In this document: one piece after another, positions 1 through 64,000 of the stretch
How positions within the stretch are numbered: position 1 is the first letter of the stretch
Layout of the letters: each line of letters opens with the position of its first letter
Source of the DNA: an uncultured virus (IMG/VR IMGVR_UViG_3300023117_001979)
Lineage: Duplodnaviria; Heunggongvirae; Uroviricota; Caudoviricetes
IMG/VR virus record: IMGVR_UViG_3300023117_001979
Length of the DNA stretch: 64,000 nt
Reading direction: 5' to 3' (one strand)
The notes under the pieces: model-generated
Told to the model about the DNA's origin: nothing
Database searches by the model: none
The model's input: only the letters and a program-made list of their open reading frames with translations
Program-made: the position numbers and the translations under genes

Positions 1-279
1 CTTCAATACGACTTGATAGACGGAGTACAGGTTCCGCGCATTAGCTCAAGCTATAACCCGACTCAAACTTACACTCCTCGAAGAGCAAGAAAAGAATGGA
101 GCTCGATTGGTTTAGTAGGAAAACTCTATGTCAGGTCAGCTCAAGCATTAAACGCTGGGAGTAAGTGTAGTGCCAATTCTTCGGGTTATGCTGTAAGTGG
201 AAATGACTATCGCATTCTAAGAGTAATTAGGCAAGCTACATCGACTAACTATGGGATTATTGAAATTTTAATGAAGTGA
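1..279 (+). CDS. C-terminal end (partial) of tail spike/fibre with Peptidase_G2-like intramolecular chaperone domain
   Basis: Frame is open from base 1. YNPTQTYTPRRARKEWSSIGLVGKLYVR...GY...YRILRVI matches the Y-P---Y-PR--R-EW--vGl-Gkl-Vr pattern of Peptidase_G2/IMC domains. Confidence 0.65.
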   Translation, partial: LQYDLIDGVQVPRISSSYNPTQTYTPRRARKEWSSIGLVGKLYVRSAQALNAGSKCSANSSGYAVSGNDYRILRVIRQATSTNYGIIEILMK

Positions 280-283
280 TATT

Positions 284-580
284 ATGGCGTTGCAAATGCA
301 GAAATCGTTCCCCAAATATGGGTTTAGTGCCCCAAATGCATATTTGAAAATTGGTAATATGCAGGTTAATTCATACCCTGGAGGATGGAATGTATCTTTT
401 GAATTGAAGATGTACTTTAGCTCAACTGCAAAAGCAAACGGGAACGCACCAATAGAAATAAGCAGGCATGTAATGAATTATGCTACTAACAGTGCTAATC
501 AAGACCAATACAATATTGTCAAGGCAGCCTATGAGTATTTGAAAACTCTAAACGAATTTTCTGGCGCTTCTGATGTGTAA
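284..580 (+). CDS. small virion-associated hypothetical protein
   Basis: 98 aa. MAL...AYLKI...AYEYLKTLNEF.GA.DV resembles small proteins that follow fibre genes in aquatic viruses. Confidence 0.55.
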   Translation: MALQMQKSFPKYGFSAPNAYLKIGNMQVNSYPGGWNVSFELKMYFSSTAKANGNAPIEISRHVMNYATNSANQDQYNIVKAAYEYLKTLNEFSGASDV

Positions 581-622
581 TCGCCGTTTCCTTTATCTTC
601 ACCCCCAAGCTGATTAGCTATT

Positions 623-2173
623 ATGACAGTAACTGATGCGACGCAACAGACAAGCCAAAGTGCATTGTCTATGAACATTGAACACGCACAAGTAGTAGCC
701 AATACAGTTAGGAGTACACTTGGCCCGAAAGGACTAGACAAAATGCTTACCGATGCTGGTGGCCGTGTTACCATTACTAATGACGGTGCTACTATTCTTC
801 GTAATGTAAACTGGGTCTCACCAATTGCTAAGAAGATTGTTGAGGTTGCTCGTACCCAAGAAGAGCAGTGCTACGATGGGACGACTACGGCAATTATTTT
901 GACTGCTGAGTTGCTCAAGAAAGCAGAATTACTTCTTGAAAGCGGTGTTCATCCAACTACTATTGTTGAAGGTTATAGGACAGCAGCTTTGAAGAGTAAG
1001 GACTTCCTTACTGAGATGGTAATTGACCCTGATGAAGAAATGCTTCTTGCTATTGCAAAGACCGCTATGACCGGTAAAAGTGCAGAAGGTGAAAGGGATT
1101 TGTTGGCCAAACTTTGCTTAGAAGTCGTCGAAGCATCACGCCCTGAAGCAGTTCATATTATGACACGAACCGGCTCTCCTATTTCCGAATCATTTTCTCC
1201 TAACGGTATTGTCATCGGGCGACAAAAGTTTCATTCTGCTATGCCCACCGAGCTGACACATGTCAAAGTTGCACTTCTTGACGGCGGATTGGAATTGGAA
1301 GCCTTTGGGCAAGGAGTAAATTTGAACCTTGGCTCATATAGCGAGTCACTAGAATACCAAAAGGGCCGAAAAGAAGCCCTAAAGTCAATGGCTGACCATT
1401 TCATTAACTTGGGTGCAAACCTAGTCCTGGTAACGAAAAATATTGACCCATGGATTGCGGAGTACTTTGCTCGCCAAGGCGTTTTAGCTGCTCGTCGATG
1501 CGCTGCCTCTAACTTAGAAGCAGTTGCCCAAGCCACTGACGGTTTGATTGTATCAGGCTATGAAGATTTAGAAGAAAGCGACCTAGGTACTGCCGGTCGC
1601 CTTGAAGAGATTCTCCAAGAAGGCCAGCCACCATTTATGTTGCTTCACGATACTCCTAACAATGATGCCTCTTCTCTTGTTATTTGTGCGCCTACTGAAG
1701 AAGTAGCCAATGAAATCCGCCGAGCGATGGATGATGCTATGGGAGTAGTGTGGGTTGCTAAGAATGAAGGCAAAATTGTTCCTGGCGGTAGCGCTCCTCA
1801 AGTTGAAATGGCTAACCGGCTACGGACTTACGCTGCTTCTGTCGGTGGGCGTGAATCTTTGGCTGTCGAAGCGTTTGCTGATTCACTAGAAATTGTTCCT
1901 AGGACTCTTGCTGAAAATGCGGGCCTATCTCCTATTGACACCCTAATGGAGCTTAGGAAAGCACATAGCAACTCAGATGGAAAGACTTCTAGTATGAGTT
2001 ATGGGCTCAATGTATATACCGGGGAAGTTGTTGATATGCTCAAAGAGGGCGTGATTGAGCCCGAAAAGGTAGTCAGGCAGGCTATGGAGTCTGCTACTGA
2101 AACAGCAGTAATGGTTCTTCGCATTGATGATATTATTAGTGCAAAAGAACCCGAAATAGAAGATTTAGTGTGA
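623..2173 (+). CDS. ths: group II chaperonin (thermosome subunit)
   Basis: STLGPKGLDKML, TITNDGATIL, DGTTTA, VPGG, PRTLAENAGL, VIEP, ATETAVMVLRIDDII. Confidence 0.96.
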   Translation: MTVTDATQQTSQSALSMNIEHAQVVANTVRSTLGPKGLDKMLTDAGGRVTITNDGATILRNVNWVSPIAKKIVEVARTQEEQCYDGTTTAIILTAELLKKAELLLESGVHPTTIVEGYRTAALKSKDFLTEMVIDPDEEMLLAIAKTAMTGKSAEGERDLLAKLCLEVVEASRPEAVHIMTRTGSPISESFSPNGIVIGRQKFHSAMPTELTHVKVALLDGGLELEAFGQGVNLNLGSYSESLEYQKGRKEALKSMADHFINLGANLVLVTKNIDPWIAEYFARQGVLAARRCAASNLEAVAQATDGLIVSGYEDLEESDLGTAGRLEEILQEGQPPFMLLHDTPNNDASSLVICAPTEEVANEIRRAMDDAMGVVWVAKNEGKIVPGGSAPQVEMANRLRTYAASVGGRESLAVEAFADSLEIVPRTLAENAGLSPIDTLMELRKAHSNSDGKTSSMSYGLNVYTGEVVDMLKEGVIEPEKVVRQAMESATETAVMVLRIDDIISAKEPEIEDLV

Positions 2174-2174
2174 G

Positions 2175-2972
2175 ATGATAAAAATGCAAAGCGGAATACC
2201 AATCGGAACAAACCCTATTCTTGAAACTCTAATGTTCGGGAATGGGCAACAAGAAATGACAGATGAAATGCAAGAATATCGTGAAAGGCAAAAGGAGTCG
2301 GAGTTGCGACTCCTTGGAACCATGCTCTTTCAATCTATTTTGCTAGCATTTTGTATTCTATTGTATGTAAACTGGAGTTGGAGCCATTTTGATAGCTCCT
2401 ATGAGTCTGCTATCTTCTATGGCTTTGCAGGGTTTTCAGTACAAGCAGCATTTTACTTCATTTACCGTGCAGTCTTTGAAGACTCTAGCGACCATCGCCG
2501 CCAACTAAAGCGTATGCGCACTAAGAACCGCCAACGCATGGCTCACCTAAAATTCCAGCAAGAAAAGTCTCAGCTAGAAGCAGTACTCAACCAGCAAATG
2601 GGTATTTATCAAGCAAACCTAAATCAGGCTATGGCTGATAGTGTGATAACCCCAAAAGAATCGGAGGTGCTGGCGGGAAACTTGAGCGACATTCAAAACC
2701 TAATGGCTCAATTACAAGTGCTTCAACAAATGCAACAAACCCCGCAACAAACTCAACCAGTCCAACGCCAGCCAGTGACAGCCGAATCCTTGGGAATCGA
2801 CCGCCACCGAATCATGGGTATTCCAGTTGGACCGAAGCTGACTTTGGACTCTTCTTTACCGAAATCATCACCCGACTCGACCGTCTTGAATCTCACACCT
2901 CAAGGGACTCAAGACCAAATAGTAGTCGAAGAAGCAGCTCAGTTGGAACAAGCAGCAGAAACACTTCAGTGA
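2175..2972 (+). CDS. membrane protein (2 TM helices, coiled coil, Gln-rich tail)
   Basis: Hydrophobic segments LLGTMLFQSILLAFCILLYVNW and AIFYGFAGFSVQAAFYFIY. Confidence 0.75.
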   Translation: MIKMQSGIPIGTNPILETLMFGNGQQEMTDEMQEYRERQKESELRLLGTMLFQSILLAFCILLYVNWSWSHFDSSYESAIFYGFAGFSVQAAFYFIYRAVFEDSSDHRRQLKRMRTKNRQRMAHLKFQQEKSQLEAVLNQQMGIYQANLNQAMADSVITPKESEVLAGNLSDIQNLMAQLQVLQQMQQTPQQTQPVQRQPVTAESLGIDRHRIMGIPVGPKLTLDSSLPKSSPDSTVLNLTPQGTQDQIVVEEAAQLEQAAETLQ

Positions 2973-3056
2973 GGTGTATAGGAACCACTGCCAAAGGCGG
3001 GTTATGTTCAAGAATGGTAAAGGAAGGAGAAAGGTGTTGGCAACACAGGTGAGGGT

Positions 3057-3275
3057 ATGGGCGTAATTTTCCGCGATGACTATGATGACCAGCAAGAGTC
3101 ACTAATGAAAAGTATTGCAATCGGCAATACATGGCAATATCGAATTTTTAAAATTAAAGCACTTGTATGGGGTACTATTGCTTCCCTCACCACAGGTGGA
3201 GTCGCCTTACTTGTGGACTATGCAGTTTACAAGACAACAGACTATGCAAATATAATGTCTTGGCTATTGGGGTGA
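3057..3275 (+). CDS. small membrane protein
   Basis: 72 aa with a TM segment. AGGTGAGGG RBS-like sequence upstream. Confidence 0.65.
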   Translation: MGVIFRDDYDDQQESLMKSIAIGNTWQYRIFKIKALVWGTIASLTTGGVALLVDYAVYKTTDYANIMSWLLG

Positions 3276-3279
3276 TTTT

Positions 3280-4014
3280 TTGGTTGATGCTTTTAGTGCT
3301 GGCGTAATTGTCGTAGCACATGGCTTTTGGAAAGTCGTTGATTACGCAGGGCGTTTTGTTACTCATAATGTTGGGATTTATGGCGCAACACAAGCTGGTA
3401 AAACAACCCTAGACCAGCAGCTAATGACCGAAGGCTATGTTGAACCATTAGATGAAAGGCATCGCACCCATCACAAAAAGAAATGGCTTTCTAGGCACTA
3501 TCAATTGCCTAGCACCACGGCAAAAAGAGTAAGGTCAGAAGGACTATCCAAAACCGTTGTTTCTCGTGATATTGGTGGCCATACACAATACATGCCAATG
3601 TGGATTCAAGATATGTACCGACGGCGGGTGCAAACACTCGTAGTAGTCATAGACCATCGGCATTTACAAGACCGAAATAATACTGATAATCAATTAGCGG
3701 TAGGATATATTGTCGATTATCTAGCAAATGGGAGAAAGCCAAAGGGAATCGGGCTAATTGCCCGAATTAAAGCTAGAAAATGGCGACCAAAAAGAATTCT
3801 AATACTTGCAAACAAAGCAGACTTATGGCTAGACGAAGATGGTTACTCTCAATGGGAAAGAGGGCTAATTTCTGAGCACAGTATTTTTGAGCCATTTAAA
3901 GAAAGCTTATATCAACTCCAAAAGCTGCAGATACCAGTAAGGGTGGACGCTATGTCGGCAACCGTAGGCTGGAATGTCGAAGATGCTTTAATGAGGGGGT
4001 TTAACGACTTATGA
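3280..4014 (+). CDS. small Ras-superfamily (Arf/Roc-like) GTPase
   Basis: G1 GATQAGKT, G2 T (PSTT), G3 DIGG, G4 NKAD, G5 SA, in the correct order and spacing. TTG start after GGGGTGA. Confidence 0.85.
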   Translation: MVDAFSAGVIVVAHGFWKVVDYAGRFVTHNVGIYGATQAGKTTLDQQLMTEGYVEPLDERHRTHHKKKWLSRHYQLPSTTAKRVRSEGLSKTVVSRDIGGHTQYMPMWIQDMYRRRVQTLVVVIDHRHLQDRNNTDNQLAVGYIVDYLANGRKPKGIGLIARIKARKWRPKRILILANKADLWLDEDGYSQWERGLISEHSIFEPFKESLYQLQKLQIPVRVDAMSATVGWNVEDALMRGFNDL

Positions 4015-4766
4015 ATAGTGAAGAACGAATGACACAACTTATGGGACAGCTACCGCAGAACCGTGGTCTTGATTGGGACGCCGTTATGCCAGTAATTGAA
4101 TTTACTTTTAGTACACACCCTGACCCTGTAAAGGCTCGAAAGCAGAACATCAAAAAGGCGCTAAAGACGCTCAAACCTACTAAGCGAATCACTGGTTTCT
4201 TTGGCTATAAGTTTGCTAACGCACCTTTCCGTTGTGTAATTACTGGAGTGGATTGTCGCAATATGGACTATGGGGATTTGTTCAATCAATATTTCCGTGA
4301 CCCTAGTACAATGCAGCCACGACCCTTTAGGCCCTGGACCGGAGTCATGGATGGAAAAGGCCGTCAATTGAATGGGACATACTGCCCACAAGCCATGCAG
4401 CTCTATCATTTGCTTCAAGAATGGATTGAACAAGAAGAAGCTGAAAACGAGCGTGGCTTCTTCAAAGCTATGAAAAAGAAGGGGGTCAGCTTTGTACCAA
4501 TTAAGAAATCTCCAAAGAAACAAGAGTCGCCACTTATTGTAAAGTGGACTCCCGCATTCATTGAGGCTCAGCGTGATGGACTACCTATTATTCATTACAA
4601 GAACCCCATGACAGGTGAAAACGACATTACCATGATTGTTTTTGATAACCGATTACTAGCTAATACCATGCCTCAGAACACTACCTTGGGTAGTAACATG
4701 AGTGTTGAGCAATACTACAAGATGATTGAACAGGCAGCCCAGCAAGAAGAAAGTAACCCTCAATAA
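4011..4766 (+). CDS. hypothetical protein
   Basis: 251-aa ORF with ATGA overlap to the GTPase gene. Confidence 0.75.
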   Translation: MNSEERMTQLMGQLPQNRGLDWDAVMPVIEFTFSTHPDPVKARKQNIKKALKTLKPTKRITGFFGYKFANAPFRCVITGVDCRNMDYGDLFNQYFRDPSTMQPRPFRPWTGVMDGKGRQLNGTYCPQAMQLYHLLQEWIEQEEAENERGFFKAMKKKGVSFVPIKKSPKKQESPLIVKWTPAFIEAQRDGLPIIHYKNPMTGENDITMIVFDNRLLANTMPQNTTLGSNMSVEQYYKMIEQAAQQEESNPQ

Positions 4767-4795
4767 CACTAAAAACATTCAAGTGTAATTAGTGC

Positions 4796-5521
4796 TTGCC
4801 CTTACTTATGGGGCTATTTAACTCAAACACCGGCAACTCCCTGACACCTGCGGGACTCGGTGCTGGACCTAGTGACGCACAAAAACAACTATTTGCTAAT
4901 GCAGCTCAAGACTCAGGCCTAGCAGCTATGGGCATGGGTATGGTCGACCAAATGACTGGCGGCATGCAAAATGAAGACCAAGTGAAGCTACTTTACCAAC
5001 TAATGGCAGCTCACCCTAATCAGGTTTCCCTGTTCCTCCTTAGCTACCCTAATTTTTTAGCCGAGCTGATTAACACTATTGCCCTTGTAGTCAAGAAAGA
5101 AGTATTTACGCTTCTCAACTCGGACATGTTCCCAGGTATCAAGGCACAAGTTGATTCGCCTAACTACGCAGCTTACAGCTCAATTACTCAAGAAAATATC
5201 GACGCTCAGCTTGCTAAGGTCGTTCCTCCTCAGCAACTTCAAATGGAAGTTCAACAAAATGACATGATGGCTATGAATCTCATGAATGGTCACCAACAGC
5301 ACATGATGATGAATAACCAACAACAAATGTACCAGCAACAAATGTACCAACAACAAATGATGCAACAGCAAATGCCACAACGCCAAGGAATGGGGACTGC
5401 ACTAGCAGGCTTTGGTTCTTCTCTAATTCGTGGAAGTCTAGGTTTACCCCCTGCGCAACAGCAGACTACGGGGCAACCAATGATGGGGCAACCCATGACC
5501 GGCTATCCTCAACAATATTGA
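4796..5521 (+). CDS. Gln/Met/Gly-rich low-complexity protein (start may be ATG 4808)
   Basis: 241-aa ORF with QQMYQ repeats and a GQPM repeat tail. Confidence 0.75.
   Translation: MPLLMGLFNSNTGNSLTPAGLGAGPSDAQKQLFANAAQDSGLAAMGMGMVDQMTGGMQNEDQVKLLYQLMAAHPNQVSLFLLSYPNFLAELINTIALVVKKEVFTLLNSDMFPGIKAQVDSPNYAAYSSITQENIDAQLAKVVPPQQLQMEVQQNDMMAMNLMNGHQQHMMMNNQQQMYQQQMYQQQMMQQQMPQRQGMGTALAGFGSSLIRGSLGLPPAQQQTTGQPMMGQPMTGYPQQY
5321..5380 (+). repeat. 15-nt tandem coding repeat x4 (QQMYQ/QQMYQ/QQMMQ/QQMPQ)
   Basis: caacaaatgtaccag caacaaatgtaccaa caacaaatgatgcaa cagcaaatgccacaa. Confidence 0.9.
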
Positions 5522-5531
5522 GGGTGGTCAA

Positions 5532-8500
5532 ATGAGAGAGCTTGCTGACTATCAAGCGATGCCTAAGCGGGTAAGTCCGCTAATGCAAGAGATAGAAAGC
5601 ACAAAGGCTCTCCAAGATGAACAGATTACTCTAGCATATGCGGAAAAGGAATTACTTCTTTACTACATTAGCGGGGGTAATGTAACGCCCACGAAAACTA
5701 ATGTAGTGGACAAAGTTAGGGCTGAAGACCAAGACCTTAGAGGCTGGTTTACAGAAACTTATGGAGATTATTTTAATCACCTTACTAGCGCAGTTGAAAA
5801 TGGAAAAGCCCACAAAATTAGAGTTACACAAATAATTTCTGACTTCAATACAAATGACTATGGATTCACACTTAGAGCCGGAGCTGTAAACACATACCAT
5901 ATTGGGAAAATTGTCACTCATGCTAACAAAGTATATACTCATCGAAAAGAGGCGATAAATTACTCGACAAAACTTGCTACATCTTGTTCTAAACTACTTT
6001 TTAGTGGAGAGCCGCCCAATAATAATGTATTTGACATTCTTCACTCATCTATTCGTAATTGGTACGAAATTCAAGGTATTACGATTAGTCTCCCATTTGA
6101 AAAGTTATTGTCCAGTGGAAAAATAACCAGTGGAGATAAGCACATCAGCTATATTGCTACTGTTATTCTTTCACTATTTGACATGCACAAGTTTGCTATG
6201 GCTCCGGATAACTGGCACAACTTTGTATTGCCAAAGGCTGATGTAAACGGCTATACACCTGAAAACATCGCCAACATGCTCAATGCTATTGATGGAGTTG
6301 GAGAGCTAACTGCTAGTAACATTTACAACGAGCAGAGCAAAATGCAACAGGAGCTTAGAACTTTGCTAACTACCGTAGAAGAAGCAAAGAGCAAAGGCTG
6401 GCACGAACCACCCAAAGTGACCCAGGATTTGCTGAATAGTCTTCAAGAGACTTACAACAAGTGGATAGCCAATAGCAGTTTTGCAACACAAGAGGTAAAA
6501 GACAAATGGGCCACGGCTATGAATAATATTGAGGTCGGCGGTACTTTACCAAGAGGACTATGGTATCACGAAGCCGTTGAACAAGCAACCTCCTTCTTTG
6601 GAGGAAATAAAAGAATCGTTAAAACTGATGACCTTTACATCAATTATGATACATACATCAACTATTTTTCTAACTATGAACGAAAAAAATTGGAATTTGA
6701 GGCATTACAAACTCAACGAGAGGCAGCTATGGAAAGTGATGATATAGCTAACTTTCACAAACTAACAGCTATTGACATTTTGACTGCCTTGCCCGATGAA
6801 GAAGACGGTGTAGTAACCACATATAAGTCCAAGTGGGTTAGTTATGTCTATGCTCGTGTAAAGGCAGCTTATGGCTTATCCTATCAGACCTACAAGTTTG
6901 AATTAGGAAAAAATCTAGATGGCTCGCCAAAATATGCACAGTTTCCAGCTTTATATATCCCAAGTAGGTATGCTCAAAACATTACTAATAATGACTATGT
7001 TGACATTTCTAAAATCATTTACTTTTACGGAAAGGCCCTGATGGGTGTTTCACCGACAGCTTATTGGACTTCTAACTTGTCCTACCGACTGTTTATTCGA
7101 CAAGAAGGAAATGATAATACTGGAGTTTATTCAGTTGGTTACTTGTATGAAGCTAACATGAAAACTGGCGGAATTAAAAGTGACTATACTGTTATTGGTA
7201 AGGTTTCAGGAGAGATTGAATCAGCTATGGCGCTCTTAGGAGCTTTCTTACCTGATGTTCCATTATACAAGCCAGGCGAAAACCCACGGCTTACTGGCGA
7301 GCTAAAGTCATCCTATGAAGCACAAGTAAGTGACAACCCAGCGCTCAAAAGCTGGATTACTAACCCTAACAAGGGGCAGTTTAACTATGCCTATGTAACT
7401 AACAGCTCTTGGGACCCAGTATACCACTTAAATCCTAAATTACAAACTAGAAGTGCCACATATCTATTAGGTACACGAGGTGGAAAGTGGTATGAAAAAG
7501 TTTCAAACTCTAACCCAGCTATTGGAAATACACATACAGATTGGCTTAGAGCCACAACTTACAGCGGCTCAAAATTCAAAGGAATAAGCACATTCAAGCC
7601 TTCGCTGAAAACGCTTCGCTATGACCCCCTAGGTTCTTATCTTGACAGTCCTGAATTTTACAGCGCAAGAAACGCTGCGCAAGCAACTAAGCTGTTCCTT
7701 GTAGCATACCCATCAAGGGCCACTGAAAAGATTGTTGAGTTTATGAATTCTGTACCTAGCCGAATAGCAGACTTACTAAACCAGGCTACTAATATTGCAA
7801 ACAGCCCTTGGTATGAAAGGGGGTCAGCAGTAGCACAGTGGCGAAAGGCAACGCTCTTTGGTGGCTGGAATGCCATTGAAAGCAACTGGGCAGAAATTCC
7901 AAGAAAAAAATATGACCGCGTTCCAGGTTCTAGAAGTACCAATGAAACCTTTTACGACAAAAGGGCGTTCCTCGATATTATAGAGCCAATGGCTACTTTC
8001 CTATTTGACCGTACAGAATCTTTGTTCATTAAAGACCCCGCCACTCTTATTGAACGAGCTTATGCAAAGCTATTGCAAAGTAAGCCAGCACTACCAAAGG
8101 ATGTTAAGAGTGGCCTTCACTACTACAACATTACAAACTGCTATGATGTAACTGACTTCGGTGATGTTTACCATGACTATATGGCACTTCTTGGAGCTAT
8201 TACTTACTTTAACTCATACCACATGCTTCTTGATACTGGCACTGTAAGAACATACCCTGAATGGTGCAAGCCTTTCAAAGGCAGAATTGATGCACTCGTT
8301 ACCAGTGTCATTGGTAACGCCAGCCAGGTTATTATCTATGATACTGTCATTAATGATACCGAAGATGTTTCCAGTGTGCATCAAGTGTTGAATTCTCTTG
8401 GCACTCATGAAGGCATGACAGAAATGCCAGTCTTTGATATTCCCGAATTCCATGTCAAGTGGGTTTCAAGGGGACCTACTTCAAAAATCATAGACAATCC

Positions 8501-8924
8501 ATTTGCAGGTGGAATCCCTCAGGTTCCAGTAGGAGGTCTTGAAGCTCAAGCTTTCCCAGGACTAAACAATACCTATGGAGATGTATTTTACGAAGCTATC
8601 ACTAATACAGCGGTTCTCCAACCAGTATTCCGCCAGCAAATCACAAACATGTACATGTACTCTACTCTTAGGATTCCTGTCAACACCCGTGGAGTAAGCT
8701 CTAAAATTTACGGCATGCGCCCAGGGGCTACTTACTCATTCGACAGCCAAGCCGTATCTTCAGGCAAAATCAGAAACCTAAAAAGCGGTGGCTCCGGACA
8801 AGTGACATATACGGGACTAGCTGCTGGTAGTGGCTTAATCTTTATTGGCCTTATAGGAGCAACCATGCTACGGAACATAAACAACGAAAGAGCATTTTCT
8901 GACCAGCGGTGGAAAATTGAATGA
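5532..8924 (+). CDS. large (1130 aa) putative virion protein with C-terminal membrane anchor
   Basis: Long ORF. C-terminal TM GLAAGSGLIFIGLIGATML followed by basic residues. GAGGGTGG RBS. Confidence 0.75.
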   Translation: MRELADYQAMPKRVSPLMQEIESTKALQDEQITLAYAEKELLLYYISGGNVTPTKTNVVDKVRAEDQDLRGWFTETYGDYFNHLTSAVENGKAHKIRVTQIISDFNTNDYGFTLRAGAVNTYHIGKIVTHANKVYTHRKEAINYSTKLATSCSKLLFSGEPPNNNVFDILHSSIRNWYEIQGITISLPFEKLLSSGKITSGDKHISYIATVILSLFDMHKFAMAPDNWHNFVLPKADVNGYTPENIANMLNAIDGVGELTASNIYNEQSKMQQELRTLLTTVEEAKSKGWHEPPKVTQDLLNSLQETYNKWIANSSFATQEVKDKWATAMNNIEVGGTLPRGLWYHEAVEQATSFFGGNKRIVKTDDLYINYDTYINYFSNYERKKLEFEALQTQREAAMESDDIANFHKLTAIDILTALPDEEDGVVTTYKSKWVSYVYARVKAAYGLSYQTYKFELGKNLDGSPKYAQFPALYIPSRYAQNITNNDYVDISKIIYFYGKALMGVSPTAYWTSNLSYRLFIRQEGNDNTGVYSVGYLYEANMKTGGIKSDYTVIGKVSGEIESAMALLGAFLPDVPLYKPGENPRLTGELKSSYEAQVSDNPALKSWITNPNKGQFNYAYVTNSSWDPVYHLNPKLQTRSATYLLGTRGGKWYEKVSNSNPAIGNTHTDWLRATTYSGSKFKGISTFKPSLKTLRYDPLGSYLDSPEFYSARNAAQATKLFLVAYPSRATEKIVEFMNSVPSRIADLLNQATNIANSPWYERGSAVAQWRKATLFGGWNAIESNWAEIPRKKYDRVPGSRSTNETFYDKRAFLDIIEPMATFLFDRTESLFIKDPATLIERAYAKLLQSKPALPKDVKSGLHYYNITNCYDVTDFGDVYHDYMALLGAITYFNSYHMLLDTGTVRTYPEWCKPFKGRIDALVTSVIGNASQVIIYDTVINDTEDVSSVHQVLNSLGTHEGMTEMPVFDIPEFHVKWVSRGPTSKIIDNPFAGGIPQVPVGGLEAQAFPGLNNTYGDVFYEAITNTAVLQPVFRQQITNMYMYSTLRIPVNTRGVSSKIYGMRPGATYSFDSQAVSSGKIRNLKSGGSGQVTYTGLAAGSGLIFIGLIGATMLRNINNERAFSDQRWKIE

Positions 8925-8942
8925 AAGAAACTACTAAGATGA

Positions 8943-9203
8943 GTGACCCATTGGAGTGATATAATGCTGCATGACAAGTATATGAAAAATGGCCCTCAGG
9001 CCGGTTCAGGCTTTATTTTGCCTAAGTCAGGCAAAACTTTGCAGTGGTGGCTAGGTGCTGGACTAGTTTATGCTGGACTTGGCGCCCCTGGCGCTGGCAA
9101 AGTTATTAGAGAAATTGCAGCAATTATCGACAAGCCCCAATATTTTGCTAAAGTAGTATCTATGGGTGTAGGCGGCGTCTTAGTATTAAGTGCGTCGAGT
9201 TGA
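8943..9203 (+). CDS. small Gly-rich membrane protein
   Basis: Two hydrophobic Gly-rich segments. Confidence 0.6.
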   Translation: MTHWSDIMLHDKYMKNGPQAGSGFILPKSGKTLQWWLGAGLVYAGLGAPGAGKVIREIAAIIDKPQYFAKVVSMGVGGVLVLSASS

Positions 9204-9730
9204 TAATCATGAGAAATGCGAAAGAAGTTAAGGTAGTACATAGGTGGAGAGCAGACGATTTTGATGGGGAAATACCACTAAGCGGAGATGATGAAATGCT
9301 AGGTACTGCTATGAAAATGGCTAATGGAGTAGGTCAACTTTCAGGCATTGTCGAAGACTCTAAGCCTGCTATTCAAACTGCTGCGTGGCTTTCGTTTTAT
9401 GGTGGCGGAGGTCTTGTAGCTGGAAACACACTAGCTGCGTACTTAATCAGTGACAGTACTATTGACGCAGATGTGGACTTAAAGCGTATGTCCTACCGAC
9501 TTGGCTATTTGGCAGTTAGCGGTGTTGGTAACTGGTGGGCTAATGGAGTACCTTCAGGAGCAGGTGAATGGACTCGTGCAGTAGGAGTAGGCAGCGGAAG
9601 CTTCATTTTTTCTGTTAGGAGAGCACTTCAAAAGGGCTCCGTGAAAAATAAAATGCTATACGCTGGATTAGCAAGCTATGGTGTAGCAGCAATTTCATAT
9701 GGATGGAGTCGTAGTAAGTGGGGTAAGTAG
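9200..9730 (+). CDS. multi-pass Gly-rich membrane protein
   Basis: Several hydrophobic GxxxG-rich segments. Confidence 0.65.
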   Translation: MIIMRNAKEVKVVHRWRADDFDGEIPLSGDDEMLGTAMKMANGVGQLSGIVEDSKPAIQTAAWLSFYGGGGLVAGNTLAAYLISDSTIDADVDLKRMSYRLGYLAVSGVGNWWANGVPSGAGEWTRAVGVGSGSFIFSVRRALQKGSVKNKMLYAGLASYGVAAISYGWSRSKWGK

Positions 9731-10577
9731 TATGACGCAACATGAATATTTACTAAACCAATACAAGCCTCCTATTGGGGCTGAGCTTCCATATCCGGTT
9801 GACTCTCAGTTTCTAAATACAGTAAATGACCCATGGGAATTTCAGCCTGGCTACAATAAAACTGAACCAACTCCTACTGATAAAACTCTATGGGCACAAA
9901 GCGGCAACGATGTAGCGGCATACAAGACAGCATTCGTTAAGAAGTATGGTGCATTTAAGCTTCCTTTCATCGAGTCAACCATGATGGTCTCTCCTATCGA
10001 ATGGAAGACTGGTTATAGCGACGAGACCTCACAAGCCCTTACTCAGCTTGGACTAATGCAAGGAGAGGCAATAAAAATCAAAGATTCTATTGGAGTAATC
10101 AATAGCTCGATTCAACAGCTAGAGGGCCTTCTGTATGGGGTTCAGAAGGACCTAGTAAGTAAAAGAAGGCTTAGAAAAAACCGAGAATACATTGACTTGG
10201 CGCTAAAGGAAGCTCCTGAGATTGTCACTACTCTTGATAGTGATATTGATTCCTTAGAGAGTCTAGAGCTAGCTTATGGAAACCAACTGGCTCAACTCAA
10301 GGTCGATGCAAGGGTGCTAAACCAAGAGCTCAGTAGGATTCTCAATCAATACATGGACAACGCAGCCAAGCTGAATATCAATGACAACTTTGCTGCCGAA
10401 TTGAAGAAGGCCAGCGGTAGTGGGACAATAAGAGGAGCTGTGTTTGGTAGCTTGGGTGGTGTACTTGCTACTGGAGCTTTGGTATTTTTGATTGCTCAAT
10501 CTCGCCGCTCTCCCCGAAGAGTACGAAGTACTGCACGAGGAGCAAATGGCTTGTTCCTCAGAGCACCTAGGCCCTGA
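9699..10577 (+). CDS. coiled-coil protein with C-terminal TM anchor (start probably ATG 9732)
   Basis: Heptad-rich middle, GAVFGSLGGVLATGALVFLIA TM, Arg-rich tail. Confidence 0.7.
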   Translation: MDGVVVSGVSSMTQHEYLLNQYKPPIGAELPYPVDSQFLNTVNDPWEFQPGYNKTEPTPTDKTLWAQSGNDVAAYKTAFVKKYGAFKLPFIESTMMVSPIEWKTGYSDETSQALTQLGLMQGEAIKIKDSIGVINSSIQQLEGLLYGVQKDLVSKRRLRKNREYIDLALKEAPEIVTTLDSDIDSLESLELAYGNQLAQLKVDARVLNQELSRILNQYMDNAAKLNINDNFAAELKKASGSGTIRGAVFGSLGGVLATGALVFLIAQSRRSPRRVRSTARGANGLFLRAPRP

Positions 10578-11169
10578 AGCGACCTTCGTGTGTCTTGATG
10601 ATATTACGCACCTTTTGGTTAGAAAGGTTGACTCGTTGAGCAATCAAGGAGATAGGAAGGTCATTACCCTTCATAGTGAAAATTTGCTGAACAATAGGCC
10701 ACTGCTCATTAGCGACTAAGTTTCGATTTTCGTCATAGGTCATACCAAATGGTGGCCGACCTCCTTTCTTTTGTTTCATTCCTACTCTAATGGATTTTGA
10801 ACGAAGTCGTGAATAGTACTTAGATGAGTCTGCTATAACTTTGAGAGTTGCAATATTAATTTCTTCATAGTCCATAGTCGCAACAGCAATTGGGATTTTT
10901 TTAGTACCTAGGATTGCTAATTGGTCAGCAAGAATCGCACCTTTTCCGTGCCATTTTGCTATGTCATGAAAAATGACACCTGTCAGATTGTTATTATGGG
11001 CTAAAACCATCAAGTCATCCCAAGATTTCCCCTTTCCATATCCTTCGGAAAACAATTTCAACTCTTCTGTCCACCCGATGCTTCGAGCCTTTTCAATGCA
11101 AACTGGTAGCATTTCATCAACATCACCTGGGGCATCATGCGGCTTCCACAAAAATACTGCTTTCATCAA
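10567..11169 (-). CDS. resolvase/serine-recombinase-fold protein, probably catalytically inactive
   Basis: Resolvase-like helix E (SRLRSKSIRVGM), GGRPPFG, IVQQIF and C-terminal HTH. The N-terminal YxRxS catalytic motif is replaced by FLWKP. Confidence 0.6.
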   Translation of the reverse strand: MMKAVFLWKPHDAPGDVDEMLPVCIEKARSIGWTEELKLFSEGYGKGKSWDDLMVLAHNNNLTGVIFHDIAKWHGKGAILADQLAILGTKKIPIAVATMDYEEINIATLKVIADSSKYYSRLRSKSIRVGMKQKKGGRPPFGMTYDENRNLVANEQWPIVQQIFTMKGNDLPISLIAQRVNLSNQKVRNIIKTHEGRFRA

Positions 11170-11405
11170 ATATCACCTATCTGTACTTTCCAATAGTAAA
11201 AAAGAGCAACCATAGCTAAAATTACGAACATGATAAACTGAGTCACATGGTCTAGTAAGTAATTGTAGCCACTAACATAGATATAGTCCCAACCCAAGCC
11301 TTCTGTTGATGTTACGAAAGAAATTAGCCCAGCGATTGTGAGCAACCAAAAGAAAATAGAACGAATCATGTGGGTGTCCCATCCAAAATAAGGGTCCCAC
11401 ACCAT
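11166..11405 (-). CDS. small membrane protein (2 TM)
   Basis: 79 aa, two hydrophobic helices. Confidence 0.6.
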   Translation of the reverse strand: MVWDPYFGWDTHMIRSIFFWLLTIAGLISFVTSTEGLGWDYIYVSGYNYLLDHVTQFIMFVILAMVALFYYWKVQIGDI

Positions 11406-11407
11406 TC

Positions 11408-12343
11408 TTATTTTCCTCCAAAGTGAGCTTTACATTCGTCTTTAAAATCACAAAGATGACCACACCAACCGTAGTTAGTTGGTTCCCTGCAAGGCCACGG
11501 CTTGAAGCCCTTGTAGTCATTGTGAAGGTCCGTATCACGGACAAATGAGCGAAGCTGGTTGACGAGCGCATCATACTGGACCTGTGTCCTTACAGTCTTG
11601 GCACGGTAAGGAACCGATGCTTTAGGATTGTTCTTACGAACCCCGCTACCAGTAAAAATTTCTTCTTTAGGGATGACGATGTAGTCAAATTCAGTTGGTT
11701 TGCCGGTCAAATAGCCGTAAGCAGTGGCTTGTACTTGTCCATCAGCCTTGTCATCGGACCAGCCCCAACGAGGGTTAGGGTTAGAAGTCTTTAGGTCAGC
11801 TAACTTTGCAACAGGGCCATTTACATCAATTACCCAATCAATATAGCCACGAACATAGGTTTCAGGACCGCCTTCAGGCCCCCAATCAACTTGGCGGATA
11901 GCATCAACTTCGGTTTCAGTAACGGTCTTTGGGTCGAAGCCATCAATAGTACCGCCATCTTTTACCGTGTCATAGAATCCTTGAAACCAATGCATTGACT
12001 CTTCAAGAGCCTGCTGCTTTTGGTTATCAGTCATCTCATAGCCTTTCTTACTAAGAACAATTCCTTGAGCCCTGTCGATTTGGTCATCCCAAGCCATTTC
12101 AGCCATTAACTGATAATATTCGACTTCTCTAACTGTCCCCTTTGCCAAGTCGTTTAGCAAATGCTCAACGCCAGCGTGTACGGCGGTTCCTTGAGGTAGC
12201 CAAACTTTGCCAGCTTTCTTAATACCGAGAACATAGCGAAACCAAAAGGCCGCTGAACACTTAGACCATAGACTAAGTTTTGAAGGGCTGATGTGATTCT
12301 TTTCCCAGCGTAGCCCGTCTGCTCGCTTAAACAAATCAGCCAT
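11408..12343 (-). CDS. PD-(D/E)XK nuclease, Cas4/AddB/RecB-like
   Basis: HISPSKL..W.KC, GTAVH, RGYIDW, LADLKTS, Q.TAY, and C-terminal C...WCGHLCDFKDEC cysteine cluster. Confidence 0.85.
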   Translation of the reverse strand: MADLFKRADGLRWEKNHISPSKLSLWSKCSAAFWFRYVLGIKKAGKVWLPQGTAVHAGVEHLLNDLAKGTVREVEYYQLMAEMAWDDQIDRAQGIVLSKKGYEMTDNQKQQALEESMHWFQGFYDTVKDGGTIDGFDPKTVTETEVDAIRQVDWGPEGGPETYVRGYIDWVIDVNGPVAKLADLKTSNPNPRWGWSDDKADGQVQATAYGYLTGKPTEFDYIVIPKEEIFTGSGVRKNNPKASVPYRAKTVRTQVQYDALVNQLRSFVRDTDLHNDYKGFKPWPCREPTNYGWCGHLCDFKDECKAHFGGK

Positions 12344-12491
12344 TCAGCTCACCCGTCTGACTGCTCGCAAGCGTGTAGCCAATTGTAGTCAAGCCTTTGA
12401 TTTGACCAGCAAACTCCGCCAATTCTTTCTTAGTGCTAAAGGCGATTGTCGAAACAATAGCCCCGTTTTTTACGATGTGTAGTAACTTCAT
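12336..12491 (-). CDS. small hypothetical protein (51 aa, not in ORF track)
   Basis: Manual translation MKLLHIVKNGAIVSTIAFSTKKELAEFAGQIKGLTTIGYTLASSQTGELNG; its stop overlaps the start of the nuclease gene. Confidence 0.5.
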   Translation of the reverse strand: MKLLHIVKNGAIVSTIAFSTKKELAEFAGQIKGLTTIGYTLASSQTGELNG

Positions 12492-12547
12492 ATTCATACG
12501 GTTTCCTCATATCTGCCAGCTTCGCGCAGAATATAAAGGTACCCTTT

Positions 12548-13012
12548 CTATTGCTTATGTTGGTTGCAATACTGCTCTCCGGCCTTAGGGGTGCGGCCAC
12601 ATTGTCGACCACTTTTGTTAAGCCCCTGACAGCGGGACTCGTCATAGACTAGCTCATCGCTCTCATAGGTGTACACTTCAGGCTCTTCTTCAGCCATCAC
12701 TTCTTCGATTACATCCTCTTGCTCTTCAGGAGTCAATTCAACGGGTTCTTCAGGAGCATTGTCTGTGAAAATTTCCGCTTCAGGCACTCCATCCATTTCT
12801 GCGAACCCATCAAGAAAATCAGTTGCTACCTCATCGTCGGGGTATTCAAAGACTTCATCGTTTGTTAATGTGGAAGTCATAATAGGGTCGTCAGATGGGA
12901 ATGCAATTTCCTCTAGGGCTGTGATTAGATTACGGGCGTAGTGCCAAAATAAAACAACATACAAACCTAAGAGGGCAAGAATGCCTGTTAAGACTTCTTC
13001 GTTTTCAAACAA
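12548..13012 (-). CDS. N-terminal TM, acidic linker, C-terminal Cys/His zinc knuckle protein
   Basis: CQGLNKSGRQC...YCNQH at the C-terminus. Confidence 0.65.
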   Translation of the reverse strand: MFENEEVLTGILALLGLYVVLFWHYARNLITALEEIAFPSDDPIMTSTLTNDEVFEYPDDEVATDFLDGFAEMDGVPEAEIFTDNAPEEPVELTPEEQEDVIEEVMAEEEPEVYTYESDELVYDESRCQGLNKSGRQCGRTPKAGEQYCNQHKQ

Positions 13013-13190
13013 GTTTCATCCTCTCCTCTTGTTGGTTTTCTAAAGTTGACAAAAAAGCGTCAAGAATGCCAGGAGCAATTTCTCCATTCATGTATTGGCG
13101 ACTCCTCTTTGTCAAGTCCTTTAGTATTATACGATAGTGGTTGCACCACCATTCCAATTGTTTCTTTTCAAATTCTTTCAATTCATTCAT
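13005..13190 (-). CDS. hypothetical protein
   Basis: Abuts neighbouring minus-strand genes. Confidence 0.55.
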   Translation of the reverse strand: MNELKEFEKKQLEWWCNHYRIILKDLTKRSRQYMNGEIAPGILDAFLSTLENQQEERMKLV

Positions 13191-13414
13191 TAATAGCCCT
13201 CCATTTCTTTTATTTCTTCTCTTATTTCTTTGTGTTCTGCTTTCATATCTTCGATTTCCTCGCGCAATTCTTCTAAGCTATCCCGTTCAGCCAATAAAGC
13301 GGCTTTGCGACGGGTATATTCATCTATCTTTGCTCTAATTTTAGACGAAAGGGTCCACTCTTTTGAGCGTAGCCCGGACAAAGTTACCTTAGGCATGTGA
13401 TAAACTAGCTTCAT
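13190..13414 (-). CDS. small coiled-coil protein
   Basis: 74 aa, charged heptads. Confidence 0.6.
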   Translation of the reverse strand: MKLVYHMPKVTLSGLRSKEWTLSSKIRAKIDEYTRRKAALLAERDSLEELREEIEDMKAEHKEIREEIKEMEGY

Positions 13415-13433
13415 GGTGAATATAAAACTAATT

Positions 13434-13670
13434 TCAGCAGTCAGCGTATAGCGTTTCCATCAATTCCTTATCTCGGTCTGCATAAAAAATTTCATGCTCG
13501 CAACCATAGCAAATGGTTTTGTTACCGCGCATGACTAAGAAGTCTTGATTACTTTCATCGCAAAGCTCGCACTTCGACACCGACTCACTTCCTGTTAGAC
13601 AGAAATTGCATTCGTGCTTCGCCCTGCTCAATGGTCGCTTGTGGCGGCGGAAGCATGGGCATAAAGTCAT
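13434..13670 (-). CDS. small Cys-rich (zinc-binding) protein
   Basis: Four CxC/CxxC pairs. Confidence 0.5.
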   Translation of the reverse strand: MTLCPCFRRHKRPLSRAKHECNFCLTGSESVSKCELCDESNQDFLVMRGNKTICYGCEHEIFYADRDKELMETLYADC

Positions 13671-14279
13671 TCAAAGTTAGGGCTTTAATAGCGGGGTTGG
13701 GCAGTTTTGATTGCATGGAGTTAACGCTAACTGAGGGAAGCTTATCAACATTACTACTGACTCCGATTCTCCCATTCAAACCTCTTATTGGCCATTTTCG
13801 ATGCATCGGAAGCATGTTTCTTTCGACGACTTATATAGTGCTTAATTGCTAAATCTCGGCAAGGAAAGCATACGGCATATACGCCGAATACACTGGCCGC
13901 CCCACCGCAAATATCACATGGCTTTGTTCCCATGTTCCGACTTAGCTTCACTTTGAACAAGAAGGAATCGGTCAGATTATATCTTAGATACTCTTAGCTC
14001 AGTTTTGCGAAATATAGAATTCTGGAGAGTTTATTTCTGAATATTCCTACTAGTTTACTATCTGACATATGTCAGTTTGAAAAACAACGCACCTTTATTT
14101 TTTAGTGGACAATTATTTTTTCTCAAATTTATTTTTAGACTACTAAAAACGCTATACTGAACTTTGTATCAAATGTAAAAATTATTTTAATTTTAAGAAT
14201 ACTGACCTCGCCCCCCTTGGCGAGCTAAGTAAAAAAAGTAAAACTAAACATTAAACTAATGCAGTGTTGCGTTTTTTTC

Positions 14280-14579
14280 TTATTCTTCTTCTAATAAAAC
14301 GCCCACCACTCGATAAACTGATGACGGATAACGCTTGTTTATGCCTTTACTGAACCTTAAGTCCACAATTTCGATGAAATTTTCTTTCCTTAAGCGGTTC
14401 AAAGCCCCAGTAACAGTTTGCACAGTAATATTCCAGCGATAGTACGACCACATTTCTTTTTTGACATGTGGCAGCAAGTCACGAGCAGTAAAAGTTTCAT
14501 TTCCTTTCTTTATAACTGCATTCTTCGCAGCTTTGTACACTCGGCGTCGCTGGGCTAGAATATATTCTGAATCAGGCAT
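14280..14579 (-). CDS. winged-helix DNA-binding protein (start reassigned to MPDSEY)
   Basis: FTARDLL...TVQTVTGALNRLRKENFIEIV...SVYRV is a typical wHTH pattern. Confidence 0.6.
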   Translation of the reverse strand: MPDSEYILAQRRRVYKAAKNAVIKKGNETFTARDLLPHVKKEMWSYYRWNITVQTVTGALNRLRKENFIEIVDLRFSKGINKRYPSSVYRVVGVLLEEE

Positions 14580-14580
14580 T

Positions 14581-14808
14581 TTACTCACCCATATGGTAAC
14601 CACAGTACTTTTTCGAGCCAAACTTTCTCCAGTGCTTACAAGGCTTTTGTCCATATACACCAAATTTACTAGAAGCATGACACTTGTATTCTTCCGGTGG
14701 TTTTGTATTACGCCTGCAATAAGCACACACTGGATAGAAGCCTTTTTGCTCATACGAGCTTCTTAGGACATTGAATCGCTTATCACAAATTAAACATAGA
14801 AACTTCAT
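14581..14808 (-). CDS. small zinc-finger protein
   Basis: CxxC pairs plus C..C..CxxH. Confidence 0.55.
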   Translation of the reverse strand: MKFLCLICDKRFNVLRSSYEQKGFYPVCAYCRRNTKPPEEYKCHASSKFGVYGQKPCKHWRKFGSKKYCGYHMGE

Positions 14809-15015
14809 TTACTCACTGTCCCAGCTTTCCCAGTTATTGGTTACTGGCTCGTGCGTTTCTTCTTCGGGATATTTGTCAGCCGTATATTGCTTAGTAATCT
14901 GAGTCAAGACTAAGGTATTCAATCGCCCTATGGCGTTTGCCTTAGCGTTAATACGAATGACTACCCAAAAGGTAGCTAGAGAAATCAAAGCTGAAAAAAG
15001 ACCCCAATCAATCAT
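14809..15015 (-). CDS. small membrane protein
   Basis: N-terminal TM, GGAGGT RBS. Confidence 0.55.
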   Translation of the reverse strand: MIDWGLFSALISLATFWVVIRINAKANAIGRLNTLVLTQITKQYTADKYPEEETHEPVTNNWESWDSE

Positions 15016-15470
15016 GGGTCAACCTCCAAATAACAATCGAGACACTTGATATTGGTTACTACGACTGCCTTTGCGCGTTGCTCATCACGGCTAAATGGTG
15101 AAAGGGTCCAATGGTTGCGAACCCCTGTGAATTTGACCGCGTAATTACAAATGCGCTCAGACGCCCCCATAATACAATCAATACGGACTCTTCGTTCTAG
15201 GTTAGTGCAAATACAACCTCTTTCGATAATGCATTCCTTACACATAACACGCTCTTCTGTATCGTTTTCAACTTCGCCATCACAGTCTTTGCACATAAAC
15301 AAAGCACAATTCTTAGAAGTGCAATCTCCGATTAAGTGTTGGCCTTCATAGCCAGCATAATGAGGACACCAACAATCGCAGCTATCGCTTGAGTTATGGC
15401 CGCAGACTAGCTTTGGGTCATGATAGTCGTCATAAGACGACCAGCTCCAGTTGTCAGGATAATTTCTCAT
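15012..15470 (-). CDS. Cys-rich hypothetical protein
   Basis: 152 aa, multiple CxxC, AGGAGA RBS. Confidence 0.6.
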   Translation of the reverse strand: MRNYPDNWSWSSYDDYHDPKLVCGHNSSDSCDCWCPHYAGYEGQHLIGDCTSKNCALFMCKDCDGEVENDTEERVMCKECIIERGCICTNLERRVRIDCIMGASERICNYAVKFTGVRNHWTLSPFSRDEQRAKAVVVTNIKCLDCYLEVDP

Positions 15471-15745
15471 TTGAATATCTCCTTATGTCCACAGGTGTCG
15501 CAACCTAGCACCGAGCCTTTGTAGCTAACCCTAGAAGCATAGCTACCACCCTGCTTTATTTTTATCGCTTGAAGTTTTCCGTTGGAACAAGCAGGGCACT
15601 TTACAGTCATCGCATCGCCTCCTCAGACCCCCGTCAAGTGTTTCAGATTGGCCAGGCATTTGAAGCAGTGAACCTCTTTGGTGAAGTTATCACAACCCTC
15701 TGTTGCACATGGTGTAGAAATTGCACCGCACATCACTCTTCCTCC

Positions 15746-17479
15746 TCAATCACCTTCTAGCTTCAAGTTATCATAGAGGTAGCCCGCGAGCTCGTCACAG
15801 CGCTCTTTGATAGTAGCCGTAGTCCAGGCGATATGTCGCTTAGCGGTAATCTCTTTGTTTATTTTCAAGTCCGATTCTGCAAACACAGGCGCCTTGATAG
15901 CCCACCCTTTGTTGCCGATAGACATGTTTGACTTATCCAAAAGCAGTGTTAGGTTTCCGAGGTTGTTGAGCTTCGAGTTGTGTTCATCCCAATTGATGTG
16001 GCTCCAAGCTTGTTCATTTGCATAGGCCTTTGGGGTGATGTGTTCGACATGGTTCATGTCGTTAGCGCTTAGTCCCGGAGACTTATAGCCTTCGATTTTC
16101 CTTAGCAAAAATCGTGCCTGGTGGGTATTCAAGTCGTTTCGGTGGCGGAGGTTGTTTAGGAAAGTGTCTTTGCTGGCACTCTTGAAGGTTCGAGCCCTTT
16201 GCTTGATTGCTTGTACAGCGTCATTAGCGTTGCCGCTGGTCCACATCAAGTGAGCCCAGCGAACATACTCCGTCTTTAGGCCGTTAGCATCTTCCATACC
16301 AGCAAGCTTCGCATGGATATGAACAAACTCGATACAGGAGTAAAGCACCTTGCGGTGTGTCCTTCCTAGTACGGTATTGCTACCGGTGGCTTTCCAGGCA
16401 GCTAAGAGAGGAGCGAATTGATTTGATACGCGCATCTCAACAAGGTCGTTGTGACGGCCATCACCTGCTCGCTTATACTTCCATTCAGACCATTCTTCAC
16501 TAAAGTGGTCTAGCTCTTTGAAAATTTTCTCCCCAACATTAGAAGAACGGCTGAGGGGAGAAAGCATCTCTTCCCAGTGTGAAATGAGCCCTGACGAGGA
16601 AATCATCCTTCCTGTCTTTGCCTTGTAATAGTCGCCAAGCATGTAGCCGATTTCTTGTGGTTTCTGCTGGCAACGAGTATCAAAGTTGCCCCATAGCCCC
16701 ATGAACCGAGCTTCGTCGATTCCACGAGCAGTGAAAAACTCCATTAATGCTACTTTGACTAGGTCGGAAGCATCCAAATCCTTACCACGGCTGTTATGGG
16801 CCTTGAACATAATGAATGCCTCATTGAGTGAATCACAAGTAACCGAAGAAACATGTGAGTGGGCAAGCATATCCAGGTACCACCTCACGGCTTTCCTCTT
16901 TGCCTTCTCTTCATCATTATGGGGAGCTATCTCAGCTTGATACGCCTCTTCGATTGCTGCTAGTAGCCAGCGGTAACTTTTGTGAAGCCGGGGAAGACTT
17001 GGTCCCATAGCGTTACATTCAAAGTCAGGGTTGACTATCTCCATCAGTGAGGTTTCATCAAGTGCGTTAGACGAATGAATGAAGGGGCGTTGCTCATGAC
17101 GGTCCCAAAGAAGCTCCCGCGCATCTCTCCAATCGTCTTCCATTCCGTGGGTCTTGAAAAAATCTCTAAAGGCAGCTATCAAGGCAACGAAGGTAAGTGT
17201 CCTTTGCTGACCATCAATGAGGTCTAGCCGGTTTCCATTTGCATAAAGAATAGAGTTACCAAAATAGTGAACCCGTTGTGGGTTGTTATTCTTCATATGA
17301 AATACATGCTCGGTGAGGTCGCTCCATAGCGCCATTACTTCGTCATTACCCCAATCATAGCGGCGTTGAAAGCTAGGAATGTACAATGACTTCCTTTCAA
17401 TGAATTCCTTGATAGTGTTGCCCTTCGGGTCTTGTGGTGCGGTTCGTGTCATTGTGAAGCCTCCTTTGGTTTCAAACAA
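15746..17479 (-). CDS. gmrSD: GmrSD-like type IV restriction protein (DUF262 + DUF1524 HNH); start probably ATG 17452
   Basis: IPSFQRRYDW, IDGQQR, F...NSRG..L (DUF262); VEHITP, LGNLTLL...N (DUF1524). Confidence 0.88.
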   Translation of the reverse strand: MFETKGGFTMTRTAPQDPKGNTIKEFIERKSLYIPSFQRRYDWGNDEVMALWSDLTEHVFHMKNNNPQRVHYFGNSILYANGNRLDLIDGQQRTLTFVALIAAFRDFFKTHGMEDDWRDARELLWDRHEQRPFIHSSNALDETSLMEIVNPDFECNAMGPSLPRLHKSYRWLLAAIEEAYQAEIAPHNDEEKAKRKAVRWYLDMLAHSHVSSVTCDSLNEAFIMFKAHNSRGKDLDASDLVKVALMEFFTARGIDEARFMGLWGNFDTRCQQKPQEIGYMLGDYYKAKTGRMISSSGLISHWEEMLSPLSRSSNVGEKIFKELDHFSEEWSEWKYKRAGDGRHNDLVEMRVSNQFAPLLAAWKATGSNTVLGRTHRKVLYSCIEFVHIHAKLAGMEDANGLKTEYVRWAHLMWTSGNANDAVQAIKQRARTFKSASKDTFLNNLRHRNDLNTHQARFLLRKIEGYKSPGLSANDMNHVEHITPKAYANEQAWSHINWDEHNSKLNNLGNLTLLLDKSNMSIGNKGWAIKAPVFAESDLKINKEITAKRHIAWTTATIKERCDELAGYLYDNLKLEGD

Positions 17480-17734
17480 TCATCACATCGTTGCTGGGTT
17501 CCTTTTATTGTCGGTTGCGTGTATTTCTTTAGGCTCACATAGGTACCGCATTCGCGACACCATCGGCCAACTTCTGTTTTTATCTTCATTTTTATTCCTC
17601 CTCTTCGTTTAGAGAATCAAGGTCCCAGGGCTCGTGAGTATTGAGCCTAATGGGAAGGTAAGGTTCCTCAAAGGCATTAGCCATCATGCCAAACAGGAAA
17701 AGGATAATGACAAGCATGCAAAACAATTCTAAAC

Positions 17735-18094
17735 TCATTGAATACGCCTCCATTCGATAGGGCTTGAAGTGCCGTGCTTTACAAAGCATGGACTGACTTT
17801 GAGAATAAAATTCATGCCTTGTACATTAGGCAGGTGCTTAAGATTTCGATATGTACCTTCGCTTTGGCGACCGCCTATCCTTTGAATAGGGCCATTAGTA
17901 TCGGCTATTCGCCTAATAATTTCACGAGCTGTTACTATCTCGTCTAACTTGACTACTTCAAGCGCCCAAGGGATATACATTTCAGCAAGTCGCTGTGAGC
18001 GAGTTGGTCGTCGTGATTGTCCCATATGCAGCGATAAATAAGAGTAGGGTATAAACATTCCTTTCAGTAAGGGTAGGTTTTTGAAACCATGCAT
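17735..18094 (-). CDS. putative winged-helix protein (true start probably internal)
   Basis: IVTAREII...PNVQGMNFILK..P.F, similar in style to 31794..32105 and 53582..53827. Confidence 0.5.
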   Translation of the reverse strand: MHGFKNLPLLKGMFIPYSYLSLHMGQSRRPTRSQRLAEMYIPWALEVVKLDEIVTAREIIRRIADTNGPIQRIGGRQSEGTYRNLKHLPNVQGMNFILKVSPCFVKHGTSSPIEWRRIQ

Positions 18095-18140
18095 ACAAGT
18101 AATGGCGTTATCGGGTACTGAATAGAACCCCGTAGGAAAG

Positions 18141-18185
18141 GTGTATCATCGAGGTTTCTAATATCGGGGGGCCTCAACGATACAC
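18141..18185. repeat. 14-bp imperfect inverted repeat in the divergent intergenic region upstream of the recombinase
   Basis: GTGTATCATCGAGG (18141-18154) / CCTCAACGATACAC (18172-18185), 2 mismatches. Confidence 0.7.
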
Positions 18186-18215
18186 TTATACTCGCCCTGA
18201 AGCAGTAAATACACC

Positions 18216-19139
18216 ATGGAAACCCCCCATTATAGGGAGAAAATCGCCATTATTGCTCGTACAAGCACCCTGAAGCAAGAGAAGGGGCTGGAATCTCAGC
18301 TTGTAGCACTCAACTATGCCCTCGAAGCCGGGCTTTACCAAGAATACGACCTAATCACCCCTCCACCGCTAGGAAAGGATGGAGAACGAAAAGGTACCTT
18401 TTGGGAAAGGTACCCTTCCATTGAGGACAGCGATTTGAAAACCATGTTTGGGCATGGGGGCCAAGCTTGGTGTGTTGAGGATGTGTCAGGTTCTGTTTTC
18501 CATGCTCACCCTATCTATCTTGCTTGTCTTGACTATTGTAGGGAGAACAATATTCCTAATATTCTGTTTGAGCACTCTGACCGCCACTCTCGTGACACTG
18601 AAATGATTCTATCAGAAATTCGTCAGCGAAAGGCGGAGGGCATTTACTTCCATTACCTAAACTTCGGAGGTATGGACTTGTCCACCCCGGCTGGAAGGAT
18701 GATGCTTACTATGGGGGCTGCCTTTGCAGAATACTACCGTAATGATTTGAAATCAAAAACGATTCGTGGTATGAAGAACCTTGAGGAAAAAGGCATTTGG
18801 GCGGGGTCTCCACCATATGGGCTACGAGTCATCACCCAAAAAGAGGACAAAGAAAACTATGGGAAGCTGCTTTACAACCCAGCAGAAATGCGTTTTATTC
18901 TGGCGCTCTATGACCGCATTCTTCAACGACCAGGCATTTCTTATCGCCAGTTATCAAAGTGGGCTAATGACGATGGGTGGCGGACACGACGAGGTAAAAA
19001 CTGGACAGCTATGGGAATTCGGCGCATTATGACTTTCATGCTACCCTGGAAAGAAAATGGGGAAGATGATGATAACTGCGGGAAGTACTTCCTAAAAGAA
19101 ATGAGGGAAAACCCAAACCTAGATGGAGATAACTCTTAA
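18216..19139 (+). CDS. serine recombinase (resolvase + recombinase domain)
   Basis: IIARTST..Q catalytic Ser motif, DRHSRD, GRMMLTMGAAFAEY, G.WAGSPPYG, TRRGKNWT. Confidence 0.9.
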   Translation: METPHYREKIAIIARTSTLKQEKGLESQLVALNYALEAGLYQEYDLITPPPLGKDGERKGTFWERYPSIEDSDLKTMFGHGGQAWCVEDVSGSVFHAHPIYLACLDYCRENNIPNILFEHSDRHSRDTEMILSEIRQRKAEGIYFHYLNFGGMDLSTPAGRMMLTMGAAFAEYYRNDLKSKTIRGMKNLEEKGIWAGSPPYGLRVITQKEDKENYGKLLYNPAEMRFILALYDRILQRPGISYRQLSKWANDDGWRTRRGKNWTAMGIRRIMTFMLPWKENGEDDDNCGKYFLKEMRENPNLDGDNS

Positions 19140-19163
19140 GGGAATGTAGGAGGTACAAGTGTT

Positions 19164-19832
19164 ATGTGGGTTCATAGTGATGGAGTAGCACGAGATGTTG
19201 AAAGTGACTTCAAGGAAGCTTTGTTTCCTGGGGCCGCGTGTCTTATTCGCTCAGTGTTTGATGAATATGAAGCATACGAAGCTGAAAGTGTTTTTTCTGT
19301 TGATTTAATCAACCAAGCAAGCTTAGCTCAAAGAGCTATCTTTGCAGGGGAAGCCTTTCTAATGTTATTTGACCCTGCATGTGTTATTTCACCTCGCGCT
19401 ATGCATGAAGCCTTTGCTACTGAGTTTCTAATGCATACACTTTCACATATAGCCTGTGAAATTGAAGATGAGGTATTTGAGCTTCGCAAAGACATGTATC
19501 GAGTTATTGACAAGCACTTTACTCATAATCTGCGTTCTTGGAATTGTGAGGACTTAGAAGAATGGCAAGAAGCATTTGGCTGGATTGCCGAAATACTTGT
19601 TGGTAATCAAGACTTTGAATATGGCTCTATGTTGGGTCGCTTAGATGACTTAGGTGCTTCATTTATTGGAAAACTCTTTGCAGACTTGAACCAAAAGAAC
19701 GACTTGTACTTTGAAGCACATGAAAGTAAGCATATCGAGGCAAATATGACCCAAATAGTTCAAAAATGCGCTAAAATCATTGATTTTATTGAAAAGTACC
19801 AAAAAAGTGGAAATTTCCGCGCTCACCCCTAG
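19164..19832 (+). CDS. hypothetical protein
   Basis: 222-aa ORF with AGGAGGT RBS. Confidence 0.75.
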   Translation: MWVHSDGVARDVESDFKEALFPGAACLIRSVFDEYEAYEAESVFSVDLINQASLAQRAIFAGEAFLMLFDPACVISPRAMHEAFATEFLMHTLSHIACEIEDEVFELRKDMYRVIDKHFTHNLRSWNCEDLEEWQEAFGWIAEILVGNQDFEYGSMLGRLDDLGASFIGKLFADLNQKNDLYFEAHESKHIEANMTQIVQKCAKIIDFIEKYQKSGNFRAHP

Positions 19833-19870
19833 GTGGAAGGGGTAAAAACGAAAAAGTTGAAGGGGTAAAA

Positions 19871-20245
19871 ATGAAGCTAGACGCAAACACTCAAAAAATG
19901 ATAAACGATTGGTGGCGAGAACATGGGGACAAGATGCACAAGCCACTTTGGGGAGCCATTCGACTATCCTCGGCTAACACCCGTGAGCATAATCTCCGGG
20001 TCTGTCAAATTTGTTGCACATTGTTGGAGCAAGGTATTCCGTTTGCGACCGAAGTCCGATTGAATAATGGGGTTCGCCCTGACATAGTCGCCCCAACTCA
20101 TGTACTACCAATAATTGAAGTGCTTTGGTCTGAAACAAAGAAAGACTTCTTGGAAAAGAAGGCGAGCAAATACCCATCGTCTTTACAAAGGAAATGGATT
20201 CTTCATGATGCTAAAGAGGACTACAATGAGACTAGCATTTTTTGA
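19871..20245 (+). CDS. small PD-(D/E)XK-like endonuclease
   Basis: FATEV...RPDIV...IIEVL. Confidence 0.6.
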   Translation: MKLDANTQKMINDWWREHGDKMHKPLWGAIRLSSANTREHNLRVCQICCTLLEQGIPFATEVRLNNGVRPDIVAPTHVLPIIEVLWSETKKDFLEKKASKYPSSLQRKWILHDAKEDYNETSIF

Positions 20246-20254
20246 GGTGAGATA

Positions 20255-20566
20255 ATGTCAAATCTAAACAACAAGCAATATCGAAATACTCGGAGGGACT
20301 ATTATTATGATTCTCCGCAACAACAAGAAGAAGAAGTACGCTGGGGCTTACGACGAGCTGGAAGCTGGCCATCAGACTGGGCTCCACGAAGGACTTGTGA
20401 AATGTGCAAAAAGGAATTTAGGACTGATAATGAAGAAGGGTTTAGCAACTTCTTAGTGGATGTTTGTGCATTCTGTATTCAAAAGTTAGTCAAGAAAGAA
20501 AGGAGCCGGGTTAAGAACACTGATGTGCATATTGGCCGTCGAATTGACGAAATTCAAACCCAATAG
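20255..20566 (+). CDS. zinc-finger hypothetical protein
   Basis: CEMC...CAFC; GAGGTGA RBS. Confidence 0.65.
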   Translation: MSNLNNKQYRNTRRDYYYDSPQQQEEEVRWGLRRAGSWPSDWAPRRTCEMCKKEFRTDNEEGFSNFLVDVCAFCIQKLVKKERSRVKNTDVHIGRRIDEIQTQ

Positions 20567-20597
20567 GTTTATCTTCACTACTAATAGTGGTTTAATC

Positions 20598-21023
20598 ATG
20601 GCGAAGGAAGTACGCTACACATATACGGGAAAGGAAGTCGGTGGACTTCGAAAAATGGTAAGTGATGTTGTTGTTGTTGAAGAACAATGGATTAACGCAG
20701 CAAATCAGTTTTTTGCAAACGGCTATGCTCCCTTGCTTAAGTTTCCCAAAGCCTTGATTCGTCAAGAATGTGGAGAAGAATTGACCGATGCACAAGCTTG
20801 GATGCTTCTTCACCACCTCACTAACTCCGGTGTTCCTCTCGCTCTCCGTGATACCGAGGAAGACGAGAAGTCCCGCCCTGCTAAAGTCGCAGGCGCAGTG
20901 GCCGGAGTCGCTCTTGGAACCCTCGATACTGCCGTAAGTACCGTTACAACTCCGGTCTCTAAAGCAGCTCAAGCTTTGAAGAAAAATGAGCCTGAAGAGA
21001 CCGAATCGCCAGATTTGGAGTAA
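20598..21023 (+). CDS. hypothetical protein (start reassigned to MAKEV)
   Basis: In frame with ORF 20523..21023. Confidence 0.6.
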   Translation: MAKEVRYTYTGKEVGGLRKMVSDVVVVEEQWINAANQFFANGYAPLLKFPKALIRQECGEELTDAQAWMLLHHLTNSGVPLALRDTEEDEKSRPAKVAGAVAGVALGTLDTAVSTVTTPVSKAAQALKKNEPEETESPDLE

Positions 21024-21055
21024 TGTTCATAAGGTACTCTGATTAGTCTCAATTT

Positions 21056-21916
21056 ATGAGCGAATGTTGGAAGGTCCCTTTTTGGGAATACCAAGTGATG
21101 GCTGCGGGCCTCAAAGAAAGCGAGTATTCTGCTCACTGCTTTAACATAGAAGATGGTATGGTGATTTTCCGTACCAAAAGAGAGCGAAAGTTGCTAGAAG
21201 ATGTAATTTCATGGGCCAACGATGGTGTAATTCCTGAAAGGGAGGCTACGACCGGCGAGCCCAAGAAGAAAGTCGCAAAGGTGGGCGAAAAAACTGGTCC
21301 AAGCATTGGCCAATTGATTCTCAAGAACCCCCATATCATTACCAACCTTCGTGACAAAAACGGCGAATATCTCCAAGGGCTTTGTCCTTCTTGTGCTACG
21401 GTCAACAAAGACTCCGATGAAAACCACTTTTGGATTCATTCTGACTATGGTGGCTATGGTTGTGTTTCTGACTGTGAAACTAGCGATGTGACACGCGCCG
21501 TAGTGAAAATTATGTCTGATGCAGGCATCCTTGAATCTGACACATATCAAAAGCCAAGTAATGCTGAATTACTTGCGGTTCGGCCTATCGGCAAAGACCC
21601 ATTGTCAAAAGAGGCAGCGAACAATTCTGTAAAGAGCTTCACTAAGCAAGCAAAGCTAATTTTAGACCACATCCATAGTGCCAAAGATGGCGTGACTGAT
21701 GAAGAAGGTCAAGATACGCTGAATATCCCTGGAAATTCTTATCGCCCTGCCCGACTTTCGTTAGAAAGGCTTGGTTATATCACTCGTTCCGGAGAAACAC
21801 GCCCAACCCATTCAGGCTCAAGAGCCGCCGTTTGGATAGCAAAAATGTCACTAGAACAGGCTGAATTAGAATTTGAAATTAGGAATGAAGAAATAGTAGT
21901 GGAGGCATCTTCGTGA
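21056..21916 (+). CDS. zinc-ribbon (primase ZBD-like) plus winged-helix protein
   Basis: CPSC...GC...C and a C-terminal TDEE...YRPARLSLERLGYI.SGETRPT.SG.A.VW wHTH. Confidence 0.55.
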   Translation: MSECWKVPFWEYQVMAAGLKESEYSAHCFNIEDGMVIFRTKRERKLLEDVISWANDGVIPEREATTGEPKKKVAKVGEKTGPSIGQLILKNPHIITNLRDKNGEYLQGLCPSCATVNKDSDENHFWIHSDYGGYGCVSDCETSDVTRAVVKIMSDAGILESDTYQKPSNAELLAVRPIGKDPLSKEAANNSVKSFTKQAKLILDHIHSAKDGVTDEEGQDTLNIPGNSYRPARLSLERLGYITRSGETRPTHSGSRAAVWIAKMSLEQAELEFEIRNEEIVVEASS

Positions 21917-21992
21917 ACATGCCGACTGATGAATGCCAGTGTGAAAACCCTGGACCTCGTCATTCGGGATGCCACCCGACCAGCTGCGCTAG

Positions 21993-22397
21993 GTGCGGGG
22001 GTATCATCGAATGAGTGCTGTATTCCGACTAATGGACACCGTAATTGGGCGAAAGTGTGAGATTGAAGAATGCGTATGCGTTGCTGAGGAAAACGACCCC
22101 CGCTGCTATGACCATAGTGTTATGCGACTCATCGAGCCTTTGTTTGAGCACTTTGACGAACAATGTAGCTTTGGTGGAATAAATTGTACTGGAACCGCTA
22201 CCCACATGAATGAGCATGAGGTTAGCATGTGTGAAAACTGCTACAATGAATGGACCCGTTACCGGCGCATTCAGCGAGGTCGCCGCTATGAAGGTCGCAC
22301 TATCGGCCAGCTTGTTGGACCCCATAACGAATTGATAATGGAAGCACTGTGGACCCCAGTAGTGACATTAGTAGAAGAAGGAGATGAAACAGAATGA
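21993..22397 (+). CDS. Cys-rich hypothetical protein
   Basis: Multiple C/H ligands; overlaps the polB start. Confidence 0.55.
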   Translation: MRGYHRMSAVFRLMDTVIGRKCEIEECVCVAEENDPRCYDHSVMRLIEPLFEHFDEQCSFGGINCTGTATHMNEHEVSMCENCYNEWTRYRRIQRGRRYEGRTIGQLVGPHNELIMEALWTPVVTLVEEGDETE

Positions 22398-25135
22398 CGA
22401 ACATAGCAATTTGTGAGCAGAACCCAGGATATATGGGTCGAATGAACGATGGAAAAAGAGTAGCAGTAAGGTCGAGGGATGAACACGGCAACCGGAAGGT
22501 TGACTTCTATGAGGTCCCAGCGGAGTGCTACATTGATTTGAACAACTTCGCTGAGCGATACACTTGGGATGGTCAGAAGAGAGTTAAGTGCAACCCAGCT
22601 AAGGATGTTTTCGACCCTCTTTCGTTTCTTACACAGGACTGGCGTATGGACCGAGCAGGCATCATTGATGTTGAGCCAGGAAAGGGAAAGACCATTGAAA
22701 AGAAGCCTCTCGCTCGCATCACTTTCAATTCTCGTTCTGATTTGCGCAGGTTCCTAAAGGACTACACCCCTGTTTATGGCGCTGACCTTGCACAGGAGGA
22801 CATTTGCGCTATCAGGTATGAAACCGGAAACGAGGACTTTGAGCTACACAAGTGCTACTTTGATATTGAAGCTGTTCAGTTTAAGCGTGATGACCCACTT
22901 AAGGCAGAATGGTTGGTTGATTGGAAAAAAGAAATTTGGCACGACCAGCAAATGGTCAACTCTATTGTTGCTTACGATAACTGGTTGGACACTTACTTTG
23001 TCTTTGCCTGCCATCCTTCGTGGGATGAGGAAATCAACAGTGATACTGACGGGTCTCGACGCATTATCGAAAAGAAGCACAAGACTGAGAAAGCCATGCT
23101 TACCTCTTTTGCTGAATGGTTCTACAAAGCTGACTTCGATGTTATCACTGGATGGAACAGTGCGGGCTATGATATGTCTGTTCTTTACCACCGCATGGAG
23201 TCGCTTCGTGTGCCTCACTGCATGAATGGTGTTCACTTTGAGAACGGACTTATGCCTCGTGAAGTCTACGGTGGAGGTGCTATGTCTCCTTACGGTATCA
23301 TGGATGAGCCGTTTCACAAGGGTGGTCGTGAATACCTTTGGCAACAACAACCACTACGAGGGGTAGACCACCTTGACATGATGGTTGCATTCAAGCGTCT
23401 TTACAAAGACTCCACTAACAACGAATTGGTTTCTTCCCGTTTGGGTCGTGTTGCTCAATTCCTTGAATTGCGTGAAGGAAAGCTAGAATCTCCCGATTTC
23501 TATTCAAAAGACTATCACATTGGCTGGGAGGAATTCCGTAACTACAACATTCGGGATGTAGAATTGCTCGTGCAAATCGACGATGCCTGGAATGTAATCG
23601 GCTCTTACAAGACGGTGCAACAGCTAGTCGGTTGTCAGCTCCGCTCTACTTTCTATGCTACTGGACTTGCTCGTGTCATGTTCAACGAAGAAGCATACTG
23701 GAAGCAGCGAACCTATCCCTATGAGCATGAGTTTGAAGATGACGATGACGACCTTGAGGGTGCTATCGTTCTTGACCCCGAAGAATTGGACTCAGTCGGG
23801 CTACATGACTGGACTGTTATTCTTGACTTCGCCGGTCTATACCCCTCTATCATGTGTGCATACAACACATGTCATTCTTCTAAGGTGCGACCAGGAATGC
23901 CTCACTTAGATGATGATATGATAGGACATAATGGTGTTCGTTTCCGTAAGAACCCTGTTGGTGTTCTTCCCAAGATGGTTCTTCGTCTTGACGAGCAAAG
24001 GGATGAATACAAAGCGAAGCTGAAAGAAGCCGAAGCTGCTGGTGACAAGGTAGCAGCCCGAAAGTGGAACGCTATGCAGCTTTCAGTCAAGCGAATGAGG
24101 GCTTCTTTCTACGGAATCATGGCTTTCCCTAAGTTTTCCTGGTATGACCCTGATATTGCTAAGACCATCACTATGGGTGGTCGCAATGCACTTCTTTCTA
24201 TCAAGGCAAAGGCCGAAGAAGCAGGGTTCAAGGTTGTGTTCGGACACACTGACTCTATCTTCGTTACTATGCCTAAGGAGTGGACTCAGGAGAAGGTGTA
24301 TGAGGAATCTATCACCCTCGCTAAGCAATTGACTGACCATGTTCAAGCCCAATTACGGACTGACAAAGTCGTAGTTGAATTAGAGGCTATCATGGACAAA
24401 TATTTCATCGCTAAGAAAAATCGCTACGCTGGTCGTAAGGCGTGGGATGACAAGAAGGGTTTCCTCAACCTTGACTTCTCCGAAGACGGTTGGCCTGAGG
24501 TTTCCAGGAAAATGTCAGGCATGGAGGCGAAGCAAACCAACACTGCACCTGTTGGTCGTAACATTCAGTTGCAGACTTTGGGTCGTATTTTTAACGATGA
24601 ATCGCCAAGAGAAATCCAAGACAGCATTAAGAATCTTGTAGTTGATGTTCGAAATGGCAACATTGACGACAATGAATTAGTCGCAAATGCAAAGCTCAAC
24701 AAGTGGCTACCACATCATGTTGATTGGCACTGGGGCTATGAGAAAGAGTGTGATTGCGGAGAATGCCCCGAACCAAAAACTGGTGACCAGCGTGACGACG
24801 ATGATTCCTGCTATGCCAAGAAATTTTGGTCTGCTACCGCAGCATTGTTCCACAATGATGTTCTTTCTGACGACTCAAAGGGGTATGTGAAGCTCGATAA
24901 GGGTGATTCGTTTAGCTGGGTGCATGTTTGTGATGGGCCGACTGCGATTCCTAAGGATGGTTGGGTTGGTTTCTATGACCTAGAGCAAATTGCTGACTAT
25001 ACCCTGGATTACGCACTTTTGGCTGAGAAGCATGTAATCAAGAAGCTAGAGAACATCTACTTTGGTATGGGTTGGGACATTAACGAATTGTATGAAAAGA
25101 AGCGCTATTCTCTTGATGACTTCCTTTCAGCATAG
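22394..25135 (+). CDS. polB: family B DNA polymerase with 3'-5' exonuclease
   Basis: ExoI FDIE, ExoII GWNSAGYD, ExoIII YNIRDV; motif A DFAGLYPS, motif B K...SFYG, motif C GHTDS, KKNRY. Confidence 0.96.
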   Translation: MTNIAICEQNPGYMGRMNDGKRVAVRSRDEHGNRKVDFYEVPAECYIDLNNFAERYTWDGQKRVKCNPAKDVFDPLSFLTQDWRMDRAGIIDVEPGKGKTIEKKPLARITFNSRSDLRRFLKDYTPVYGADLAQEDICAIRYETGNEDFELHKCYFDIEAVQFKRDDPLKAEWLVDWKKEIWHDQQMVNSIVAYDNWLDTYFVFACHPSWDEEINSDTDGSRRIIEKKHKTEKAMLTSFAEWFYKADFDVITGWNSAGYDMSVLYHRMESLRVPHCMNGVHFENGLMPREVYGGGAMSPYGIMDEPFHKGGREYLWQQQPLRGVDHLDMMVAFKRLYKDSTNNELVSSRLGRVAQFLELREGKLESPDFYSKDYHIGWEEFRNYNIRDVELLVQIDDAWNVIGSYKTVQQLVGCQLRSTFYATGLARVMFNEEAYWKQRTYPYEHEFEDDDDDLEGAIVLDPEELDSVGLHDWTVILDFAGLYPSIMCAYNTCHSSKVRPGMPHLDDDMIGHNGVRFRKNPVGVLPKMVLRLDEQRDEYKAKLKEAEAAGDKVAARKWNAMQLSVKRMRASFYGIMAFPKFSWYDPDIAKTITMGGRNALLSIKAKAEEAGFKVVFGHTDSIFVTMPKEWTQEKVYEESITLAKQLTDHVQAQLRTDKVVVELEAIMDKYFIAKKNRYAGRKAWDDKKGFLNLDFSEDGWPEVSRKMSGMEAKQTNTAPVGRNIQLQTLGRIFNDESPREIQDSIKNLVVDVRNGNIDDNELVANAKLNKWLPHHVDWHWGYEKECDCGECPEPKTGDQRDDDDSCYAKKFWSATAALFHNDVLSDDSKGYVKLDKGDSFSWVHVCDGPTAIPKDGWVGFYDLEQIADYTLDYALLAEKHVIKKLENIYFGMGWDINELYEKKRYSLDDFLSA

Positions 25136-28100
25136 CGTTTTCCTATCTCTAGGTCTTTACCTGCGGTAATTGCTTCAACCATTCCATCTAGGTTGTCGAT
25201 AGTACCCATAATTGGGTGAACGCGTAGTGACTTTCCTGGGTCTTCTCCACCTATTCCACCTAGTAGTGAAGTAGAGTTAGCGACCATGTGTCCACTCTTT
25301 CCTAAGCCTGAAAGGTAACCTGTACTGCCCATATTATCAATCAAAGCATCAATGTAGCGAATGTCTAAGTCACCTAGCCCGGATTTACTATTCATCTGCT
25401 GGTTAAAAATTTCTTTAATACCCGCTAGAGCGGCTTCGAGACCAAAAGAATGAGCAATCCAAAAGGGGTCATTACACACGGTTAGGTACTCATCATAGTA
25501 CTCGCCAATTAACTCATATGCGTTCTCCATCATTGGGTTTGTTTTACCTGGCTTTGGCTTAGCGGGTCCTTTAATTACAATAGACCAACGCTCAGGACCA
25601 CCTGTTGGGTGAGCACCATGCTCACTAAATGCTCTTCCTCCGTTTATTAGGCCATGAATTTGATACTTGCCTAGTGACTCTTTCAATACAAGTAGGTATG
25701 AATCAATATCTAAGTATTCAGGAGTACCATGCGTTCTAACTCTTAGGCCCCCTTCTATTTCATTTACTGAAAACACTGGGCTATGACTGCTACCTTTGTA
25801 AGTCAAGTACTCTTTAACGAATTCCAAGTCCACTTCAAAGGTGTTTACTACTTCCATATCGAATACAATATCTATGGCTCGCTCATCAGATAGATACCTA
25901 AACACAGTCGCTATGTCATCTATGTAAAGTGTCGAACAGAAGTTAGCTAGCTTCTTAGCGTAATATTCATCATTGTATTCTTCTTTCAAAAAGTACTGCG
26001 TCACTGGTTGTTGAATGGCGGAGCGTGACAAATCTAGAATCTGAATAATACGGTCTGTTGTGGGCACTGTTCCTTTACCACCACCGTGAAACGCCCTAAG
26101 CCCAGCTTGTGTTACTGGTTCACCAACATTTGCAGCTCCTGTTGCACCAATCATTTCACCAGCGCGAGCTTTGCTTTCATTGTAATACTCGTAAGCGCGA
26201 GCAAAGTATTCAGCAGGGTTTTCAATTTCTCGCGCTTCGAATTCGGGGTCAATTTTTTCGCGCAGCCTTGACGAAATATTGAGGGGCAATCGTCCTAGCT
26301 TGGGAGTATTTTTGTACAGTGTTCCATCTTGACATGTGTCACATTCATCAAACAGTGTAATTCCATGCCTACACAGCTGTGACAAAAAGTGTGGCTGAAG
26401 TGAAAGTGAAAGTCCGTCTGAGTTATCGGGTCCTCGCGCATGGAATGGTTGAATCCCATCTTCACCAACTTGTAGCGACAAAACCTTGCCCAATCGCATA
26501 TTTACCAAATAGCCTCTATCGTCAATCATCAAGTTTTCAGATGCGCGCTTAAGTCGATGCTCAAGATAGCCCGACTTTTGAATCGCGCCCATTGATGATT
26601 CCATCGCGACGCGGCGGCCAGCGACAGACGCAAGGAAGTATTGTTCAGGAGAAAACCCAGTAGCATAAGAGTCCGGATTAAAGCCAAAAGCTTCTCCTGA
26701 GTAATCACCTTCTTTGAAGTGTGGCAGTAATCGACCTACCTTATTACCACTCATCAACCGGTTTCCACCTACTCTCACTTGCCCATATGCCCCTGACATT
26801 TGCTGAATGTTCAAATCACTAGCACGGGCCCCTGAAACAACTGCAATAGCCATTTGGTTTGCTGTACCTTGCAGCTCTTTGGTAAGTTTGATAATTTCAT
26901 CATCAAAGTCATTAGTGATATTTGCTACTTGCAATTCCATCCATGCAAGCGGGTCGTAAGTAAGCCAATGTCGGGAGTTTTCGGTGAAATAGTCATCAGG
27001 TAGGTTCTCTAGAGTCCTGTTAAAGAAAGCCTCAGTTATAACCCTAATTTTTTCATTCGCTTCGTCATAAAGTTGCTTCTTTTTCTCAATAAACTCAGGA
27101 GCGCTGAGCGATACATCCTCGATACCAATAGTATATCCGACATACAAATGAGCGGCGAAGAATAGACGATTTATGTGGTCAATGAAATCTGCTAGCATTC
27201 TAATGCCCAGCTCGTAATTAAAGTGATAAACAAAGGCAGCTCCTAGCACCATTGACCCGTTTTTGACACCCTTTGCATCAAGAGTACCATAGAGAAGCTT
27301 GCCGTTTTCTATTCTTGCTTCTGCTCCAGTTTTGTCTTTCCAAACACAATTAATTCCTTCGGGAATGAACATAGACACTACGGACTTGCCAGTGTAAAAC
27401 TTCTTGTAGTCAGGTTCGGGTAATGACTTGATGTAACTGAGGGTTCCTTCGTCATCTCTAGTGTACACTAGTCCGAGCATTTCAATGAGAGCCTTCTTCG
27501 AGAAGTAAACATACCCGTCTTTGTCGTAGCCGATTCCCCCTACTTTGTTGTAAGTACCATACGGCCCCTTGAACGACTTTTTGTCATCGTCTTCAAGCCG
27601 TTGATAGTCATTGTAAGAGATTTCTATTTCGTTGCCCTTCTTATCCTTGCCCCGATATACCAACTTGCTCTTGTTAGGGAAAGTAAGCAAGTAGGCACCT
27701 GATGTTTCGTCTTGGTCAGAGGCAATAGTAGGCCTACCATAGCGAGAGTGAATAATTTGCTTATTTACATCTAGAATATCTTTTGCTTCTTGGATAGCTT
27801 CGGGTGACTGTGGCACAAAGCAACGCATAGTATCGCCATCGTAGTCTGCGTTAAACGGCACACAAATAGTAGGGTTGAAACTAAATGCATGTTGTTTGAG
27901 CGGAACCACCTTGCCTGCCATTACATTCTGACGATGAAGAGCAGGGGCGCGGGTAAAAAGAATAATGTCGTGCTTTCTTAGCCCTCTATGAACAATATCG
28001 CCAATTTTGAGAGTGTCTGCTAAAATGGTGCGGAGGCTCTTTCCATACTCGTATCGATACTCTCGACGCGCCTGTTTGATTTCTTTTTCTTTACCTGCCT

Positions 28101-30111
28101 GGTCATCCCTACCACGATACTTGGCATTAATTCCTCTTAGAATCTCTTGATACCATACATTTTGTGCTTCAGGGTTTACCTGCCTCCCCAAAGAATCCAC
28201 TTCGAATGGGTCATAACGACTATTGGTTTCTTGTAATAGGCTAATTTTTCCTTTGCGAGCGCTCATCTTTTCAATATACTTGGCACCCCCAAAGTAGTTT
28301 TCAAAATCCCAACTATCGAGAGGTATTATTCCTTTTTTATCAGGTGGACAACCTTTCTTAACTGCTTCTCGCAAATCTTCGATATTTTCCTTTGTGACCC
28401 GCTCAGCAACAGTCATGCGAATACATGCTCCCATAGGAACACCGACTTCGTCTATTCTAAGCGAAGGGTTAGGAGTGATTACAGAATACATAGTATGCTC
28501 AGTGACTTTGGACTGGTTAATTCTTCGGATGTGGTTTTTCTTCTCCCCCGCTGGCTTAATGCGGTCATAAACGCCTTCTAGTGCTTCAGTTACTAGTCCA
28601 CTCCCGCCAAACTTTTGCTTTACAGCAGGTGTGCCAAACGGGCTTTGTGAAGTAAGAGCCTGAGTGCAGGCCTTGAACAAAGTACTCTCGCTACGAGCGA
28701 ATTTGGCTTGGTCCTCATACATGTCCAGGAGCTTCTGATTCACTCTTACAATGTTGATATACAGCTTGTCTAAGTCATTCATTTCTAAAGCACCATTAGG
28801 AGTTTCTTGTGGTGGGCGAACAGTGTTAGGTGCAATTGGAAATACATCCCAAAACAAGTAACTTGGGTGTGAGCGAGGTGCTCCTGTTAATTTGTCAACT
28901 TCAGTATTGAAGCTCAAAGCTAGAGCATGGTCGTTGGGGATTTTCTTCAAAGACTGGTAAACTACATCATATCGGTATACTTCTTTTCTTGGGAATTCAT
29001 CTTTTGCTCGTTCACCAGGCTTAGGAAAAAATTCTGCAGGCCGCCCAAATCCATATTGCATCTTAAACATGAGAATAGGGCTCTTTTCATCACAGTGCGG
29101 GCAGTGATTTACTTTCGTACTTAGGGGCGTCTTAACTGGGCCACCTTGGGCGATTTGATATGGCCCCAGGTCTCTTTTTGCTTCTCTGTAATAGTATTGG
29201 TAAGTTTCAGCAATAGACTTCCAAATAATGGCTGAGCCTTCCGGGCTAGTCATTTTGTTTTCATACATGACTTTCTTTGCTTGAGCAATTAATGGCTCTA
29301 AGTACTCGTCAGGCAAGACAACCTTGTGGCAATTTCGACATGTATATTTGAGAGTCTTTACTAAAGGCGAAGAATCAATATCACCGGTCAAGTAAAGGTA
29401 ATTAGGGACTGGGACTGCTAGCTTTATTCTTCCAAAGTGCCCTGGGCAGGAGTATTCCTTTGCCCCTTCTATGTTTGCAGTATGTCCACATGTGTAACAA
29501 GCATTACGCCCATGACTTCCAAGTCTTAAATCAGCTACCCCACCATGAATTGGTGCAGGTATGTCAGGAATCATCGTTTTACTTTGGCGCGGGGTTTCGT
29601 ATACTTCAGCATGGCGGATAACTCGGTCTCCACTTAGTAGCATAATTTCTTCAGGGCTCATCATATGATGATAGATTGCCCCTACTGCTTTTGATTCTTC
29701 ATGTAAGGTAGTGTTTGGATAAACTAGAAATCGAGCAGAAATTGGTCCTTCAATTACATAGCCTTCAAAATCAGTTTCAATCTGAACCCGGTCTGACACA
29801 TCTAGAATCTCAGTATATAGCCAATCTTCAGGTTCCGGGTCTCCGTTAAGGTAACCAGCTGTATCTTCAAAGGGCTTATTTGCTATTTTGCAGATAATTA
29901 GCGGCCCTACTTTACTTCGTAAGTTAGCGGCGTTTGGCGAAAGACGATACCACCGATATGCTTCACCTGAAGTCCTAGGAACCCATCGGATTGTGTCAAG
30001 ATTAAATTGAATGTATTTTTGGTTGTCTATCTCTTCTATTTCGTCTTTGCTAAAGAACCAATAAAACTCCTTAACTAGAGGAATTTCATTAGTGGTGTCT
30101 TGAATTACCAA
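25105..30111 (-). CDS. rpo1: DNA-directed RNA polymerase largest subunit (fused Rpo1N+Rpo1C / Rpb1-like)
   Basis: Clamp Zn sites CYTC...CPGHFG and CRNC...CPHC; RAPALHRQN; catalytic PFNADYDGD; SGARAS..NIQQM; bridge helix ...KSGYLEHRL; trigger loop GEPVTQAGLRAFHGGG. Confidence 0.95.
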   Translation of the reverse strand: MVIQDTTNEIPLVKEFYWFFSKDEIEEIDNQKYIQFNLDTIRWVPRTSGEAYRWYRLSPNAANLRSKVGPLIICKIANKPFEDTAGYLNGDPEPEDWLYTEILDVSDRVQIETDFEGYVIEGPISARFLVYPNTTLHEESKAVGAIYHHMMSPEEIMLLSGDRVIRHAEVYETPRQSKTMIPDIPAPIHGGVADLRLGSHGRNACYTCGHTANIEGAKEYSCPGHFGRIKLAVPVPNYLYLTGDIDSSPLVKTLKYTCRNCHKVVLPDEYLEPLIAQAKKVMYENKMTSPEGSAIIWKSIAETYQYYYREAKRDLGPYQIAQGGPVKTPLSTKVNHCPHCDEKSPILMFKMQYGFGRPAEFFPKPGERAKDEFPRKEVYRYDVVYQSLKKIPNDHALALSFNTEVDKLTGAPRSHPSYLFWDVFPIAPNTVRPPQETPNGALEMNDLDKLYINIVRVNQKLLDMYEDQAKFARSESTLFKACTQALTSQSPFGTPAVKQKFGGSGLVTEALEGVYDRIKPAGEKKNHIRRINQSKVTEHTMYSVITPNPSLRIDEVGVPMGACIRMTVAERVTKENIEDLREAVKKGCPPDKKGIIPLDSWDFENYFGGAKYIEKMSARKGKISLLQETNSRYDPFEVDSLGRQVNPEAQNVWYQEILRGINAKYRGRDDQAGKEKEIKQARREYRYEYGKSLRTILADTLKIGDIVHRGLRKHDIILFTRAPALHRQNVMAGKVVPLKQHAFSFNPTICVPFNADYDGDTMRCFVPQSPEAIQEAKDILDVNKQIIHSRYGRPTIASDQDETSGAYLLTFPNKSKLVYRGKDKKGNEIEISYNDYQRLEDDDKKSFKGPYGTYNKVGGIGYDKDGYVYFSKKALIEMLGLVYTRDDEGTLSYIKSLPEPDYKKFYTGKSVVSMFIPEGINCVWKDKTGAEARIENGKLLYGTLDAKGVKNGSMVLGAAFVYHFNYELGIRMLADFIDHINRLFFAAHLYVGYTIGIEDVSLSAPEFIEKKKQLYDEANEKIRVITEAFFNRTLENLPDDYFTENSRHWLTYDPLAWMELQVANITNDFDDEIIKLTKELQGTANQMAIAVVSGARASDLNIQQMSGAYGQVRVGGNRLMSGNKVGRLLPHFKEGDYSGEAFGFNPDSYATGFSPEQYFLASVAGRRVAMESSMGAIQKSGYLEHRLKRASENLMIDDRGYLVNMRLGKVLSLQVGEDGIQPFHARGPDNSDGLSLSLQPHFLSQLCRHGITLFDECDTCQDGTLYKNTPKLGRLPLNISSRLREKIDPEFEAREIENPAEYFARAYEYYNESKARAGEMIGATGAANVGEPVTQAGLRAFHGGGKGTVPTTDRIIQILDLSRSAIQQPVTQYFLKEEYNDEYYAKKLANFCSTLYIDDIATVFRYLSDERAIDIVFDMEVVNTFEVDLEFVKEYLTYKGSSHSPVFSVNEIEGGLRVRTHGTPEYLDIDSYLLVLKESLGKYQIHGLINGGRAFSEHGAHPTGGPERWSIVIKGPAKPKPGKTNPMMENAYELIGEYYDEYLTVCNDPFWIAHSFGLEAALAGIKEIFNQQMNSKSGLGDLDIRYIDALIDNMGSTGYLSGLGKSGHMVANSTSLLGGIGGEDPGKSLRVHPIMGTIDNLDGMVEAITAGKDLEIGKRYAERKSSRE

Positions 30112-30112
30112 A

Positions 30113-30550
30113 TCAACCCCTCGCTGCTGTATATGCTAGCCAATCCGCCATTTCATTTAACTCCGTGCCGACATGTGCCTTTACCCATTGGTACTGAGGC
30201 ACTCCATTTAGCTTATCTTCTAGCTTTCTTATTCTTGCTATTGCTTTAACTAAGTCGGGCTGCTTGATATTATAGTAGTCAGAAAGACCTTCAACTACCA
30301 TTTTAGAGTCACTGATGATTGTTATATGGACACTAGGGCCTAGATTTCTGGCTACTAAGTCCTCTAAAGCCAATTCGACTGCTAGGAATTCCGCCATATT
30401 ATTGGTAGTCACGCCGACATACTCTCCGTGTAGGTGAAGAATATTGCCAGTGATTTTTTCGACAATGACATAGCCAGCTCCGCATTCTCCTTTGCTATCA
30501 CGGTCACTGTCTTTGACGCAACTGCCGTCGGTCCAAACTTCATACTCCAT
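30113..30550 (-). CDS. rnhA: ribonuclease HI
   Basis: TDGSC, TNNMAE, SDSKMV, WVKAH, NEMADWLA. Confidence 0.93.
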   Translation of the reverse strand: MEYEVWTDGSCVKDSDRDSKGECGAGYVIVEKITGNILHLHGEYVGVTTNNMAEFLAVELALEDLVARNLGPSVHITIISDSKMVVEGLSDYYNIKQPDLVKAIARIRKLEDKLNGVPQYQWVKAHVGTELNEMADWLAYTAARG

Positions 30551-30817
30551 TCAAACACCCTTTATTACACGATACTTGACCTTTGTACGGGCTTCTTCTC
30601 TATCGCTATCTTCGGGGCTAAACTTACTTCGGACAACGGTTATCTTTACTACTGAGTCAATCGGCGTTTCTTCACCTTTCATTCGTAAGTGACTAAGCGC
30701 CGCGTCTTCATACATTAGGGCTGGCAGCTCTTCAATTTTAATTGAAAGAGCTTTCAAAACAGCATCTGCTTCTATGGGCGAAAGAACCTGGTGGTCGGGC
30801 ATCAAGTAGTGCATCAA
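30551..30817 (-). CDS. rpoH: RNA polymerase subunit H (Rpo5/Rpb5 C-terminal domain)
   Basis: HYLMPDHQVLS..E...L..L.I..EELP.L...D.A...VVKI...S...YRVI. Confidence 0.88.
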   Translation of the reverse strand: MMHYLMPDHQVLSPIEADAVLKALSIKIEELPALMYEDAALSHLRMKGEETPIDSVVKITVVRSKFSPEDSDREEARTKVKYRVIKGV

Positions 30818-31057
30818 CTAAGCGCAGGTACTTCCTCACCATGAATGTACTGCTCAATCTGCCCTATTTCATGACCAACTACTTTGGCACGATAGACAAT
30901 AAAAAGCGTTCCTAGGAAAATAAGAATATCACTGAAGACAAAACCAACTAGAATTGTCAATGACAAGTACAAAAAGCCCAAAATTGCTGCAACAACGAGA
31001 ATACGCTGACGAGACTTTAGGTCGTCTAACTCATAATGAATAAAGCTGGTATTGAAA

Positions 31058-31537
31058 TCACCAGTCTTCATCATTATCCCAGTCCCAGTCATCGTCGTCG
31101 TCGTCATCATCGTCGTCGTCATCGCTTTCTTCTTCGTCATCATCGAGACCGGCAAGAAGTCCATCTAAGTCATCGTCGTCATCGTCGTCGTCATCTGACA
31201 AAATGATAGCCTTTGCTTTCTTTGGCTTGTCTTCGCCAAGCTCTTCCCAATCAGGAATATTGTCATAGTCAAAGTCATCTTTCTCAGGAATCTTAAGCTC
31301 AGGACGCTTTTTCTTACCTTTAGACATAGCGGCTTGAACCATAGATGGCTTAGATTCTTCTCCATCCTCTTCATCTTCGGGCTCATCGAACTCGATGGCA
31401 CTTAGATTGAGGTCACTATTCTTTTTTAGAGCAAGAGTTGGTTCAACCCAGCTTTCTAGCTTTTTCATCGCTGATTCGTCATTCATAGCTTCAACTTCAA
31501 TAGTCAAGTAGTAGGTGAAAACCTGCTTTTCTGCCAT
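31058..31537 (-). CDS. protein with very acidic (poly-Asp) C-terminal tail
   Basis: 159 aa, two long Asp runs near the C-terminus. Confidence 0.7.
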   Translation of the reverse strand: MAEKQVFTYYLTIEVEAMNDESAMKKLESWVEPTLALKKNSDLNLSAIEFDEPEDEEDGEESKPSMVQAAMSKGKKKRPELKIPEKDDFDYDNIPDWEELGEDKPKKAKAIILSDDDDDDDDDLDGLLAGLDDDEEESDDDDDDDDDDDDWDWDNDEDW

Positions 31538-31584
31538 GAGTATGTATCAGCTTCATTCTGACCTTAAACCTAAGTATTGGTTTA

Positions 31585-31788
31585 ATGACTATGTATACTT
31601 TCACAAGCCTTATATGCACCGGGAAGATGCACATAGTAATGGGCACCGATGATGCCATGAGTGCTATTAGGGTTCGTAAGTACGATATTGACCGCCTAAA
31701 GCATTTTAAAATTAATAACGAGTCTATTTGGGAGACCTTGGCGAGGATTCTCAATGAATATCATCATAGCCAAGTTAACAAGGAGTAA
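31585..31788 (+). CDS. ribbon-helix-helix DNA-binding protein (start probably internal, MGTDD/MSAIR)
   Basis: SAIRVRKYDIDRLKHFK...ESIWETLARIL resembles archaeal RHH proteins. Confidence 0.6.
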   Translation: MTMYTFTSLICTGKMHIVMGTDDAMSAIRVRKYDIDRLKHFKINNESIWETLARILNEYHHSQVNKE

Positions 31789-31793
31789 TAGAA

Positions 31794-32105
31794 ATGGCAA
31801 AATTTGCGCGAACAGTGTCAAAAATCGAACAATGCTTTAGAGTTTATGAAGACTCCCTGGAAGTGGATGTTCTTTCCTTCCATCAAATTCGTGATTGGTA
31901 TAACGAGCAAACCAAGGATGGAATTACTTCTGCTCGCCTAATTAACCTCCTTCGCAAGCGTCCTCAGTTTGTTTGGCAACATACCGAGCGTAAAATTGGC
32001 TCAAATGAAACATTGACCTTTTGGTCTATGAACAAAGAAGTCAAGCTGCCTAACCCTGCAGATGGTTGGGTGGTTATTGAGCAGGCAGCTCCGCTATCGT
32101 GCTAG
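31794..32105 (+). CDS. putative winged-helix protein
   Basis: LSFHQIRDWYN..TK.G.TS.RLINLLRK.PQF. Confidence 0.6.
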   Translation: MAKFARTVSKIEQCFRVYEDSLEVDVLSFHQIRDWYNEQTKDGITSARLINLLRKRPQFVWQHTERKIGSNETLTFWSMNKEVKLPNPADGWVVIEQAAPLSC

Positions 32106-32135
32106 TAGTACTACCCTAAGAAGCGCTACAATATG
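32105..32135 (+). promoter_or_regulatory. bipartite element copy 1: GTAGTACTAC-N8-GCGCTACAATATG
   Basis: Identical architecture in 4 intergenic copies. Confidence 0.8.
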
Positions 32136-32180
32136 AAGCGAGGGAACTGCCCTCCTTCAAATATATTAGGAGGTAAAAAC

Positions 32181-32357
32181 ATGAATGAAGATTTTGTATT
32201 CGAAGGTGAAACTTACATTATCGTAGACAAAGTTCCGGAAAATGTTCAGCAAATGTGCCGTTATAGCACAGGAAGCGTGGACAACTATTTCATCGGAAAA
32301 AAGATGATTTTCTGGAAGTCTGCCGGTTGGAAGTTTTACACCACAACGAACCTGTGA
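32181..32357 (+). CDS. small hypothetical protein (MNEDF...)
   Basis: AGGAGGT RBS before ATG 32181. Confidence 0.6.
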   Translation: MNEDFVFEGETYIIVDKVPENVQQMCRYSTGSVDNYFIGKKMIFWKSAGWKFYTTTNL

Positions 32358-32439
32358 AATCTAACTCATCAGTTTGAACGCCAGACTAGCCACAAGGAGG
32401 GAGAAAAACCGGCTAGCAAAAGTGCGGTAAGCACAGGAT

Positions 32440-32682
32440 GTGAAGAAAATATCACAAAATGAAAAAACAAACGAAGAAGAGCTAGTTCCCTGTAAGGGGA
32501 TTATCTACATGTCAGTACAAGGCGGAAAGGATTTCTACGACCCATGCCCCCACAACAATAAGGTCCCAGTAGGGACTGAAAACGGGGGCGGAGAAACCTG
32601 TATCGAATGCAGGAAAGAAAACTCCCGTAGCTACATGAGCCGAACCCACATATCTGGCGGACGCCCAGTAGCACCTATTTGA
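32440..32682 (+). CDS. small Cys-containing hypothetical protein
   Basis: 80-aa ORF, C...C...CIEC. Confidence 0.5.
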   Translation: MKKISQNEKTNEEELVPCKGIIYMSVQGGKDFYDPCPHNNKVPVGTENGGGETCIECRKENSRSYMSRTHISGGRPVAPI

Positions 32683-32702
32683 AGGCACAAGAGCTCTTCT
32701 TT

Positions 32703-32779
32703 GTACCACATCCAGGTCACTGACCTGTCCAACCCGCCCCTGTGCGCCAAGGCTCGCAGGGGTGGCCAAGTGCGGTAAG
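32703..32779 (+). ncRNA. conserved three-way-junction RNA motif, copy A
   Basis: Homologous to 36780-36857, with a 10-bp stem of different sequence but the same pairing. Confidence 0.7.
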
Positions 32780-32796
32780 CACAAGCAAATGTCAAG

Positions 32797-32827
32797 GTAG
32801 TACTACCTTGGCGAGCGCTACAATATG
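32797..32827 (+). promoter_or_regulatory. bipartite element copy 2
   Basis: GTAGTACTAC cttggcga GCGCTACAATATG. Confidence 0.8.
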
Positions 32828-33230
32828 GAGCGAGGAGAAGACCTCGTATTCAATTAGGTGAAAAACTTGGATAGAACCCATGCTGTCAAGGAGGTTCTAG
32901 AAGGGATGTACGGAAAGCAGCGAGCATAACCTCGTCGTGAAACCGGTAGGAGGGCTTGTACCTCTGAGGTTGAATTTCCCGCATTCATATAGAATCTTCA
33001 AAGCATCAGTTTAGGGGCTCTTGGGTGAAATAGACCTGGAGCGACCCGTGACCCCGGTCAGAGACTATGCGGTTCAACAAACTCAGAATGTGCCACTCAG
33101 CGTAAAACCTGAGTCTGCACAGCCTACGGGCCGAGAAATAGACAAGCGAGTAGCCACGAAGCGTGGGACAAACAGTAGCTAGTTAGCCAATAGGCGATAT
33201 ACAGTTACTGATTGTGAATAGTAAACAACC

Positions 33231-33608
33231 CCCAACGGTGTTCGAGCCGACGGGGTTGGGATGGACTTAGAGTGGATTGCGCCGTAGATTCGGCTTAAAC
33301 TCAATGAAAATCCCGTTACAGAAACAACCAAAGCTGCCCTGAATTCAGTGCAGATGGTTGGAACTTTCCTTGGATGGAAGTACAATGTATGAATGCCGTC
33401 GCCTAAGTGCAGGGCCGCCACTTTCAATGGCCTGCTCAGAACGGATATGATGCTGGAATTGGGGTGAAATCCCAGTTATGAATGCATCTGTGCATGTATG
33501 CCTGACCATGGGGAACGATAGGAGAGGATGTTCACGCAACCTCTCCTATTAGCGAGGTAAAAATCGCCCAAGTCAAAAAAGTTAGCCCAACGGTGTTCGA
33601 GCCGACGG
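33231..33608 (+). repeat. 23-nt direct repeat CCCAACGGTGTTCGAGCCGACGG (33231-33253, 33586-33608)
   Basis: Exact match read from the sequence. Confidence 0.9.
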
Positions 33609-34250
33609 CTGCTTTGGCCTCTGCAACCGGTGAAGCGGACCGGAGGCCCCAAGACTTGGAATTAGGCTGTGGTAGCCAATCTTACATGTGAAAGCTGAGT
33701 CCGAGTAACCAACGGAACAATGAAGCTTTCAAGCAAGAAGCCGAATGCTTGCATTCGGCCTTCACATATCAGGAGGAAACCAAAAATTCTCCTGTATATA
33801 TGGGCACCAGGTGTATTCCTGGTGTACCGGGGGTCAGGTACATGTTTACCATGTCCTGGCTCCCAAGACCATATCAGTGAGTGGTGTAACTGATTGGAAG
33901 GTTGTTGGACAACCTGTATGGTATGCTAGCTTATGCTAGAAGTGCCTCCAACTAGAAGATTAAGTGCATTACGCACACACACAATTTACCACACTCGCCC
34001 GGACTCGATTTATCGAGTCTTTACATTATCTTGAGACTAAAATAGGGCTTAAGCCCGGCGAACCTATCACCGTAAGGATGGTGGGTAAAGTCGCACAGTA
34101 ATTTATTAGCTCTCTTCGGAGAGAAACAGAAATCCAGCTACCAGCCTCACGGCTGAGACTAATATACGCCCACATAAAGGGACCTCACCGGATAGAGCCG
34201 AGGGTCCTGTGGTGCGCGGAAGTTGGATGATAATGTAACTACAAAATATA

Positions 34251-34284
34251 CCAGGGTAGCGTTAAAACTGCCCTGGTTTTTTTT
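34251..34284 (+). terminator. hairpin + T8 terminator-like element
   Basis: CCAGGGTAG-cgttaaaa-CTGCCCTGG then TTTTTTTT. Confidence 0.8.
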
Positions 34285-34292
34285 GTATCAGT

Positions 34293-34301
34293 ATAAGCGT
34301 G
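34293..34301 (+). promoter_or_regulatory. ATAAGCGTG gene-start motif (first of about 27 ATAAG(C)GTG copies to 63946)
   Basis: Recurrent motif at gene starts in the right half of the window. Confidence 0.8.
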
Positions 34302-34526
34302 GACACTGGATTATTCAGGACCAATGTAGGTTTGACCTACTTCCGTCAAGCAAAGATGGAAAAACAACTTACAGACGAGCAGGTGCTTGAGCTGTACACA
34401 TCGATACTTCGTATCGAAGCCAACGCAATCCGCCAAATGGAAGAGATTGCTGGCACTGCCGACCAATGGCGGAAAGACCAGGCTGAGGCTAGTCATGCCT
34501 TGGCAAAACAACTCCGTGACCTCTAG
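34299..34526 (+). CDS. small coiled-coil hypothetical protein
   Basis: GTG start within the ATAAGCGTG motif. Confidence 0.6.
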   Translation: MDTGLFRTNVGLTYFRQAKMEKQLTDEQVLELYTSILRIEANAIRQMEEIAGTADQWRKDQAEASHALAKQLRDL

Positions 34527-34546
34527 TCGCGTGAATAAGTGTATCA

Positions 34547-36763
34547 GTGGAAGGTACTGTTGAGTACCGGAAGCAAAAGGTGAAAAAAATGAAAACCGAA
34601 ACGAAAACCGAAATGAAAACAACTTTGTTTGTTTTGGTCGCCCTGTTTCTGTCCATTGGCTTTGTGCTGATGGGCAGCTTGGGTGACTCAACAATCGAAG
34701 ACCGAACCGCTGACAACGACGAGCAAGTGCGTATCGTGAGTCCCCTCGCTATGCACTGGAGTCGATGGTCCGTCCGCAAGAAAGACGGAAACCAGCAAAA
34801 GAAGGAAGCATGGAGAACGGCCCGCTGCGGCCAATCCAAAACCCTTCTCCACTGGCGACAAGTCATGCTCCCAAGCAAGAACCGTCGCCGTGCTGGTACA
34901 GACCAACAGCTCAACGCTCAGCGTGTGCTGCGTCTTCAATCACCTTTCGATAGCGCTAAGAGGCTCGCTCAAGAGCTTCGTGTTGGCGTCATCGAAAACA
35001 ACGAAGGAATCCAGGAAGTTCTCAACCGAGAAGTCCGAGTGATTCTTGAGACAGAGACACGAGCAATTCGAGACCCGGCGATTCGCCTGGACTACCTGCT
35101 CCATGTCTTCACAACCTACGGGGCTGCGTTAGGTATGGTTTGCCGAGACAAAGGAGACCAAGAAACCCTGACGATTTTGCCTCACCACATCCGGAACGCC
35201 ATCACGAATGGCTGGCAGAACATGCCAAAAGCCGGTAATGCGGAACTGATTGTTAAGAAGTTCAAAAAGGGCCTGGTTACGCCAGGCCTTTACAGCTCTC
35301 TTTACTTGAGAAAGGGCACCCCAGCTCAAATTCTCATTGATAAGATGGTTGACGAACAACTTGACCACTACATTCAGAACAACTCCGTTTCCGAAGAAGA
35401 CCTTCGTGCGCAAGCAAATAAGGCTCTAAAGGAAATGGTTAGCATTCACACCAAGTTTATGAAAGGAGAAGTGGACATTAATTTGTTCCATGAATCCATT
35501 CCTGAGCAATTTAGTGCCCAAGTCTCGGCTTTCCGAGAGAAGGGTAACAACATGAATGCACTCAAAGAGGCAGGTATTGACAGTGAAAAACTTGCTCCGT
35601 ATGCGGAAGAGCTCAAAGCTCTTCAAGCGGAGTTTGTTACTTCATACCTGTCTTGGAAAAGGAGCTCAACCAAGAGCCGCGACGAGCACCACAAGGAGCT
35701 GCGCGCAACTCTTGAAGAGTCACATCTGAGCGAAATGCGTGAAAAGTACCATTCTTGGGAAATTCGCGTCACTCGCAAAGAAGGAAAGAAAGTCTATGTC
35801 ACCATGGAGTGGCATTTGACTCCCATGACACCAACCAAGTCAAGGGGCAAGAAAGGCGCTGAAGAGGTTGTTCCAAACAACCACATTGGTGCCCGATACC
35901 TTTTGGGTCCATCTAATGGAGTCAAAATGCCTCTCGATGTGAAAAGGGGTTATGTGCGCGGTGCAAGCAAGATTGAGAAGCACGGCGGACACCCTTACAC
36001 TGGTGACACCACATCCATGCAACTGATTCGCGCATCTTCCCACAAGGGTGAAGATGGTTACTTCGGGGTGCTTAAAAACCTCCCTCGTAACAAAGTGTTT
36101 CAGATTCAAGCACGGCGTGAAAACTTCAAACAGCTTTACACTATGATGAATGTTGTACTGGGCGCATGCCCGTTCAACCCTTCATGGAAACTTGCTGGCT
36201 TGTATTCAAACCCGAAGCTCGTTGAATCAAACGGGCAAGCGTTTTCTCCTAACCTCACCTCGTTTGAAGTGGGTACGAAGGACAAAAAATCGGGCAAGAA
36301 ATCAGGCCGAAAGAAGCTTGGACCAAATGCAAAGAAGAACCGTAACGCGGTTCGGAAGGCAGCCGAGATTCTTGACCAGCAAGATGAGCTCAATATGGCA
36401 GAAGAGGGATTAATCGACCTTTATCGACCCAACACAGACCTTGCCGAAATTGAAGCTAACCACAACAAGGAATTGCTTCGACTCTGGGAACTCCTTTACA
36501 AGGAAACTGTTACCAAGTTGAGGACACGACTGAAAGCCCAAGGCCTAACCGTCCGCGGCAAGAAAGACGAACTTGTTAAGCGTTTGATGGATGAGTTTGA
36601 GAAGGAACACCACCGTAACCAAGCTCAACGCTGGCTCGACGAAATGGACGCAAAGCACGGTGTCATAATCGAAGACGAAAATGATGATAGCAACGACGAC
36701 AACAACGACGACAGCATCATCTATGACGACGACGATGTGTGGCCTGACCGCTCCGACAACTGA
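34547..36763 (+). CDS. large basic protein with hydrophobic N-terminus and C-terminal SAP domain (start probably ATG 34589)
   Basis: TVTKLRTRLKAQGLTVRGKKDELVKRL is a SAP motif; AGGTGA RBS at 34578; N-terminal TLFVLVALFLSIGFVLM. Confidence 0.75.
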   Translation: MEGTVEYRKQKVKKMKTETKTEMKTTLFVLVALFLSIGFVLMGSLGDSTIEDRTADNDEQVRIVSPLAMHWSRWSVRKKDGNQQKKEAWRTARCGQSKTLLHWRQVMLPSKNRRRAGTDQQLNAQRVLRLQSPFDSAKRLAQELRVGVIENNEGIQEVLNREVRVILETETRAIRDPAIRLDYLLHVFTTYGAALGMVCRDKGDQETLTILPHHIRNAITNGWQNMPKAGNAELIVKKFKKGLVTPGLYSSLYLRKGTPAQILIDKMVDEQLDHYIQNNSVSEEDLRAQANKALKEMVSIHTKFMKGEVDINLFHESIPEQFSAQVSAFREKGNNMNALKEAGIDSEKLAPYAEELKALQAEFVTSYLSWKRSSTKSRDEHHKELRATLEESHLSEMREKYHSWEIRVTRKEGKKVYVTMEWHLTPMTPTKSRGKKGAEEVVPNNHIGARYLLGPSNGVKMPLDVKRGYVRGASKIEKHGGHPYTGDTTSMQLIRASSHKGEDGYFGVLKNLPRNKVFQIQARRENFKQLYTMMNVVLGACPFNPSWKLAGLYSNPKLVESNGQAFSPNLTSFEVGTKDKKSGKKSGRKKLGPNAKKNRNAVRKAAEILDQQDELNMAEEGLIDLYRPNTDLAEIEANHNKELLRLWELLYKETVTKLRTRLKAQGLTVRGKKDELVKRLMDEFEKEHHRNQAQRWLDEMDAKHGVIIEDENDDSNDDNNDDSIIYDDDDVWPDRSDN

Positions 36764-36779
36764 GTTCTGAACGACACAA

Positions 36780-36857
36780 GCACAACTCCCAGCTCACTGA
36801 GCTGTACAACGGGAGCAGGGGCGCCAAGGCTCCCCTGTTCCCCCCTGTGTAGGTAAG
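36780..36857 (+). ncRNA. conserved three-way-junction RNA motif, copy B
   Basis: Homologous to 32703-32779. Confidence 0.7.
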
Positions 36858-36963
36858 TCTCCAAGCCTGCCTAGGTCTTCGACCTGAGGCGAATACATTG
36901 ACCACTAGGTTTCCCCCCTTTGTTGGTCTTTGCTTGGCTTGTCATAAGTGAAATTGTATTAGC

Positions 36964-38721
36964 ATGAAACGAAAATTGTGCCTCTTGATTTTGAGCCTGC
37001 TACTGACCACCCCCTACATTACTGGAGGTGAGAATATTAATGGCTTCGCTGACGACACTGAAATCCCCAATGCGCACACGATGATGAAAGTCCGTGGACG
37101 CAAGAAGTGGAAGACTGTTACTGATGTTGCAAAACAGAAGAAAGCAGTCAACGCAGCTGCGCAACAAGCTTACCTTTCTTCACCCGAAGGCAAGGCTGAG
37201 CTTGCGGCTGCTTCCAAAGGAATTTCTCAGCGCAAGAAGCGCCTTATCTTGAAAGGCGACATTCCGTTTGCCCCGTCTATTGATGACCAACCTACATATT
37301 GGAAAGTCAACTCTTCCCTTCCTCGGAGGATTGATAGCTTCCAAAGTAACATTAGTTGGTTTGCGGGGTTCATTCGGAAAACACTGACAAATGCTGGGCT
37401 CAGTCGACGCCAAGCAAAGAAACTTGTCAAAGAGTATTTCCCAAGCAACCGAGCGATTCGCAAGGAAGCTGGGGAAACTAACAAAACTGCTGACGCACTC
37501 CGATACGAATATACGGTTCGTCAGATAGTACTTCACCGATACTTGAGGAATCATGTCAATGACTGGCGTGTTTCTCAAGTCAAATCTTTTAGAGAACAGC
37601 ACACAAAGGAGTGTGCAAAACTCGAACAACAATTGGTGATGATGGGAGGCTGGGAGTCTCCTGAAGATGTTCGCAAAAGCTATGACCATCGATTAAAGTC
37701 TGCTCTCACCCCAATGGTGAAGTATCAGGCTGGCGTGATGAAAGGCCTACAATTGGAAATGAAACAAATCCGAGAGTGGGCTGAAGTCAAAAATTATGCG
37801 ACCAAAGAAAATGTCCAATTATTGGGCAAAGTCCTAAAACAGTTAGAGGCAATACGCCTTGACCTCGATGTACTGCTTGAAAACGCAGTTAAGAAGAATA
37901 TGAAACTGACTAGGGCACAGGTACTTGCAGCGGCCAATAAAAAGGCAGCTGAAATCGAGCAACTTTGGAAGTCTCGCATTTCTGAAAAAAGAGCATCCAT
38001 CTTGCAAAAGCGAGATGAATACCTTGCGTCTGAAGACTACCGTACTCGAACTACTCTTCACTGGAAGATTAAGGAACACAAGTACACTATGAACGATTTT
38101 GATGATTTCATCAAACAATCACTGCGGATTCCCTATGATATGCTTTGCAATCTAGAGGAAAGCACACCGTGGACAAATTTTGAATCAAGCATAAACTGGA
38201 TAAAAGGTGAGCATGTTCTCACTGGCTTATTTACCAGGGCAGCTGAGTTTGACCTTGTCCACCACCCTGTACTCCTAAATAATGGAGTTACACCTTGGAG
38301 TCTCCGAGAGGCTCTAAGCATCAATGGTACATTCAACCAAAGCCAGCGGTTTATCTCTATTCCGCGTAGTACGGCTGAATTGGAAAAGATGACTTACCCC
38401 GAACTCACCTCATACGCGAAAGAGCGAGGAATCAAAACATGGGTTCGAGAATGGGTAGACGACAAAAGAACGGTTGTGCCAATGCCAGCTGACCAACTGG
38501 TCAGGGCTTGCGCTACGACTTTACACCTCGACTCTCCTAGGGACGGCCAAGTCCTTTACGAGCTAGGTATTCACTACAACGAAGTCTTTTCTGAATCTCA
38601 AATTTTCAAAAACAAGTGGGCTGGAGATGTTTACTCTTTCACTGCCCCTTCGGTTGAAGCCCATGCAAAGACAGTTATGGCTGAGAAGGTTGACCACTTA
38701 CTCAGCGACTTTGACTTCTGA
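36964..38721 (+). CDS. large basic helical protein with signal-like N-terminus and Rho-N/HEH-like motif
   Basis: MKRKLCLLILSLLL...; ELEKMTYPELTSYAKERGIK. Confidence 0.75.
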   Translation: MKRKLCLLILSLLLTTPYITGGENINGFADDTEIPNAHTMMKVRGRKKWKTVTDVAKQKKAVNAAAQQAYLSSPEGKAELAAASKGISQRKKRLILKGDIPFAPSIDDQPTYWKVNSSLPRRIDSFQSNISWFAGFIRKTLTNAGLSRRQAKKLVKEYFPSNRAIRKEAGETNKTADALRYEYTVRQIVLHRYLRNHVNDWRVSQVKSFREQHTKECAKLEQQLVMMGGWESPEDVRKSYDHRLKSALTPMVKYQAGVMKGLQLEMKQIREWAEVKNYATKENVQLLGKVLKQLEAIRLDLDVLLENAVKKNMKLTRAQVLAAANKKAAEIEQLWKSRISEKRASILQKRDEYLASEDYRTRTTLHWKIKEHKYTMNDFDDFIKQSLRIPYDMLCNLEESTPWTNFESSINWIKGEHVLTGLFTRAAEFDLVHHPVLLNNGVTPWSLREALSINGTFNQSQRFISIPRSTAELEKMTYPELTSYAKERGIKTWVREWVDDKRTVVPMPADQLVRACATTLHLDSPRDGQVLYELGIHYNEVFSESQIFKNKWAGDVYSFTAPSVEAHAKTVMAEKVDHLLSDFDF

Positions 38722-38785
38722 GCAAAAAGGGTGTGTTTAAGCTAAATCTCCATTTTCCCCTGGAGCTGCGGCTTGCCGATAAGTC

Positions 38786-39130
38786 ATGGTAAATGATAGC
38801 TTGATAGCGGAAACCAAACCGCTGAAAGAATTTCTGTTAGAGCAGATTAAAGCTAGTGTCCCTACCTACGAAAAAAGAATTCTTGGTTGGGGGGAACTAG
38901 CTACTGGTCTAGCAGTGGTTGTTAAGTTTCAACCACCAAAAAGCGAATTTAGCCTCAGTTCCATTACATCAGGAATTAGAGATGCTAGAGGTAGCTTGCG
39001 CAGTGAGCATACAATTCGAAGTTTGATAAAGTCGATGATGTTTTATCGTCTTATTGTTCAAACTAGCTATGCTAAGGGCGCTACTGCCTACCGTATTAAC
39101 TTTGAAATCCCAGGTGAGCTTTGTGCTTGA
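38786..39130 (+). CDS. putative winged-helix protein
   Basis: FSLSSI...SEHTIRSLIKSM...LIV...AYRIN. Confidence 0.55.
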   Translation: MVNDSLIAETKPLKEFLLEQIKASVPTYEKRILGWGELATGLAVVVKFQPPKSEFSLSSITSGIRDARGSLRSEHTIRSLIKSMMFYRLIVQTSYAKGATAYRINFEIPGELCA

Positions 39131-39371
39131 TAAAATTAAAAATGCCTGGAACAAGGTAATGTCTTCCACCCCTGTGGAAGAAGAGCTAAGCACTAACAAA
39201 GTTGACGATTGCGTTAACCTAGTTTTTGAAATGGCTAAACTCATGCAAATCGACCCGCAGCAAATCGTGGATGCTATGTATGAGCGATTAGAGGTCTTAA
39301 AGATGAAAGAACGATTTGACCCTGATATTGACGCAATTATGATATTGCATGGAGATAACCCCGATGCCTGA
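39054..39371 (+). CDS. hypothetical protein (start probably internal)
   Basis: Fills the gap between neighbours. Confidence 0.5.
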   Translation: MFKLAMLRALLPTVLTLKSQVSFVLDKIKNAWNKVMSSTPVEEELSTNKVDDCVNLVFEMAKLMQIDPQQIVDAMYERLEVLKMKERFDPDIDAIMILHGDNPDA

Positions 39372-39858
39372 TAGAACAGAAGATTTCGAGGCCATCTCTA
39401 ACGACGAGTGGTTTGACACTCATGTTTATCCTAAAATAAATAGGATAAGCCGAAGAGAAGATGGAATGTACTTTGTTGCTATATCCCAGTGTTGGGAAAG
39501 GCACAAGTATAACGATGAGTATGCTGGGCCTGTAAAATTGGCAGCATTTCCAAAAAAGGTTACAACGCCACAAAAATGGTTACCTAACTTCTCACATGCC
39601 GTCCGGTTTTGGCAAACGCTGAAAAATAAACTGGACAGTATCGGAGCTACTAATGCTCGTGTGGATATTCGCTTGTACCTTTCAGGTGCTAGCGGTCCCA
39701 AAGCCGCGTTACTTTACGCAATCGAGGACAATGTTTCTCGACAAGGCCTTCCTTACTTTGAAACTCCTTTCAATTGGGCAATTATTCCCATGGTTTGGAA
39801 TTCAGAAACAAGAAAATACGAGGAAGAGCCGACCATTTATTCTTACCCCAGTAGGTGA
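39349..39858 (+). CDS. hypothetical protein
   Basis: 169-aa ORF. Confidence 0.65.
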   Translation: MEITPMPDRTEDFEAISNDEWFDTHVYPKINRISRREDGMYFVAISQCWERHKYNDEYAGPVKLAAFPKKVTTPQKWLPNFSHAVRFWQTLKNKLDSIGATNARVDIRLYLSGASGPKAALLYAIEDNVSRQGLPYFETPFNWAIIPMVWNSETRKYEEEPTIYSYPSR

Positions 39859-39905
39859 GAGTAATAAGTGAACCGTGAAACGAAGTCACAATTTGGAGGA
39901 ATTTT

Positions 39906-40787
39906 ATGGTAAGAAAGAGACTCTTTCTTCACCCTACCTTTGACTGTTCTTTTGACCATGTTTGCAGGGAAGACTGCTACTTGTTAAACGATAAAACAGC
40001 TGATGAGAAAAAATTTCGCTTGCCTGATGAATACTGGGTTAATATTACTCGGTTAGCAGGCGAAAGTGGGTTTAAGGAGCTATCCTTACCAATTAATCCT
40101 CTTAGGGGCGTCACAGGCGTGAAAGACCCCTTGCACTGGTTGAGATTACTTGCTCCTGTTGCTAAGGAGTTTGAAATGGTAATCAATATAACCACTACTT
40201 TAGATGTTGCTCAAAAAATTGAGGAAACAGATATTGTCGACATTATTGCAATCTCAATTGACGATTATCGTACAGGAAAAGATTGGAATAAGCATGCCAA
40301 AAAGCTTGCAGCGCAAGTGGAAAGGCTACAAGGCTTTGGTATAGAAGTAAACTGTAACCTTAGCTATGACTCAGGTACTCAAATTAGCTTCTTGTTCAAT
40401 CGAGAAACACGAAGAAAATTCCTGGTCGAAACATTTGATTACACTACTGCCCTTTGGCCTAAACCGCTAAAGAAGGCAGGTATCAATACTATTGGAGCAG
40501 CGCGCCTAATTCAAAAAGGGCAGCGCAACGGCTCCGACTATCCTGACCTTATCGGTGAATCCGAAGGTTTCTTGGAAGATTATTGTATGTCCTTTGCGAG
40601 AGGAAATTCGAGTTGCGATGCTGGCTACGGTCAGTTATCTATCGATGCTTTTGGGCGGTTAGCTATCTGCCCTTACTCTCCTCACGGAGTTGATGTATCA
40701 ACACCTGAGAAATTTCAGGACTACCTAGTAAACACACTACCAAAGAACAAGGTAATCGAATCTTGTGATTTGATTGATGTTGAATAG
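39906..40787 (+). CDS. divergent radical-SAM-like protein with Twitch/SPASM-like C-terminus
   Basis: N-terminal CSFDHVCREDC, IAISID, CDAGYGQLSIDAFGRLAICPY. Confidence 0.6.
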   Translation: MVRKRLFLHPTFDCSFDHVCREDCYLLNDKTADEKKFRLPDEYWVNITRLAGESGFKELSLPINPLRGVTGVKDPLHWLRLLAPVAKEFEMVINITTTLDVAQKIEETDIVDIIAISIDDYRTGKDWNKHAKKLAAQVERLQGFGIEVNCNLSYDSGTQISFLFNRETRRKFLVETFDYTTALWPKPLKKAGINTIGAARLIQKGQRNGSDYPDLIGESEGFLEDYCMSFARGNSSCDAGYGQLSIDAFGRLAICPYSPHGVDVSTPEKFQDYLVNTLPKNKVIESCDLIDVE

Positions 40788-40845
40788 GGAAATAAGCGTG
40801 GTTGCTGTCTTGTGAGAATAGAACCGGGTACGCCCGCTCAAAAAG

Positions 40846-41391
40846 ATGCCACAGGACGAGCATAATACGACAAATATAACAGAGAGAACGCTTATTCCAC
40901 TCAAGAATGAGTGCTTTAAGAGAGACATTGAAACTGCTGAGCAACTGCTTTCTAACCAAGGCGAATTGCTCATGCGAGTTTTGCGAGAAAACCGCCCATA
41001 TTGGCGAGAGTGCCCTCACTGCGAGGCCTTTCTTAAGCCACAGCGGGACAAGAAAGTTGCAGACTGCGAGGAGCGAGGTTGGGTCCTACCTGACTTTGCT
41101 GTGCGCGGATATGCATTCCAGCGATTGGACGAGGTAGAGATAGTAGACGACGGAGTTGTCTGCAAGTTTCACCCTGACCATTATTTCGCTACACTTTCTG
41201 ACTTCTCCTCTATTTTTGCACCTAAGGTTGTCACTCCGACGACCGTTTGGGTGGATAGACTAAAGCGACCTGTTATTCAGAAGTCTAGAAACTGCATTGG
41301 TTTGAAGCACCCCCACTGTTCCATCTGTGGAATGTGTCATACTAACGCAAGGTCTCACGACCGTGGGCACCCTGGTACCCGCCGTTACTGA
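40846..41391 (+). CDS. Cys-rich hypothetical protein
   Basis: 181 aa; CPHC, CSIC..CH. Confidence 0.65.
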   Translation: MPQDEHNTTNITERTLIPLKNECFKRDIETAEQLLSNQGELLMRVLRENRPYWRECPHCEAFLKPQRDKKVADCEERGWVLPDFAVRGYAFQRLDEVEIVDDGVVCKFHPDHYFATLSDFSSIFAPKVVTPTTVWVDRLKRPVIQKSRNCIGLKHPHCSICGMCHTNARSHDRGHPGTRRY

Positions 41392-41416
41392 CTTCCCTTC
41401 GAGGACCAATCCTTGA

Positions 41417-41677
41417 TTGAATAAGCGTGGTTGCTGTCTTGTGCGAAGAATGTCACAAGACATGATTTTGATTGAGAAAGGAAAACTGATTAGGTTCGTA
41501 AAGGACCTGGTCGAGAGGAACAGCCAATGCTGTATAGACCAAATGTGCTGTCAGCACTACATTACCCACAAAGAGGAAATGGAAGACAGGGAGTACTACA
41601 ATACTCTACTCGAAGACTTCGGCCTTTCGCTTGAAGACTTTGAGTTCGACGAGCGTGGCTACTTTATCGAAGACTGA
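41417..41677 (+). CDS. small hypothetical protein (start probably ATG 41450 or 41462)
   Basis: Follows a motif copy at 41421. Confidence 0.55.
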   Translation: MNKRGCCLVRRMSQDMILIEKGKLIRFVKDLVERNSQCCIDQMCCQHYITHKEEMEDREYYNTLLEDFGLSLEDFEFDERGYFIED

Positions 41678-41802
41678 CCTCAATCCTGGACCGAAGCTTG
41701 ACTGTGGTTTGCCCGCCCACCGTCAATATTTAGGGCACACGACAGGTGCCAGTCCCCGGTACCTGTCTTCTAAGTGAATAAGCGTGTATAAGGTGAAAAA
41801 CC

Positions 41803-42150
41803 ATGGTAGAGCTAAAAGCAAACCAATTTTTACTCCGCTCAATAAATGTAAACGAGGTGGAGATAATGAAGGGAACGCACTGGTCTGAGACTCGCACCCT
41901 TCGAAGAAATGATGTTCTCGTACATAAGAGGACAGGACAACTTGCCCGTGTTGTCACGAGCGTGTATGGCTTCGACAATGACCGTCACCTTGGATATGGG
42001 GAAGTTTACAACATCGAGTATGTTGAATGTGTTAAAGGTGGGATGGAAACATGTTACCATTTGAAGCACAATTTTAATTCTAGCGGAATAGCTAGAGACT
42101 TTATATTCACTGAAGAACAGTGGCCTTACCCTTTAGAAGACGAGGAGTAA
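41803..42150 (+). CDS. hypothetical protein
   Basis: AGGTGA RBS. Confidence 0.65.
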   Translation: MVELKANQFLLRSINVNEVEIMKGTHWSETRTLRRNDVLVHKRTGQLARVVTSVYGFDNDRHLGYGEVYNIEYVECVKGGMETCYHLKHNFNSSGIARDFIFTEEQWPYPLEDEE

Positions 42151-42175
42151 GTAAATAAGCGTGTATTAGGAAACC

Positions 42176-42766
42176 ATGACTGAACAACAGTTTTATGGAC
42201 TATCCTTTACTTCACCAATTTTGGTGATAGGAAGAGGAGAACCTGGAGTAGGTAAAACTACTACTTTTCAAAAAATGAAAGAAGATATTGAGAAGGTCAA
42301 CCACCTTCGTGTCGGAATTTTTTCGACTGATAACATCTTCATTAACGCCGATGGCGAGTACGAATTTGTACCTTGGGCCATCGGAGCTGCACACATGTTT
42401 GAAAGCCATGAATTGATTTTATCAATGCGCGCTAGAGACTATGATGTGTACTTTTTGGATAACACTAACCTTCAACGCTGGGAGTACCTCTCCTATTTGC
42501 GTGAGGCCATGTATGAAAATTTCCGTGTGATGATTCTTGACCTTCGCGGTCAGGAAAACTACGGAAACATTCATGGTGTACCTGAAGATAAAGTTAAGCA
42601 GATGGCTGAGCTATCTGACAATCCATATCCCCCTCACATTGAATCATACTATGCAAAGAACCAAGAATACTATGACTGGGTTAAGATTACTGAAAGTGAC
42701 CCACGCATCATTCAAGGTTTGATTCTAATGCACTTAGGGGGAGGGCCTGTTGGACAAGATTCTTGA
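42176..42766 (+). CDS. P-loop kinase (AAA_33 / N4BP2-like polynucleotide kinase)
   Basis: RGEPGVGKTT, STD, AH, DNTNLQRWE, NIHGVP..KV..M. Confidence 0.8.
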   Translation: MTEQQFYGLSFTSPILVIGRGEPGVGKTTTFQKMKEDIEKVNHLRVGIFSTDNIFINADGEYEFVPWAIGAAHMFESHELILSMRARDYDVYFLDNTNLQRWEYLSYLREAMYENFRVMILDLRGQENYGNIHGVPEDKVKQMAELSDNPYPPHIESYYAKNQEYYDWVKITESDPRIIQGLILMHLGGGPVGQDS

Positions 42767-43445
42767 ACAACTACATGGCAACAAAAGCTTCCGTGTGAAG
42801 CATTGTCCTCCTGACAAATATGGAGAGTGGCAGCGAAAAGAGCATGAAGATTGGCAACGAAACGCCAAGCCTGAAACTGATTGCTGCTGCACAGATGTAA
42901 TTTATACCGCTGAAGAGTGGAGTAAAGAAAGCTTGCTAATGAGCGGCTTTGAATACGCATCTATTATCATAGCCAGTGCTAATACTAAGTGCTGGAAATG
43001 GGAACACGATATTGGCTCTTGGAAGTTCAGTCCTAAAATAGTCGGCACACATGGTAGTCGGCTCGAATATAGGCAAGTGGACCGAAATATGAGCGTAAGG
43101 AAAATTCGTGACTTAATCAAAATGGCGAGCCATAAGGAAGCGCATATGCTAGCTAGGGCTTCGCCGGAATTGCAAAAAACCTACAACAAGGGACATGTCA
43201 ACATTAGAGGTGTCCCGTTTCCTATAAATCGGCTAAGAAAGGCCCTCATGTACCAAGATGAAAATACCCTTTTCGACTTGACAGTTATTACTTACGGGCC
43301 CGATTGGAAAGAACGAGAAAAAGAAGCATGTTCAGTGCTTTTTATGCTGGGTGGACAACATCACATTTTAGTCCATTCTCAAAGTCACTCGTATACCAAG
43401 GAGTTGAAAGGTATGACCTCTATTGGTTATGACGCTTACGATTAG
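42750..43445 (+). CDS. hypothetical protein
   Basis: 231-aa ORF, GGGGGAGG RBS. Confidence 0.65.
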   Translation: MDKILEQLHGNKSFRVKHCPPDKYGEWQRKEHEDWQRNAKPETDCCCTDVIYTAEEWSKESLLMSGFEYASIIIASANTKCWKWEHDIGSWKFSPKIVGTHGSRLEYRQVDRNMSVRKIRDLIKMASHKEAHMLARASPELQKTYNKGHVNIRGVPFPINRLRKALMYQDENTLFDLTVITYGPDWKEREKEACSVLFMLGGQHHILVHSQSHSYTKELKGMTSIGYDAYD

Positions 43446-43454
43446 GTGAAATAA

Positions 43455-43787
43455 GTGGACAGAATTTGTAAATTATGCCGCATTACATTTGACTTCAAAG
43501 GTGGAAGTCTTTTGTGCTCGCTCTCATGCCAAGATGTGTATGAGCGCTTGCGAAACAACCTCTACTCTAGAACGGTAGCACCTGCAAAAAGCACGGTTGA
43601 CCGCCTAGAAACACAGACTAGGATAGCAAAGGAAGAACACCGCACTGCGGTTAGTACCCATAACGCTTTTTGTCAGTCTGACAACCCGCTTAAGTTTTTG
43701 ATAGAAACACTTGATGACGACACTTATCGGGCTGTTGTAAAAGAAATAGGAGATGATGTTCTTGCCTCAACTGAAAATTCGGATTGA
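43455..43787 (+). CDS. zinc-finger + coiled-coil protein
   Basis: CKLC...CSLSC; GTG start in ATAAGTG. Confidence 0.65.
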   Translation: MDRICKLCRITFDFKGGSLLCSLSCQDVYERLRNNLYSRTVAPAKSTVDRLETQTRIAKEEHRTAVSTHNAFCQSDNPLKFLIETLDDDTYRAVVKEIGDDVLASTENSD

Positions 43788-43862
43788 AACTGAAGAATAT
43801 ATCTATGAAGAATACTTTGAAGCTTGAGCTTCGAGTTTCTTTAGTCCTATAAGGTAGGTAAA

Positions 43863-44261
43863 ATGTCATTTGATATGCAACTAACCGTTACTGCCACTGG
43901 GTCGGATGTGTTTACACTCCTTCGTGCCCTTAATTTGGCAGGGCTGGAGCACCTCGTTGAGGAAGCCCCAGCTAAAGAAATTGTCGAGGTTTCTAACTTT
44001 GACAAATCTGATGGAATTGACTTGGATATGCTTCCAGGTACAGTTTCTTTTTCAAAGTCTCCTAAAAGGAAGAAGCGAAAGCGTCGTGCTCCGCTTACTG
44101 ACATTCAGAAGGCTAAAATCGAAGAGCTAGCACTGGCTAACAGTGCCGCAAAGATTGCGAAATGCCTCGATATTCCCTACAACACCGTTTGGGCGTTTGC
44201 GAGAGCAAACGATATTCAATTTGGTGTTAAAGAAAAAGGCGGAAGACCGCCTAAAAACTAA
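43863..44261 (+). CDS. C-terminal helix-turn-helix protein
   Basis: SAAKIAKCLDIPYNTVWAF; GGRPPK. Confidence 0.65.
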   Translation: MSFDMQLTVTATGSDVFTLLRALNLAGLEHLVEEAPAKEIVEVSNFDKSDGIDLDMLPGTVSFSKSPKRKKRKRRAPLTDIQKAKIEELALANSAAKIAKCLDIPYNTVWAFARANDIQFGVKEKGGRPPKN

Positions 44262-44294
44262 CTGCTTTCCTTAGTTTCTAGGGTAAGTATAAGC

Positions 44295-44624
44295 GTGGAT
44301 AAACAACCTAACACGACCCTTGCGGAGCTAGAAGAGCTTTGCACTGAATGGAATAGCCGTTCAGAAAAACCCTCAGCGGAGTACTTAACTTGGCTCCCTG
44401 AATTTCATGAAACAGTCGTAGAGGCTAGAGGAGGCTTGTTTGCTCTCTTCTTTGCTTACTGCGATTTAGATGAAGACAATGACCCGTCTAACGGAGTATA
44501 TCGTTGTCTTTATCCTCTCCTCCCGATAGGAAGCGGAGGCGTTGCTCTTATTACAAGGAACCCTGAAACCTTGGAGCACGAAGTTGAGAAGTTTTTGGCC
44601 CAAATACGCCATCAGCTCAGCTAA
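44295..44624 (+). CDS. hypothetical protein
   Basis: GTG start in ATAAGCGTG. Confidence 0.65.
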   Translation: MDKQPNTTLAELEELCTEWNSRSEKPSAEYLTWLPEFHETVVEARGGLFALFFAYCDLDEDNDPSNGVYRCLYPLLPIGSGGVALITRNPETLEHEVEKFLAQIRHQLS

Positions 44625-44632
44625 AAATAAGC

Positions 44633-45379
44633 GTGGAACAATTTACAAGCGACACGACCCTGGAGTATTTCTTAGAAAACAAGGAGAAGTTCATTCTCCC
44701 TGTTGATGAGACTCCGACGGACGAGCAAGTACTCAGTCTGTTAAACAACGCAGCCGTTACAATGAATTTTGAAAACGGTGACATTGATGGGATTGGATTT
44801 GATATTGACTCCCTGAAATTTATGCAAAACAACCCTCACCACATGGAGGGTCTACTCGTTAACCACATTGCCCTGATGCTTTACCGCCTCAGGTTCTTTG
44901 CTGACGAGCTAACTCCTCAAGAGTATGAAATCCTTGAGCGAGCCGTGTTTTGGAGCGACATTGGTAAGCAGGCAACTGCAAAACCAAAGAAACTGGAAGA
45001 CGGGACTGAAATCACGACTGCATACGGTCATGCTAAGAAGTCCTCAGAAATTCTCAGGTCCGCCCAAGGCCCTATATACCCAGCTATTGACTACTGGTGG
45101 TTCAAGCCTGTTAATTGGCTGGTGTGTGAGCACATGAATGCTCACAACCTAGAAAAGAACAAGGAAAAAACGGTTATACCTGATTTCCTTGTGCCTCAAA
45201 TCGAGGGACTAAAGCCCTGGGAATTCCCGGAGTGGGAGTACCTCGTTATACCCCACACTGCGGGTAAAGGATTCAACAAGCAAAGTTATGCTTGGATTAA
45301 CCGCAATCACAAGCTACTCCGTATTAAGGGTAAGCTAGACGAAGACGGTCGTATTTCCGACCTTTCTTTTAGTCTGTGA
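44633..45379 (+). CDS. HD-domain-like phosphohydrolase (degenerate HD: SD)
   Basis: HHMEG.L.NH, FWSDIGK, AYGHA..S, EHM. Confidence 0.6.
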   Translation: MEQFTSDTTLEYFLENKEKFILPVDETPTDEQVLSLLNNAAVTMNFENGDIDGIGFDIDSLKFMQNNPHHMEGLLVNHIALMLYRLRFFADELTPQEYEILERAVFWSDIGKQATAKPKKLEDGTEITTAYGHAKKSSEILRSAQGPIYPAIDYWWFKPVNWLVCEHMNAHNLEKNKEKTVIPDFLVPQIEGLKPWEFPEWEYLVIPHTAGKGFNKQSYAWINRNHKLLRIKGKLDEDGRISDLSFSL

Positions 45380-45394
45380 TATATAAGTGTGAAA

Positions 45395-45425
45395 GTAGTA
45401 CTACTTTCCCAAGCGCTACAATATG
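45395..45425 (+). promoter_or_regulatory. bipartite element copy 3
   Basis: GTAGTACTAC tttcccaa GCGCTACAATATG. Confidence 0.8.
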
Positions 45426-45427
45426 AG

Positions 45428-45920
45428 CCAGGGAGTGCATACTGCTCAGTATGTCCCCGTGCATTTATGCATATGGCCTGAGTAACGCTAGTGAAACATT
45501 AGTGATTAGTGATAAGTGAATAGGATAGAACAACTTGGACCGTGGCGGTAAACTGTCACCCATTCAAGTTATCCTTGAAATTGCCGCCTTTGCGAACCCC
45601 GATGCATTGGCGAAAGAGTAGGGCATTAGTGAATCAGGTTCTCAACCTGTGAAACTAATGAATTTCGAGACAAGTAAAATACGCTTTCCGAAGCGGTTTT
45701 GCCTGTTTTAAGGACTTGAAGTAACCACGACTCTAGCCGAGTTGACTCCGGGTTACTTCTCGTAGGCTCTCCTGCCCTAACGGGTAGAGAGATGGAGAAA
45801 TTTCAGCAAATAGCGACCTTGTTGCAACGAGTTAGCTGTTTGTACTGTGAAAACACTCTAATTTGGGCTTCACAGCCGATTTTCGAGTGTAAAACATGAA
45901 ATTAGCGTGGTGAACCAGAA
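45428..45920 (+). ncRNA. putative ~0.5 kb structured RNA 2a
   Basis: No ORF in the track; serial hairpins between element copies 3 and 4. Confidence 0.6.
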
Positions 45921-45928
45921 ATGTAGTA

Positions 45929-45959
45929 GTAGTACTACTTTGCTGGGCGCTACAACATG
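45929..45959 (+). promoter_or_regulatory. bipartite element copy 4
   Basis: GTAGTACTAC tttgctgg GCGCTACAACATG. Confidence 0.8.
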
Positions 45960-46884
45960 AACCGGGGGAGGAGTAATATCCAAACTCGGTTTTTTATTAG
46001 GCGTGGACAATGTGTGAAGGAGCAAGTACTTCGGGAAAGTGAATTCACACTAAGCTGACTCTGAGAGTCGGTAACGCTGATGATGCCCGACCTCCGTGCC
46101 TTCATGGCCTGTAACCGGAGGCGGGACTTCGACACATCGGGATGGCAGAAATACTGTGAGAGAGCAGTTAGATTGTCGCATGAGTAAGCAGCCGTCGCGC
46201 TGCAAGAGACTGTCAACTGGCAGTTTCGTAGACTGGAGACAGTTGCTCTAAGGGTGGAAGCAGTCAGAAGCTTCCTTGAGGGTAAACCATAATCCCTCTC
46301 CCTGTCCCGATAGTTAGACACGGTAAAGGCGGCGGTTTCGAAGACCAAAGCCTAGTGTTTGAAGGTGACTGAATGTGGGCAACTGAACTGCCCTAAAGTA
46401 CTGAGATGAAGCGGCTGGAGCAATCCGAAGCAAGGCAAGGAGTGGGTGACCACTTGAGCCTACAACAAATCTCAGGTCGGATGCAAGAAATTGTACTTTC
46501 TCATCATCCGTGGGAGTGCCAATGGCCCCCCTTCACCTTTCTAGTGTAGTAAACAAGCCGACCAAGATTAATTTTGGTTTCGGTGGATAATAGAAGCACG
46601 GCAATAAGGGCTAGTACCCGGAGTCGTGAACGACAGGAAAAGAGGAGAATACTCCTCCCTGGGACTACACACAAAGTGTGGAATTCTGATTCATTAAGCA
46701 GCATACGCAAGCTGTGAAGAAAGAATGAAACATAGGAATAGCTTTCCATTAACGATTGTATGCTGGGCGCAGCGCATGATTGGGATAGTGAAAATTGCGG
46801 ATTTATTCGTGATTCTTCCTACTTGCTACATTCCCCCCTGGGAATGAGCTAATAAGTCTTGAAATTGTAACGGAGGTCTGAAAA

Positions 46885-46968
46885 ATGGCCTCAAAACCGT
46901 TGAAAGACCTTTTCGATGAGCAGTCTGAATTATATGACAGCTTATTCGGAGATGACGCCAAGTTGTAA
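46885..46968 (+). CDS. 27-aa small ORF MASKPLKDLFDEQSELYDSLFGDDAKL
   Basis: GGAGGT RBS 7 nt upstream; manual translation. Confidence 0.45.
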   Translation: MASKPLKDLFDEQSELYDSLFGDDAKL

Positions 46969-46997
46969 AAATGACTTTGGCAATTCAAAAAATTCCT

Positions 46998-47033
46998 GGC
47001 GCATGTCTTACGGCATGCGCCTAAATTTTTTTT
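46998..47033 (+). terminator. hairpin + T tract
   Basis: GGCGCATGTC-ttac-GGCATGCGCC then taaaTTTTTTTT. Confidence 0.65.
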
Positions 47034-47057
47034 CTTATACTTGTACACAGGTCATTA

Positions 47058-47277
47058 CCTACGACCTCAATAAGTGGCACCACTGCGTCCCACCTGTGTT
47101 CAAGTGATGAAGTTGGGGTCGTAGGGAAGAGGGCAACAAAACCCCTGGACAGCTTTCCTGGGCGAGAATGAAATCGGGTCACCTAACCTGGTGGAGTTCT
47201 GACCTTAATGGATTACAAGACTTGTCTTGTTCCGGGACGCACGAGGCTTCACAACCTCGTGGGCTCTTGAACGCAGG
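47058..47277 (+). ncRNA. multiply pseudoknotted or switchable RNA element upstream of the DUF1257-like gene
   Basis: Three mutually crossing helices of 13, 8 and 12 bp. Confidence 0.6.
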
Positions 47278-47579
47278 GGTGTCACACCCAGTGTGGAAAC
47301 TGCCGTTTAGGCGGTTAAAACATTACAGACTACCTATTTGGTAGCTGTAAATTAATAATAAGATGCCTTTAGGCCGTGACCGAAGGTGTAGCAGGTACTC
47401 AGTTCTAATACAGGTACCTTTTATTTCATATTAAACATTAATATGGGGTAAAGAAGGTGGTTTAATATTGCCAAGGCTTTTTAGCCGAGGAGAACATGAA
47501 GCTATTGAGGGTGCAAACCCGTAACGAAAGTCAGATAGCAGGGTGGGATAGGCCACCTCCCATTAGGAACGGTAATAAT

Positions 47580-48128
47580 ATGAGTACAACTCAGAAAATT
47601 TCCATTAAGGGGCTCAAAATCGGTGAAGACCAATTTGAGCTTCTTGGCGAAACCGTCACTGAACTTGTCGGTGAAGCCGGAACAGTAACTATCAAAGAAA
47701 AAGGTAGTGAAGGACTCCTGATTAGGAGTCGACACCATGTGTCAGCAAATGCTAAGTTTGCTGACATTAAAATTCGTTTTCATGGTGCCAACTCAGATGT
47801 TGGTATCTATGTTGACGCAGATGGCCAAATTGGAATGGCCTGGGACGGATATGTGGTTCGTGGAAACGACCAAATGAAATCTGTCTTTGAAGGACGGTCT
47901 GACCGTCATACTTTTGAACGCAACTTGAACGCTATGTTCGTTGCAAAAACATTTGAAGAGACTGCAGTCCGTAAAGGATTCAGTACCTCAGGTGTTAAGC
48001 GTGTCTCACTCAAAGAAGAGAAAATGGGACAGTTTGAACTTGAGCTTGACACCGGTGGCCTTGGCTTCGGTGGCTTTGGAAACACAAATGAAAACACCAT
48101 GACTAACTCCCTACGAGGTGGTTTGTAA
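47580..48128 (+). CDS. DUF1257/Ycf35-like protein (start reassigned to MSTTQ)
   Basis: ADIKI...DVGI....G....WD.Y...LNAMF......A.RKGF pattern; next to a DUF2997-like gene. Confidence 0.6.
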   Translation: MSTTQKISIKGLKIGEDQFELLGETVTELVGEAGTVTIKEKGSEGLLIRSRHHVSANAKFADIKIRFHGANSDVGIYVDADGQIGMAWDGYVVRGNDQMKSVFEGRSDRHTFERNLNAMFVAKTFEETAVRKGFSTSGVKRVSLKEEKMGQFELELDTGGLGFGGFGNTNENTMTNSLRGGL

Positions 48129-48340
48129 TGGGTAAAATCAAAGTTATTGTAACTGAAGAAGGCGAAATTAAGATTGAAGCTAAAGAAGGGTTTGAAGGGA
48201 AGTCGTGCCAAGAGGCAATTGACTTCGTTATGCAAAACCTTCCAACTGGCTTTGCCTTTGAAGAGTTGGAGACTATCCGACATGGTAACTTTTCAGTAGT
48301 TGCAGAAAACCCAAAACAGGTTTACTTGCAAAAAGACTGA
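48128..48340 (+). CDS. DUF2997-like protein
   Basis: IKVIVTEEGEIKIEAKEGFEGKSCQEA. Confidence 0.75.
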   Translation: MGKIKVIVTEEGEIKIEAKEGFEGKSCQEAIDFVMQNLPTGFAFEELETIRHGNFSVVAENPKQVYLQKD

Positions 48341-48344
48341 ACCA

Positions 48345-50240
48345 ATAAGGAACGGTAAATATCCCTTGAGGGGGCGTCAGCCCCCAATGAAAAGAAAAAT
48401 TCTTTTCAGCCGCTGCGAGGAACACTTTCGTGTTCCTAGCCGCGTGATGAAAAGAATGACACATAATGCTAATAATGTCCTATGACAAAATATGCCGCGC
48501 TAAGGAACACGCAAGTGTTCCTCGCAGCGGCTGAAAAGTAGAAAACGAAACACAAGTATCGACACAGCGGTCGACAAAACTTCGACGAAGTTTACCCGAC
48601 GGTAATAGATACACTGTTTCTGAAATTATGATTGCTTTGATGCTTGAGGAGCTGAAGATGGAGATAAAAAGGTGCCAATCAGGTACCTGACACATATCAT
48701 CTCAAGTCTAGACCATAATATCCGCGGCTACCAATCTGAAAGATGGTGACCAAGATATTTGGAAATCTTTCCCAGAAGATTCCTGGACGGTACTGAGATT
48801 CCAAACTCTGGCTCTGATTAACTTTGAGACATGTCAAATGTCAGAATCCAATAATGCAAGCACTATAGCTTGCCATGGATGAATACGATACGGCTGGATT
48901 GTGGTGAGTAACCACAGTAAAATTTTGCCAGGGCACACACTCTGTGTTCTGTCTTGCCCAGTGGACCACAAGAAAGATGATTTCATGATGGCCAAGTTAA
49001 TCGAAACAAAAGGTCAACTTGCACCTGGTAATTGCCCGGTGTATGGAGAGAGCTCGCGAGGTTGCCACTGCGCAACTAAGCACTAAGAGTTACGACCGGC
49101 CTCTTCCTGAAGAGACAACTACTAGTATCAAAAAATCGTGTTACTGAAAAGCTATTCGAATAAAGAAAGACCACAGTGTCGCGACATTGCAGGTTAGTGC
49201 CACCATGGCACGACTACTGAACACCAATGTCTACAGAGACCTATTGGTCGTCGAAATGAGCCGAGCATCTATCTTGACATATGTCAGGATAGAGAACATT
49301 GAGTTCTAGTTTTGGTAAACCAGCTGGTAATACAAGCTGGAAATACAAAATAAAGATTCGAATAAAGAAATTCACTAAGTCTACTTGCGGAACCAGCGCT
49401 ATGGACAAGATGGTAACAGCAAGATGATTGCAAATAGCCAGTACTTGTAACCATAACACATGTCACGAGTTCTGAATTCACAATCGTGAAGATATTACTC
49501 AACTACAGTAGCTGCACCGCATAATCGATGGATAAATCAAAACATTAGCAAAATACATCTTAACTCCCGTTTTGGCACATGCCAAAACACTGGTAAAGAC
49601 TATTTGAGAGTGAGGGGGACCTTGGTCTATGAACCAAAGGTACCCCGAAACCGGTGTGAAAAAGACTCTGTCACTAATGCCTGCATGGCACGGTACAGAA
49701 CCTTTCGTTATCGAACCAGAGAAGAACTTCGGTTCCTCTAGTACCAACGCGGATTAGTGGTCCGCCTCTCACAGGGGCACCATTACGCAACTGAAATTCT
49801 AATCGATTAACGAAATAAAATCAGGTAACTAAACTTCCTAGAATTCTAAAGATACGACGAGTACTTGCAAAGAATGTAAACAGAGTTTACACACAGCAAT
49901 GTCGTCACAATAATTTAGAGCCCTGAGGACGAGGTTACTTAAATCCACCAAATTTCCCAACTGGAGTTGCTCCAGTAAACTGAGGAGCTAATAGATGCTC
50001 CAAATGTCCATACAAGGATATTCAGAAATTACTCTCGCGCGCTGAGGCGCCACTAAGAAAACTTGCAACACTGCAGCAGCGGCGTTGCAACTTCTTTGCC
50101 ACACATGGTCAGGTAGCTTGTACAAAGCATGCTGCCATGTAATAGATATACGACATGTGTCACGCATGGCGGGTCGATTTCACCCTTTCCTGTCCGGGAG
50201 GGTTGCCAATCGCCCGTGGTACCGATTCCGCCAGTTTGAA
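48345..50240 (+). ncRNA. putative ~1.9 kb hairpin-dense non-coding region 3
   Basis: Only short ORFs (82 aa or less) in any frame; many short palindromic hairpins. Confidence 0.55.
48402..48538. repeat. 26-bp perfect inverted repeat
   Basis: CTTTTCAGCCGCTGCGAGGAACACTT (48402-48427) / AAGTGTTCCTCGCAGCGGCTGAAAAG (48513-48538). Confidence 0.95.
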
Positions 50241-50260
50241 AATTGTATTAGGTAGGATAA

Positions 50261-52174
50261 ATGTCACAAGACAAAGTATACCAAAATTTCGTGGAAAAGA
50301 GAGCAAACCTCTCTAATACTTCACGACTTCTGCAACTGTGGAAAGCCACAGAACCAGGAGTAATTATTGAAACGCCAGAAATGGCCGAGACTGTAAGCGA
50401 AATTACTCGACTTGCAGCAACACCGGAAGCTCGTAATATTGCCCCTAAATGGCTTGGCGAGCGTCCTGAAGTGGTTAGAGTTTCTTTCTCTAACTACCCA
50501 CAAGAACTCCGTGTAATCGAGCCAACAATAACGAAGCTCGCTAACGGAAAACAAACGGTTACCTACACCAACCCAATTGAGGGTGATGGTGATTTTAACC
50601 CAATGGATGGCAACGCGAAAGTGATGCCTTACGGAGACCCAGTCGATGTGCCTGAAAACTTCTTGGAACCATTTCCAAAAAGCGCGCACACTAAGATTTT
50701 GGGTGCTTCGCAACGAGTTAAATTCCGAGCTAGGGCTGACCCTGAGAGCATTATTATGACTTTCTTGGAATCCCTTGACGAATTTGATTCACAAAAAAAT
50801 GGACGAGGACGAATTTATGTTGTCGAAGCCGCAGAAAATATGTTGACCCTGAAAACCATGGTCGAAATGCTGCGTGAAAAAATTGACATGTTCCGAAACC
50901 AGCAAACGACTGGTCTCGCGATTGTTCTTCTTGTTCCACTTGGATTCGATAAGATGCCTGACAGCATCAAAGAAAGTTTCTTCAGTATGAAGTGGGAGCG
51001 ACCCCATAAGACACACTGGCGTGACTTAATCCAATCATTCGCTGCGGCCAAAAATATGGTCATGGACGAAGATAGCAACGGAAACCCGATAGTGGGTGTT
51101 TCAGCTAAAAACCTAGAGCGTTGTGTCAGTGCTGTTACTGGTATGACTAAAGCTCGTGGTGAAGCTGCCTTGCTAATGTGTACTGCAAAGTACAACAAAA
51201 TTCTCCCTGAAGTAATTCTAAGAGAAAAGTCAAACCTGGTTAAAGACTACGGATTGACACTACACAACCCTGACCCTGATGAAGCGGTTGGGGGCATGCA
51301 ACAATACCACGAATGGTTAGCGGAAGAAATCGCATGTGCGACCCCGCTTGCTGCTGGATATGGACTTGTTGGTAATCGAATGGTTATCCTAGCAGGTCCT
51401 CCAGGTACGGGTAAGTCGCTTGGTGTAAAGGTGCTTGGCTCCATGACTGGTCGTCCAATTGTTCGACTAGCTGCAACTGACCTTCGTAAGAAGTATGTCG
51501 GTGACGGAGAAGCACGACTACAAATCGCCATTGACTTGGCGGGTAGCATGGACGGAATCATTTGGATTGATGAAGTCGAAAAGCTAGTACAAAACACATC
51601 AGCAGAACGAGATGGTGGCTCAAGTGCCTCCGTTCTCTCTATTTTGTTGACTGAGATTCAAGAGAATAAGTCGAACATTATGTTCGCATTTACAGCAAAC
51701 CGCGTCGAAATGCTCCCCCCGGAGTTTGTTGACCGTGCTGGTTCTCGATTTTACTTTGGCTATCCTACGCGTGAGGAGCAACTTGCGATTCTTCGCATTC
51801 ATATTGCTGCTATGCGTAGGTACGAGCCAGATAACCCTGAAGCCGATGAGCGTGGCTATGCTCGCCGGAACCCTGACGACTATCCATTCTTGGAAGAACT
51901 CCTGAAGTACACCGATGGATGTAACGGTCGCCAGATTGCGAATGCTGTTCAAGCAAGCTTCAAAATTGCGTTCACCACACACCAAGGTGAGCCAACAAAG
52001 GAAGACTTCGTAAAGGGTATCAATCGAAACGCTATGAATTCCACTCCCCAAAAGGAGTTGGAGCTTATTCGCGACAACTGTTTGGCTCGTGGTTTCATCC
52101 CAGCCAATTCCGAAACTGAAGAAGAAGCTGAGTCTGTCGACTTCGGTGAAGTAGGAATCGCAGGTCGTCTTTGA
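50261..52174 (+). CDS. Ycf46-like AAA+ ATPase
   Basis: VGGM, Walker A GPPGTGKS, KYVGDGE, Walker B IWIDEVEK, TANRVEMLPPE; inactive N-terminal AAA-like region. Confidence 0.88.
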   Translation: MSQDKVYQNFVEKRANLSNTSRLLQLWKATEPGVIIETPEMAETVSEITRLAATPEARNIAPKWLGERPEVVRVSFSNYPQELRVIEPTITKLANGKQTVTYTNPIEGDGDFNPMDGNAKVMPYGDPVDVPENFLEPFPKSAHTKILGASQRVKFRARADPESIIMTFLESLDEFDSQKNGRGRIYVVEAAENMLTLKTMVEMLREKIDMFRNQQTTGLAIVLLVPLGFDKMPDSIKESFFSMKWERPHKTHWRDLIQSFAAAKNMVMDEDSNGNPIVGVSAKNLERCVSAVTGMTKARGEAALLMCTAKYNKILPEVILREKSNLVKDYGLTLHNPDPDEAVGGMQQYHEWLAEEIACATPLAAGYGLVGNRMVILAGPPGTGKSLGVKVLGSMTGRPIVRLAATDLRKKYVGDGEARLQIAIDLAGSMDGIIWIDEVEKLVQNTSAERDGGSSASVLSILLTEIQENKSNIMFAFTANRVEMLPPEFVDRAGSRFYFGYPTREEQLAILRIHIAAMRRYEPDNPEADERGYARRNPDDYPFLEELLKYTDGCNGRQIANAVQASFKIAFTTHQGEPTKEDFVKGINRNAMNSTPQKELELIRDNCLARGFIPANSETEEEAESVDFGEVGIAGRL

Positions 52175-52228
52175 ACCTAACCTGGAATTAATTTTCCAAT
52201 ATAAGTGCAAGCCCAATGGGGCACATTG

Positions 52229-52254
52229 TCCAGCGTTAGCTGGATTTTTTTTTT
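52229..52254 (+). terminator. hairpin + T10 terminator-like element
   Basis: TCCAGC-gtta-GCTGGA then TTTTTTTTTT. Confidence 0.8.
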
Positions 52255-52260
52255 GTATAA

Positions 52261-52392
52261 GTGACTGAAAAACCCAGCACAACTACCGAAGATTTGGAAC
52301 TCAAACAAAAACTGAGTAAAATCTTTGAAAGTCCTGTTTATTTGTGGGACTTAACAACAAAGTCAGCGAGGTTGGTAATATGTCTAACCTAA
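52261..52392 (+). CDS. 43-aa small ORF (not in ORF track)
   Basis: GTG of ATAAGTG opens MTEKPSTTTEDLELKQKLSKIFESPVYLWDLTTKSARLVICLT. Confidence 0.4.
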   Translation: MTEKPSTTTEDLELKQKLSKIFESPVYLWDLTTKSARLVICLT

Positions 52393-53165
52393 CTGACCGA
52401 ACCGGCGATATAAGAATCGTCAGCGCGCCTAAAGAATTCGAAGCTTCTGAAATGTGGAAGGAGAGTTTTCAACAACTAGAAATCTTTATTGAAAATCTAG
52501 GGCGCATGAAATACATCGCCATCGAAGATTATGTTAACATTAATGTAAAACTCCGATGGAGAAAAATGCTGAAAAAGCTTGCAGATGATGATACTGTTTC
52601 ACTTCTAAAGCTGGGTGGCTTACAAGATGATAGAGTTGAGAGCCTAACCCTAATAAGAGCATTGAGTTTATCGCAACTGACAAAGTACTTTCTTACATTT
52701 TCTAGAAAAGTGTCTTACGATTGGTACTATGACAAATGCGTGAAAGGAATTAATGACTACACTCAAATGAGGGAGCGGCTCATAGGCTATGAAGAACATC
52801 TTGGCCTTCCTGAGCTAAAGCTACCTCACTATGATGAGTCAAAAGTGCTACCGTTTGTCAAAGAAGCGGTTGAAGCATTTACCCAGTGGCGCAATACCAT
52901 TTATGACCCAACAACTGCGGTAGTAAAACTGCTACCGATGAGGGCTATGGTGAATACATCTTACGGTGGAAACAAGTCCATATTAAACATAGACCAATCT
53001 ACTGACGGTGAAGTTACTGAAGAAGACCTCGCAATGTTAGATGTTTATGATACCGAAGAAATCATTGAAAAATTGAAAGAAATCGAGAAAAAATACGACA
53101 TTGAGAGCGCTTGGCATGTTAGCCAAGTTGCGCTACACGCGCTAAACGAGAAGTTTAATTCTTAG
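52344..53165 (+). CDS. hypothetical protein (start probably ATG 52380)
   Basis: 273-aa ORF, GAGGT RBS. Confidence 0.7.
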   Translation: MGLNNKVSEVGNMSNLTDRTGDIRIVSAPKEFEASEMWKESFQQLEIFIENLGRMKYIAIEDYVNINVKLRWRKMLKKLADDDTVSLLKLGGLQDDRVESLTLIRALSLSQLTKYFLTFSRKVSYDWYYDKCVKGINDYTQMRERLIGYEEHLGLPELKLPHYDESKVLPFVKEAVEAFTQWRNTIYDPTTAVVKLLPMRAMVNTSYGGNKSILNIDQSTDGEVTEEDLAMLDVYDTEEIIEKLKEIEKKYDIESAWHVSQVALHALNEKFNS

Positions 53166-53178
53166 ACTGATTGTATAA

Positions 53179-53589
53179 GTGGACCAACAAATGGAAAACC
53201 TATTGTCTTGGTTTGAAGAAACCAAGGAAGAGCAGAAGGTCATCGAGGCCCGAAGAAAAGCTCTTGAAAAACAAATTTTAGACCTTGCTAAGGAAAAAGG
53301 CATTTGCGGTGTAGTCCCATTTGACTATGCTGGCCGATATTTTGAAGCAAGCCTGAATATTGACAGAATACGAACCAAACTTCCAAGCAAAAAGGAAGTT
53401 ATTGAGCAATTCCGTAAAATGCTGCCTGAAGGTAAGCAAACTGCAGAAGAGGCTCAAAAGTTATACGATTCACTTACAAGTGAGGCTAGTATGACTGATT
53501 CAGTTACTATCAAAGCAGTTGACCCTCCTAAGGAAGTCATCGAAGCTAAAGTAACACAATTACAAGAAGAATTGAACGCTGGTGAGTAA
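53179..53589 (+). CDS. coiled-coil hypothetical protein
   Basis: GTG start in ATAAGTG. Confidence 0.7.
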   Translation: MDQQMENLLSWFEETKEEQKVIEARRKALEKQILDLAKEKGICGVVPFDYAGRYFEASLNIDRIRTKLPSKKEVIEQFRKMLPEGKQTAEEAQKLYDSLTSEASMTDSVTIKAVDPPKEVIEAKVTQLQEELNAGE

Positions 53590-53827
53590 AATGCCAGCGG
53601 TATCGTTCAAGCAGCGTATTGCTAGAATCCTTCTTGATAGTGATAAGCCACTAACTGCTAACCAGGTTCTAGCTAATTGGACTGCTAGAATTGCTCCTAC
53701 GCGAGGAAAGGTATCTATGATAATGTCTTCTCACAAGGAGTTTGTCGCAGTTGATTCCCCCAAAGGCCAACCAATTTCTTATACTCATATTGACCACCGC
53801 ATGCTTGCAAGTGGTGAAGAAGAGTAA
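53582..53827 (+). CDS. small winged-helix protein
   Basis: ILLDSDKPLTANQV...PTRGKVSMIM...EF. Confidence 0.6.
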   Translation: MSKMPAVSFKQRIARILLDSDKPLTANQVLANWTARIAPTRGKVSMIMSSHKEFVAVDSPKGQPISYTHIDHRMLASGEEE

Positions 53828-53830
53828 GTA

Positions 53831-54163
53831 TTGAGTAGCAAAAGAAAGCAAAGTAAATCAACTACATGCTCCTGGGGCGATATAGTGCTTACTACTAAAC
53901 AACTAGAATTTGCCAAACGGCAAACACTGAAAGAGCTCAAATCTTTGAATCTTTTTGTTAAGAACGGTGTAAACTTACACTCTACTGGCTCAGCAGAAGA
54001 AAAAAATGCTGATACGGAGTTAGTAAGGACAGCACTGCAAAGTATTGAAAACATGGATATAACTCAGTCTAGTGTAGCCATCTTAATTTCTGCTTTACAC
54101 CGCTTAGGTGTGGAAGCAAAGCTAGATGCTATCTTTGACTTAGAAGATTTGACTCCTGTATAA
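53831..54163 (+). CDS. hypothetical protein
   Basis: 110-aa ORF. Confidence 0.6.
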   Translation: MSSKRKQSKSTTCSWGDIVLTTKQLEFAKRQTLKELKSLNLFVKNGVNLHSTGSAEEKNADTELVRTALQSIENMDITQSSVAILISALHRLGVEAKLDAIFDLEDLTPV

Positions 54164-54322
54164 GTGCGGAAAGATACACAACCACACAAAATTCGCAAAG
54201 ATTATGCGGCTAGGCTTGAAGCCTGGCGAACAAAACAAACGCAGCTAGCAGACTACAATAAAGAAATGTCTCGTGCTAAACAGCGTACTCTTACAGATTT
54301 TTTCCCTGAACCTGAAGAGTGA
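54164..54322 (+). CDS. 52-aa protein with C-terminal PIP box (not in ORF track)
   Basis: GTG of ATAAGTG opens MRKDTQPHKIRKDYAARLEAWRTKQTQLADYNKEMSRAKQRTLTDFFPEPEE and exactly fills the intergenic gap. Confidence 0.7.
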   Translation: MRKDTQPHKIRKDYAARLEAWRTKQTQLADYNKEMSRAKQRTLTDFFPEPEE

Positions 54323-54325
54323 TAA

Positions 54326-55018
54326 GTGGCCAAAATTAAAATGGACCCGATTACTGGTAATATTACCCATATCGATGGAGTACAATTACTGGTTCCAATA
54401 TCAATGATAGATTGGACAAAGGCGACTCAGACTTATACTTCTTCATGTATTGAATACATAGAAGAAAGCTACAAAGCACAAGAAAAATGGAACAGTGCTA
54501 TTGGTGATTCTGAGATACTTAGTCTAGTCAAAAAGCATGTTGGAAAAGAAATTCTTGAAAGATTACAAGAAGAAAAGGGCTTTAGCTTGGTTATCGTCAG
54601 ACCTACTGAAAAGTGGGAAGAGCCAGGTTATGAAGAGCCTCAAGCAGAAGGATTGGTCAATTTAAACGACCTTAGACGAGTTGAGATAATTTGTATCGCA
54701 ACTGACCTTCTAAAAACTAAAGTACGCCGTCAAAAAACTAGCATAAACAATGCTACTAAACGGCGTCAACTTGCTATTTCTGTTGAAGAAATACAAGCAG
54801 AATGCAGAAAACAGTTGAGTTTCCCAACGAAAACTGTCTCTAGAGTCAAGGGCGTTAAGGGTTCTGAAGAACCTCATGACACTGATAATATTGATGAATT
54901 TTATCTAGAGAGCATTCCCGATATTCTTATTCAGGAAGGATGGAAACGGTATACAACTGAAAACTCCTTCGTACCCGAAGTAAACAATCACCCTTTTTGG
55001 GGGTCTTTGGATGAGTAA
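54326..55018 (+). CDS. hypothetical protein
   Basis: GTG start in ATAAGTG. Confidence 0.7.
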   Translation: MAKIKMDPITGNITHIDGVQLLVPISMIDWTKATQTYTSSCIEYIEESYKAQEKWNSAIGDSEILSLVKKHVGKEILERLQEEKGFSLVIVRPTEKWEEPGYEEPQAEGLVNLNDLRRVEIICIATDLLKTKVRRQKTSINNATKRRQLAISVEEIQAECRKQLSFPTKTVSRVKGVKGSEEPHDTDNIDEFYLESIPDILIQEGWKRYTTENSFVPEVNNHPFWGSLDE

Positions 55019-55433
55019 GATTTGCACCATTAGAGGGTGCAGAAGAAAGGTTCCTTCATTCATTAAAAATAATCCTAAGGGCGAGCCGCTTTGTGCAGTT
55101 CATCATGGGTTACAAGTTAGAATGGAAGAAGATAGAATCACTTGTACTATTATTGATTGTACAAGCATGGCTTATTCAGGCGGTCTGTGCAAAAATCATA
55201 GCCACAGCCCGCGTGAACCCCGTATGGACTTAACAAAGTGGCATACAGAAACAAGACAGGACAAACTAAAGCTGACTCTAGGTAATGTACTTAGAAACAA
55301 GCGTCCTTTGCACTTGCTACAAATGAACGACTTCAATTGTCTTTATTGTAATGGAGATGCTCATAGCTCTCTTGGCGCAAGTCCCCCTCATTGTTGCCCA
55401 GTTTGCTGGGCGAAGATTGAAAAAATTAATTGA
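55011..55433 (+). CDS. Cys/His-rich zinc-finger protein
   Basis: Repeated CxxxxC...CxxH units. Confidence 0.65.
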   Translation: MSKICTIRGCRRKVPSFIKNNPKGEPLCAVHHGLQVRMEEDRITCTIIDCTSMAYSGGLCKNHSHSPREPRMDLTKWHTETRQDKLKLTLGNVLRNKRPLHLLQMNDFNCLYCNGDAHSSLGASPPHCCPVCWAKIEKIN

Positions 55434-55440
55434 GGAATAA

Positions 55441-55665
55441 GTGTTGATGACAATAATTCAACTCATTGTGTTTACCAGTATTGCTCTTGGCTTACAGCAC
55501 CTGTTGTACAAATATCAGGTGCTAGGCACATACACTAGCTGGTATCACCGCATCAAGCACCGAGGTGCTGGATGGGAATATTGGAGGAACCTGGTTATCC
55601 TATGGATAGCATTGGTACTCTCTACTGAAATTACCTACATCATAGGGTTGAGGCTTTATGGTTAA
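55441..55665 (+). CDS. small membrane protein
   Basis: Two TM segments; GTG start in ATAAGTG. Confidence 0.65.
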   Translation: MLMTIIQLIVFTSIALGLQHLLYKYQVLGTYTSWYHRIKHRGAGWEYWRNLVILWIALVLSTEITYIIGLRLYG

Positions 55666-56188
55666 GGAAATTGAAGGAATTGTAAGTCCACCCACCGTAG
55701 TGTGGGACAGGTATACTGACAACTCGTTACGAACCAATAGCTTGGGAAATATCCCTGACGGTGAGTATCGCGTAGTTGATGAGTTTATTTGTAATTTTGA
55801 AAAGACTTACACACCCGGAGGCGATAATGACTGGAAAGAAGGAGATGCTCCTTGCCAGTACATCTATTCCGATACGCGAGTTACTGTCAGGTCAGGAATG
55901 TTTGACCTAGGACAACTTTTACAAGCCGCTGAAGAGCTAAAGACAAAATCCCACTATTGGGGTGTTTATCTTGAAATCGCTAAGTTTGTAAGGAGGCCTC
56001 GTGGTTCTGCTCCTAGTGAGTGGAATAACTGTAAAGACCAAAACATGCCGGGAGCTACTCGGCGTGATGGAACAGTTATACCTCCGTCTGTCATTGTAAG
56101 ATGCAAGCGCAATCGATACAACGAAATGACAGAAGAAGAAAAACAAATGTGGGCCGAAGGCCTCATTTACATCGCATGGGGGAGCTAA
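55658..56188 (+). CDS. hypothetical protein
   Basis: 176-aa ORF. Confidence 0.65.
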   Translation: MVKEIEGIVSPPTVVWDRYTDNSLRTNSLGNIPDGEYRVVDEFICNFEKTYTPGGDNDWKEGDAPCQYIYSDTRVTVRSGMFDLGQLLQAAEELKTKSHYWGVYLEIAKFVRRPRGSAPSEWNNCKDQNMPGATRRDGTVIPPSVIVRCKRNRYNEMTEEEKQMWAEGLIYIAWGS

Positions 56189-56192
56189 CCTC

Positions 56193-56501
56193 ATGTCAGA
56201 ACCTCAAATTGTAAGAGGGTCTTGGCCATATGGAGTGGTTGAGATGGATGACGGAAGAATTTTCGTCAAAGTAATAAATTTCCCTGTAACCGATGATTCG
56301 GGATATGCAGGTGAAAGTATGTGGGTCATTTTGACTGAAGGAGATGAATTTAATGGGGTTGGTACACTAAACAACCAGCCTCGACACTCTTCTATCGAAC
56401 TTGGCTCATACATTCGATTCGCGGGTGGTACAGAAACCACAGAGCCGCGTTTTGTTCAGGTGGTAGCTTACCCACCTACTCAAGGTGAGAACCATGAGTG
56501 A
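56193..56501 (+). CDS. small beta-rich protein (DUF2314-like)
   Basis: GESMWV......GVGTLNNQP......G..I.F. Confidence 0.5.
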   Translation: MSEPQIVRGSWPYGVVEMDDGRIFVKVINFPVTDDSGYAGESMWVILTEGDEFNGVGTLNNQPRHSSIELGSYIRFAGGTETTEPRFVQVVAYPPTQGENHE

Positions 56502-56910
56502 AAGAATCGACTTGACTCAATTTGAAGGGTTAGGAGACTGGGAGGTTGTACCTCAACCAGATGGTGAATACGCTATCGTAACAGGAAGAGATAATTCCTC
56601 CTTGGAAGAAGCGAATACTATCGCCAAACTACCTACTTTAATTGCTGAGTTGAAGAGATGTTATGACTTGATTGACAAGTTTCACTTTATGTATGGAGAC
56701 TCTTTTGAAGAGTCTTTTTGGATTGCGACATGCAAGCCGGATGGCGAAGGCCAGTGCAGTGTGACTGTCAACTCATATGAAATTCTCATGCAAATGGTAG
56801 CCGCCAATGTGGTGGAAATACCAGAATATAGTCATGACCACACAGAACTCATTCTTTTAGAATGCGAGTGTGGTGTGACTCATGAAGAATGGCTTGAAAG
56901 TAAAAACTGA
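56485..56910 (+). CDS. hypothetical protein (start probably ATG 56494)
   Basis: AGGTGA RBS; IAKLPTLIAELKRCY motif. Confidence 0.65.
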   Translation: MRTMSERIDLTQFEGLGDWEVVPQPDGEYAIVTGRDNSSLEEANTIAKLPTLIAELKRCYDLIDKFHFMYGDSFEESFWIATCKPDGEGQCSVTVNSYEILMQMVAANVVEIPEYSHDHTELILLECECGVTHEEWLESKN

Positions 56911-56919
56911 AGGCTATAA

Positions 56920-57636
56920 GTGTCACCATGGAATATTGTTGATAACGATTTGGAGATTCTAAGACATGAGGATTGCCTCGGTGCTCTTGGTTTCTTCGAG
57001 TTCCTCCTAAGTGAGGGACTAAATGAGAACGATGTAATACCAAGTAATCATCGTGAAAACTTCTATCAAGTTGGTAGGGGTGATAGAGTACCATTTTTGG
57101 TAGTGAGCAACAACCTAAGCAAAACTGTTGCCCCCGAAGTTATTCGAGGTTTTGATAACCTCTTTCAAGAAGGGGTAAATCTAACAGGAGCTATGCTTAC
57201 TTCTGATGATACTCACAAAGAGCTCAAGAGAAAATTTGAGCAACGGGAGTTCCAGCCTGGTCAAGAAATGATTGAAAAGGGACTCCTAGTAGAGTGCATT
57301 TTTTGGTATAGGGCGCGTCAACTAAGGACTCGTCGACCAAACTTGAAGCACACTGAGATTTTCGCCACTGTAAATGGTGAAATGGAAATTCTCAAAGAAG
57401 ATATGAAGAATTTCATTGATTTTACAATTCAAACATCAATGATGAGCTTCGTTAATTATCTCGAATCGCATGGCTATGAAGGAACTGATGCTAATGCGAT
57501 TAAGGTCACTATTGTAACTCTTCATTCTCAAGCAGGCGTGATTGTTCACCCTGAAGAAGATGCAGAAATGCTTCGTGAAAACGAAAGAAAGGCTGCCAAG
57601 AAGAAGAAGACTTACTTTGACCCCTCATTCATGTGA
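56920..57636 (+). CDS. hypothetical protein
   Basis: GTG start in ATAAGTG. Confidence 0.7.
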   Translation: MSPWNIVDNDLEILRHEDCLGALGFFEFLLSEGLNENDVIPSNHRENFYQVGRGDRVPFLVVSNNLSKTVAPEVIRGFDNLFQEGVNLTGAMLTSDDTHKELKRKFEQREFQPGQEMIEKGLLVECIFWYRARQLRTRRPNLKHTEIFATVNGEMEILKEDMKNFIDFTIQTSMMSFVNYLESHGYEGTDANAIKVTIVTLHSQAGVIVHPEEDAEMLRENERKAAKKKKTYFDPSFM

Positions 57637-57643
57637 GGTATAA

Positions 57644-58435
57644 GTGGGACTAGAAATTAACCTACAATTTACTGCAAAATCCGTGGCGGAGCTTAGAGAA
57701 CAGCTGACAGCTGCTTTGAGTGAGCTCAACGGAAGCGCAGTGGTGGAAACACCAAACAAGGCTACGAAAACCGAGAGGCCTAGTGCTGAGACTCCTAAAA
57801 AGGAAAAGAAGCCTAAAAGGCCTAAGAAAACGGTAAGGCGACCTAAAGCGCCAAAGGCTAGCTTAGAATGTAAAAGCTGCAAAGCAACGAGCACCCCTCA
57901 ATGGCGCCGTAAAACGGCTCCTGAAGGGCCTCTTTGTAATGCATGTCACATGAAGCTATACAAAGCTGAAAGAGCGGCCAAAAATAGCCCAAAAGAGAGT
58001 AGTGCAGAACGGTCTAGGCGGATTCGCCAAGAAAAGATTGGGTCTGCAGCTGCCTCAAAAAAGAAAAACAAACCTAAGGTAGAGAAGCTAGAGTTTGAAC
58101 CTGCTGAAAAAATCGAAGCGGATATGTCCACTGAAGCATTTTACTTGTGGGCCCAGTCATACTTGCCAGGAATGGTGATGCGTGACAAAACCTTCCTTGT
58201 TGCTTCTAAGGTCATTGAGACCTGGTTTACTACCCTAAGGCCACAGTCTGAATATGACAAGTGGTGTCTTAAAAATTTACAAACATTTACTGATGAAACT
58301 CGTAAGATGTTTGAAGTTTACCAAAAGGTACACCCTACCATTTTGATGATTCAAGATGCCGGGGACAATGTTGTACTTATGGTGAATAACCCGTCGGCCC
58401 TGACTTTTTCAAAGTTAGAAGGCCTACTGGAGTGA
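57644..58435 (+). CDS. GATA-type zinc-finger protein
   Basis: CKSC-KATSTPQWRRKTAPEGPL-CNAC (CX2CX18CX2C with TPxWR and LCNAC), flanked by Lys-rich segments. Confidence 0.85.
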   Translation: MGLEINLQFTAKSVAELREQLTAALSELNGSAVVETPNKATKTERPSAETPKKEKKPKRPKKTVRRPKAPKASLECKSCKATSTPQWRRKTAPEGPLCNACHMKLYKAERAAKNSPKESSAERSRRIRQEKIGSAAASKKKNKPKVEKLEFEPAEKIEADMSTEAFYLWAQSYLPGMVMRDKTFLVASKVIETWFTTLRPQSEYDKWCLKNLQTFTDETRKMFEVYQKVHPTILMIQDAGDNVVLMVNNPSALTFSKLEGLLE

Positions 58436-58439
58436 TTTT

Positions 58440-58787
58440 ATGACTGAAGAAGAGGAAATCGAAGTTTATTTCCCTAAAGGTGAACACTTAGGTGTTCACA
58501 TAGAATCCCCTGGAGCAGCCCTTTTGATGGTTACTCCTCTAGAGGGTGAGCGTTTCAGTCAAAGATTCGTAGTGTTGCTCCATTTTGGCGAAAACACATA
58601 CAAGCTTGTACTTTCATGGTCCCCTTCCCGCGCAGGGGAGGAACGCATTCCATGGGGGACTTTAGATGGGAAGGAAATCGACCCAACTAAGCACCCACTA
58701 TTTGGAACGAAAAATGAACAAGCTGGTTTATATCACAAAACTCTTCCACCGGGCTGTTATGTAGTCCGAGAAGAAATCAAGGTATGA
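58440..58787 (+). CDS. hypothetical protein
   Basis: GGAGTGA RBS. Confidence 0.65.
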   Translation: MTEEEEIEVYFPKGEHLGVHIESPGAALLMVTPLEGERFSQRFVVLLHFGENTYKLVLSWSPSRAGEERIPWGTLDGKEIDPTKHPLFGTKNEQAGLYHKTLPPGCYVVREEIKV

Positions 58788-58794
58788 CCAATAA

Positions 58795-58992
58795 GTGAGT
58801 AACGAAAGTACTTTACAAACTAGTCTGCTAGAGGCTTCAAACGAAAACAATCGTCAATTGAAGCGAATTGCAGATAGCTTGGAAGAACTCCTTTCAATGA
58901 TAAAGGGCGTTCAACCAGCTGAACTTGCGAAAAAGGCAAAGGAGCACAAAAAAGCTCAATCAAATCTGAAAAGGAGGCGAAATAATGAGTGA
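58795..58992 (+). CDS. small coiled-coil protein
   Basis: GTG start in ATAAGTG; LKRIADSLEEL. Confidence 0.65.
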   Translation: MSNESTLQTSLLEASNENNRQLKRIADSLEELLSMIKGVQPAELAKKAKEHKKAQSNLKRRRNNE

Positions 58993-60295
58993 CGAATTAT
59001 TACAAATGGCCCAAAGTTTGGGTTGTTCACCTACATTCGTTGAATTTGAAATGCTCCCGGTTACCTATTCGCAAATTGTACTGGTGGCGGGTCTGATTAT
59101 TACTGACTCTCACCAACAAACTGGACCTAATTATGATGCCAACCAGCGTACAAGGTTTGACCTTTGTACTGAAGTAGGTGATAATGGTCTTGCGATTATC
59201 TTCAACAACCATAACGGTGGTACTACTGGAGAAATCGTTTTCGACGCGCCAAAGTTTAGGCGTTCAAGTCGACACATAATTAATGCTCAAATTGACATGT
59301 CGCCAGGAGACTTTAGGCCTATGGTTCGTAACCGAAGGGCCACTTTATCTATTGGTGACATGGGCTTGATTATTAGCAGTACCGATGACAATGAAATGCT
59401 ACAAAAATACGGTCAACGAGCGGTTCGACGCTATGGTTATCGTAATTACAACAATCGTAGTCACTTTACTAGTCTAGGATTTAATGTAAACTGCAACCAA
59501 GGAATTCAAATTCAATATTCTTGGAACAAAAATGAGCATGTTTATGGCTGGTCAAATAATACAGGTCACGCACAAACTACGGTTATTCCGTTCTTTGGAA
59601 CAGAAAAGCCGACTAGAATTGAGCCTGTATTTGAAGCCAAATTCCCTTATGACACATTTAAAAAAATGTTGAACAGTTCGGGAAGAGCCAAAGATAGTGG
59701 TGGAGCTCTTTATTGGAGCTACAACCCTAAAACAAAGAAAATGTACACTGTTGGCGCATATGCTAACGGTGAAATTTCAAAAGAAGGTCGTACATACAAT
59801 ACTTCAGCTTGGGTACATAACAGTGTAACTGAGCTAATTGCAGGGACAATTCCCTACCGGCCTTTTGGTGAAGCAATTGTAAACCGATACAAAACAGCTA
59901 CCCATGCTGGATTTGGCATGGATGCACATGGTCGGCAGTACATTTGTATTTACTACCCATGGGGTCATATTCGATATAACCATATTACTTTTTCACATGG
60001 TGTAATCGAAGATGAGTCTGTGAGTGATATTTCGGGGCCAAAGGTCTCGTTAGAAAAGAATGCACCTGCGTTCTTTGAAAACTACGATTTATCATTTGAG
60101 TACTCGCCTTATACCGCATCTGAGGAATTATTTCTCAACAAGTGGTACGCAGTATTCAACGAATACCAAGAAGAGCAACTTTCGCGGCCTAAACTGCCGA
60201 AAAAAGGTGAAATTCTTCAATGGTATATTTGTTTTTGTCAGAATGGAGATGTTACTGATGAGGACGCACTGCTAGCTCAGAAAATTTTGAGCTGA
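58985..60295 (+). CDS. hypothetical protein (436 aa)
   Basis: AGGAGG RBS; long ORF. Confidence 0.75.
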   Translation: MSDELLQMAQSLGCSPTFVEFEMLPVTYSQIVLVAGLIITDSHQQTGPNYDANQRTRFDLCTEVGDNGLAIIFNNHNGGTTGEIVFDAPKFRRSSRHIINAQIDMSPGDFRPMVRNRRATLSIGDMGLIISSTDDNEMLQKYGQRAVRRYGYRNYNNRSHFTSLGFNVNCNQGIQIQYSWNKNEHVYGWSNNTGHAQTTVIPFFGTEKPTRIEPVFEAKFPYDTFKKMLNSSGRAKDSGGALYWSYNPKTKKMYTVGAYANGEISKEGRTYNTSAWVHNSVTELIAGTIPYRPFGEAIVNRYKTATHAGFGMDAHGRQYICIYYPWGHIRYNHITFSHGVIEDESVSDISGPKVSLEKNAPAFFENYDLSFEYSPYTASEELFLNKWYAVFNEYQEEQLSRPKLPKKGEILQWYICFCQNGDVTDEDALLAQKILS

Positions 60296-60302
60296 GCTAT
60301 AA

Positions 60303-60707
60303 GTGGCTGAAAAATTGCTAAAAATTGGATGGAGGCATTCTGATGAGTTATGGAAAAATATTTCCGACGAGTCAAGGCCTGCAATCCGTGAGTTTGTTGC
60401 TGTTATAGCAAATATCAAACCACTAAGAACAAGCGAAGATATTGAGGAGTTACTTGCAAAAGAGCTCCCTGATTTTTTTGACCAACGATTTAAACAGCTA
60501 ACTGCTCGTACTACACACCCATTTTGGAGTGGGAACGGGGAGTTTAGTACTGTGACCAACCGCATCCTTTACCTGGGCCTTATCAATGAAAATATTGACA
60601 AGGAGATAGGAATTTTCAACATCATTATGCTACAAGACATTGTGTCTGCGGCTTTGGTGCGATATAACGAACACATTATGCGGATGGATTTGGATGTCAC
60701 TGGATAG
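60303..60707 (+). CDS. hypothetical protein
   Basis: GTG start in ATAAGTG. Confidence 0.7.
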   Translation: MAEKLLKIGWRHSDELWKNISDESRPAIREFVAVIANIKPLRTSEDIEELLAKELPDFFDQRFKQLTARTTHPFWSGNGEFSTVTNRILYLGLINENIDKEIGIFNIIMLQDIVSAALVRYNEHIMRMDLDVTG

Positions 60708-61203
60708 GTTAAATGAAGCCTTTACAGACGAAGTACCTCCATCCCAGGTCATAGTTAACACCACAACTTACATTCGAAGCGAATATTTCAAAGACGGGTC
60801 GAGAGTTTTCTTCAGCCCGCTTGACTTCGCGTTGAATGGTCCAAAAGAAGGAACGATAATGGAAAGAGACTGCCCAAGCATGGGCTTATGCAAAGTAAAG
60901 GTGCTGAGTAAGCATTATGAGCATAATTCTGAAACCCCGTCCTTCGTGGAATGTCTCGTTACTAAAAATAGTCGAGAATACAAAGTGTGGCTCATTGTTA
61001 GAGCTACACCGACCGTTATTGATAAATTTCGATTCCAATACATGGCAAGGATGCCTAATCACAATTTTGCTATTATTCCTGACTATGTACTTGAAAACAA
61101 ACTGCCGAAAAATCCCCACACTCCCTACAATGATGCGAGCTTTGGGTTCGCCGCAGTTACTGGAATTTCCATTGGAACACGAATCCCTGAGGATTTAACA
61201 TGA
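60640..61203 (+). CDS. hypothetical protein (start probably ATG 60694)
   Basis: ORF overlapping both neighbours by a few bases. Confidence 0.6.
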   Translation: MCLRLWCDITNTLCGWIWMSLDRLNEAFTDEVPPSQVIVNTTTYIRSEYFKDGSRVFFSPLDFALNGPKEGTIMERDCPSMGLCKVKVLSKHYEHNSETPSFVECLVTKNSREYKVWLIVRATPTVIDKFRFQYMARMPNHNFAIIPDYVLENKLPKNPHTPYNDASFGFAAVTGISIGTRIPEDLT

Positions 61204-61664
61204 CAATGAAAGATGATAACGAAAGAATTTTGGAGTTAATCCAAGAGCGAATGAAAGTAGGCGTAAAGCGCTACGGACATGGTCTCAAAAAAGAAGATGA
61301 CACAACGCAATATGGCACTAAGACTGATTCTTGGACCGAAATGGGACTAGAAGAGGCTCTTGACTTGTCTATTTACTTGTCAACACAATTGCTTAGAATC
61401 CTCGACCGAGAGGCTAAGCAAAATGTTGCTATGATAAAAGAAGCGAATGTTGTCATGAGAAAAAAAATACAACGGTATGAAATGATTCATGCAGAAGCTA
61501 TTCAAGACGAAACCATGCCTCACCCACACGAATGTACTTGTGGGGGAGATACGGGCTGTCAAATGATAAAGCCTGGCTGCTTGAATATTCGATTTCATGA
61601 AGCGGATATTTGTGACAAAGATTGTCACATCTGTCAGAATCCTGACGACTTCCCGCTTCTTTAA
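61200..61664 (+). CDS. all-alpha NTP pyrophosphohydrolase-like (MazG-like) protein with Cys-rich tail
   Basis: ER..VG.KRYG..L...W....LEEALD..IY pattern common in viral proteins. Confidence 0.45.
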   Translation: MTMKDDNERILELIQERMKVGVKRYGHGLKKEDDTTQYGTKTDSWTEMGLEEALDLSIYLSTQLLRILDREAKQNVAMIKEANVVMRKKIQRYEMIHAEAIQDETMPHPHECTCGGDTGCQMIKPGCLNIRFHEADICDKDCHICQNPDDFPLL

Positions 61665-61672
61665 GCCAATAA

Positions 61673-62152
61673 GTGTTACCTCGTATCACAAACCATATTA
61701 CCCGTTTGTGGGGCCACAGGAAAAATGTCACTGATGACAGTAATCCTGGGCAAATGAAGAGTGTTGAAGTTAGTGAAGTCAAAATCACTGAACAAACGCT
61801 CGCTAACTTGAAGGAAGCAGTAAATCGAGCTGAAGAACGAATTGCTGCTTGTCGAAAGCGCTTCGGAAAAGAAGCACTAGAGGACATGGACCGTCGCTAT
61901 GCTGAACGGAAAAATCCTCTCCCAAAGGAAGAGCAAGATGCACTATCTAAGGCACTTCCTAGGCTGCAATTGTGGCCTAGTAACCGACAAGGTGAACATC
62001 AATTGAAGATTTTTGCTTTTGAGGTAAATGACATGGACCCTGCAACTGAACCTAGTAAGCCTATTCTTGACGCTACTAAAAAATCAGTTGAAAGTAACCT
62101 ACCTGACGAAAGGAAAGGTGGCTTCGACGGTCTAGGTTCACTCTTTGGGTGA
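61673..62152 (+). CDS. hypothetical protein
   Basis: GTG start in ATAAGTG. Confidence 0.65.
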   Translation: MLPRITNHITRLWGHRKNVTDDSNPGQMKSVEVSEVKITEQTLANLKEAVNRAEERIAACRKRFGKEALEDMDRRYAERKNPLPKEEQDALSKALPRLQLWPSNRQGEHQLKIFAFEVNDMDPATEPSKPILDATKKSVESNLPDERKGGFDGLGSLFG

Positions 62153-62160
62153 ACATATAA

Positions 62161-63930
62161 GTGGAAGAATTTGATATTTTTCTTAACTACCCTAACTTGT
62201 TTCAGAGCAATGTGAGGCCTAGCAACTGTGTTATTGGAACTATTCCAGTGACTCGTATGGCCGCTATGCTTGGACAAGAAAGGAGCGAAAGCGAAATAGT
62301 TGCAGCCCCCGTTGAAGAAGATAGTTACTATCTTTCTTGGGGTTCTGCCGCAGATGGACAACACCGATGGCAAAACCGTGGCTCAAAAGCCTGTGTAAGA
62401 ACCTTAGGTCCCATTAAAAGGTTAGAAAATGATAGTTACCAATTTAAGGTATTAACCCAATTGGGAATAACTAAGGCAAGTGACTCTGGCTACTATTATG
62501 GTAGTCACAATAACAAAAATGCGTTTGGCGATATAGTCTGCCGAGACCGAATTAACCAAATATGGCTTGATTGCGTCCCTGGACTAGAAGATGCTATGAA
62601 AGAATTTGTAAGAAATGCTCACACACGAAGAGAGAGACCACCTTTGGCAGGTTCAACTCCGGGCTCTATTACAATTCATAATAACGGTGAAGATACTTGT
62701 AGGGTTGCTATTACTATCACTTCTGAGCAAGCAGCTATTTTGAGTCAAAGGTTGACTCAAGAATATACTTCGCTAAAAGATGAAAAAATGAGTGAATACA
62801 CATTAATTACTCATGAAAGGCTAGGAATGAATTCGGGTAAAATCCCTTATCGTTACAACAGGCCTGAACAATATAGGAATGAATATTTTCGTAGTGAGTC
62901 CTATGACCGTATGAACATTAAAACGCTCATAGTGAAACAAGATGGAAAGAAGCGCAAAGCTGGGCATTCTGAATCGCTCGGTATTATTGGGCTTTCTCAC
63001 GGCGAAAGAAAACAAAATTTTCCTATTGACCTATACTACAATGAAGAGCAAGAAGTAAGTCTTGAAGCTGTGTTATCATTTAAGCAGTATTCCATTGTAG
63101 TGTCTGTTGACAGAACCGGAAGAACCCAGATTTCGTCTACACGAAACATGGTTTTTCTGCCATATGTTAGCGGACTCGTGCTTGTAGCAAAGCCGAAAAA
63201 AATAACCCCTGGTGCTACTTTTCAGAGTGAGCTTCTTACTAGAGTCCTTGACCAAACTAAGAAGCGACAAATCAAGGGTGGATATAGAGGACCTTATCAA
63301 GGTCTATCTAAACTAACATACGGAGAAGAGACTTTGTTTCAAGTACGCTTTGCAAGTGGACTTAAAGCAATTGCCAGCGGGGAACCAATTAAGAAATTTA
63401 AGCTGGATATTCCCCCTCGACTTCCTCTCAGTATGGAAGACTATGTCGAAATCGAAAGGCCAATGACCAATATCAAACCGATTGAAGTTGGGCATTTGAA
63501 CCTATACCGTATTTCTGAATCGCCTAGAAAGCTGGTTACAGGAGAAATCCTTAGTGACTTACAGCTACCTAGTATGCCTGATTTTATGCTAGCTATTGAC
63601 ACCGACATTCGTATCGAAAGTAACGACGAATATGTTGGTGGTAGCGAGTGCTCAGGCGATTGTCAACATGAGAATGTCAACATGCCTATTCCTCCTGGCC
63701 TTTATGTGGTCAAAAAGAAAGAGCGATGTGTAATTTCTCACGACCCTGGGCGACCAGAGTACAATGTTGGATTTGGAAGCATTTGTAATGATGGTATTAC
63801 GATTCGACGCCTACTATCACAACTAAACATTCACTATGACCAATTTAGAGGGAACATGGTTGGGGACGGCACAAAGGTTCAGGAAACTGACCTGTCTGTT
63901 TCTGCTGGTTCTTTGCTTGGTCGTTTCTAG
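62161..63930 (+). CDS. hypothetical protein (589 aa)
   Basis: GTG start in ATAAGTG; long ORF. Confidence 0.75.
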   Translation: MEEFDIFLNYPNLFQSNVRPSNCVIGTIPVTRMAAMLGQERSESEIVAAPVEEDSYYLSWGSAADGQHRWQNRGSKACVRTLGPIKRLENDSYQFKVLTQLGITKASDSGYYYGSHNNKNAFGDIVCRDRINQIWLDCVPGLEDAMKEFVRNAHTRRERPPLAGSTPGSITIHNNGEDTCRVAITITSEQAAILSQRLTQEYTSLKDEKMSEYTLITHERLGMNSGKIPYRYNRPEQYRNEYFRSESYDRMNIKTLIVKQDGKKRKAGHSESLGIIGLSHGERKQNFPIDLYYNEEQEVSLEAVLSFKQYSIVVSVDRTGRTQISSTRNMVFLPYVSGLVLVAKPKKITPGATFQSELLTRVLDQTKKRQIKGGYRGPYQGLSKLTYGEETLFQVRFASGLKAIASGEPIKKFKLDIPPRLPLSMEDYVEIERPMTNIKPIEVGHLNLYRISESPRKLVTGEILSDLQLPSMPDFMLAIDTDIRIESNDEYVGGSECSGDCQHENVNMPIPPGLYVVKKKERCVISHDPGRPEYNVGFGSICNDGITIRRLLSQLNIHYDQFRGNMVGDGTKVQETDLSVSAGSLLGRF

Positions 63931-63943
63931 TTGAGATATATAA

Positions 63944-64000
63944 GTGACTGATGAAAATTCAGAACAAATTGATGCTAACTCCCAGGAGGGAGTAGTATTC
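63944..64000 (+). CDS. 5' end of next gene (partial, MTDENSEQIDANSQEGVVF...)
   Basis: GTG of ATAAGTG opens a frame that runs off the window. Confidence 0.55.
   Translation, partial: MTDENSEQIDANSQEGVVF

Follow-up and report, generated by a model that had tools for sequence, protein, structure and literature searches.

A large structured noncoding RNA with a conserved pseudoknotted core on a putative magrovirus group D element of Marine Group II archaea

The question raised by this locus is what is encoded by 1.45 kb of DNA (32830-34284, plus strand) that contain no credible open reading frame, are preceded by a promoter-like motif and end in a hairpin followed by eight T residues. Large ncRNAs (>400 nt) with an intricate fold are known to us in few classes (OLE, GOLLD, ROOL, HEARO, raiA), all of them bacterial or phage-borne; new classes are, to our knowledge, rare, and several of the known ones turned out to have unexpected architectures. 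A preliminary description, made from the sequence, had proposed a new large ncRNA class, and this proposal is supported by the lack of a coding signal, the folding z-scores, covariation including pseudoknots, synteny, metatranscriptome contigs and the lack of an Rfam match to the unit. The unit is real and expressed, and it represents a new class of large structured ncRNA; we know of no earlier one on an archaeal mobile element. It is very probably a discrete plus-strand ncRNA gene of a magrovirus group D element, with its own promoter motif, an end at the hairpin and T8, and a functional part of about 370 nt, and lies outside the known RNA families.

The unit and its carrier element

Judged by its gene content, the window (the whole stretch of DNA that was analysed, 64,000 nucleotides) is part of a 'magrovirus group D' element of Marine Group II archaea, virus-like or plasmid-like. 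The defining set of this group is given as PolB, thermosome, resolvase and an archaeal-type RNA polymerase subunit A, with the capsid gene unrecognised (PMC5434244). The window contains together genes for PolB (22394-25135), a thermosome (623-2173) and a resolvase (18216-19139), and a 1668-aa RNA polymerase subunit whose best PDB matches are archaeal Rpo1N; no capsid gene is recognisable, and no capsid, portal or terminase family of Pfam or PHROGs was found among the scanned ORFs of the window. Group D is described, in the sections of the papers cited here, as being without a recognisable capsid gene (PMC5434244; PMC11706807; PMC10160649), and its status as virus, plasmid or other is left open (PMC5434244; PMC10160649). 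Marine Group II archaea are reported to be among the most abundant surface-ocean microbes (PMC5434244; PMC5069720). As a correction to the preliminary description, which drew its comparison from phage ncRNAs, the carrier is archaeal and not a bacterial phage.

The unit is located where the gene orientation switches. The adjacent minus-strand block includes PolB and an RNase H gene (30113-30550), cumulative GC skew passes through a local minimum at about 31-32 kb, and the plus-strand block downstream begins with genes for proteins of 738 and 585 aa with N-terminal hydrophobic segments. This position would suit a replication-origin transcript, i.e. a structured pre-primer of the ColE1 RNA II or T4 R-loop kind, processed by the RNase H of the element at the switch between the divergent blocks. 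However, the skew minimum falls together with the switch of coding strand, from which it is inseparable, the conserved terminator at the end of the unit releases a free RNA, and there is no AT-rich unwinding element (GC content of the unit region, 49%; of the whole window, 43.8%); furthermore, a high steady-state presence in RNA libraries is unexpected for a primer, and we regard an origin transcript as very improbable.

Stop codons number 20-27 per frame in all frames of the region (32683-34298), in line with the earlier statement that there is no convincing ORF. An alternative genetic code was rejected, since the region stays closed under any single stop reassignment; the longest opening is 248 codons, on the minus strand, and all other cases give at most 166. 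The longest plus-strand ORF is 64 aa within the unit of the window and 70 aa over all 11 units of the family. Only one small frame is recurrent (45 aa, 33964-34101); its variable columns number 9, 11 and 9 of 45 by codon position, and it is interrupted by in-frame stops in two of 11 homologues (L013 and L015). The reading as a protein-coding gene or small-protein mRNA was rejected because of these stops and this pattern of variation, which is without the third-position bias of a conserved frame; codon-like conservation in homologues, named in the preliminary description as evidence against an RNA, was not observed for this frame.

Upstream of the unit lies a class-1 promoter-like motif of 31 nt (32797..32827, plus strand), composed of the palindrome GTAGTACTAC, a spacer and GCGCTACAATATG. 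It has four copies in the window, all on the plus strand (32105, 32797, 45395, 45929; 0 expected), and every related locus whose flank is long enough has it upstream of the core. Directly downstream of the motif, the first ~35-40 nt agree at 80-97% between units; in the MFE fold, the putative transcript begins with the hairpin GCGAGG...CCTCG (32830..32846, plus strand). At the 3' end, a terminator-like hairpin of 10 bp plus T8 (34250..34284, plus strand) was detected by scan and is kept in each of the 11 sequences; one of its pairs is compensatory (G-C in six sequences, A-U in five). The promoter-like start and the hairpin with T8 that had been noticed earlier were thus both recovered. Oligo-T termination by archaeal polymerases is established, and transcription would proceed from a dedicated, element-specific promoter motif to an end at the hairpin and T8.

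Seven RNA-seq runs contain at least 53% of the sampled words of the stretch, and metatranscriptome contigs, which the preliminary description had suggested as a check, cover the unit in four of the four runs examined. Depth for the minus-strand genes just upstream is 0-39 in seven of eight bin-run cells (105 in the remaining one), compared with 115-849 for the core bin; this contrast is a weak hint against DNA carry-over and allows no ranking of expression, because the depths are per-contig means. Some RNA contigs cross the promoter-like motif (X13 piece, 31898-33960), and read-through from upstream is therefore possible.

Conservation and structure of the core

The core (33873..34240, plus strand) was found in all 11 related metagenome loci with at least 900 nt upstream of the gene for the 738-aa protein (nine whole, two cut by contig ends; the other six of the 17 loci have too little flank), and a further copy is located upstream of the same gene in a collinear 36-kb contig of a GTDB MAG. 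The core of the window is 84-92% identical to the nine full and two truncated metagenome copies and 90% identical to the MAG copy. Pairwise identity of the cores is 82.4-99.5% (mean 87.8), compared with 21-94% (mean 37) for the neighbouring 738-aa protein and 67-78% for nearby coding DNA. Recent horizontal spread as the source of this high identity was rejected, as the cores differ by up to 17.6%, core clades broadly track the clades of the neighbouring protein, and the differences are compensatory. A profile search with the core (nhmmer) gave a single copy per window or locus; its minus-strand matches represent the palindromic terminator.

In the searches made, the core is restricted to this element type. 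No match was obtained by blastn against INPHARED phages. In IMG/VR, neither the 738-aa protein nor the RNA polymerase had a relative, and four DNA patterns were without an exact match. In the GTDB species genomes, there was no relative of the 738-aa protein and none for a 23-nt internal repeat of the unit, and two core patterns were found in one MAG only; when the core was compared by BLAST with 401 genomes of the class of this MAG, the only genome recovered (1/401) was the MAG itself.

The unit is always found upstream of the plus-strand block that starts with the 738-aa and 585-aa genes with hydrophobic N-termini, and an element group described without a recognisable capsid gene might employ a structural or packaging RNA in its transmission apparatus (phi29 pRNA-like), acting with the secreted or membrane proteins encoded downstream. 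However, the unit is separated from the 738-aa gene by a variable distance (~6 to ~1600 nt) that includes unrelated inserts, and protein identity falls to 21% while that of the RNA is at least 82%, which is unlike co-evolving partners. An AlphaFold2 model of the 738-aa protein (pLDDT 75.3, pTM 0.58) had no PDB match at E<=0.001, no fold match makes the protein a portal or motor, and NCBIfam and PHROGs contain no family for it; a packaging role is scarcely probable.

Folding z-scores against shuffled sequence, another of the checks suggested at the outset, were -6.79 for the core with terminator (33873-34284; 0 of 100 shuffles fold as well), -4.13 for the reverse strand of the same stretch, and -7.04 for the 5' 1000 nt (32830-33829; 0 of 20 shuffles as good). 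In sliding windows on the plus strand, z was between -2 and -6.5 in 11 of the 12 windows starting at 32551-34201 (-0.83 in the remaining one), compared with mostly -0.3 to -2 for the flanking genes in the same scan. The helices of the preliminary description are all located at the coordinates given there and are all contained in the MFE fold of 32830-34284: the 33518-33549 hairpin, CCAAGTC (33568) with GACTTGG (33653), GAAAGCT (33690) with AGCTTTC (33724), the 33740-33759 hairpin, the UUCG hairpin (34110-34123) and the long-range helix TTACATTATC (34021) with GATAATGTAA (34229). Comparative support is uneven between them; covariation was seen in the long-range helix and the UUCG hairpin, and also in the terminator.

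The structure model derived from the 11-sequence alignment comprises 16 nested helices and two pseudoknots (118 pairs; 99.0% of 1298 cells paired). The core proper is made up of 15 of these nested helices and both pseudoknots; it has two long-range closing helices and loops of the GNRA and UUCG types. The nested helices on the plus strand include H1 (33881/33990), H2 (33892/33982), H3 (33899/33909), H4 (33920/33935), H5 (33964/33973), H7 (34004/34013), H8 (34023/34229), H9 (34032/34089), H10 (34045/34053), H11 (34062/34076; GUAA loop), H13 (34110/34119; UUCG loop), H14 (34132/34221), H15 (34144/34151), H16 (34167/34209) and H17 (34180/34198); the pseudoknots, on the same strand, are PK-A (34104-34109 with 34159-34164) and PK-B (33995-33999 with 34057-34061). 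The model is strand-specific, with 1285 of the 1298 cells pairing on the plus strand compared with 1197 when read as the minus strand (91 G.U cells).

Changes on both sides were observed in 20 of the 118 pairs, corresponding to 64 cells; shuffles gave 21.9 +/- 3.8 cells (64 was reached in none of 500) and slid controls 0-8. These counts overstate the number of events, because the 11 sequences represent only about four to five independent lineages. PK-A occurs in three versions, with four of its six pairs covarying; helices H1-H3, H5, H10 and H16 are invariant across the alignment and thus allow no covariation test. Single-stranded stretches of the core, up to 33 nt long, are invariant as well. 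The conserved part of the family is the 3' ~370-420 nt (33873-34240 plus terminator); the evolutionarily conserved RNA consists of this part plus a few upstream modules, and lineage-specific expansion accounts for most of the 5' ~1 kb. The functional part is very probably the single-copy compact core; upstream of it, the structured expansion modules form a fast-evolving set.

Comparison with known RNAs, and possible functions

Rfam cmscan, also proposed in the preliminary description, gave no match for the whole window at the gathering score, none at E<=10 for 32000-35000, only three unrelated matches of 11-16 bits at E<=10 for 33860-34295, and nothing at the element in five homologous loci. 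No group I, group II, RNase P or SRP signatures had been noticed earlier, and in agreement with this the Rfam models for SRP RNA and group I/II introns were unmatched, as were those for tmRNA, 6S RNA and small self-cleaving ribozymes; an intron also fails for lack of a split ORF around the unit. For archaeal RNase P RNA, the RNaseP_arch model was unmatched by cmscan and the P4 helix of the CR-I and CR-V strands was not recovered; AAAGUC and ACAGAA, two strings that recall the P4 region, are taken up by H9 (34032/34089) and border H14 (34132/34221), both covariation-supported helices. A C/D-box sRNA or K-turn was likewise rejected, as the GUGAUGA...CUGA strings (33879-33893) are not conserved (CUGA replaced by UUAA in three and GUGAUGA by GUGGUGU in two of 11 sequences); the sole C/D match by cmscan scored 11 bits.

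GOLLD and ROOL frequently adjoin tRNA genes in phages and prophages. The 64-kb window contains neither tRNA nor tmRNA genes (ARAGORN), the covariance models of GOLLD, ROOL, HEARO, OLE and raiA were unmatched at E<=10, and membership in these families was rejected; the likeness to GOLLD and ROOL drawn in the preliminary description is one of kind (large, multi-domain), not of family. Shared features are a size of >400 nt, several domains, pseudoknots, lack of coding, an own transcription unit on a mobile or viral element and an unassigned function, whereas the archaeal host, the smaller conserved core with a hypervariable 5' extension and the lack of tRNA genes set the present RNA apart. Telomerase and RNase P-type RNAs resemble it in having a conserved pseudoknotted core with lineage-specific expansions of very different length; no reverse transcriptase gene was found near the unit, where Pfam finds an RNase H domain only. 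The phi29 pRNA and ColE1 RNA II are also element-encoded structured RNAs, with a packaging or priming role, located beside the relevant gene block, but have no homology to the core. Tan1, a structured 229-nt ncRNA that is highly abundant in marine metatranscriptomes, is from the same host lineage, Marine Group II archaea, and has, in the account cited, no assigned function either (PMC5069720); it is chromosomal, however, and rich in GGGAAAC-like repeats, and when compared by eye with the published sequence, the core differs in length and composition and shares nothing with it (PMC5069720). In the literature searched, neither this RNA nor any other large ornate ncRNA of archaeal viruses or plasmids was found described.

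As a best guess, we tentatively suggest that the RNA may act in trans, as an abundant and stable molecule whose invariant junction strands bind a slowly evolving partner. Invariant single strands of up to 33 nt persist while the proteins of the element diverge to ~25-40% identity, which points to a partner that evolves much more slowly than these proteins. Such a partner would most plausibly be a conserved host machine (RNA polymerase, ribosome/tRNA, an RNA decay or defence factor), and the mode titration or scaffolding, as with 6S RNA or the viral VA/EBER RNAs; these abundant structured RNAs bind a conserved host machine, which would fit an RNA more conserved than the element's proteins, but the analogy is functional only. 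For an antisense role, no target above chance was found in the window, complementarity to any of its transcripts being at most 11 nt (shuffled controls, 11-17, mostly 12-13).

Conservation above the neighbours is also compatible with catalysis, with self-assembly or with a cis role. The core may be a ribozyme, which would process itself or act on host tRNA/rRNA, or it may form RNA-only homo-oligomers like ROOL, GOLLD and OLE, whose oligomers are the subject of a cryo-EM paper (PMC12286853); the 5' modules would be peripheral. The compact pseudoknotted fold of the core, its invariant junction strands, GNRA and UUCG loops and the T-loop-like hairpins of the junction module are in keeping with this, and conservation above any nearby protein is typical when the partner is RNA itself; furthermore, one RNA-library contig ends in adapter at 34239, just before the terminator hairpin and exactly at the base of the closing helix H8, which could be a processing site. 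However, this end was seen in one contig of one run, no Rfam ribozyme model was matched at E<=10, and there is no conserved self-complementary loop for kissing (in three of 11 sequences, H10 has UUAU or UUAC in place of its UUAA loop); catalysis or self-assembly is, on balance, unlikely. Rather unlikely, too, is the reading of the core as an RNA machine by itself, be it a new ribozyme or an assembly made of RNA or centred on it, which a capsid-less archaeal element would use for propagation or host takeover. If so, Archaea would have their first RNA of the large ornate kind, and the three ORF-free, highly transcribed regions of the element might then form an RNA-based functional module.

As a single-copy RNA whose conservation exceeds that of every neighbouring protein and which turns up in metatranscriptomes, it offers a concrete handle on the biology of the element; the 370-nt core is small enough for SHAPE, cryo-EM and pull-down without host culture.

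Lineage-specific 5' modules

Modules make up the 5' ~1 kb in a lineage-specific mosaic, and unit lengths in the family range from 617 to 1484 nt. A strongly folded, variable 5' part joined to a constant 3' part that ends in a terminator could be taken to mean that the conserved domain acts in cis, as a stabiliser or terminator cassette with an exonuclease-resistant structure, and serves a 5' domain with the real, lineage-specific function. Against this, stability needs far less than a domain of ~370 nt that has two pseudoknots and extended invariant single strands, and the shortest member of the family (L019; unit of 617 nt) retains the whole core with only ~170 nt of 5' sequence, so that selection is centred on the core and not on the 5' part; a cis-acting cassette is improbable.

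The lineage-specific 5' extension of the window (32847..33517, plus strand) is, short modules aside, without similarity to other units. It contains one copy of the exact 23-nt repeat (33231-33253) and a GUGGAUUGCGCC module (~33271-33303), a string also present, by eye, in the units of L002, L003, L004, L008 and L011. Hairpin H0 (33518..33549, plus strand), with a UCACRCA-type loop, recurs in 10 of 11 units (nine by regex, plus the window's own variant, missed by the regex and read by eye); the sequence of its arms differs between units with pairing kept, and it abuts the core in five loci, lies 111-117 nt upstream in four, and 323 nt upstream in the window.

A three-way junction module (33551..33659, plus strand), closed by CCAAGTC (33568) and GACTTGG (33653), is common to five of 11 units (the window, L010, L011, L013 and L015) and contains T-loop-like hairpins (GUGUUCGA) and a second copy of the 23-nt repeat (33586-33608). 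RNAalifold predicted 43 pairs, 12 of them compensatory, from the five sequences, whose alignment is partly out of register. In the other four units the module directly abuts the core, whereas the window has a specific insert of ~213 nt in between (33660..33872, plus strand), with hairpins (33690/33724, 33740-33759 and others) predicted from MFE and thermodynamic calculation only; the insert is flanked by duplicated CCCAAGAC.

Boundaries, relatives and conservation of the RNA unit

The region at 32830-34284 (+ strand) had been proposed as a new class of large structured non-coding RNA, and the proposal holds: the unit is non-coding, folded beyond chance, covarying and without Rfam match. We are highly confident that the unit is real and expressed and that it defines a new class of large structured RNA; the element carrying it is enigmatic and belongs to abundant marine archaea. 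As had been stated, there is no convincing ORF: 20-27 stop codons occur in each of the six frames of 32683-34298, and reassignment of a single stop codon opens at most 248 codons (a minus-strand case; at most 166 codons in the other cases). The longest + strand ORF within the unit has 64 aa. One recurrent small frame of 45 aa (33964-34101) contains in-frame stops in two related loci (L013 and L015) and shows no codon-like conservation, with variation at 9, 11 and 9 of 45 columns for codon positions 1, 2 and 3, respectively. The promoter-like start corresponds to a 31-nt motif (GTAGTACTACC-N7-GCGCTACAATATG; class-1 promoter) that ends at 32827 and has four copies in the window, all on the + strand, versus zero expected; the terminator is a 10-bp G+C-rich hairpin followed by T8 (34250-34284).

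Five relatives of the 738-aa protein encoded downstream of the unit (34589-36763, +) were present in a large protein collection, and their alignment was used to find 17 related metagenome loci in addition to the window's own contig. Searches with the ORF-free stretch (blastn and nhmmer) showed that nine loci retain its last ~420 nt (33873-34292) at 84-92% identity; in L007 and L018 the core of the RNA (33873-34240) is present but broken off at the contig end. In the other six loci the sequence 5' of the 738-aa gene is no longer than 671 nt, and these were left out of scoring; every one of the 11 informative loci has the core upstream of this gene. One further copy, the twelfth, is 90% identical and was found in a 36.5-kb contig (G001:C15, holding L021 and L022) of a 1.2-Mb archaeal MAG in GTDB. 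This contig is collinear with the window at ~6.3-42.7 kb (90% amino-acid identity in PolB) and therefore represents the same element, binned with the MAG, and not host chromosome; it has no obvious host genes. The copy hints at an archaeal host and is not evidence of integration. Each locus has one core copy (nhmmer), and the only one of 401 genomes sampled from the MAG's class to contain it was the MAG itself. Each of two core patterns matched only that MAG among GTDB species genomes, and neither had a match in IMG/VR, where relatives of the element's polymerase were not found either. The core is restricted to this element type.

Pairwise identity of the core is 82.4-99.5% (mean 87.8%), versus 21-94% (mean 37%) for the adjacent 738-aa protein; for L011 and L005 the values are 98.6% and 43%. 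Neighbouring coding DNA is 67-78% identical where aligned. This contrast between RNA and protein identity, and the variable spacing between the two, argue against co-evolution of the RNA with its 738-aa neighbour. The latter has a hydrophobic helix at its N-terminus and a SAP domain at its C-terminus, and its AlphaFold2 model (pLDDT 75.3) had no PDB match at E<=0.001. Invariant core runs of up to 33 nt lie within predicted single strands.

Folding, covariation and family architecture

All helices named in the preliminary description have correct coordinates and occur in the minimum-energy fold of 32830-34284. Folding was better than in shuffled sequence for the core with terminator (33873-34284; z = -6.79, 0 of 100 shuffles as good; reverse strand, z = -4.13) and for the 5' 1000 nt of the unit (z = -7.04, 0 of 20). 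In 300-nt sliding windows (+ strand, starts 32551-34201), z was -2 to -6.5 in 11 of 12 and -0.83 in one, versus mostly -0.3 to -2 in flanking genes.

The structure model was obtained with RNAalifold from 11 sequences, supplemented by two helices from a search for stacked covarying columns. It comprises 118 pairs in 18 helices, and 99.0% of the 1298 cells are standard pairs (91 cells are G.U). The homologue alignment supports the pairing, with two-sided changes in 20 pairs (64 cells; shuffles, 21.9 +/- 3.8 cells, 0 of 500 reaching 64; six slid controls, 0-8 cells); the 11 sequences represent about four or five lineages, and covarying cells overcount events. The proposed long-range helix (H8, 34023-34030 x 34229-34236) has compensatory changes in five of eight pairs. 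Further compensatory changes were found in pseudoknots PK-A (34104-34109 x 34159-34164; four of six pairs, in the versions UAUUAG/CUAAUA, UAUCAG/CUGAUA and UAACAU/AUGUUA) and PK-B (33995-33999 x 34057-34061; two of five), in helices H7 (34004/34013; two of five), H13, a UUCG hairpin (34110/34119; two of five), and H14 (34132/34221; two of eight), and in the terminator (34250/34268; one of ten). The comparison is uninformative for helices H1-H3, H5, H10 and H16, which are invariant across the 11 sequences. The structured RNA is the + strand: 1285 of 1298 cells pair as such, versus 1197 if the complement is read, in agreement with the asymmetry of the z-scores.

In all loci with sufficient upstream sequence, the class-1 motif precedes the core. 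Units measured from promoter to terminator are between 617 nt (in the MAG copy) and 1484 nt long (in the window, the longest); no unit contains a + strand ORF >70 aa. The 5' part of the family is a mosaic of modules. A short 5' hairpin is conserved; the H0 hairpin 5' of the core, with UCACRCA-type loop and covarying arms, was found in 9 of 11 units by regular expression and by visual inspection in the window (33518-33549). Five of 11 units share a three-way junction that contains T-loop-like GUGUUCGA hairpins and is closed by CCAAGUC/GACUUGG (window copy, 33551-33659), and a GUGGAUUGCGCC module is present in six units (by eye). The junction module directly adjoins the core in four loci; in the window they are separated by an insert of ~213 nt (33660-33872) with duplicated CCCAAGAC on both flanks. 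Within the window's unit, a 23-nt sequence is duplicated exactly (33231 and 33586). Hence, of the ~1.4-kb RNA initially described, the conserved core and a few shared modules stand as a family feature, and the remainder are lineage-specific expansions.

No Rfam 15 family matched the window at gathering score; at E<=10 there was nothing in 32000-35000, only 11-16-bit noise for the core alone, and nothing consistent across five homologous loci. No tRNA or tmRNA genes were predicted in the window. RNase P was rejected (look-alike strings of CR-I/CR-V pair elsewhere, in H9 and H14), as was a C/D-like RNA (the GUGAUGA...CUGA pair is not conserved). Tan1, described in PMC5069720 as an abundant 229-nt ncRNA of Marine Group II, appears unrelated to the core by visual comparison. 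In the literature searched (excluding bioRxiv supplements and subscription journals), no ncRNA was found to be described for magroviruses or elements of Poseidoniales.

Expression and possible role

Seven metatranscriptomic runs contain 53-99% of the sampled words of the unit stretch. Logan contigs, which are not a readout of starts, ends or levels, were compared for four runs over 30500-50400; those of run X13 span the whole unit (31898-33960 and 33931-39827) and those of the other three runs parts of it, in support of its transcription. Summed contig depths in the core-holding bin were 115, 849, 422 and 391. For the minus-strand genes (30500-31827), depths were 0-39 in seven of eight bin-run cells (105 in the other), which hints that uniform DNA carry-over is an unlikely source of the RNA-library contigs. 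All 12 adapter-tagged contig ends listed for 33680-47587 share one orientation, which, judged from the adapter sequences, would be that of + strand RNA in a dUTP-type library. The end at 34239 (run X19) coincides exactly with the 3' base of H8 and immediately precedes the terminator hairpin; it may be a trimmed mature end. Read-through from upstream of the promoter is possible, because one contig crosses the promoter.

The unit is a promoter-to-terminator, single-copy, element-specific, + strand structured RNA present in RNA libraries, and purifying selection acts strongly on its sequence as well as its pairing. The RNA stays at 82% identity or more, whereas identity among the element's proteins falls to 21-40%, and invariant core positions cluster in junction strands; the partner of the RNA therefore probably evolves much slower than these proteins, and candidates are a conserved host machine and the RNA itself. 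Ranked first, tentatively, is an abundant RNA that would act in trans as binder or decoy. A ribozyme or RNA-only assembly, ranked second, is rather unlikely; a cis stabiliser serving the variable 5' domains is improbable, an origin primer more so, and a packaging or structural RNA the least probable of the five, the remainder falling to some other reading. A base-pairing regulator of element transcripts is disfavoured, as complementarity to window transcripts is no better than chance.

Host element, neighbouring genes and further transcribed regions

The 1668-aa protein encoded at 25105-30111 contains RNA polymerase Rpb1 domains 1-5; among solved structures it matched archaeal Rpo1N/A' best (E 3e-80), followed by eukaryotic RPB1 and, far behind, bacterial beta'. 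The window also encodes a thermosome-type chaperonin (623-2173), a family-B DNA polymerase, a resolvase and RNase H. PolB, thermosome, resolvase and RNA polymerase A form the "magrovirus group D" set in the account of Philosof et al. 2017 (PMC5434244), and because the gene set is exactly that list, the window is assigned, by gene content, to this group. The same account leaves undecided whether group D is virus, provirus, plasmid or other; later papers describe a group without MCP that is possibly plasmid-like and shows enrichment in the cellular size fraction (PMC11706807, PMC10160649). Capsid, portal and terminase families had no match among the window ORFs scanned. Two predicted domains are unusual for a prokaryotic mobile element, a GATA-type zinc finger (E 9e-8) and a weak Arf-family match; a GmrSD-type restriction endonuclease is also encoded, on the minus strand (regions concerned, 57644-58435, 3280-4014 and 15746-17479).

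The two large proteins encoded downstream of the RNA (34589-36763 and 36964-38721, +) carry hydrophobic segments at their N-termini and are very rapidly diverging (23-34% identity to the window copy in the 585-aa family). A 103-aa protein (31794-32105, +) without family match is 67-77% identical in four relatives, in each of which the first class-1 promoter with a palindrome directly follows its gene; speculatively, it could bind the GTAGTACTAC palindrome. The gene at 39906-40787 (+) is among the best conserved of the + block protein genes (72-78% nucleotide identity across loci); its 293-aa product has no Pfam or NCBIfam family, its relatives start with a Cys cluster (HPTFDCSFDKVCRDDCY), and a metal or radical-SAM-like enzyme might fit better than a capsid protein.

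A second ORF-free region (45380-47040) has class-1 motif copies at 45395 and 45929, a hairpin with T-run at ~46999-47034, adapter-tagged ends at 45534 (two runs), 46011 and 47031, and the highest RNA-contig depths of the 20 kb compared (X13, 1122 and up to 10507; X18, 2365; X19, 2911); 45384-45968 is 89-90% identical to L003:21038-21713. It probably encodes one or two further abundant ncRNAs. A third region of ~1.9 kb (48340-50260), covered by RNA-library contigs, has no ORF of at least 100 aa and contains a 43-nt inverted repeat (48402-48444/48496-48538, 91% complementary).

A ATAAGCGTG-type motif recurs ahead of + strand genes (motif copies at 34284-34303, 40791-40818, 41420-41447, 41771-41793, 42148-42170 and 44275-44299). 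It is a candidate for a second class of promoter, and the adapter-tagged 5' ends at 34567 and 40821 follow such motifs by ~30 nt, the distance expected for an archaeal TATA-type promoter. A 51-nt direct repeat (32705-32755 and 36782-36832, 75% identity) is located just past the stop codons of two + strand genes and may represent a 3'-UTR or terminator element common to both; an adapter-tagged 3' end (36915) lies after its second copy.

Follow-up and report, generated by a model that had tools for sequence, protein, structure and literature searches.

The question raised by this locus is what a word as short as ATAAG(C)GTG does ahead of so many genes, and what reads it. The 64,000-nt stretch of DNA analyzed here (the window) is a large mobile element of the "magrovirus group D" type from Marine Group II archaea (PMC5434244), whose genes include those for a thermosome, PolB, a resolvase, a fused archaeal RNA polymerase (RNAP) A'+A'' subunit and RpoH. 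ATAAGTG has 23 matches in the window, 20 on the + strand and 3 on the - strand (4537, 18189 and 43727), against a mean of 9.21 and a largest value of 17 in 100 dinucleotide-preserving shuffles, none of which reached 23. ATAAGCGTG has seven matches, all on the + strand and 0 on the - strand, where 0.44 were expected and 0 of 100 shuffles reached seven; ATAAGGTG is not enriched in the window (one match, at 41788, versus 1.99 expected). A signal of 5-7 nt is, taken alone, weakly specific, which counts against an initiator reading. The preliminary description had estimated about 27 copies on the + strand, nearly all intergenic, and had noticed none at gene starts in the first 32 kb; each of these statements holds. 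The 27 + strand copies (ATAAGTG plus ATAAGCGTG) are confined to 34293-63940, a scan of the + strand of 1-34292 returned 0, no ATAAGTG in the window lies within a predicted ORF, and on the + strand of 32-64 kb 34 of 47 ATAAG words fall outside predicted + ORFs. The motif is strongly biased to the + strand and clustered at 34.3-64 kb rather than evenly spread, and the ATAAG observation is confirmed as real.

Fourteen of the 16 GTGs originally listed as starts open ORFs of 52-589 aa, all on the + strand. With ATAAGCGTG these lie at 34293-34301 (GTG 34299, 75 aa; 10 nt after a hairpin and T8), 44289-44297 (GTG 44295, 109 aa) and 44627-44635 (GTG 44633, 248 aa); with ATAAGTG, at 43451-43457 (GTG 43455, 110 aa, in-frame ATG absent), 53175-53181 (GTG 53179, 136 aa; ATAAG kept in orthologues), 54160-54166 (GTG 54164, 52 aa; the TAA is the stop of the preceding ORF), 54322-54328 (GTG 54326, 230 aa; relatives L011-L013 have ATAAGCATG), 55437-55443 (GTG 55441, 74 aa), 56916-56922 (GTG 56920, 238 aa), 57640-57646 (GTG 57644, a 263-aa GATA-finger protein), 58791-58797 (GTG 58795, 65 aa), 60299-60305 (GTG 60303, 134 aa), 61669-61675 (GTG 61673, 159 aa) and 62157-62163 (GTG 62161, 589 aa). 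The frame of GTG 63944 (ATAAGTG at 63940-63946) is open to the window end, with 19 codons seen, and the start at GTG 52261 (52257-52263) is uncertain because only 43 codons are open and they overlap another frame. In the long ORFs the first in-frame ATG after the motif GTG is codon 91 (GTG 56920, where the N-terminus M-S-(T)-P-W is conserved), 102 or 108, or there is none. Across 19 orthologue pairs, codons 2-8 after the motif GTG differ 31, 20 and 56 times at codon positions 1, 2 and 3, and codons 2-6 of the GTG 61673 ORF differ from those of L002 only synonymously. The in-frame ORFs and the third-position excess establish, for about half of the copies, that the motif-embedded GTG is a real, translated start codon.

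Other + strand copies stand 12-54 nt upstream of the next ORF, as had been described: ATAAGTG at 34535-34541 (12 nt before GTG 34547 of a 738-aa ORF with a SAP domain), 36944-36950 (20 nt before ATG 36964, 585 aa) and 39864-39870 (42 nt before ATG 39906, 293 aa with its own GGAGG word), and ATAAGCGTG at 40792-40800 (54 nt before ATG 40846), 42155-42163 (21 nt before ATG 42176, 196 aa) and 41778-41795, the last followed by ATAAGGTG, the two words lying 25 and 15 nt before ATG 41803 (115 aa). TATTAG occurs in the leaders at 36944 and 42155. The ATAAGCGTG at 41421-41429, where the 23 nt from the motif start of 40792 recur, had been placed in the same group, but no clear gene follows it; it may head a short RNA or a leader. 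Variants on the + strand are ATAAG-TC-ATG at 38779-38788 (ATG 38786, 114 aa), ATAAGG at 43849-43865 (14 nt before ATG 43863, 132 aa) and ATAAATG at 50257-50263, whose ATG 50261 starts a 637-aa AAA+ ATPase.

Four copies to which the preliminary description had assigned no place (45383, 45512, 47070 and 52201) all lie in ORF-poor, highly transcribed stretches of the + strand. ATAAGTG at 45383-45389, after a terminator-like stem at 45347-45362, heads an ORF-free transcribed stretch; that at 45512-45518 heads a non-coding RNA (fragment start 45534) conserved in L002, L009 and contig C21 of the archaeal metagenome-assembled genome (MAG) discussed below; and that at 47070-47076 heads a conserved non-coding sequence also found in those three. 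RNA from the ORF-poor region 45383-47604 is very abundant, contig depth being 124-10,808 versus 6-144 over genes. The small unit at 52201-52256, consisting of ATAAGTG, hairpins and T10, is conserved in all six of the sequences compared. The motif thus also heads several abundant non-coding RNAs, where its GTG is not a start codon, so that the role first ascribed to the GTG stands at coding heads and fails at these RNAs.

Comparison with relatives separates the word from its start codon. Ten sources totalling 169,165 bases contain 107 + strand and 5 - strand copies of ATAAGTG, which ranks first of 210 composition-matched permutations (permutation mean 15.8, next best 53). Of the 245 ATAAG words on the + strand of nine related sequence sets, 87 lie 2-13 nt upstream of an ORF head, versus 1 of 110 on the - strand and 49 of 408 for the best unrelated permutation in the same test. 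Orthologous genes keep the motif in relatives whose AAA-ATPases are as little as 45% identical, and motif-less genes remain motif-less in their orthologues. At orthologous junctions the flanks diverge and ATAAG is invariant, as in the 6-sequence alignment of the 60299 junction, while the start is either the GTG that overlaps it or an ATG placed 1-3 nt downstream, distant relatives having ATAAG(C)ATG in place of ATAAGTG. The unit had been described as ATAAG(C)GTG; its GTG is used as a start here, but the constrained core, judged from these alignments, is ATAAG. In the main class the start codon lies 0-8 nt downstream of the motif; in a minor class of seven sites an ATG follows ATAAG by 18-21 nt.

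Shine-Dalgarno (SD)-like words precede 9 of 67 motif-headed ORFs, equal to the random rate (263 of 2000), and 60 of 161 other ORF heads; an example of the latter is the internal, motif-less gene at 58985-60295 (+), which has GGAGG upstream and, in a low-confidence model, resembles PCNA. The layout is that of a classic archaeal operon, with motif-headed genes devoid of SD-like words and internal genes carrying them. According to the review PMC7531240, archaeal leaderless and leadered mRNAs both use AUG, GUG and UUG starts. A search upstream of the motif for a TATA/BRE-like box found none. Both copies noted to follow terminators closely do so: 34293 is preceded by the hairpin with T8 and 52257 by a stem (52228-52245) with T10. 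In the window and in all six of the relatives aligned, the motif lies 2-10 nt behind such terminators, so that a fresh start is required there. Most copies have just upstream a hairpin lacking a T-run, and the 40-mers upstream of the motif fold with a mean MFE of -8.7 kcal/mol versus -6.15 for random ones (Mann-Whitney p = 2e-5).

The stretch is present in 24 metatranscriptome runs, four of which (X1-X4) served, in the form of assembled contigs, to locate RNA boundaries; such contigs are no proof of a start. Among the contig pieces listed (32 of 107), 17 of 31 starts fall at -5 to +40 from a motif (random mean 1.3) and 22 of 32 ends at -40 to +8 (random mean 1.5), the maximum in 20,000 random placements being 8 coincidences; among the same pieces, none of 13 motif-less gene starts coincides with a contig break. 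In these assemblies RNA boundaries coincide with the motif, in support of the earlier interpretation. Contigs start at +6 to +24 of motif copies, and at the AAA+ ATPase variant they begin at 50254 and 50263. Others stop within 0-8 nt of the motif, either short of it or inside it (47075, 54168, 57635, 58786, 61666/61669, 63935/63942), and some span copies (X2 over 44289-45512, X4 over 56916-58791, X1 over 55437 and 56916). At four of five distinct places, adapter-flanked fragments begin at a constant +22/+23 from AT(A/T)AG, namely at 45534 and 57662 (both X1, X3), 62180 (X3) and, after an ATTAG, 47584 (X1, X4); the fifth, 46011, lies at +15. These sharp 5' ends, 18-19 nt inside ORFs and away from the motif, speak against an initiator. 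The offset may stem from library making, if the RNA 5' end is lost in that step; a literature search on such loss found no support.

The possible reader is encoded on the - strand, where, as had been claimed, the element has RNAP genes: a 1668-aa fused archaeal-type A'+A'' subunit (25105-30111) with an intact catalytic NADYDGD and, in the same operon, an RpoH/Rpb5-like small subunit (30551-30817). The operon is conserved in G001, a 1.2-Mb archaeal MAG that bins a relative. Neither the window nor the G001 element contigs contain an RpoB-like subunit, TBP, TFB or a sigma-like factor. G001 has 138 matches in all, fewer than the 197 of the reversed-word control, and they are concentrated on its two element contigs (of the 100 listed, C21 has 30 on + and 1 on -, C15 has 10 on - and 1 on +); within 315,300 bases of the remaining contigs ATAAG is near 8 of 219 ORF heads. 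It is the element that uses the motif, not the archaeal MAG.

Four other explanations have to be weighed. In the main rival reading, unlikely in our judgment but deserving attention, an endoribonuclease of the element or host would cut long polycistronic transcripts at AUAAG or beside it, to produce monocistronic RNAs with 5' ends abutting GUG or AUG and freed non-coding RNAs, the upstream hairpins shielding the new 3' ends. RNA contigs that both end and start at motif copies, the low-energy hairpins devoid of T-runs, and the strict sense-strand bias together with the missing promoter box, which fit an RNA-level signal, all agree with it, as do antisense copies that are not clearly depleted (5 versus a mean of 9.8, with 21% of permutations as low or lower); since upstream contigs end 0-8 nt from the motif with no T-run, cleavage fits as well as termination and restart. 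Little RNA should arrive, however, behind strong T8-T10 terminators; the AAA mRNA ends at 52169-52175, 26-32 nt short of the next motif; Pfam gave no sequence-specific RNase candidate in the window; and a promoter for the postulated precursor was not found. Viruses with their own RNAP employ such short words as promoters, an analogy that also weighs against cleavage. A signal acting at the ribosome within polycistronic mRNA, for example in stop-restart or as a non-SD enhancer of initiation directly before GUG or AUG, would leave RNA ends undefined by ATAAG, and we give it little probability. In its favor, contigs do run across some copies, the start codons of the main class all lie 0-8 nt away, and an in-frame TAA precedes the GTG; this TAA is the previous gene's stop at 54160 and comes after that gene's TGA at 54322. 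Against it, the previous ORF mostly ends 3-10 nt earlier in another frame. The presence of the motif at non-coding RNA heads and 12-54 nt before other starts with their own SD, the contig breaks that, among the pieces listed, fall on motif copies and spare all 13 motif-less junctions, and the disuse of the word on host-like contigs count against it too.

Very improbable, in turn, is (T)ATAAG bound like a TATA element with transcription starting about 22 nt downstream, to which the adapter-flanked ends at +22/+23, the minor class of seven sites and the likeness of the word to a TATA box would correspond. Starting there would cost the ORFs their first six codons, yet codons 2-8 clearly code for protein and the start codon beside the motif is conserved; other contigs have their first base at +6 to +19, the fifth adapter-flanked end lies at +15, and the spacing is 6-7 bp below the canonical archaeal TATA-to-start distance. 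That the word has no function, being a by-product of TAA stops that adjoin GTG starts because the genome is compact, or of duplicated junctions that share an ancestor, is scarcely credible. TAA-containing words are mildly enriched before host-like starts (8 of 219 versus about 1.6 expected), but conservation (the invariant ATAAG between divergent flanks) and the RNA boundaries at the motif already contradict this reading; the motif also ranks first among the permutations and is present at non-coding units, and the previous ORFs mostly stop elsewhere.

The explanation we favor, with slightly better than an even chance, is that ATAAG is an initiator-type core promoter whose mRNAs have little or no leader, and that an element-modified polymerase probably reads it. 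We infer that the RNA boundary at the motif is a transcription start and that the element polymerase is its reader. The earlier interpretation of a minimal initiator for the element's RNAP, with GUG-initiated mRNAs, is partly supported, by the genuine GTG starts, RNA boundaries, element specificity and RNAP genes, and gives way where the core is ATAAG and the heads are non-coding. The start motifs of baculoviruses and poxviruses are analogous in function only; the polymerase of this element is of archaeal type. Under the initiator model, the core, present in this magrovirus-group-D-like lineage in the longer forms ATAAGTG and ATAAGCGTG, would set transcription going within or right at the motif, giving an RNA 5' end 0-6 nt before GUG or AUG, so that the first genes of transcription units would be translated leaderless or nearly so, the initiator's own GTG doubling as the start codon in this lineage, and later genes would depend on SD-like words. 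The hairpin just upstream, sometimes with a T-run, would end the preceding unit, and the identical word would start several abundant non-coding RNAs. Because there is no TATA/BRE-like box and the MAG does not use the word, its reader is most likely an element-specific RNAP form containing fused A'+A'' and RpoH, perhaps with an additional factor. Since the element carries its own RNA polymerase genes, ATAAGTG is probably its private transcription start signal.

The preliminary description of this DNA had reported about 27 + strand copies of ATAAG(C)GTG, nearly all intergenic, and had proposed that the motif be counted by strand and position against expectation. That count bears the description out. 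The window contains 23 matches to ATAAGTG, 20 on the + strand and 3 on the - strand, compared with a mean of 9.21 and a largest value of 17 in 100 shuffles, and 7 matches to the longer ATAAGCGTG, all on the + strand, where 0.44 were expected; the ATAAGGTG form is not enriched in the window (1 match vs 1.99 expected). All 27 + strand copies lie from 34293 to 63940 and none elsewhere in the window, in agreement with the earlier remark that the motif was not noticed at gene starts in the first 32 kb. On the + strand of the 32-64 kb region, 34 of the 47 occurrences of the core ATAAG fall outside predicted ORFs, and no predicted ORF there has an internal ATAAGTG. The motif map covers the window plus L001. 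One - strand ATAAGTG, at 18183-18189, is located ~90 nt ahead of a - strand ATG in the intergenic space from which 17735-18094 (-) and the resolvase gene diverge, and it may be authentic although it lies outside the main block. At 40792-40820 and 41421-41449, ATAAGCGTG is followed each time by the same 14 further letters, with 23 nt identical in all, which suggests duplication of a leader or small RNA.

Sixteen of the GTGs had been proposed as in-frame starts, and most of these stand: 14 begin ORFs of 52-589 aa, in which the first in-frame ATG often comes after 90-108 codons or is absent, and the frame of the GTG at 63944 is open as far as the window end. The GTG at 52261 has an opening of 43 codons only. 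Six motif copies have another start 12-54 nt downstream, and those at 41421, 45383, 45512, 47070 and 52201 have no gene behind them. The motif GTG is a start codon. A TAA precedes it in frame, and therefore nothing upstream is translatable in that frame; codons 2-8 of 19 orthologue pairs carry 31, 20 and 56 differences at codon positions 1, 2 and 3, respectively; codons 2-6 of gene 61673 differ only synonymously from those of the relative L002, and gene 56920 keeps M-S-(T)-P-W with a whole-codon indel. Shine-Dalgarno (SD)-like words are found ahead of 9 of the 67 motif-headed ORFs, 60 of 161 other ORF heads and 263 of 2000 random places, which places motif-headed ORFs at the random rate, and internal genes have SD-like GGAGG words ahead of them. 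The motif-headed genes thus lack an SD before the start codon, as archaeal leaderless messages do, and the arrangement of SD-less first genes, SD-led internal cistrons and an accepted GUG matches the leaderless-first-cistron layout of Sulfolobus and Haloferax in the available text of PMC7531240, where GUG is an accepted start on archaeal leaderless mRNAs.

Relatives were collected with an alignment of the AAA+ ATPase encoded at 50261-52174 (+). The 10 sources, 169,165 bases together, yielded 107 gene-strand and 5 opposite-strand copies of ATAAGTG, which ranks it 1 of 210 permutations (mean 15.8, next best 53). In nine sequence sets, 87 of the 245 gene-strand ATAAG copies are situated 2-13 nt ahead of an ORF head, compared with 1 of 110 copies on the other strand and 49 of 408 for the best unrelated permutation. 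Among 109 sites, GTG overlaps ATAAG in 64 and an ATG stands two bases on in 15. The most distant relatives, L011-L013 (GC 53%), have ATAAGCATG at orthologues of the ATAAGTG genes of the window, and another relative, L009, uses ATAAGATG once; word-less genes with GGAGG keep the same state in the relatives. At one junction aligned in six sequences ATAAG is invariant and the flanks have diverged, and the conserved unit is ATAAG. As a general second word ATTAG is not enriched in the window (62 + vs 68 -), and only individual copies look related. GATTAG or TATTAG is present 1-12 nt ahead of several ATG starts (612, 21041, 36957, 42164 and 50246 in the window), including those of motif-free early-region genes, and also within the leaders of ATAAG-N-ATG genes.

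A relative with 70% identity in the AAA+ ATPase and 71% in the RNA polymerase (RNAP) is binned in G001, a 1.2-Mb archaeal MAG that has its own separate RNAP operon. Among the 100 of its 138 motif matches that were listed, there is clustering on the two element contigs, with 30 + and 1 - on C21 and 10 - and 1 + on C15, and the genome total of 138 lies below the 197 of a reversed-word control. In 315,300 bases of the other contigs, ATAAG is near 8 of 219 long ORF heads. The motif block of C21 stops at ~30-33 kb, beyond which lie motif-free replication genes (Rad52-like, MCM, RusA), and the other flank of the block is the motif-free RNAP and PolB region. The motif-free genes on both flanks imply that the word is the signal of one ~40-kb unidirectional block and not of the whole element.

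The window spans 62009-126008 of a metagenome contig of 135,676 bp. It encodes a thermosome subunit (623-2173; 500 bits, cut-off 450), a serine resolvase (18216-19139), a family B DNA polymerase (PolB, 22394-25135), GmrSD, and an RNAP operon (25105-31537, -) that comprises an acidic protein (159 aa, long D/E tail), an RpoH/Rpb5-like subunit, RNase H and, adjoining the RpoH-like gene, a fused archaeal A'+A'' subunit of 1668 aa (25105-30111, -) with the catalytic triad as NADYDGD; the operon order is kept on C15. Magrovirus group D is defined by DNAP B, thermosome, resolvase and RNA polymerase A, its nature being left open, in the available text of Philosof et al. 2017 (PMC5434244), and the window, with all four genes and archaeal affinity, is of the group D type by gene content. 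The available text of Xu et al. 2023 (PMC10160649) reports group D as enriched in the cellular fraction and suggests a plasmid-like nature as possible. No RpoB-like subunit was found by Pfam among the scanned ORFs, nor for six chosen proteins at E up to 5; PF00562 matched in G001 only in the host operon on contig C1, and a 1130-aa ORF at 5532-8924 has no match in PDB sequences or the protein atlas. Since no RpoB-like gene was found, host subunits may complete the element polymerase to a hybrid enzyme. No initiation factor gene was found in the window ORFs and G001 element contigs searched. A phage DNA collection gave no nucleotide match to the window, and IMG/VR yielded no relative in scans that used two proteins singly or the AAA+ ATPase alignment as query.

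Several further genes are of note in their own right. The window begins inside a C-terminal Peptidase_G2 IMC autoproteolytic domain of tail-spike type (13-279; E = 3.2e-14), a domain typical of phage tail-spike or fibre proteins and thus a virion-type gene in a lineage reported without structural genes. A SAP domain at the C-terminus of a 738-aa protein (34547-36763; E = 6e-6) and a weak match to Arf-family GTPases (3280-4014; E = 4.7e-5) are eukaryote-flavoured domains in an archaeal element. Also eukaryote-type is the GATA zinc finger of the protein encoded at 57644-58435 (+; E = 1.2e-9 to GATA-3 and 1.4e-9 to GATA-1 chains), which L002 and L005 retain and L013 shows weakly; the orthologues in L009 and on C21 have a serine-recombinase 'Recombinase' domain instead, and a separate 131-aa GATA protein is encoded on G001 contig C15 (L165 7352-7744). 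A G precedes ATAAG in 2 of the 27 window copies, and L013 reads GATAAG in 19 of 22, as counted from the matches listed. The GATA-finger protein as universal reader of the motif is weakened by the rarity of this G in the window and by the absence of the finger in L009 and C21, and is a lead only.

The word has no upstream box. No position upstream exceeds 0.35 bits in the 27 window sites or 0.20 bits in the 109 aligned sites, no A/T-rich stretch is present near -26 in the latter (AT fraction 0.43-0.66 at -35..-20), and a scan for sigma-70-type promoters gave 38 against 33.1 expected, that is, no signal. The 40 nt upstream of the motif have a mean folding energy of -8.7 kcal/mol, compared with -6.15 for random 40-mers (p = 2e-5). 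The copies at 34293 and 52257 had been described as closely following terminators, and strong hairpins with T-runs are indeed located 2-10 nt upstream of both; a further hairpin with T-run precedes the copy at 45383. A conserved unit of ~55 nt (52201-52256, +), a candidate small RNA, separates the AAA+ ATPase gene from the gene that follows. It consists of ATAAGTG, one or two hairpins and T8-T10, with the motif of the following gene directly behind it. The unit is kept in all six sequences aligned, with compensatory changes in two pairs, and in its C21 counterpart the downstream word is ATTAGTG.

The 52-62 kb stretch is contained in 24 metatranscriptome runs, and RNA boundaries were compared in four runs, as assembled contigs only, for 32 listed of 107 pieces. 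Relative to a motif, 17 of 31 listed piece starts fall in the interval -5..+40 and 22 of 32 listed ends in -40..+8, whereas 20,000 random placements averaged 1.3 and 1.5 and reached 8 at most; 13 motif-less gene starts have no contig boundary among the same pieces. Some contigs span motif copies. Stretches that no listed contig covers, such as 52176-52275 in run X4, were given no weight of their own. Contig breaks thus cluster at the motif, although contigs cannot fix a 5' end to within the ~5 nt of the start codon that characterize a leaderless message. The piece starts near the motif range from +6 to +24, and loose, adapter-like letters, which we take to be adapters, mark piled-up fragment ends; their orientation gives the RNA sense as +. 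Adapter-flanked 5' ends occur in two runs each at 45534, 57662 and 47584, the last after ATTAG, and also at 62180; these four places are all at +22/+23 from the first A of AT(A/T)AG, and a fifth, at 46011, is at +15. The fixed offset from the word argues that the RNA ends are set by it. These ends fall 18-19 nt within coding sequence, perhaps because the outermost 5' nucleotides are lost during second-strand synthesis; a literature search on 5'-end loss in dUTP libraries found nothing.

Two transcribed stretches, 45383-47604 and 48300-50200, have no long ORFs. Contig depth at 45.3-47.6 kb is 124-10,808, compared with 6-144 over genes, from which it follows that very abundant non-coding RNAs start at ATAAG words, and the RNAs of both stretches are probably abundant element-encoded non-coding RNAs. 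Several of their units are headed by ATAAG or ATTAG (45383, 45512, 46604, 47070 and 48345; 45996 and 47562) and are conserved in L002, L009 and C21. Rfam has no family in the window, the abundant RNAs included, and no tRNAs were found in it.

On balance, the word is best explained as a core promoter of the initiator type, from which leaderless or near-leaderless RNAs would arise, because the signal is element-specific, sets RNA 5' boundaries by SD-less starts, follows terminators, is without TATA/BRE and heads non-coding RNAs. The proposal in the preliminary description of an initiator for the element's RNAP, yielding leaderless GUG mRNAs, agrees with the lack of SD words, the GTG starts and the RNA boundaries at the word; it needs amending in that the conserved core is ATAAG, and that non-coding RNAs too are headed by the word. 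The likeliest reader would be a polymerase containing the A'+A'' and RpoH of the element.

The main rival, a real if considerably less probable possibility, is an RNA cleavage site, with leaderless mRNAs made by processing; contig ends that abut the word and hairpins without T-runs are as this would predict, while the hairpins with T-runs ahead of 34293, 52257 and 45383 are of the terminator type that an initiator would follow. A strand-depletion test on antisense copies, designed to tell a DNA-level from an RNA-level signal, was not significant. A pure translation signal, to which the overlap with the start codon would be suited, fits less well with a word that also heads non-coding RNAs, and is improbable. 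Also improbable is a TATA-like box with starts at +22: four of the five adapter-flanked ends lie at about that distance, and it too fits the evidence less well than an initiator.

Late and very late promoters of baculoviruses offer one parallel: they have the core (A/G/T)TAAG, need no obligatory upstream box and stand immediately ahead of genes that form one temporal or functional block. The likeness extends to a five-letter TAAG core, here at 87 ORF heads, the missing upstream box, the single gene block and a DNA element with its own multisubunit-type RNA polymerase; on initiation inside TAAG, only contigs speak (starts at +6 to +24, adapter-flanked ends at +22/+23). Baculoviruses, however, infect insects, use a four-subunit LEF-4/8/9/P47 polymerase and make capped mRNAs, usually with leaders, whose AUG is not fused to the core, whereas here the start codon overlaps or abuts the core and the polymerase genes are archaeal A'+A'' and RpoH; with polymerase and thermosome archaeal, the comparison is an analogy only. 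The poxvirus late promoter, with its initiator TAAAT(G), 5' poly(A) heads, upstream T-rich region and eukaryotic host, is similar in that the initiator overlaps the start codon (here at 64 of 109 sites), which would fuse promoter, RNA start and translation start in one word, and its letters recur in the variant ATAAATG at 50257. It differs in that here there is no upstream element, A/T-rich core included, and GUG is the main start codon; 5' poly(A) was absent from the contig loose ends, a weak test. By analogy, then, the system would work like the baculovirus TAAG and poxvirus TAAAT(G) late initiators while belonging to neither, its polymerase and host being archaeal.

Canonical archaeal promoters have BRE/TATA ~26 nt upstream, and none is present in the 27 window or 109 aligned sites. 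Nor is there a partner box at fixed spacing with a downstream start, as in a sigma-type two-box promoter, the start codon lying 0-3 nt past ATAAG. Late promoters of phage T4 resemble the present case as minimal single-box promoters, a -10-type word activated by the sliding clamp, and the motif block encodes the AAA+ ATPase and a protein with a low-confidence PCNA-like model; T4 differs in using host RNAP with gp55/gp33 and a start downstream of the box, and a clamp link here would be a lead only. We know of no archaeal initiator that is a conserved word at the start itself. Searches for an archaeal ATAAG promoter, MGII leaderless transcription starts and a Poseidoniales virus with RNAP and thermosome found nothing relevant, and the literature searched, as far as its text was available, holds no published description of this start word. 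In the available text of the magrovirus papers PMC5434244, PMC10160649 and PMC11706807 no transcription signals are described, the word 'promoter' occurring 0 times.

A more far-reaching interpretation can be advanced only tentatively: the word may belong to a private transcription programme of an archaeal virus or mobile element, in which its own fused A'+A'' and RpoH would take the place of their host counterparts and redirect the polymerase to a TATA-less initiator of 5-7 nt, ATAAGTG, whose last three letters are the start codon, so that promoter, RNA 5' end and translation start would be one word, with the same signal driving extremely abundant viral non-coding RNAs. To our knowledge, archaeal viruses are generally held to depend on host RNA polymerase and host-type TATA/BRE promoters. 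If true, the start word would open to direct testing the idea that a virus-encoded catalytic subunit alters the promoter specificity of an archaeal polymerase. It would also define transcription units, a set of abundant non-coding RNAs and the true GTG starts of genes, often overlooked by gene callers. As a simple marker it serves to find and orient related contigs in marine metagenomes. For the group D magroviruses, a globally distributed lineage whose nature is left open in the available text of PMC5434244 and PMC10160649, a conserved element-specific start word would, if true, be the first handle on the expression organisation of such an element.

What the first reader, a model, noticed from the sequence alone, without database searches (positions are those of the whole stretch)
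45962..47033. Large structured RNA 2b (~1.07 kb) with nested multi-helix domains
Seen: long-range closing helices ATCGGGATGG/CTGTCCCGAT (46136/46302), GAAGGTGA/TCACCTTT (46361/46533), CTGAGAT/ATCTCAG (46401/46469), GTGTAGT/ACTACAC (46544/46663) and CAGCATAC/GTATGCTG (46699/46758). Each encloses further hairpins, with purine-rich linkers. It starts at element copy 4 and ends at a hairpin+T tract. The texture is ribozyme- or intron-like, but I found no group II domain V or group I core. Inference: a second novel large ncRNA.
Basis: partly seen in the sequence, partly recalled or inferred. Interest (0 to 1): 0.76.

Follow-up and report, generated by a model that had tools for sequence, protein, structure and literature searches.

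The report
Composite RNA with tandem manA-like domains
This stretch encodes an abundant RNA of about 1 kb from a marine, probably archaeal, virus-like element; it is built from separately folding modules, two of which resemble the known manA RNA, and it ends in a tiny conserved protein gene.

Summary
The structured RNA is real and lies on the + strand, but it is not one integrated, wholly novel 1.07-kb ncRNA. It is a chain of modules:
- a 5' hairpin region;
- two tandem domains that match Rfam manA (RF01745) over the full model length. Scores are 29.9 and 33.7 bits, below the 55.2-bit cut-off; E-values are 7.8e-4 and 5.8e-5 for the whole window;
- "domain X" (46542-46674), present in 11 sources;
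- a "leader motif" (46673-46854), present in 28 sources;
- a hairpin that sequesters the ribosome-binding site;
- a hairpin+T8 terminator.

Covariation is strong for the leader motif (38 of 51 pairs compensatory, 0 of 500 shuffles as good) and for domain X (17 of 31, 0 of 500). The fifth, CAGCATAC/GTATGCTG, is not supported by relatives.

The manA-like pair occurs only in the window, L022 and L028, so it is an accessory insert. Metatranscriptome contigs cover the RNA at roughly 3- to 50-fold higher depth than the flanking genes.

The neighbouring genes (thermosome, resolvase, PolB, archaeal RNA polymerase A) match published "magrovirus group D". A 2026 preprint reports that manA RNAs self-assemble in vitro. 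I rate this a new variant of a known kind, of moderate to high interest.

The parts
45929..45961 (+). Promoter-like element, copy 4: GTAGTACTAC-N8-GCGCTACAA followed by CATG
   Evidence: There are 4 exact matches in the window, all on the + strand, against 0.01 expected by chance. Relatives carry two tandem copies upstream of the same gene. Its role as a promoter is inferred, not shown.
45962..46002 (+). 5' hairpin (AACCGGGG...CTCGGTT) followed by TTTTTTATTA
   Evidence: Read from the sequence and present in the MFE fold. A 5' stem also follows the element in relatives, but with different sequence. The T run is not conserved.
46003..46118 (+). 5' module of about three hairpins
   Evidence: Shared only with L022. 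It folds as hairpins in the MFE. I made no covariation test.
46119..46312 (+). manA-like domain 1; closing stem 46136-46145 with 46302-46311
   Evidence: Rfam RF01745 matches 46119-46308 at 29.9 bits over model positions 1-192, with E 7.8e-4 for the whole window. The MFE of the isolated domain gives a P1-closed multi-stem junction. L022 has a homologue at 24.1 bits and L028 one at 27.2 bits that is cut at its 5' end.
46313..46354 (+). Linker hairpin between the two domains; the Rfam hit for domain 2 includes it as its first hairpin
46355..46541 (+). manA-like domain 2; closing stem 46361-46368 with 46533-46540, P3 46401-46407 with 46469-46475
   Evidence: Rfam RF01745 matches 46341-46539 at 33.7 bits, with E 5.8e-5 for the whole window. 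The conserved junction strings GUGACUGAAU, UAAAGU, CAGGU and CACCUU match the consensus. L028 keeps P1 to P5 with changed stem sequences, and that fold lies 0.8 kcal/mol above its MFE.
46542..46674 (+). Domain X: a junction closed by GTGTAGT/ACTACAC, with the conserved strings GAUAAUAGAA and AAUAAGGGCUAGUACCCGGAG
   Evidence: Model R3 gives 12 matches in 11 of 43 sources. In that alignment 87.2% of cells are paired, 17 of 31 pairs are compensatory and 0 of 500 shuffles do as well. No Rfam family matches.
46673..46854 (+). Leader motif: five hairpins, the conserved core of the transcript
   Evidence: Model R2 gives one + strand match in each of 28 of 43 sources. On 25 sequences 91.8% of cells are paired, 38 of 51 pairs are compensatory and 0 of 500 shuffles do as well. 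No Rfam family matches.
46873..46892 (+). Hairpin pairing the Shine-Dalgarno sequence GAGGTC with codons 1 to 3 (GGCCTC); the A and T of the ATG lie in the loop and its G in the stem
   Evidence: RNAalifold on 15 loci predicts 5 pairs here, 3 of them with changes on both sides in 4, 2 and 5 sequences.
46885..46968 (+). Small ORF of 27 aa, MASKPLKDLFDEQSELYDSLFGDDAKL
   Evidence: The frame is open in 15 of 15 close loci, at 27 aa in 14 and 31 aa in 1. The third codon position varies most: 25 variable sites against 16 and 16. The other two frames are open in only 3 and 4 of 15. An ORF of 26 to 30 aa is also present in 8 more distant loci and absent in 3.
46998..47033 (+). Terminator-like hairpin (10 pairs, 7 G-C) plus a T8 run
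   Evidence: Found by the scan. The stem is nearly invariant in 15 loci. RNA contigs nevertheless run through it.

Best explanation
This is a composite, highly expressed + strand RNA of a marine element resembling magrovirus group D. The host is probably a Poseidoniales archaeon, which is inferred rather than shown.

The conserved core is a 180-nt five-hairpin leader motif, a 27-aa ORF whose ribosome-binding site is locked in a hairpin, and a terminator. Different lineages have inserted autonomous folded modules between the promoter-like element and this core. In this window the inserts are a hairpin module, two tandem manA-like domains and domain X.

I read it as a dual-function RNA. The folded modules act as RNA: they bind a factor or each other, since manA-family RNAs self-assemble in vitro. 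The hairpin over the ribosome-binding site keeps translation of the small protein conditional.

Shown: the modular anatomy, the conserved structure, the coding signature of the small ORF, and presence at high depth in RNA libraries.
Inferred: the promoter, the host, the RNA ends, any binding or assembly, and any regulation.
For: manA likeness. Two adjacent full-length RF01745 matches lie on the + strand at 33.7 and 29.9 bits, with E 5.8e-5 and 7.8e-4 for 64 kb against 4227 families. The homologous domains in L022 (30.9 and 24.1 bits) and L028 (27.2 bits) also match. Isolated domains fold into the P1-closed junction. L028 domain 2 keeps all five helices with different sequences.

Modularity. 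Relatives share 45384-45968 and 46586/46675-47298. The stretch holding both manA-like domains is found only in L022 and partly in L028. None of the other 17 relative loci searched with Rfam has a manA match.

Conserved structure. The leader motif is in 28 of 43 sources with strong covariation. Domain X is in 11 of 43.

Small ORF. It shows a coding pattern and is present in 23 of the 26 loci with a complete leader. In the 3 loci without it the leader runs straight into the terminator, which argues that the RNA itself has a role.

Strand. The fold z-score is -3.76 on + and -1.30 on -. All model hits with E below 0.01 are on the + strand.

Expression. Twelve metatranscriptome runs hold the stretch. 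Exact RNA contigs over 46067/46218-47133/47604 have depths of 364 to 2365, against 41 to 180 for most flanking-gene contigs.

Context. The window encodes a thermosome (500 bits), a fused archaeal RNA polymerase A'/A'' (408 bits), PolB and a resolvase. This is the gene set that Philosof et al. 2017 describe for group D (passages read). One relative locus lies in a MAG titled as an archaeon.

Self-assembly of the family. The manA family forms decamers and a 60-mer cage in vitro, according to bioRxiv 10.64898/2026.07.01.735769 (abstract, passages and section 8 read).
Against: Both manA-like scores lie well below Rfam's 55.2-bit cut-off.

Only three loci carry these domains. One is 87% identical to the window, so covariation for them rests on one divergent relative and was read by hand. 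Rfam did not detect L028 domain 2. My own model R1 found only its 3' part.

Most relatives lack the manA-like pair, so it is dispensable for the core function.

All RNA evidence comes from assembled contigs, which cannot give strand, ends or true levels. The depth rises near 46080-46140, not at 45962, and contigs run through the terminator.

Nothing shows binding, assembly or regulation. The P4 loop motif GUAC, which could self-pair, is not kept in L028.

manA was not found over the cut-off in any of 151 genomes of the order of the archaeal MAG.

The host assignment rests on gene content, one MAG bin and the literature.
Confidence: 0.55

Rival explanations
1. The whole 920-nt upstream region is a cis-acting 5' leader. 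The manA-like domains, domain X and the leader motif are sensor domains (riboswitch-like or protein-binding). Their state decides whether the hairpin over the ribosome-binding site opens, so the only output is translation of the 27-aa protein.
For: manA was proposed as a cis-regulatory riboswitch candidate lying in 5' UTRs (Weinberg 2010, passages read). The hairpin over the ribosome-binding site covaries. The small ORF follows the leader motif in 23 of 26 loci. Everything lies on one strand between one promoter-like element and one terminator.
Against: The manA-like domains lie 345 to 770 nt upstream of the start codon, with two other folded domains in between and no terminator or anti-terminator next to them. 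They are absent from most relatives that keep the ORF. In 3 loci the leader motif is kept without any ORF. No ligand is known for manA.
Confidence: 0.2
2. The stretch gives several separate stable RNAs, made by processing of a precursor or from internal starts. The abundant species would begin near 46013-46140 and extend past the terminator, so the reader's 45962-47033 unit is not a single molecule.
For: RNA contig depth jumps about ten-fold near 46080-46140. Bin 46074-46307 reaches 27413 in run X12 and 62594 in X16. Adapter-abutting contig ends sit at 46013 and 47276. High-depth contigs run to 47133-47604. An A/T-rich TTTTTTATTA lies at 45990-45999.
Against: Contigs cannot show starts, ends or levels, and depths sum relatives' RNAs as well (the tool's own caveats). 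In run X12 one low-depth contig runs from 43500 to 46079, across element copy 4 and the first ~115 nt of the transcript. No conserved promoter-like element lies inside the unit.
Confidence: 0.15
3. This is one integrated large ribozyme- or intron-like RNA, in which the long-range helices form a single tertiary architecture.
For: The sequence has high predicted stability and many nested helices. It matches no known large-RNA family, so novelty is not excluded.
Against: Modules come and go independently among relatives with clean boundaries. No helix joins different modules in the comparative structures. No intron or ribozyme model matches at E up to 10. Part of the stretch is coding.
Confidence: 0.05
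4. There is no functional RNA here: the stretch is chance structure, or a protein gene on the - strand (the 132-aa frame at 45950-46348).
For: A 132-aa - strand frame exists in the window.
Against: In L022, which is 87% identical in DNA, that frame is broken into pieces of at most 85 aa, and it has no Pfam match. The covariation, the strand bias and the RNA depth all argue against this reading.
Confidence: 0.03

Closest known systems
manA RNA motif (Rfam RF01745; Weinberg et al. 2010, Genome Biol 11:R31)
   Same: Both domains align to the covariance model over its full length. They share the P1-closed multi-stem junction and the junction strings GUGACUGAAU, UAAAGU and CAGGU. Domain 1 also has the P5 loop GGGUAAACCAUAAUCCC. 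The setting is marine and virus-like.
   Different: Scores are 29.9 and 33.7 bits against a cut-off of 55.2. Two copies sit in tandem inside a much longer RNA. [quoted passage not shown] The carrier looks archaeal, not a cyanophage or a gamma-proteobacterium.
Self-assembling natural RNAs: manA decamers and 60-mer cage (bioRxiv 10.64898/2026.07.01.735769). ROOL, GOLLD and OLE multimers are recalled, not read here
   Same: The domains belong to, or lie near, the family that the preprint shows to oligomerise through loop-loop contacts. The RNA is abundant and lies on a mobile element, as is recalled for ROOL and GOLLD.
   Different: No assembly was tested here, and the preprint's interface loops could not be mapped onto these domains. 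The domains here are embedded in tandem in a 1-kb transcript, not free RNAs under 200 nt.
Tandem riboswitch aptamers such as the glycine riboswitch (recalled)
   Same: Two related aptamer-like domains lie head to tail in one leader.
   Different: No ligand is known and there is no adjacent expression platform. The two domains are very divergent from each other: no direct repeat was detected, and a model built from domain 2 did not find domain 1.
Dual-function RNAs that are both a structured regulatory RNA and an mRNA for a small protein, such as SgrS/SgrT and RNAIII/hld (recalled)
   Same: A structured RNA carries a conserved very small ORF.
   Different: No base-pairing target is known. This RNA is far longer, and it sits in a virus-like element.
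Magrovirus group D (Philosof et al. 2017, Curr Biol 27:1362; Xu et al. 2023, PMC10160649)
   Same: The window encodes a thermosome, a resolvase, PolB and an archaeal-type RNA polymerase A, which is exactly the gene set listed for group D.
   Different: I made no PolB phylogeny and saw only 64 kb of a 135.7-kb contig. The papers' passages that I read mention no non-coding RNAs.

Membership tests
manA RNA (RF01745) | Score at or above Rfam's gathering threshold of 55.2 bits | tested here: not met
   The scores are 33.7 and 29.9 bits. Relatives score 30.9, 24.1 and 27.2 bits.
manA RNA (RF01745) | Significant full-length alignment to the covariance model | tested here: met
   Both hits cover model positions 1-192 of 192. 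E is 5.8e-5 and 7.8e-4 for the whole window and all 4227 families, and 9.7e-7 and 1.3e-5 for the 1.07-kb stretch alone.
manA RNA (RF01745) | A closing stem P1 enclosing a junction of four further stems (P2 to P5) | tested here: met
   The MFE folds of the isolated domains of the window and L022 give this architecture. L028 domain 2 adopts it at -89.9 kcal/mol, against an MFE of -90.7.
manA RNA (RF01745) | Conserved junction and loop nucleotides of the consensus | tested here: inconclusive
   Domain 2 matches GUGACUGAAU, UAAAGU, CAGGU and CACCUU. Domain 1 matches mainly the P5 hairpin and its 3' strand and is weak in the 5' junction (alignments).
manA RNA (RF01745) | Helices kept by compensatory changes in homologues | tested here: inconclusive
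   Only L028 is divergent. Its P2, P3 and P4 of domain 2, and its P4 and P5 of domain 1, differ in sequence but still pair. I read this by hand; no statistical test is possible with 3 loci.
manA RNA (RF01745) | Location in the 5' UTR of mannose/fructose, nucleotide, ibpA or photosynthesis genes of marine bacteria or cyanophages | tested here: not met
   The domains lie 345 to 770 nt upstream of a 27-aa ORF, in an element with archaeal-type genes. The feature is as described in Weinberg 2010.
manA RNA (RF01745) | Self-assembly into pentamer-based oligomers (preprint, 2026) | not testable with these tools
   Known only from cryo-EM of other family members.
   None of these families matches at E up to 10 in 45962-47033 or in 45300-50300, on either strand.
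Magrovirus group D (carrier element) | Genes for PolB, thermosome, resolvase and archaeal RNA polymerase A | tested here: met
   Thermosome 623-2173 (NF041082, 500 bits). Resolvase 18216-19139. PolB 22394-25135. Fused A'/A'' 25105-30111 on the - strand (NF006336, 408 bits). From; the definition is.
Magrovirus group D (carrier element) | No capsid or other morphogenetic genes; PolB falls in the group D clade | tested here: inconclusive
   No capsid, portal or terminase family appeared among 60 ORFs scanned with Pfam or 23 scanned with PHROGs. Only 64 kb of the 135.7-kb contig was seen, and I built no tree.

The most novel reading that the evidence does not exclude
In an element that seems to lack capsid genes, the tandem manA-like domains might make this very abundant RNA assemble in the cell into multimeric shells or networks. 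That would be an RNA-built scaffold or container serving the element, for example by protecting or concentrating its RNA, its small protein or its DNA. It would also be the first manA-class RNA at work in the archaeal domain.
Probability: 0.08. Interest if true: 0.92.

Novelty: new variant of a known kind. Interest (0 to 1): 0.62.

Why it matters
- manA is an orphan RNA class whose biology is unknown. A 2026 preprint reports that it builds cages in vitro, but no natural setting explains why.
- Here manA-like domains appear in a new arrangement: in tandem, embedded in a 1-kb RNA that is at high depth in RNA libraries. The carrier is also new: an element with archaeal-type genes that resembles the enigmatic, capsid-less magrovirus group D.
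- This gives a concrete natural RNA on which to test assembly, and a hint that part of the marine-metagenome manA diversity may belong to archaeal elements.
- The locus also yields two RNA motifs with strong covariation and no Rfam family, domain X and the leader motif, plus a conserved 27-aa protein.
- It shows structured RNA modules being swapped in and out of one transcript among close relatives.

Tried and rejected
**Searches for relatives that found nothing**
- Neither flanking protein, as a single query, found relatives in viral contigs. The alignment A1 found none either.
- The promoter-like pattern had 0 matches in viral contigs.
- blastn of 45300-47500 against phage records gave no match.
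- Two P5-loop patterns in viral contigs returned 3 and 4 loci (L043-L049). None has a manA match, so I treat them as chance.

- No whole genome is held for the window.
- The metagenome loci could not be searched as whole records.

**Alignments and models dropped**
- MAFFT misplaced the large insertion of L028 domain 2, so I did not use alignment A3.
- Model R1, built from two near-identical domain-2 sequences, was too narrow. It found only the window, L022 and the 3' part of L028, and did not find domain 1.
- Alignment A7 was spoiled by N's in L050. I dropped that row and rebuilt the alignment as A8.
- RNAalifold on the raw domain X alignment missed the outer stem because of a one-base register shift in the window and L023.

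**Host-lineage searches**
- RF01745 in 151 genomes of the order of the archaeal MAG: 0 over the cut-off, and one 16.7-bit match.
- Model R2 in the same 151 genomes hit only the MAG's own contig.

**Other negatives**
- Four short strings from the domains were not found in the seed alignments in Weinberg 2010's supplement. This is a weak test, because gaps break such strings.
- Earlier findings of this scan returned nothing.
- The - strand 132-aa frame was rejected.
- Stretches of the laid region without contig cover, and the 50-nt skip 46623-46674 seen in two low-depth contigs (relatives' forms), carry no weight.
- Loop-loop complementarity as a sign of assembly: I looked by eye only. The one self-complementary loop motif, GUAC in P4 of domain 2, is not kept in L028. 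I did not pursue this.

Full report
**Observation**

The + strand folds much better than its complement:

| Stretch | + strand | - strand |
|---|---|---|
| 45962-47033, MFE (kcal/mol) | -375.6 | -311.9 |
| 45962-46885, z-score | -3.76 | -1.30 |
| 45962-46885, shuffles as good | 0 of 20 | 4 of 20 |

The stretch has no ORF of 100 aa or more on the + strand. A 132-aa frame on the - strand is broken into pieces of at most 85 aa in the relative L022 and has no Pfam match. A structured + strand RNA is therefore a sound reading.

**Match to a known family**

At Rfam's gathering thresholds nothing in the window matches. With E-value reporting, the only significant matches in all 64 kb are two adjacent, full-length hits to manA (RF01745, cut-off 55.2 bits), both on the + strand:

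| Place | Bits | E (whole window) |
|---|---|---|
| 46119-46308 | 29.9 | 7.8e-4 |
| 46341-46539 | 33.7 | 5.8e-5 |

- No intron, GOLLD, ROOL, OLE or HEARO model appears at E up to 10.
- Folded alone, each domain gives a closing stem around a junction of four further stems, as in the manA model.
- Domain 2 carries the family's junction strings. Domain 1 matches chiefly in the P5 hairpin.

**Relatives and modularity**

- The downstream gene (47580-48128, 181 aa) has many relatives in marine data. An alignment of them retrieved 42 metagenome loci and one locus in a genome collection.
- L001 is the window's own contig, 135.7 kb long.
- blastn shows that relatives share the upstream unit with both promoter-like elements (45384-45968), the region from 46586 or 46675 to 47298, and 47455-47578.
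- The stretch holding both manA-like domains is found only in L022 (87% identical, and lacking 46548-46674) and partly in L028.
- Rfam finds manA-like hits in L022 (30.9 and 24.1 bits) and in L028 (27.2 bits, cut at its 5' end). It finds none in the other 17 relative loci searched.
- L028 also has a second domain, which Rfam missed because P3 encloses about 165 extra bases. It keeps P1 to P5 with different stem sequences, and that fold lies 0.8 kcal/mol above its MFE.
- That is the only covariation available for the manA-like part. I read it by hand.

**Two further conserved modules**

| | Leader motif | Domain X |
|---|---|---|
| Place | 46673-46854 | 46542-46674 |
| Model | R2 | R3 |
| Matches | one + strand match in each of 28 of 43 sources, including relatives with only 50% protein identity | 12 matches in 11 of 43 sources |
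| Sequences in the pair count | 25 (22 distinct) | 12 |
| Cells paired, observed / shuffled | 91.8% / 72.1% | 87.2% / 75.3% |
| Cells paired when partners are slid | 39-45% | 34-52% |
| Pairs changed on both sides | 38 of 51 | 17 of 31 |
| Shuffles as good | 0 of 500 | 0 of 500 |

- These alignments are fitted to the models, which favours their structures.
- One leader hairpin was not in the model and still shows 5 of 8 compensatory pairs.
That outer helix is mostly invariant: 75% of cells are paired and one pair is compensatory. The window and L023 use a register shifted by one base.
Relatives keep two local hairpins there instead.
- Neither module matches an Rfam family.
- Only the window carries both the manA-like pair and domain X.

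**A small gene**

- At 46885-46968 lies a 27-aa ORF, preceded by GGAGG.
- The frame is open in 15 of 15 close loci, at 27 aa in 14 and 31 aa in 1.
- The third codon position varies most, with 25 variable sites against 16 and 16. The other two frames are open in only 3 and 4 of 15.
- ORFs of 26 to 30 aa with the same ends occur in 8 more distant loci.
- In 3 loci of one lineage the leader motif runs straight into the terminator with no ORF.
- A covarying hairpin pairs the ribosome-binding site with codons 1 to 3.
- The hairpin+T8 terminator is confirmed. Its stem is almost invariant in 15 loci.

**Expression**

- Twelve metatranscriptome runs hold 59 to 97% of the sampled words of 45380-47580.
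- In four of these runs, exact contigs over 46067/46218-47133/47604 have depths of 364, 1122, about 2000 and 2365. Most contigs over the flanking genes have depths of 41 to 180, though one in X15 (44748-45853) reaches 658.
- These are assembled contigs. They cannot give strand, ends or levels, and their depths include relatives' RNAs.
- Depth rises near 46080-46140, not at 45962. Contigs run through the terminator. Adapter sequence abuts contig ends at 46013 and 47276.
- The true ends therefore remain open.

**Carrier**

- The window encodes a thermosome subunit (500 bits), a fused archaeal RNA polymerase A'/A'' (408 bits, against 126 bits for bacterial beta'), PolB and a resolvase.
- PolB is at most about 27% identical to the PolB of haloarchaeal viruses and cyanophages.
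- Philosof et al. 2017 describe exactly this gene set for "group D" magroviruses, of which no capsid genes or closed genomes were known (passages read).
- Later papers call group D MCP-lacking and possibly plasmid-like (passages read).
- One relative locus lies in a MAG titled as an archaeon.
- The archaeal host is an inference from these points.
- manA was not found over its cut-off in any of 151 genomes of that MAG's order. The leader motif was found there only on the MAG's own copy of the element.

**How it most likely works**

- I read the RNA as a composite. The core is the leader motif, the small ORF and the terminator. Lineage-specific folded inserts lie between the promoter-like element and this core.
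- The element GTAGTACTAC-N8-GCGCTACAA occurs 4 times in the window, against 0.01 expected, and twice per relative locus. That it is a promoter is inferred.
- The modules probably act as RNA, because the leader motif survives without the ORF in 3 loci. The hairpin over the ribosome-binding site makes translation of the small protein conditional.
- For the manA-like pair, the best lead comes from a 2026 preprint reporting that manA RNAs form decamers and a 60-mer cage through loop-loop contacts. I tested no assembly here.
- The rivals, in falling order of likelihood, are: a pure cis-regulatory leader, several processed RNAs, one integrated ribozyme, and no function.

**Comparison and novelty**

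- The domains work like manA and are probably distant members, but they fail Rfam's cut-off and the family's usual gene context.
- The tandem, embedded arrangement, the archaeal-type carrier and the two unnamed motifs are new as far as my searches show. My paper searches on manA listed 9 papers each, of which I read three. The passages I searched in three magrovirus papers mention neither non-coding RNAs in these elements nor manA outside bacteria and cyanophages.
- Of the supplements, only the supplementary files of Weinberg 2010 were searched.
- I rate the finding a new variant of a known kind, with interest 0.62.

Noticed in passing
window 47040-47298: A block after the terminator is conserved in all relatives, including distant ones. 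It has a hairpin whose stem changes while the loop UUCACAAC stays. RNA contigs cover it, and an adapter-abutting contig end lies at 47276. It is probably another structured RNA.
   Followed up: partly
window 47455-47578: A strongly conserved structured leader lies directly upstream of the 181-aa gene. It has a covarying hairpin (CCGAGGC/GCCGAGG against CCATGGG/CCTATGG). No Rfam family matches; the only hit is a 16-bit chance match to the Moco riboswitch.
   Followed up: partly
window 45433-45910: The upstream unit 2a, which follows element copy 3, is conserved in relatives. Its RNA contigs have depths of 650 to 1260, and adapter-abutting ends lie at 45534 in two runs.
   Followed up: partly
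window 32797-34288: Element copy 2 is followed by about 1.45 kb without ORFs, ending in a hairpin plus T9. An exact 23-mer is repeated at 33231 and 33586. This looks like a second long structured RNA. Copy 1 (32105) instead precedes a ribosome-binding site and a 58-aa ORF.
   Followed up: no
window 48340-50261: Another 1.9-kb stretch has no ORF of 100 aa or more. RNA contigs cover it at ordinary depth.
   Followed up: no
window 47580-48340: The 181-aa protein looks DUF1257-like, by a protein-atlas lead only (score 0.91). The next 70-aa protein matches DUF2997 just under the cut-off (22.9 against 24.1 bits). I recall these two families lying next to each other in cyanobacteria and their phages.
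   Followed up: partly
window 45929-45955, 45395-45421, 32797-32823, 32105-32131: The element has a perfect 10-nt palindrome, GTAGTACTAC. In relatives the bases flanking it seem to change in a paired way (CCAG/CTGG, GTGC/GCAC, GACTAA/TTAGTC). That would suggest a hairpin or a dimeric protein site rather than a plain promoter.
   Followed up: no
L017 2860-2997 and L028 719-830; L010 120-208: Other relatives carry other inserts. L017 and L028 have an extra module of about 100 nt between the leader motif and the small ORF. L010 has a second partial copy of domain X.
   Followed up: no
window 623-30111: The thermosome, a GmrSD-like nuclease (15746-17479), a serine recombinase, PolB, a fused archaeal RNA polymerase A'/A'' and RNase H lie together. 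This gene set matches published magrovirus group D.
   Followed up: partly
window 46998-47021: The terminator stem GGCGCATGTCT...ACATGCGCC is nearly invariant in 15 loci. That is unusual for a plain terminator and hints at a sequence-specific role.
   Followed up: no
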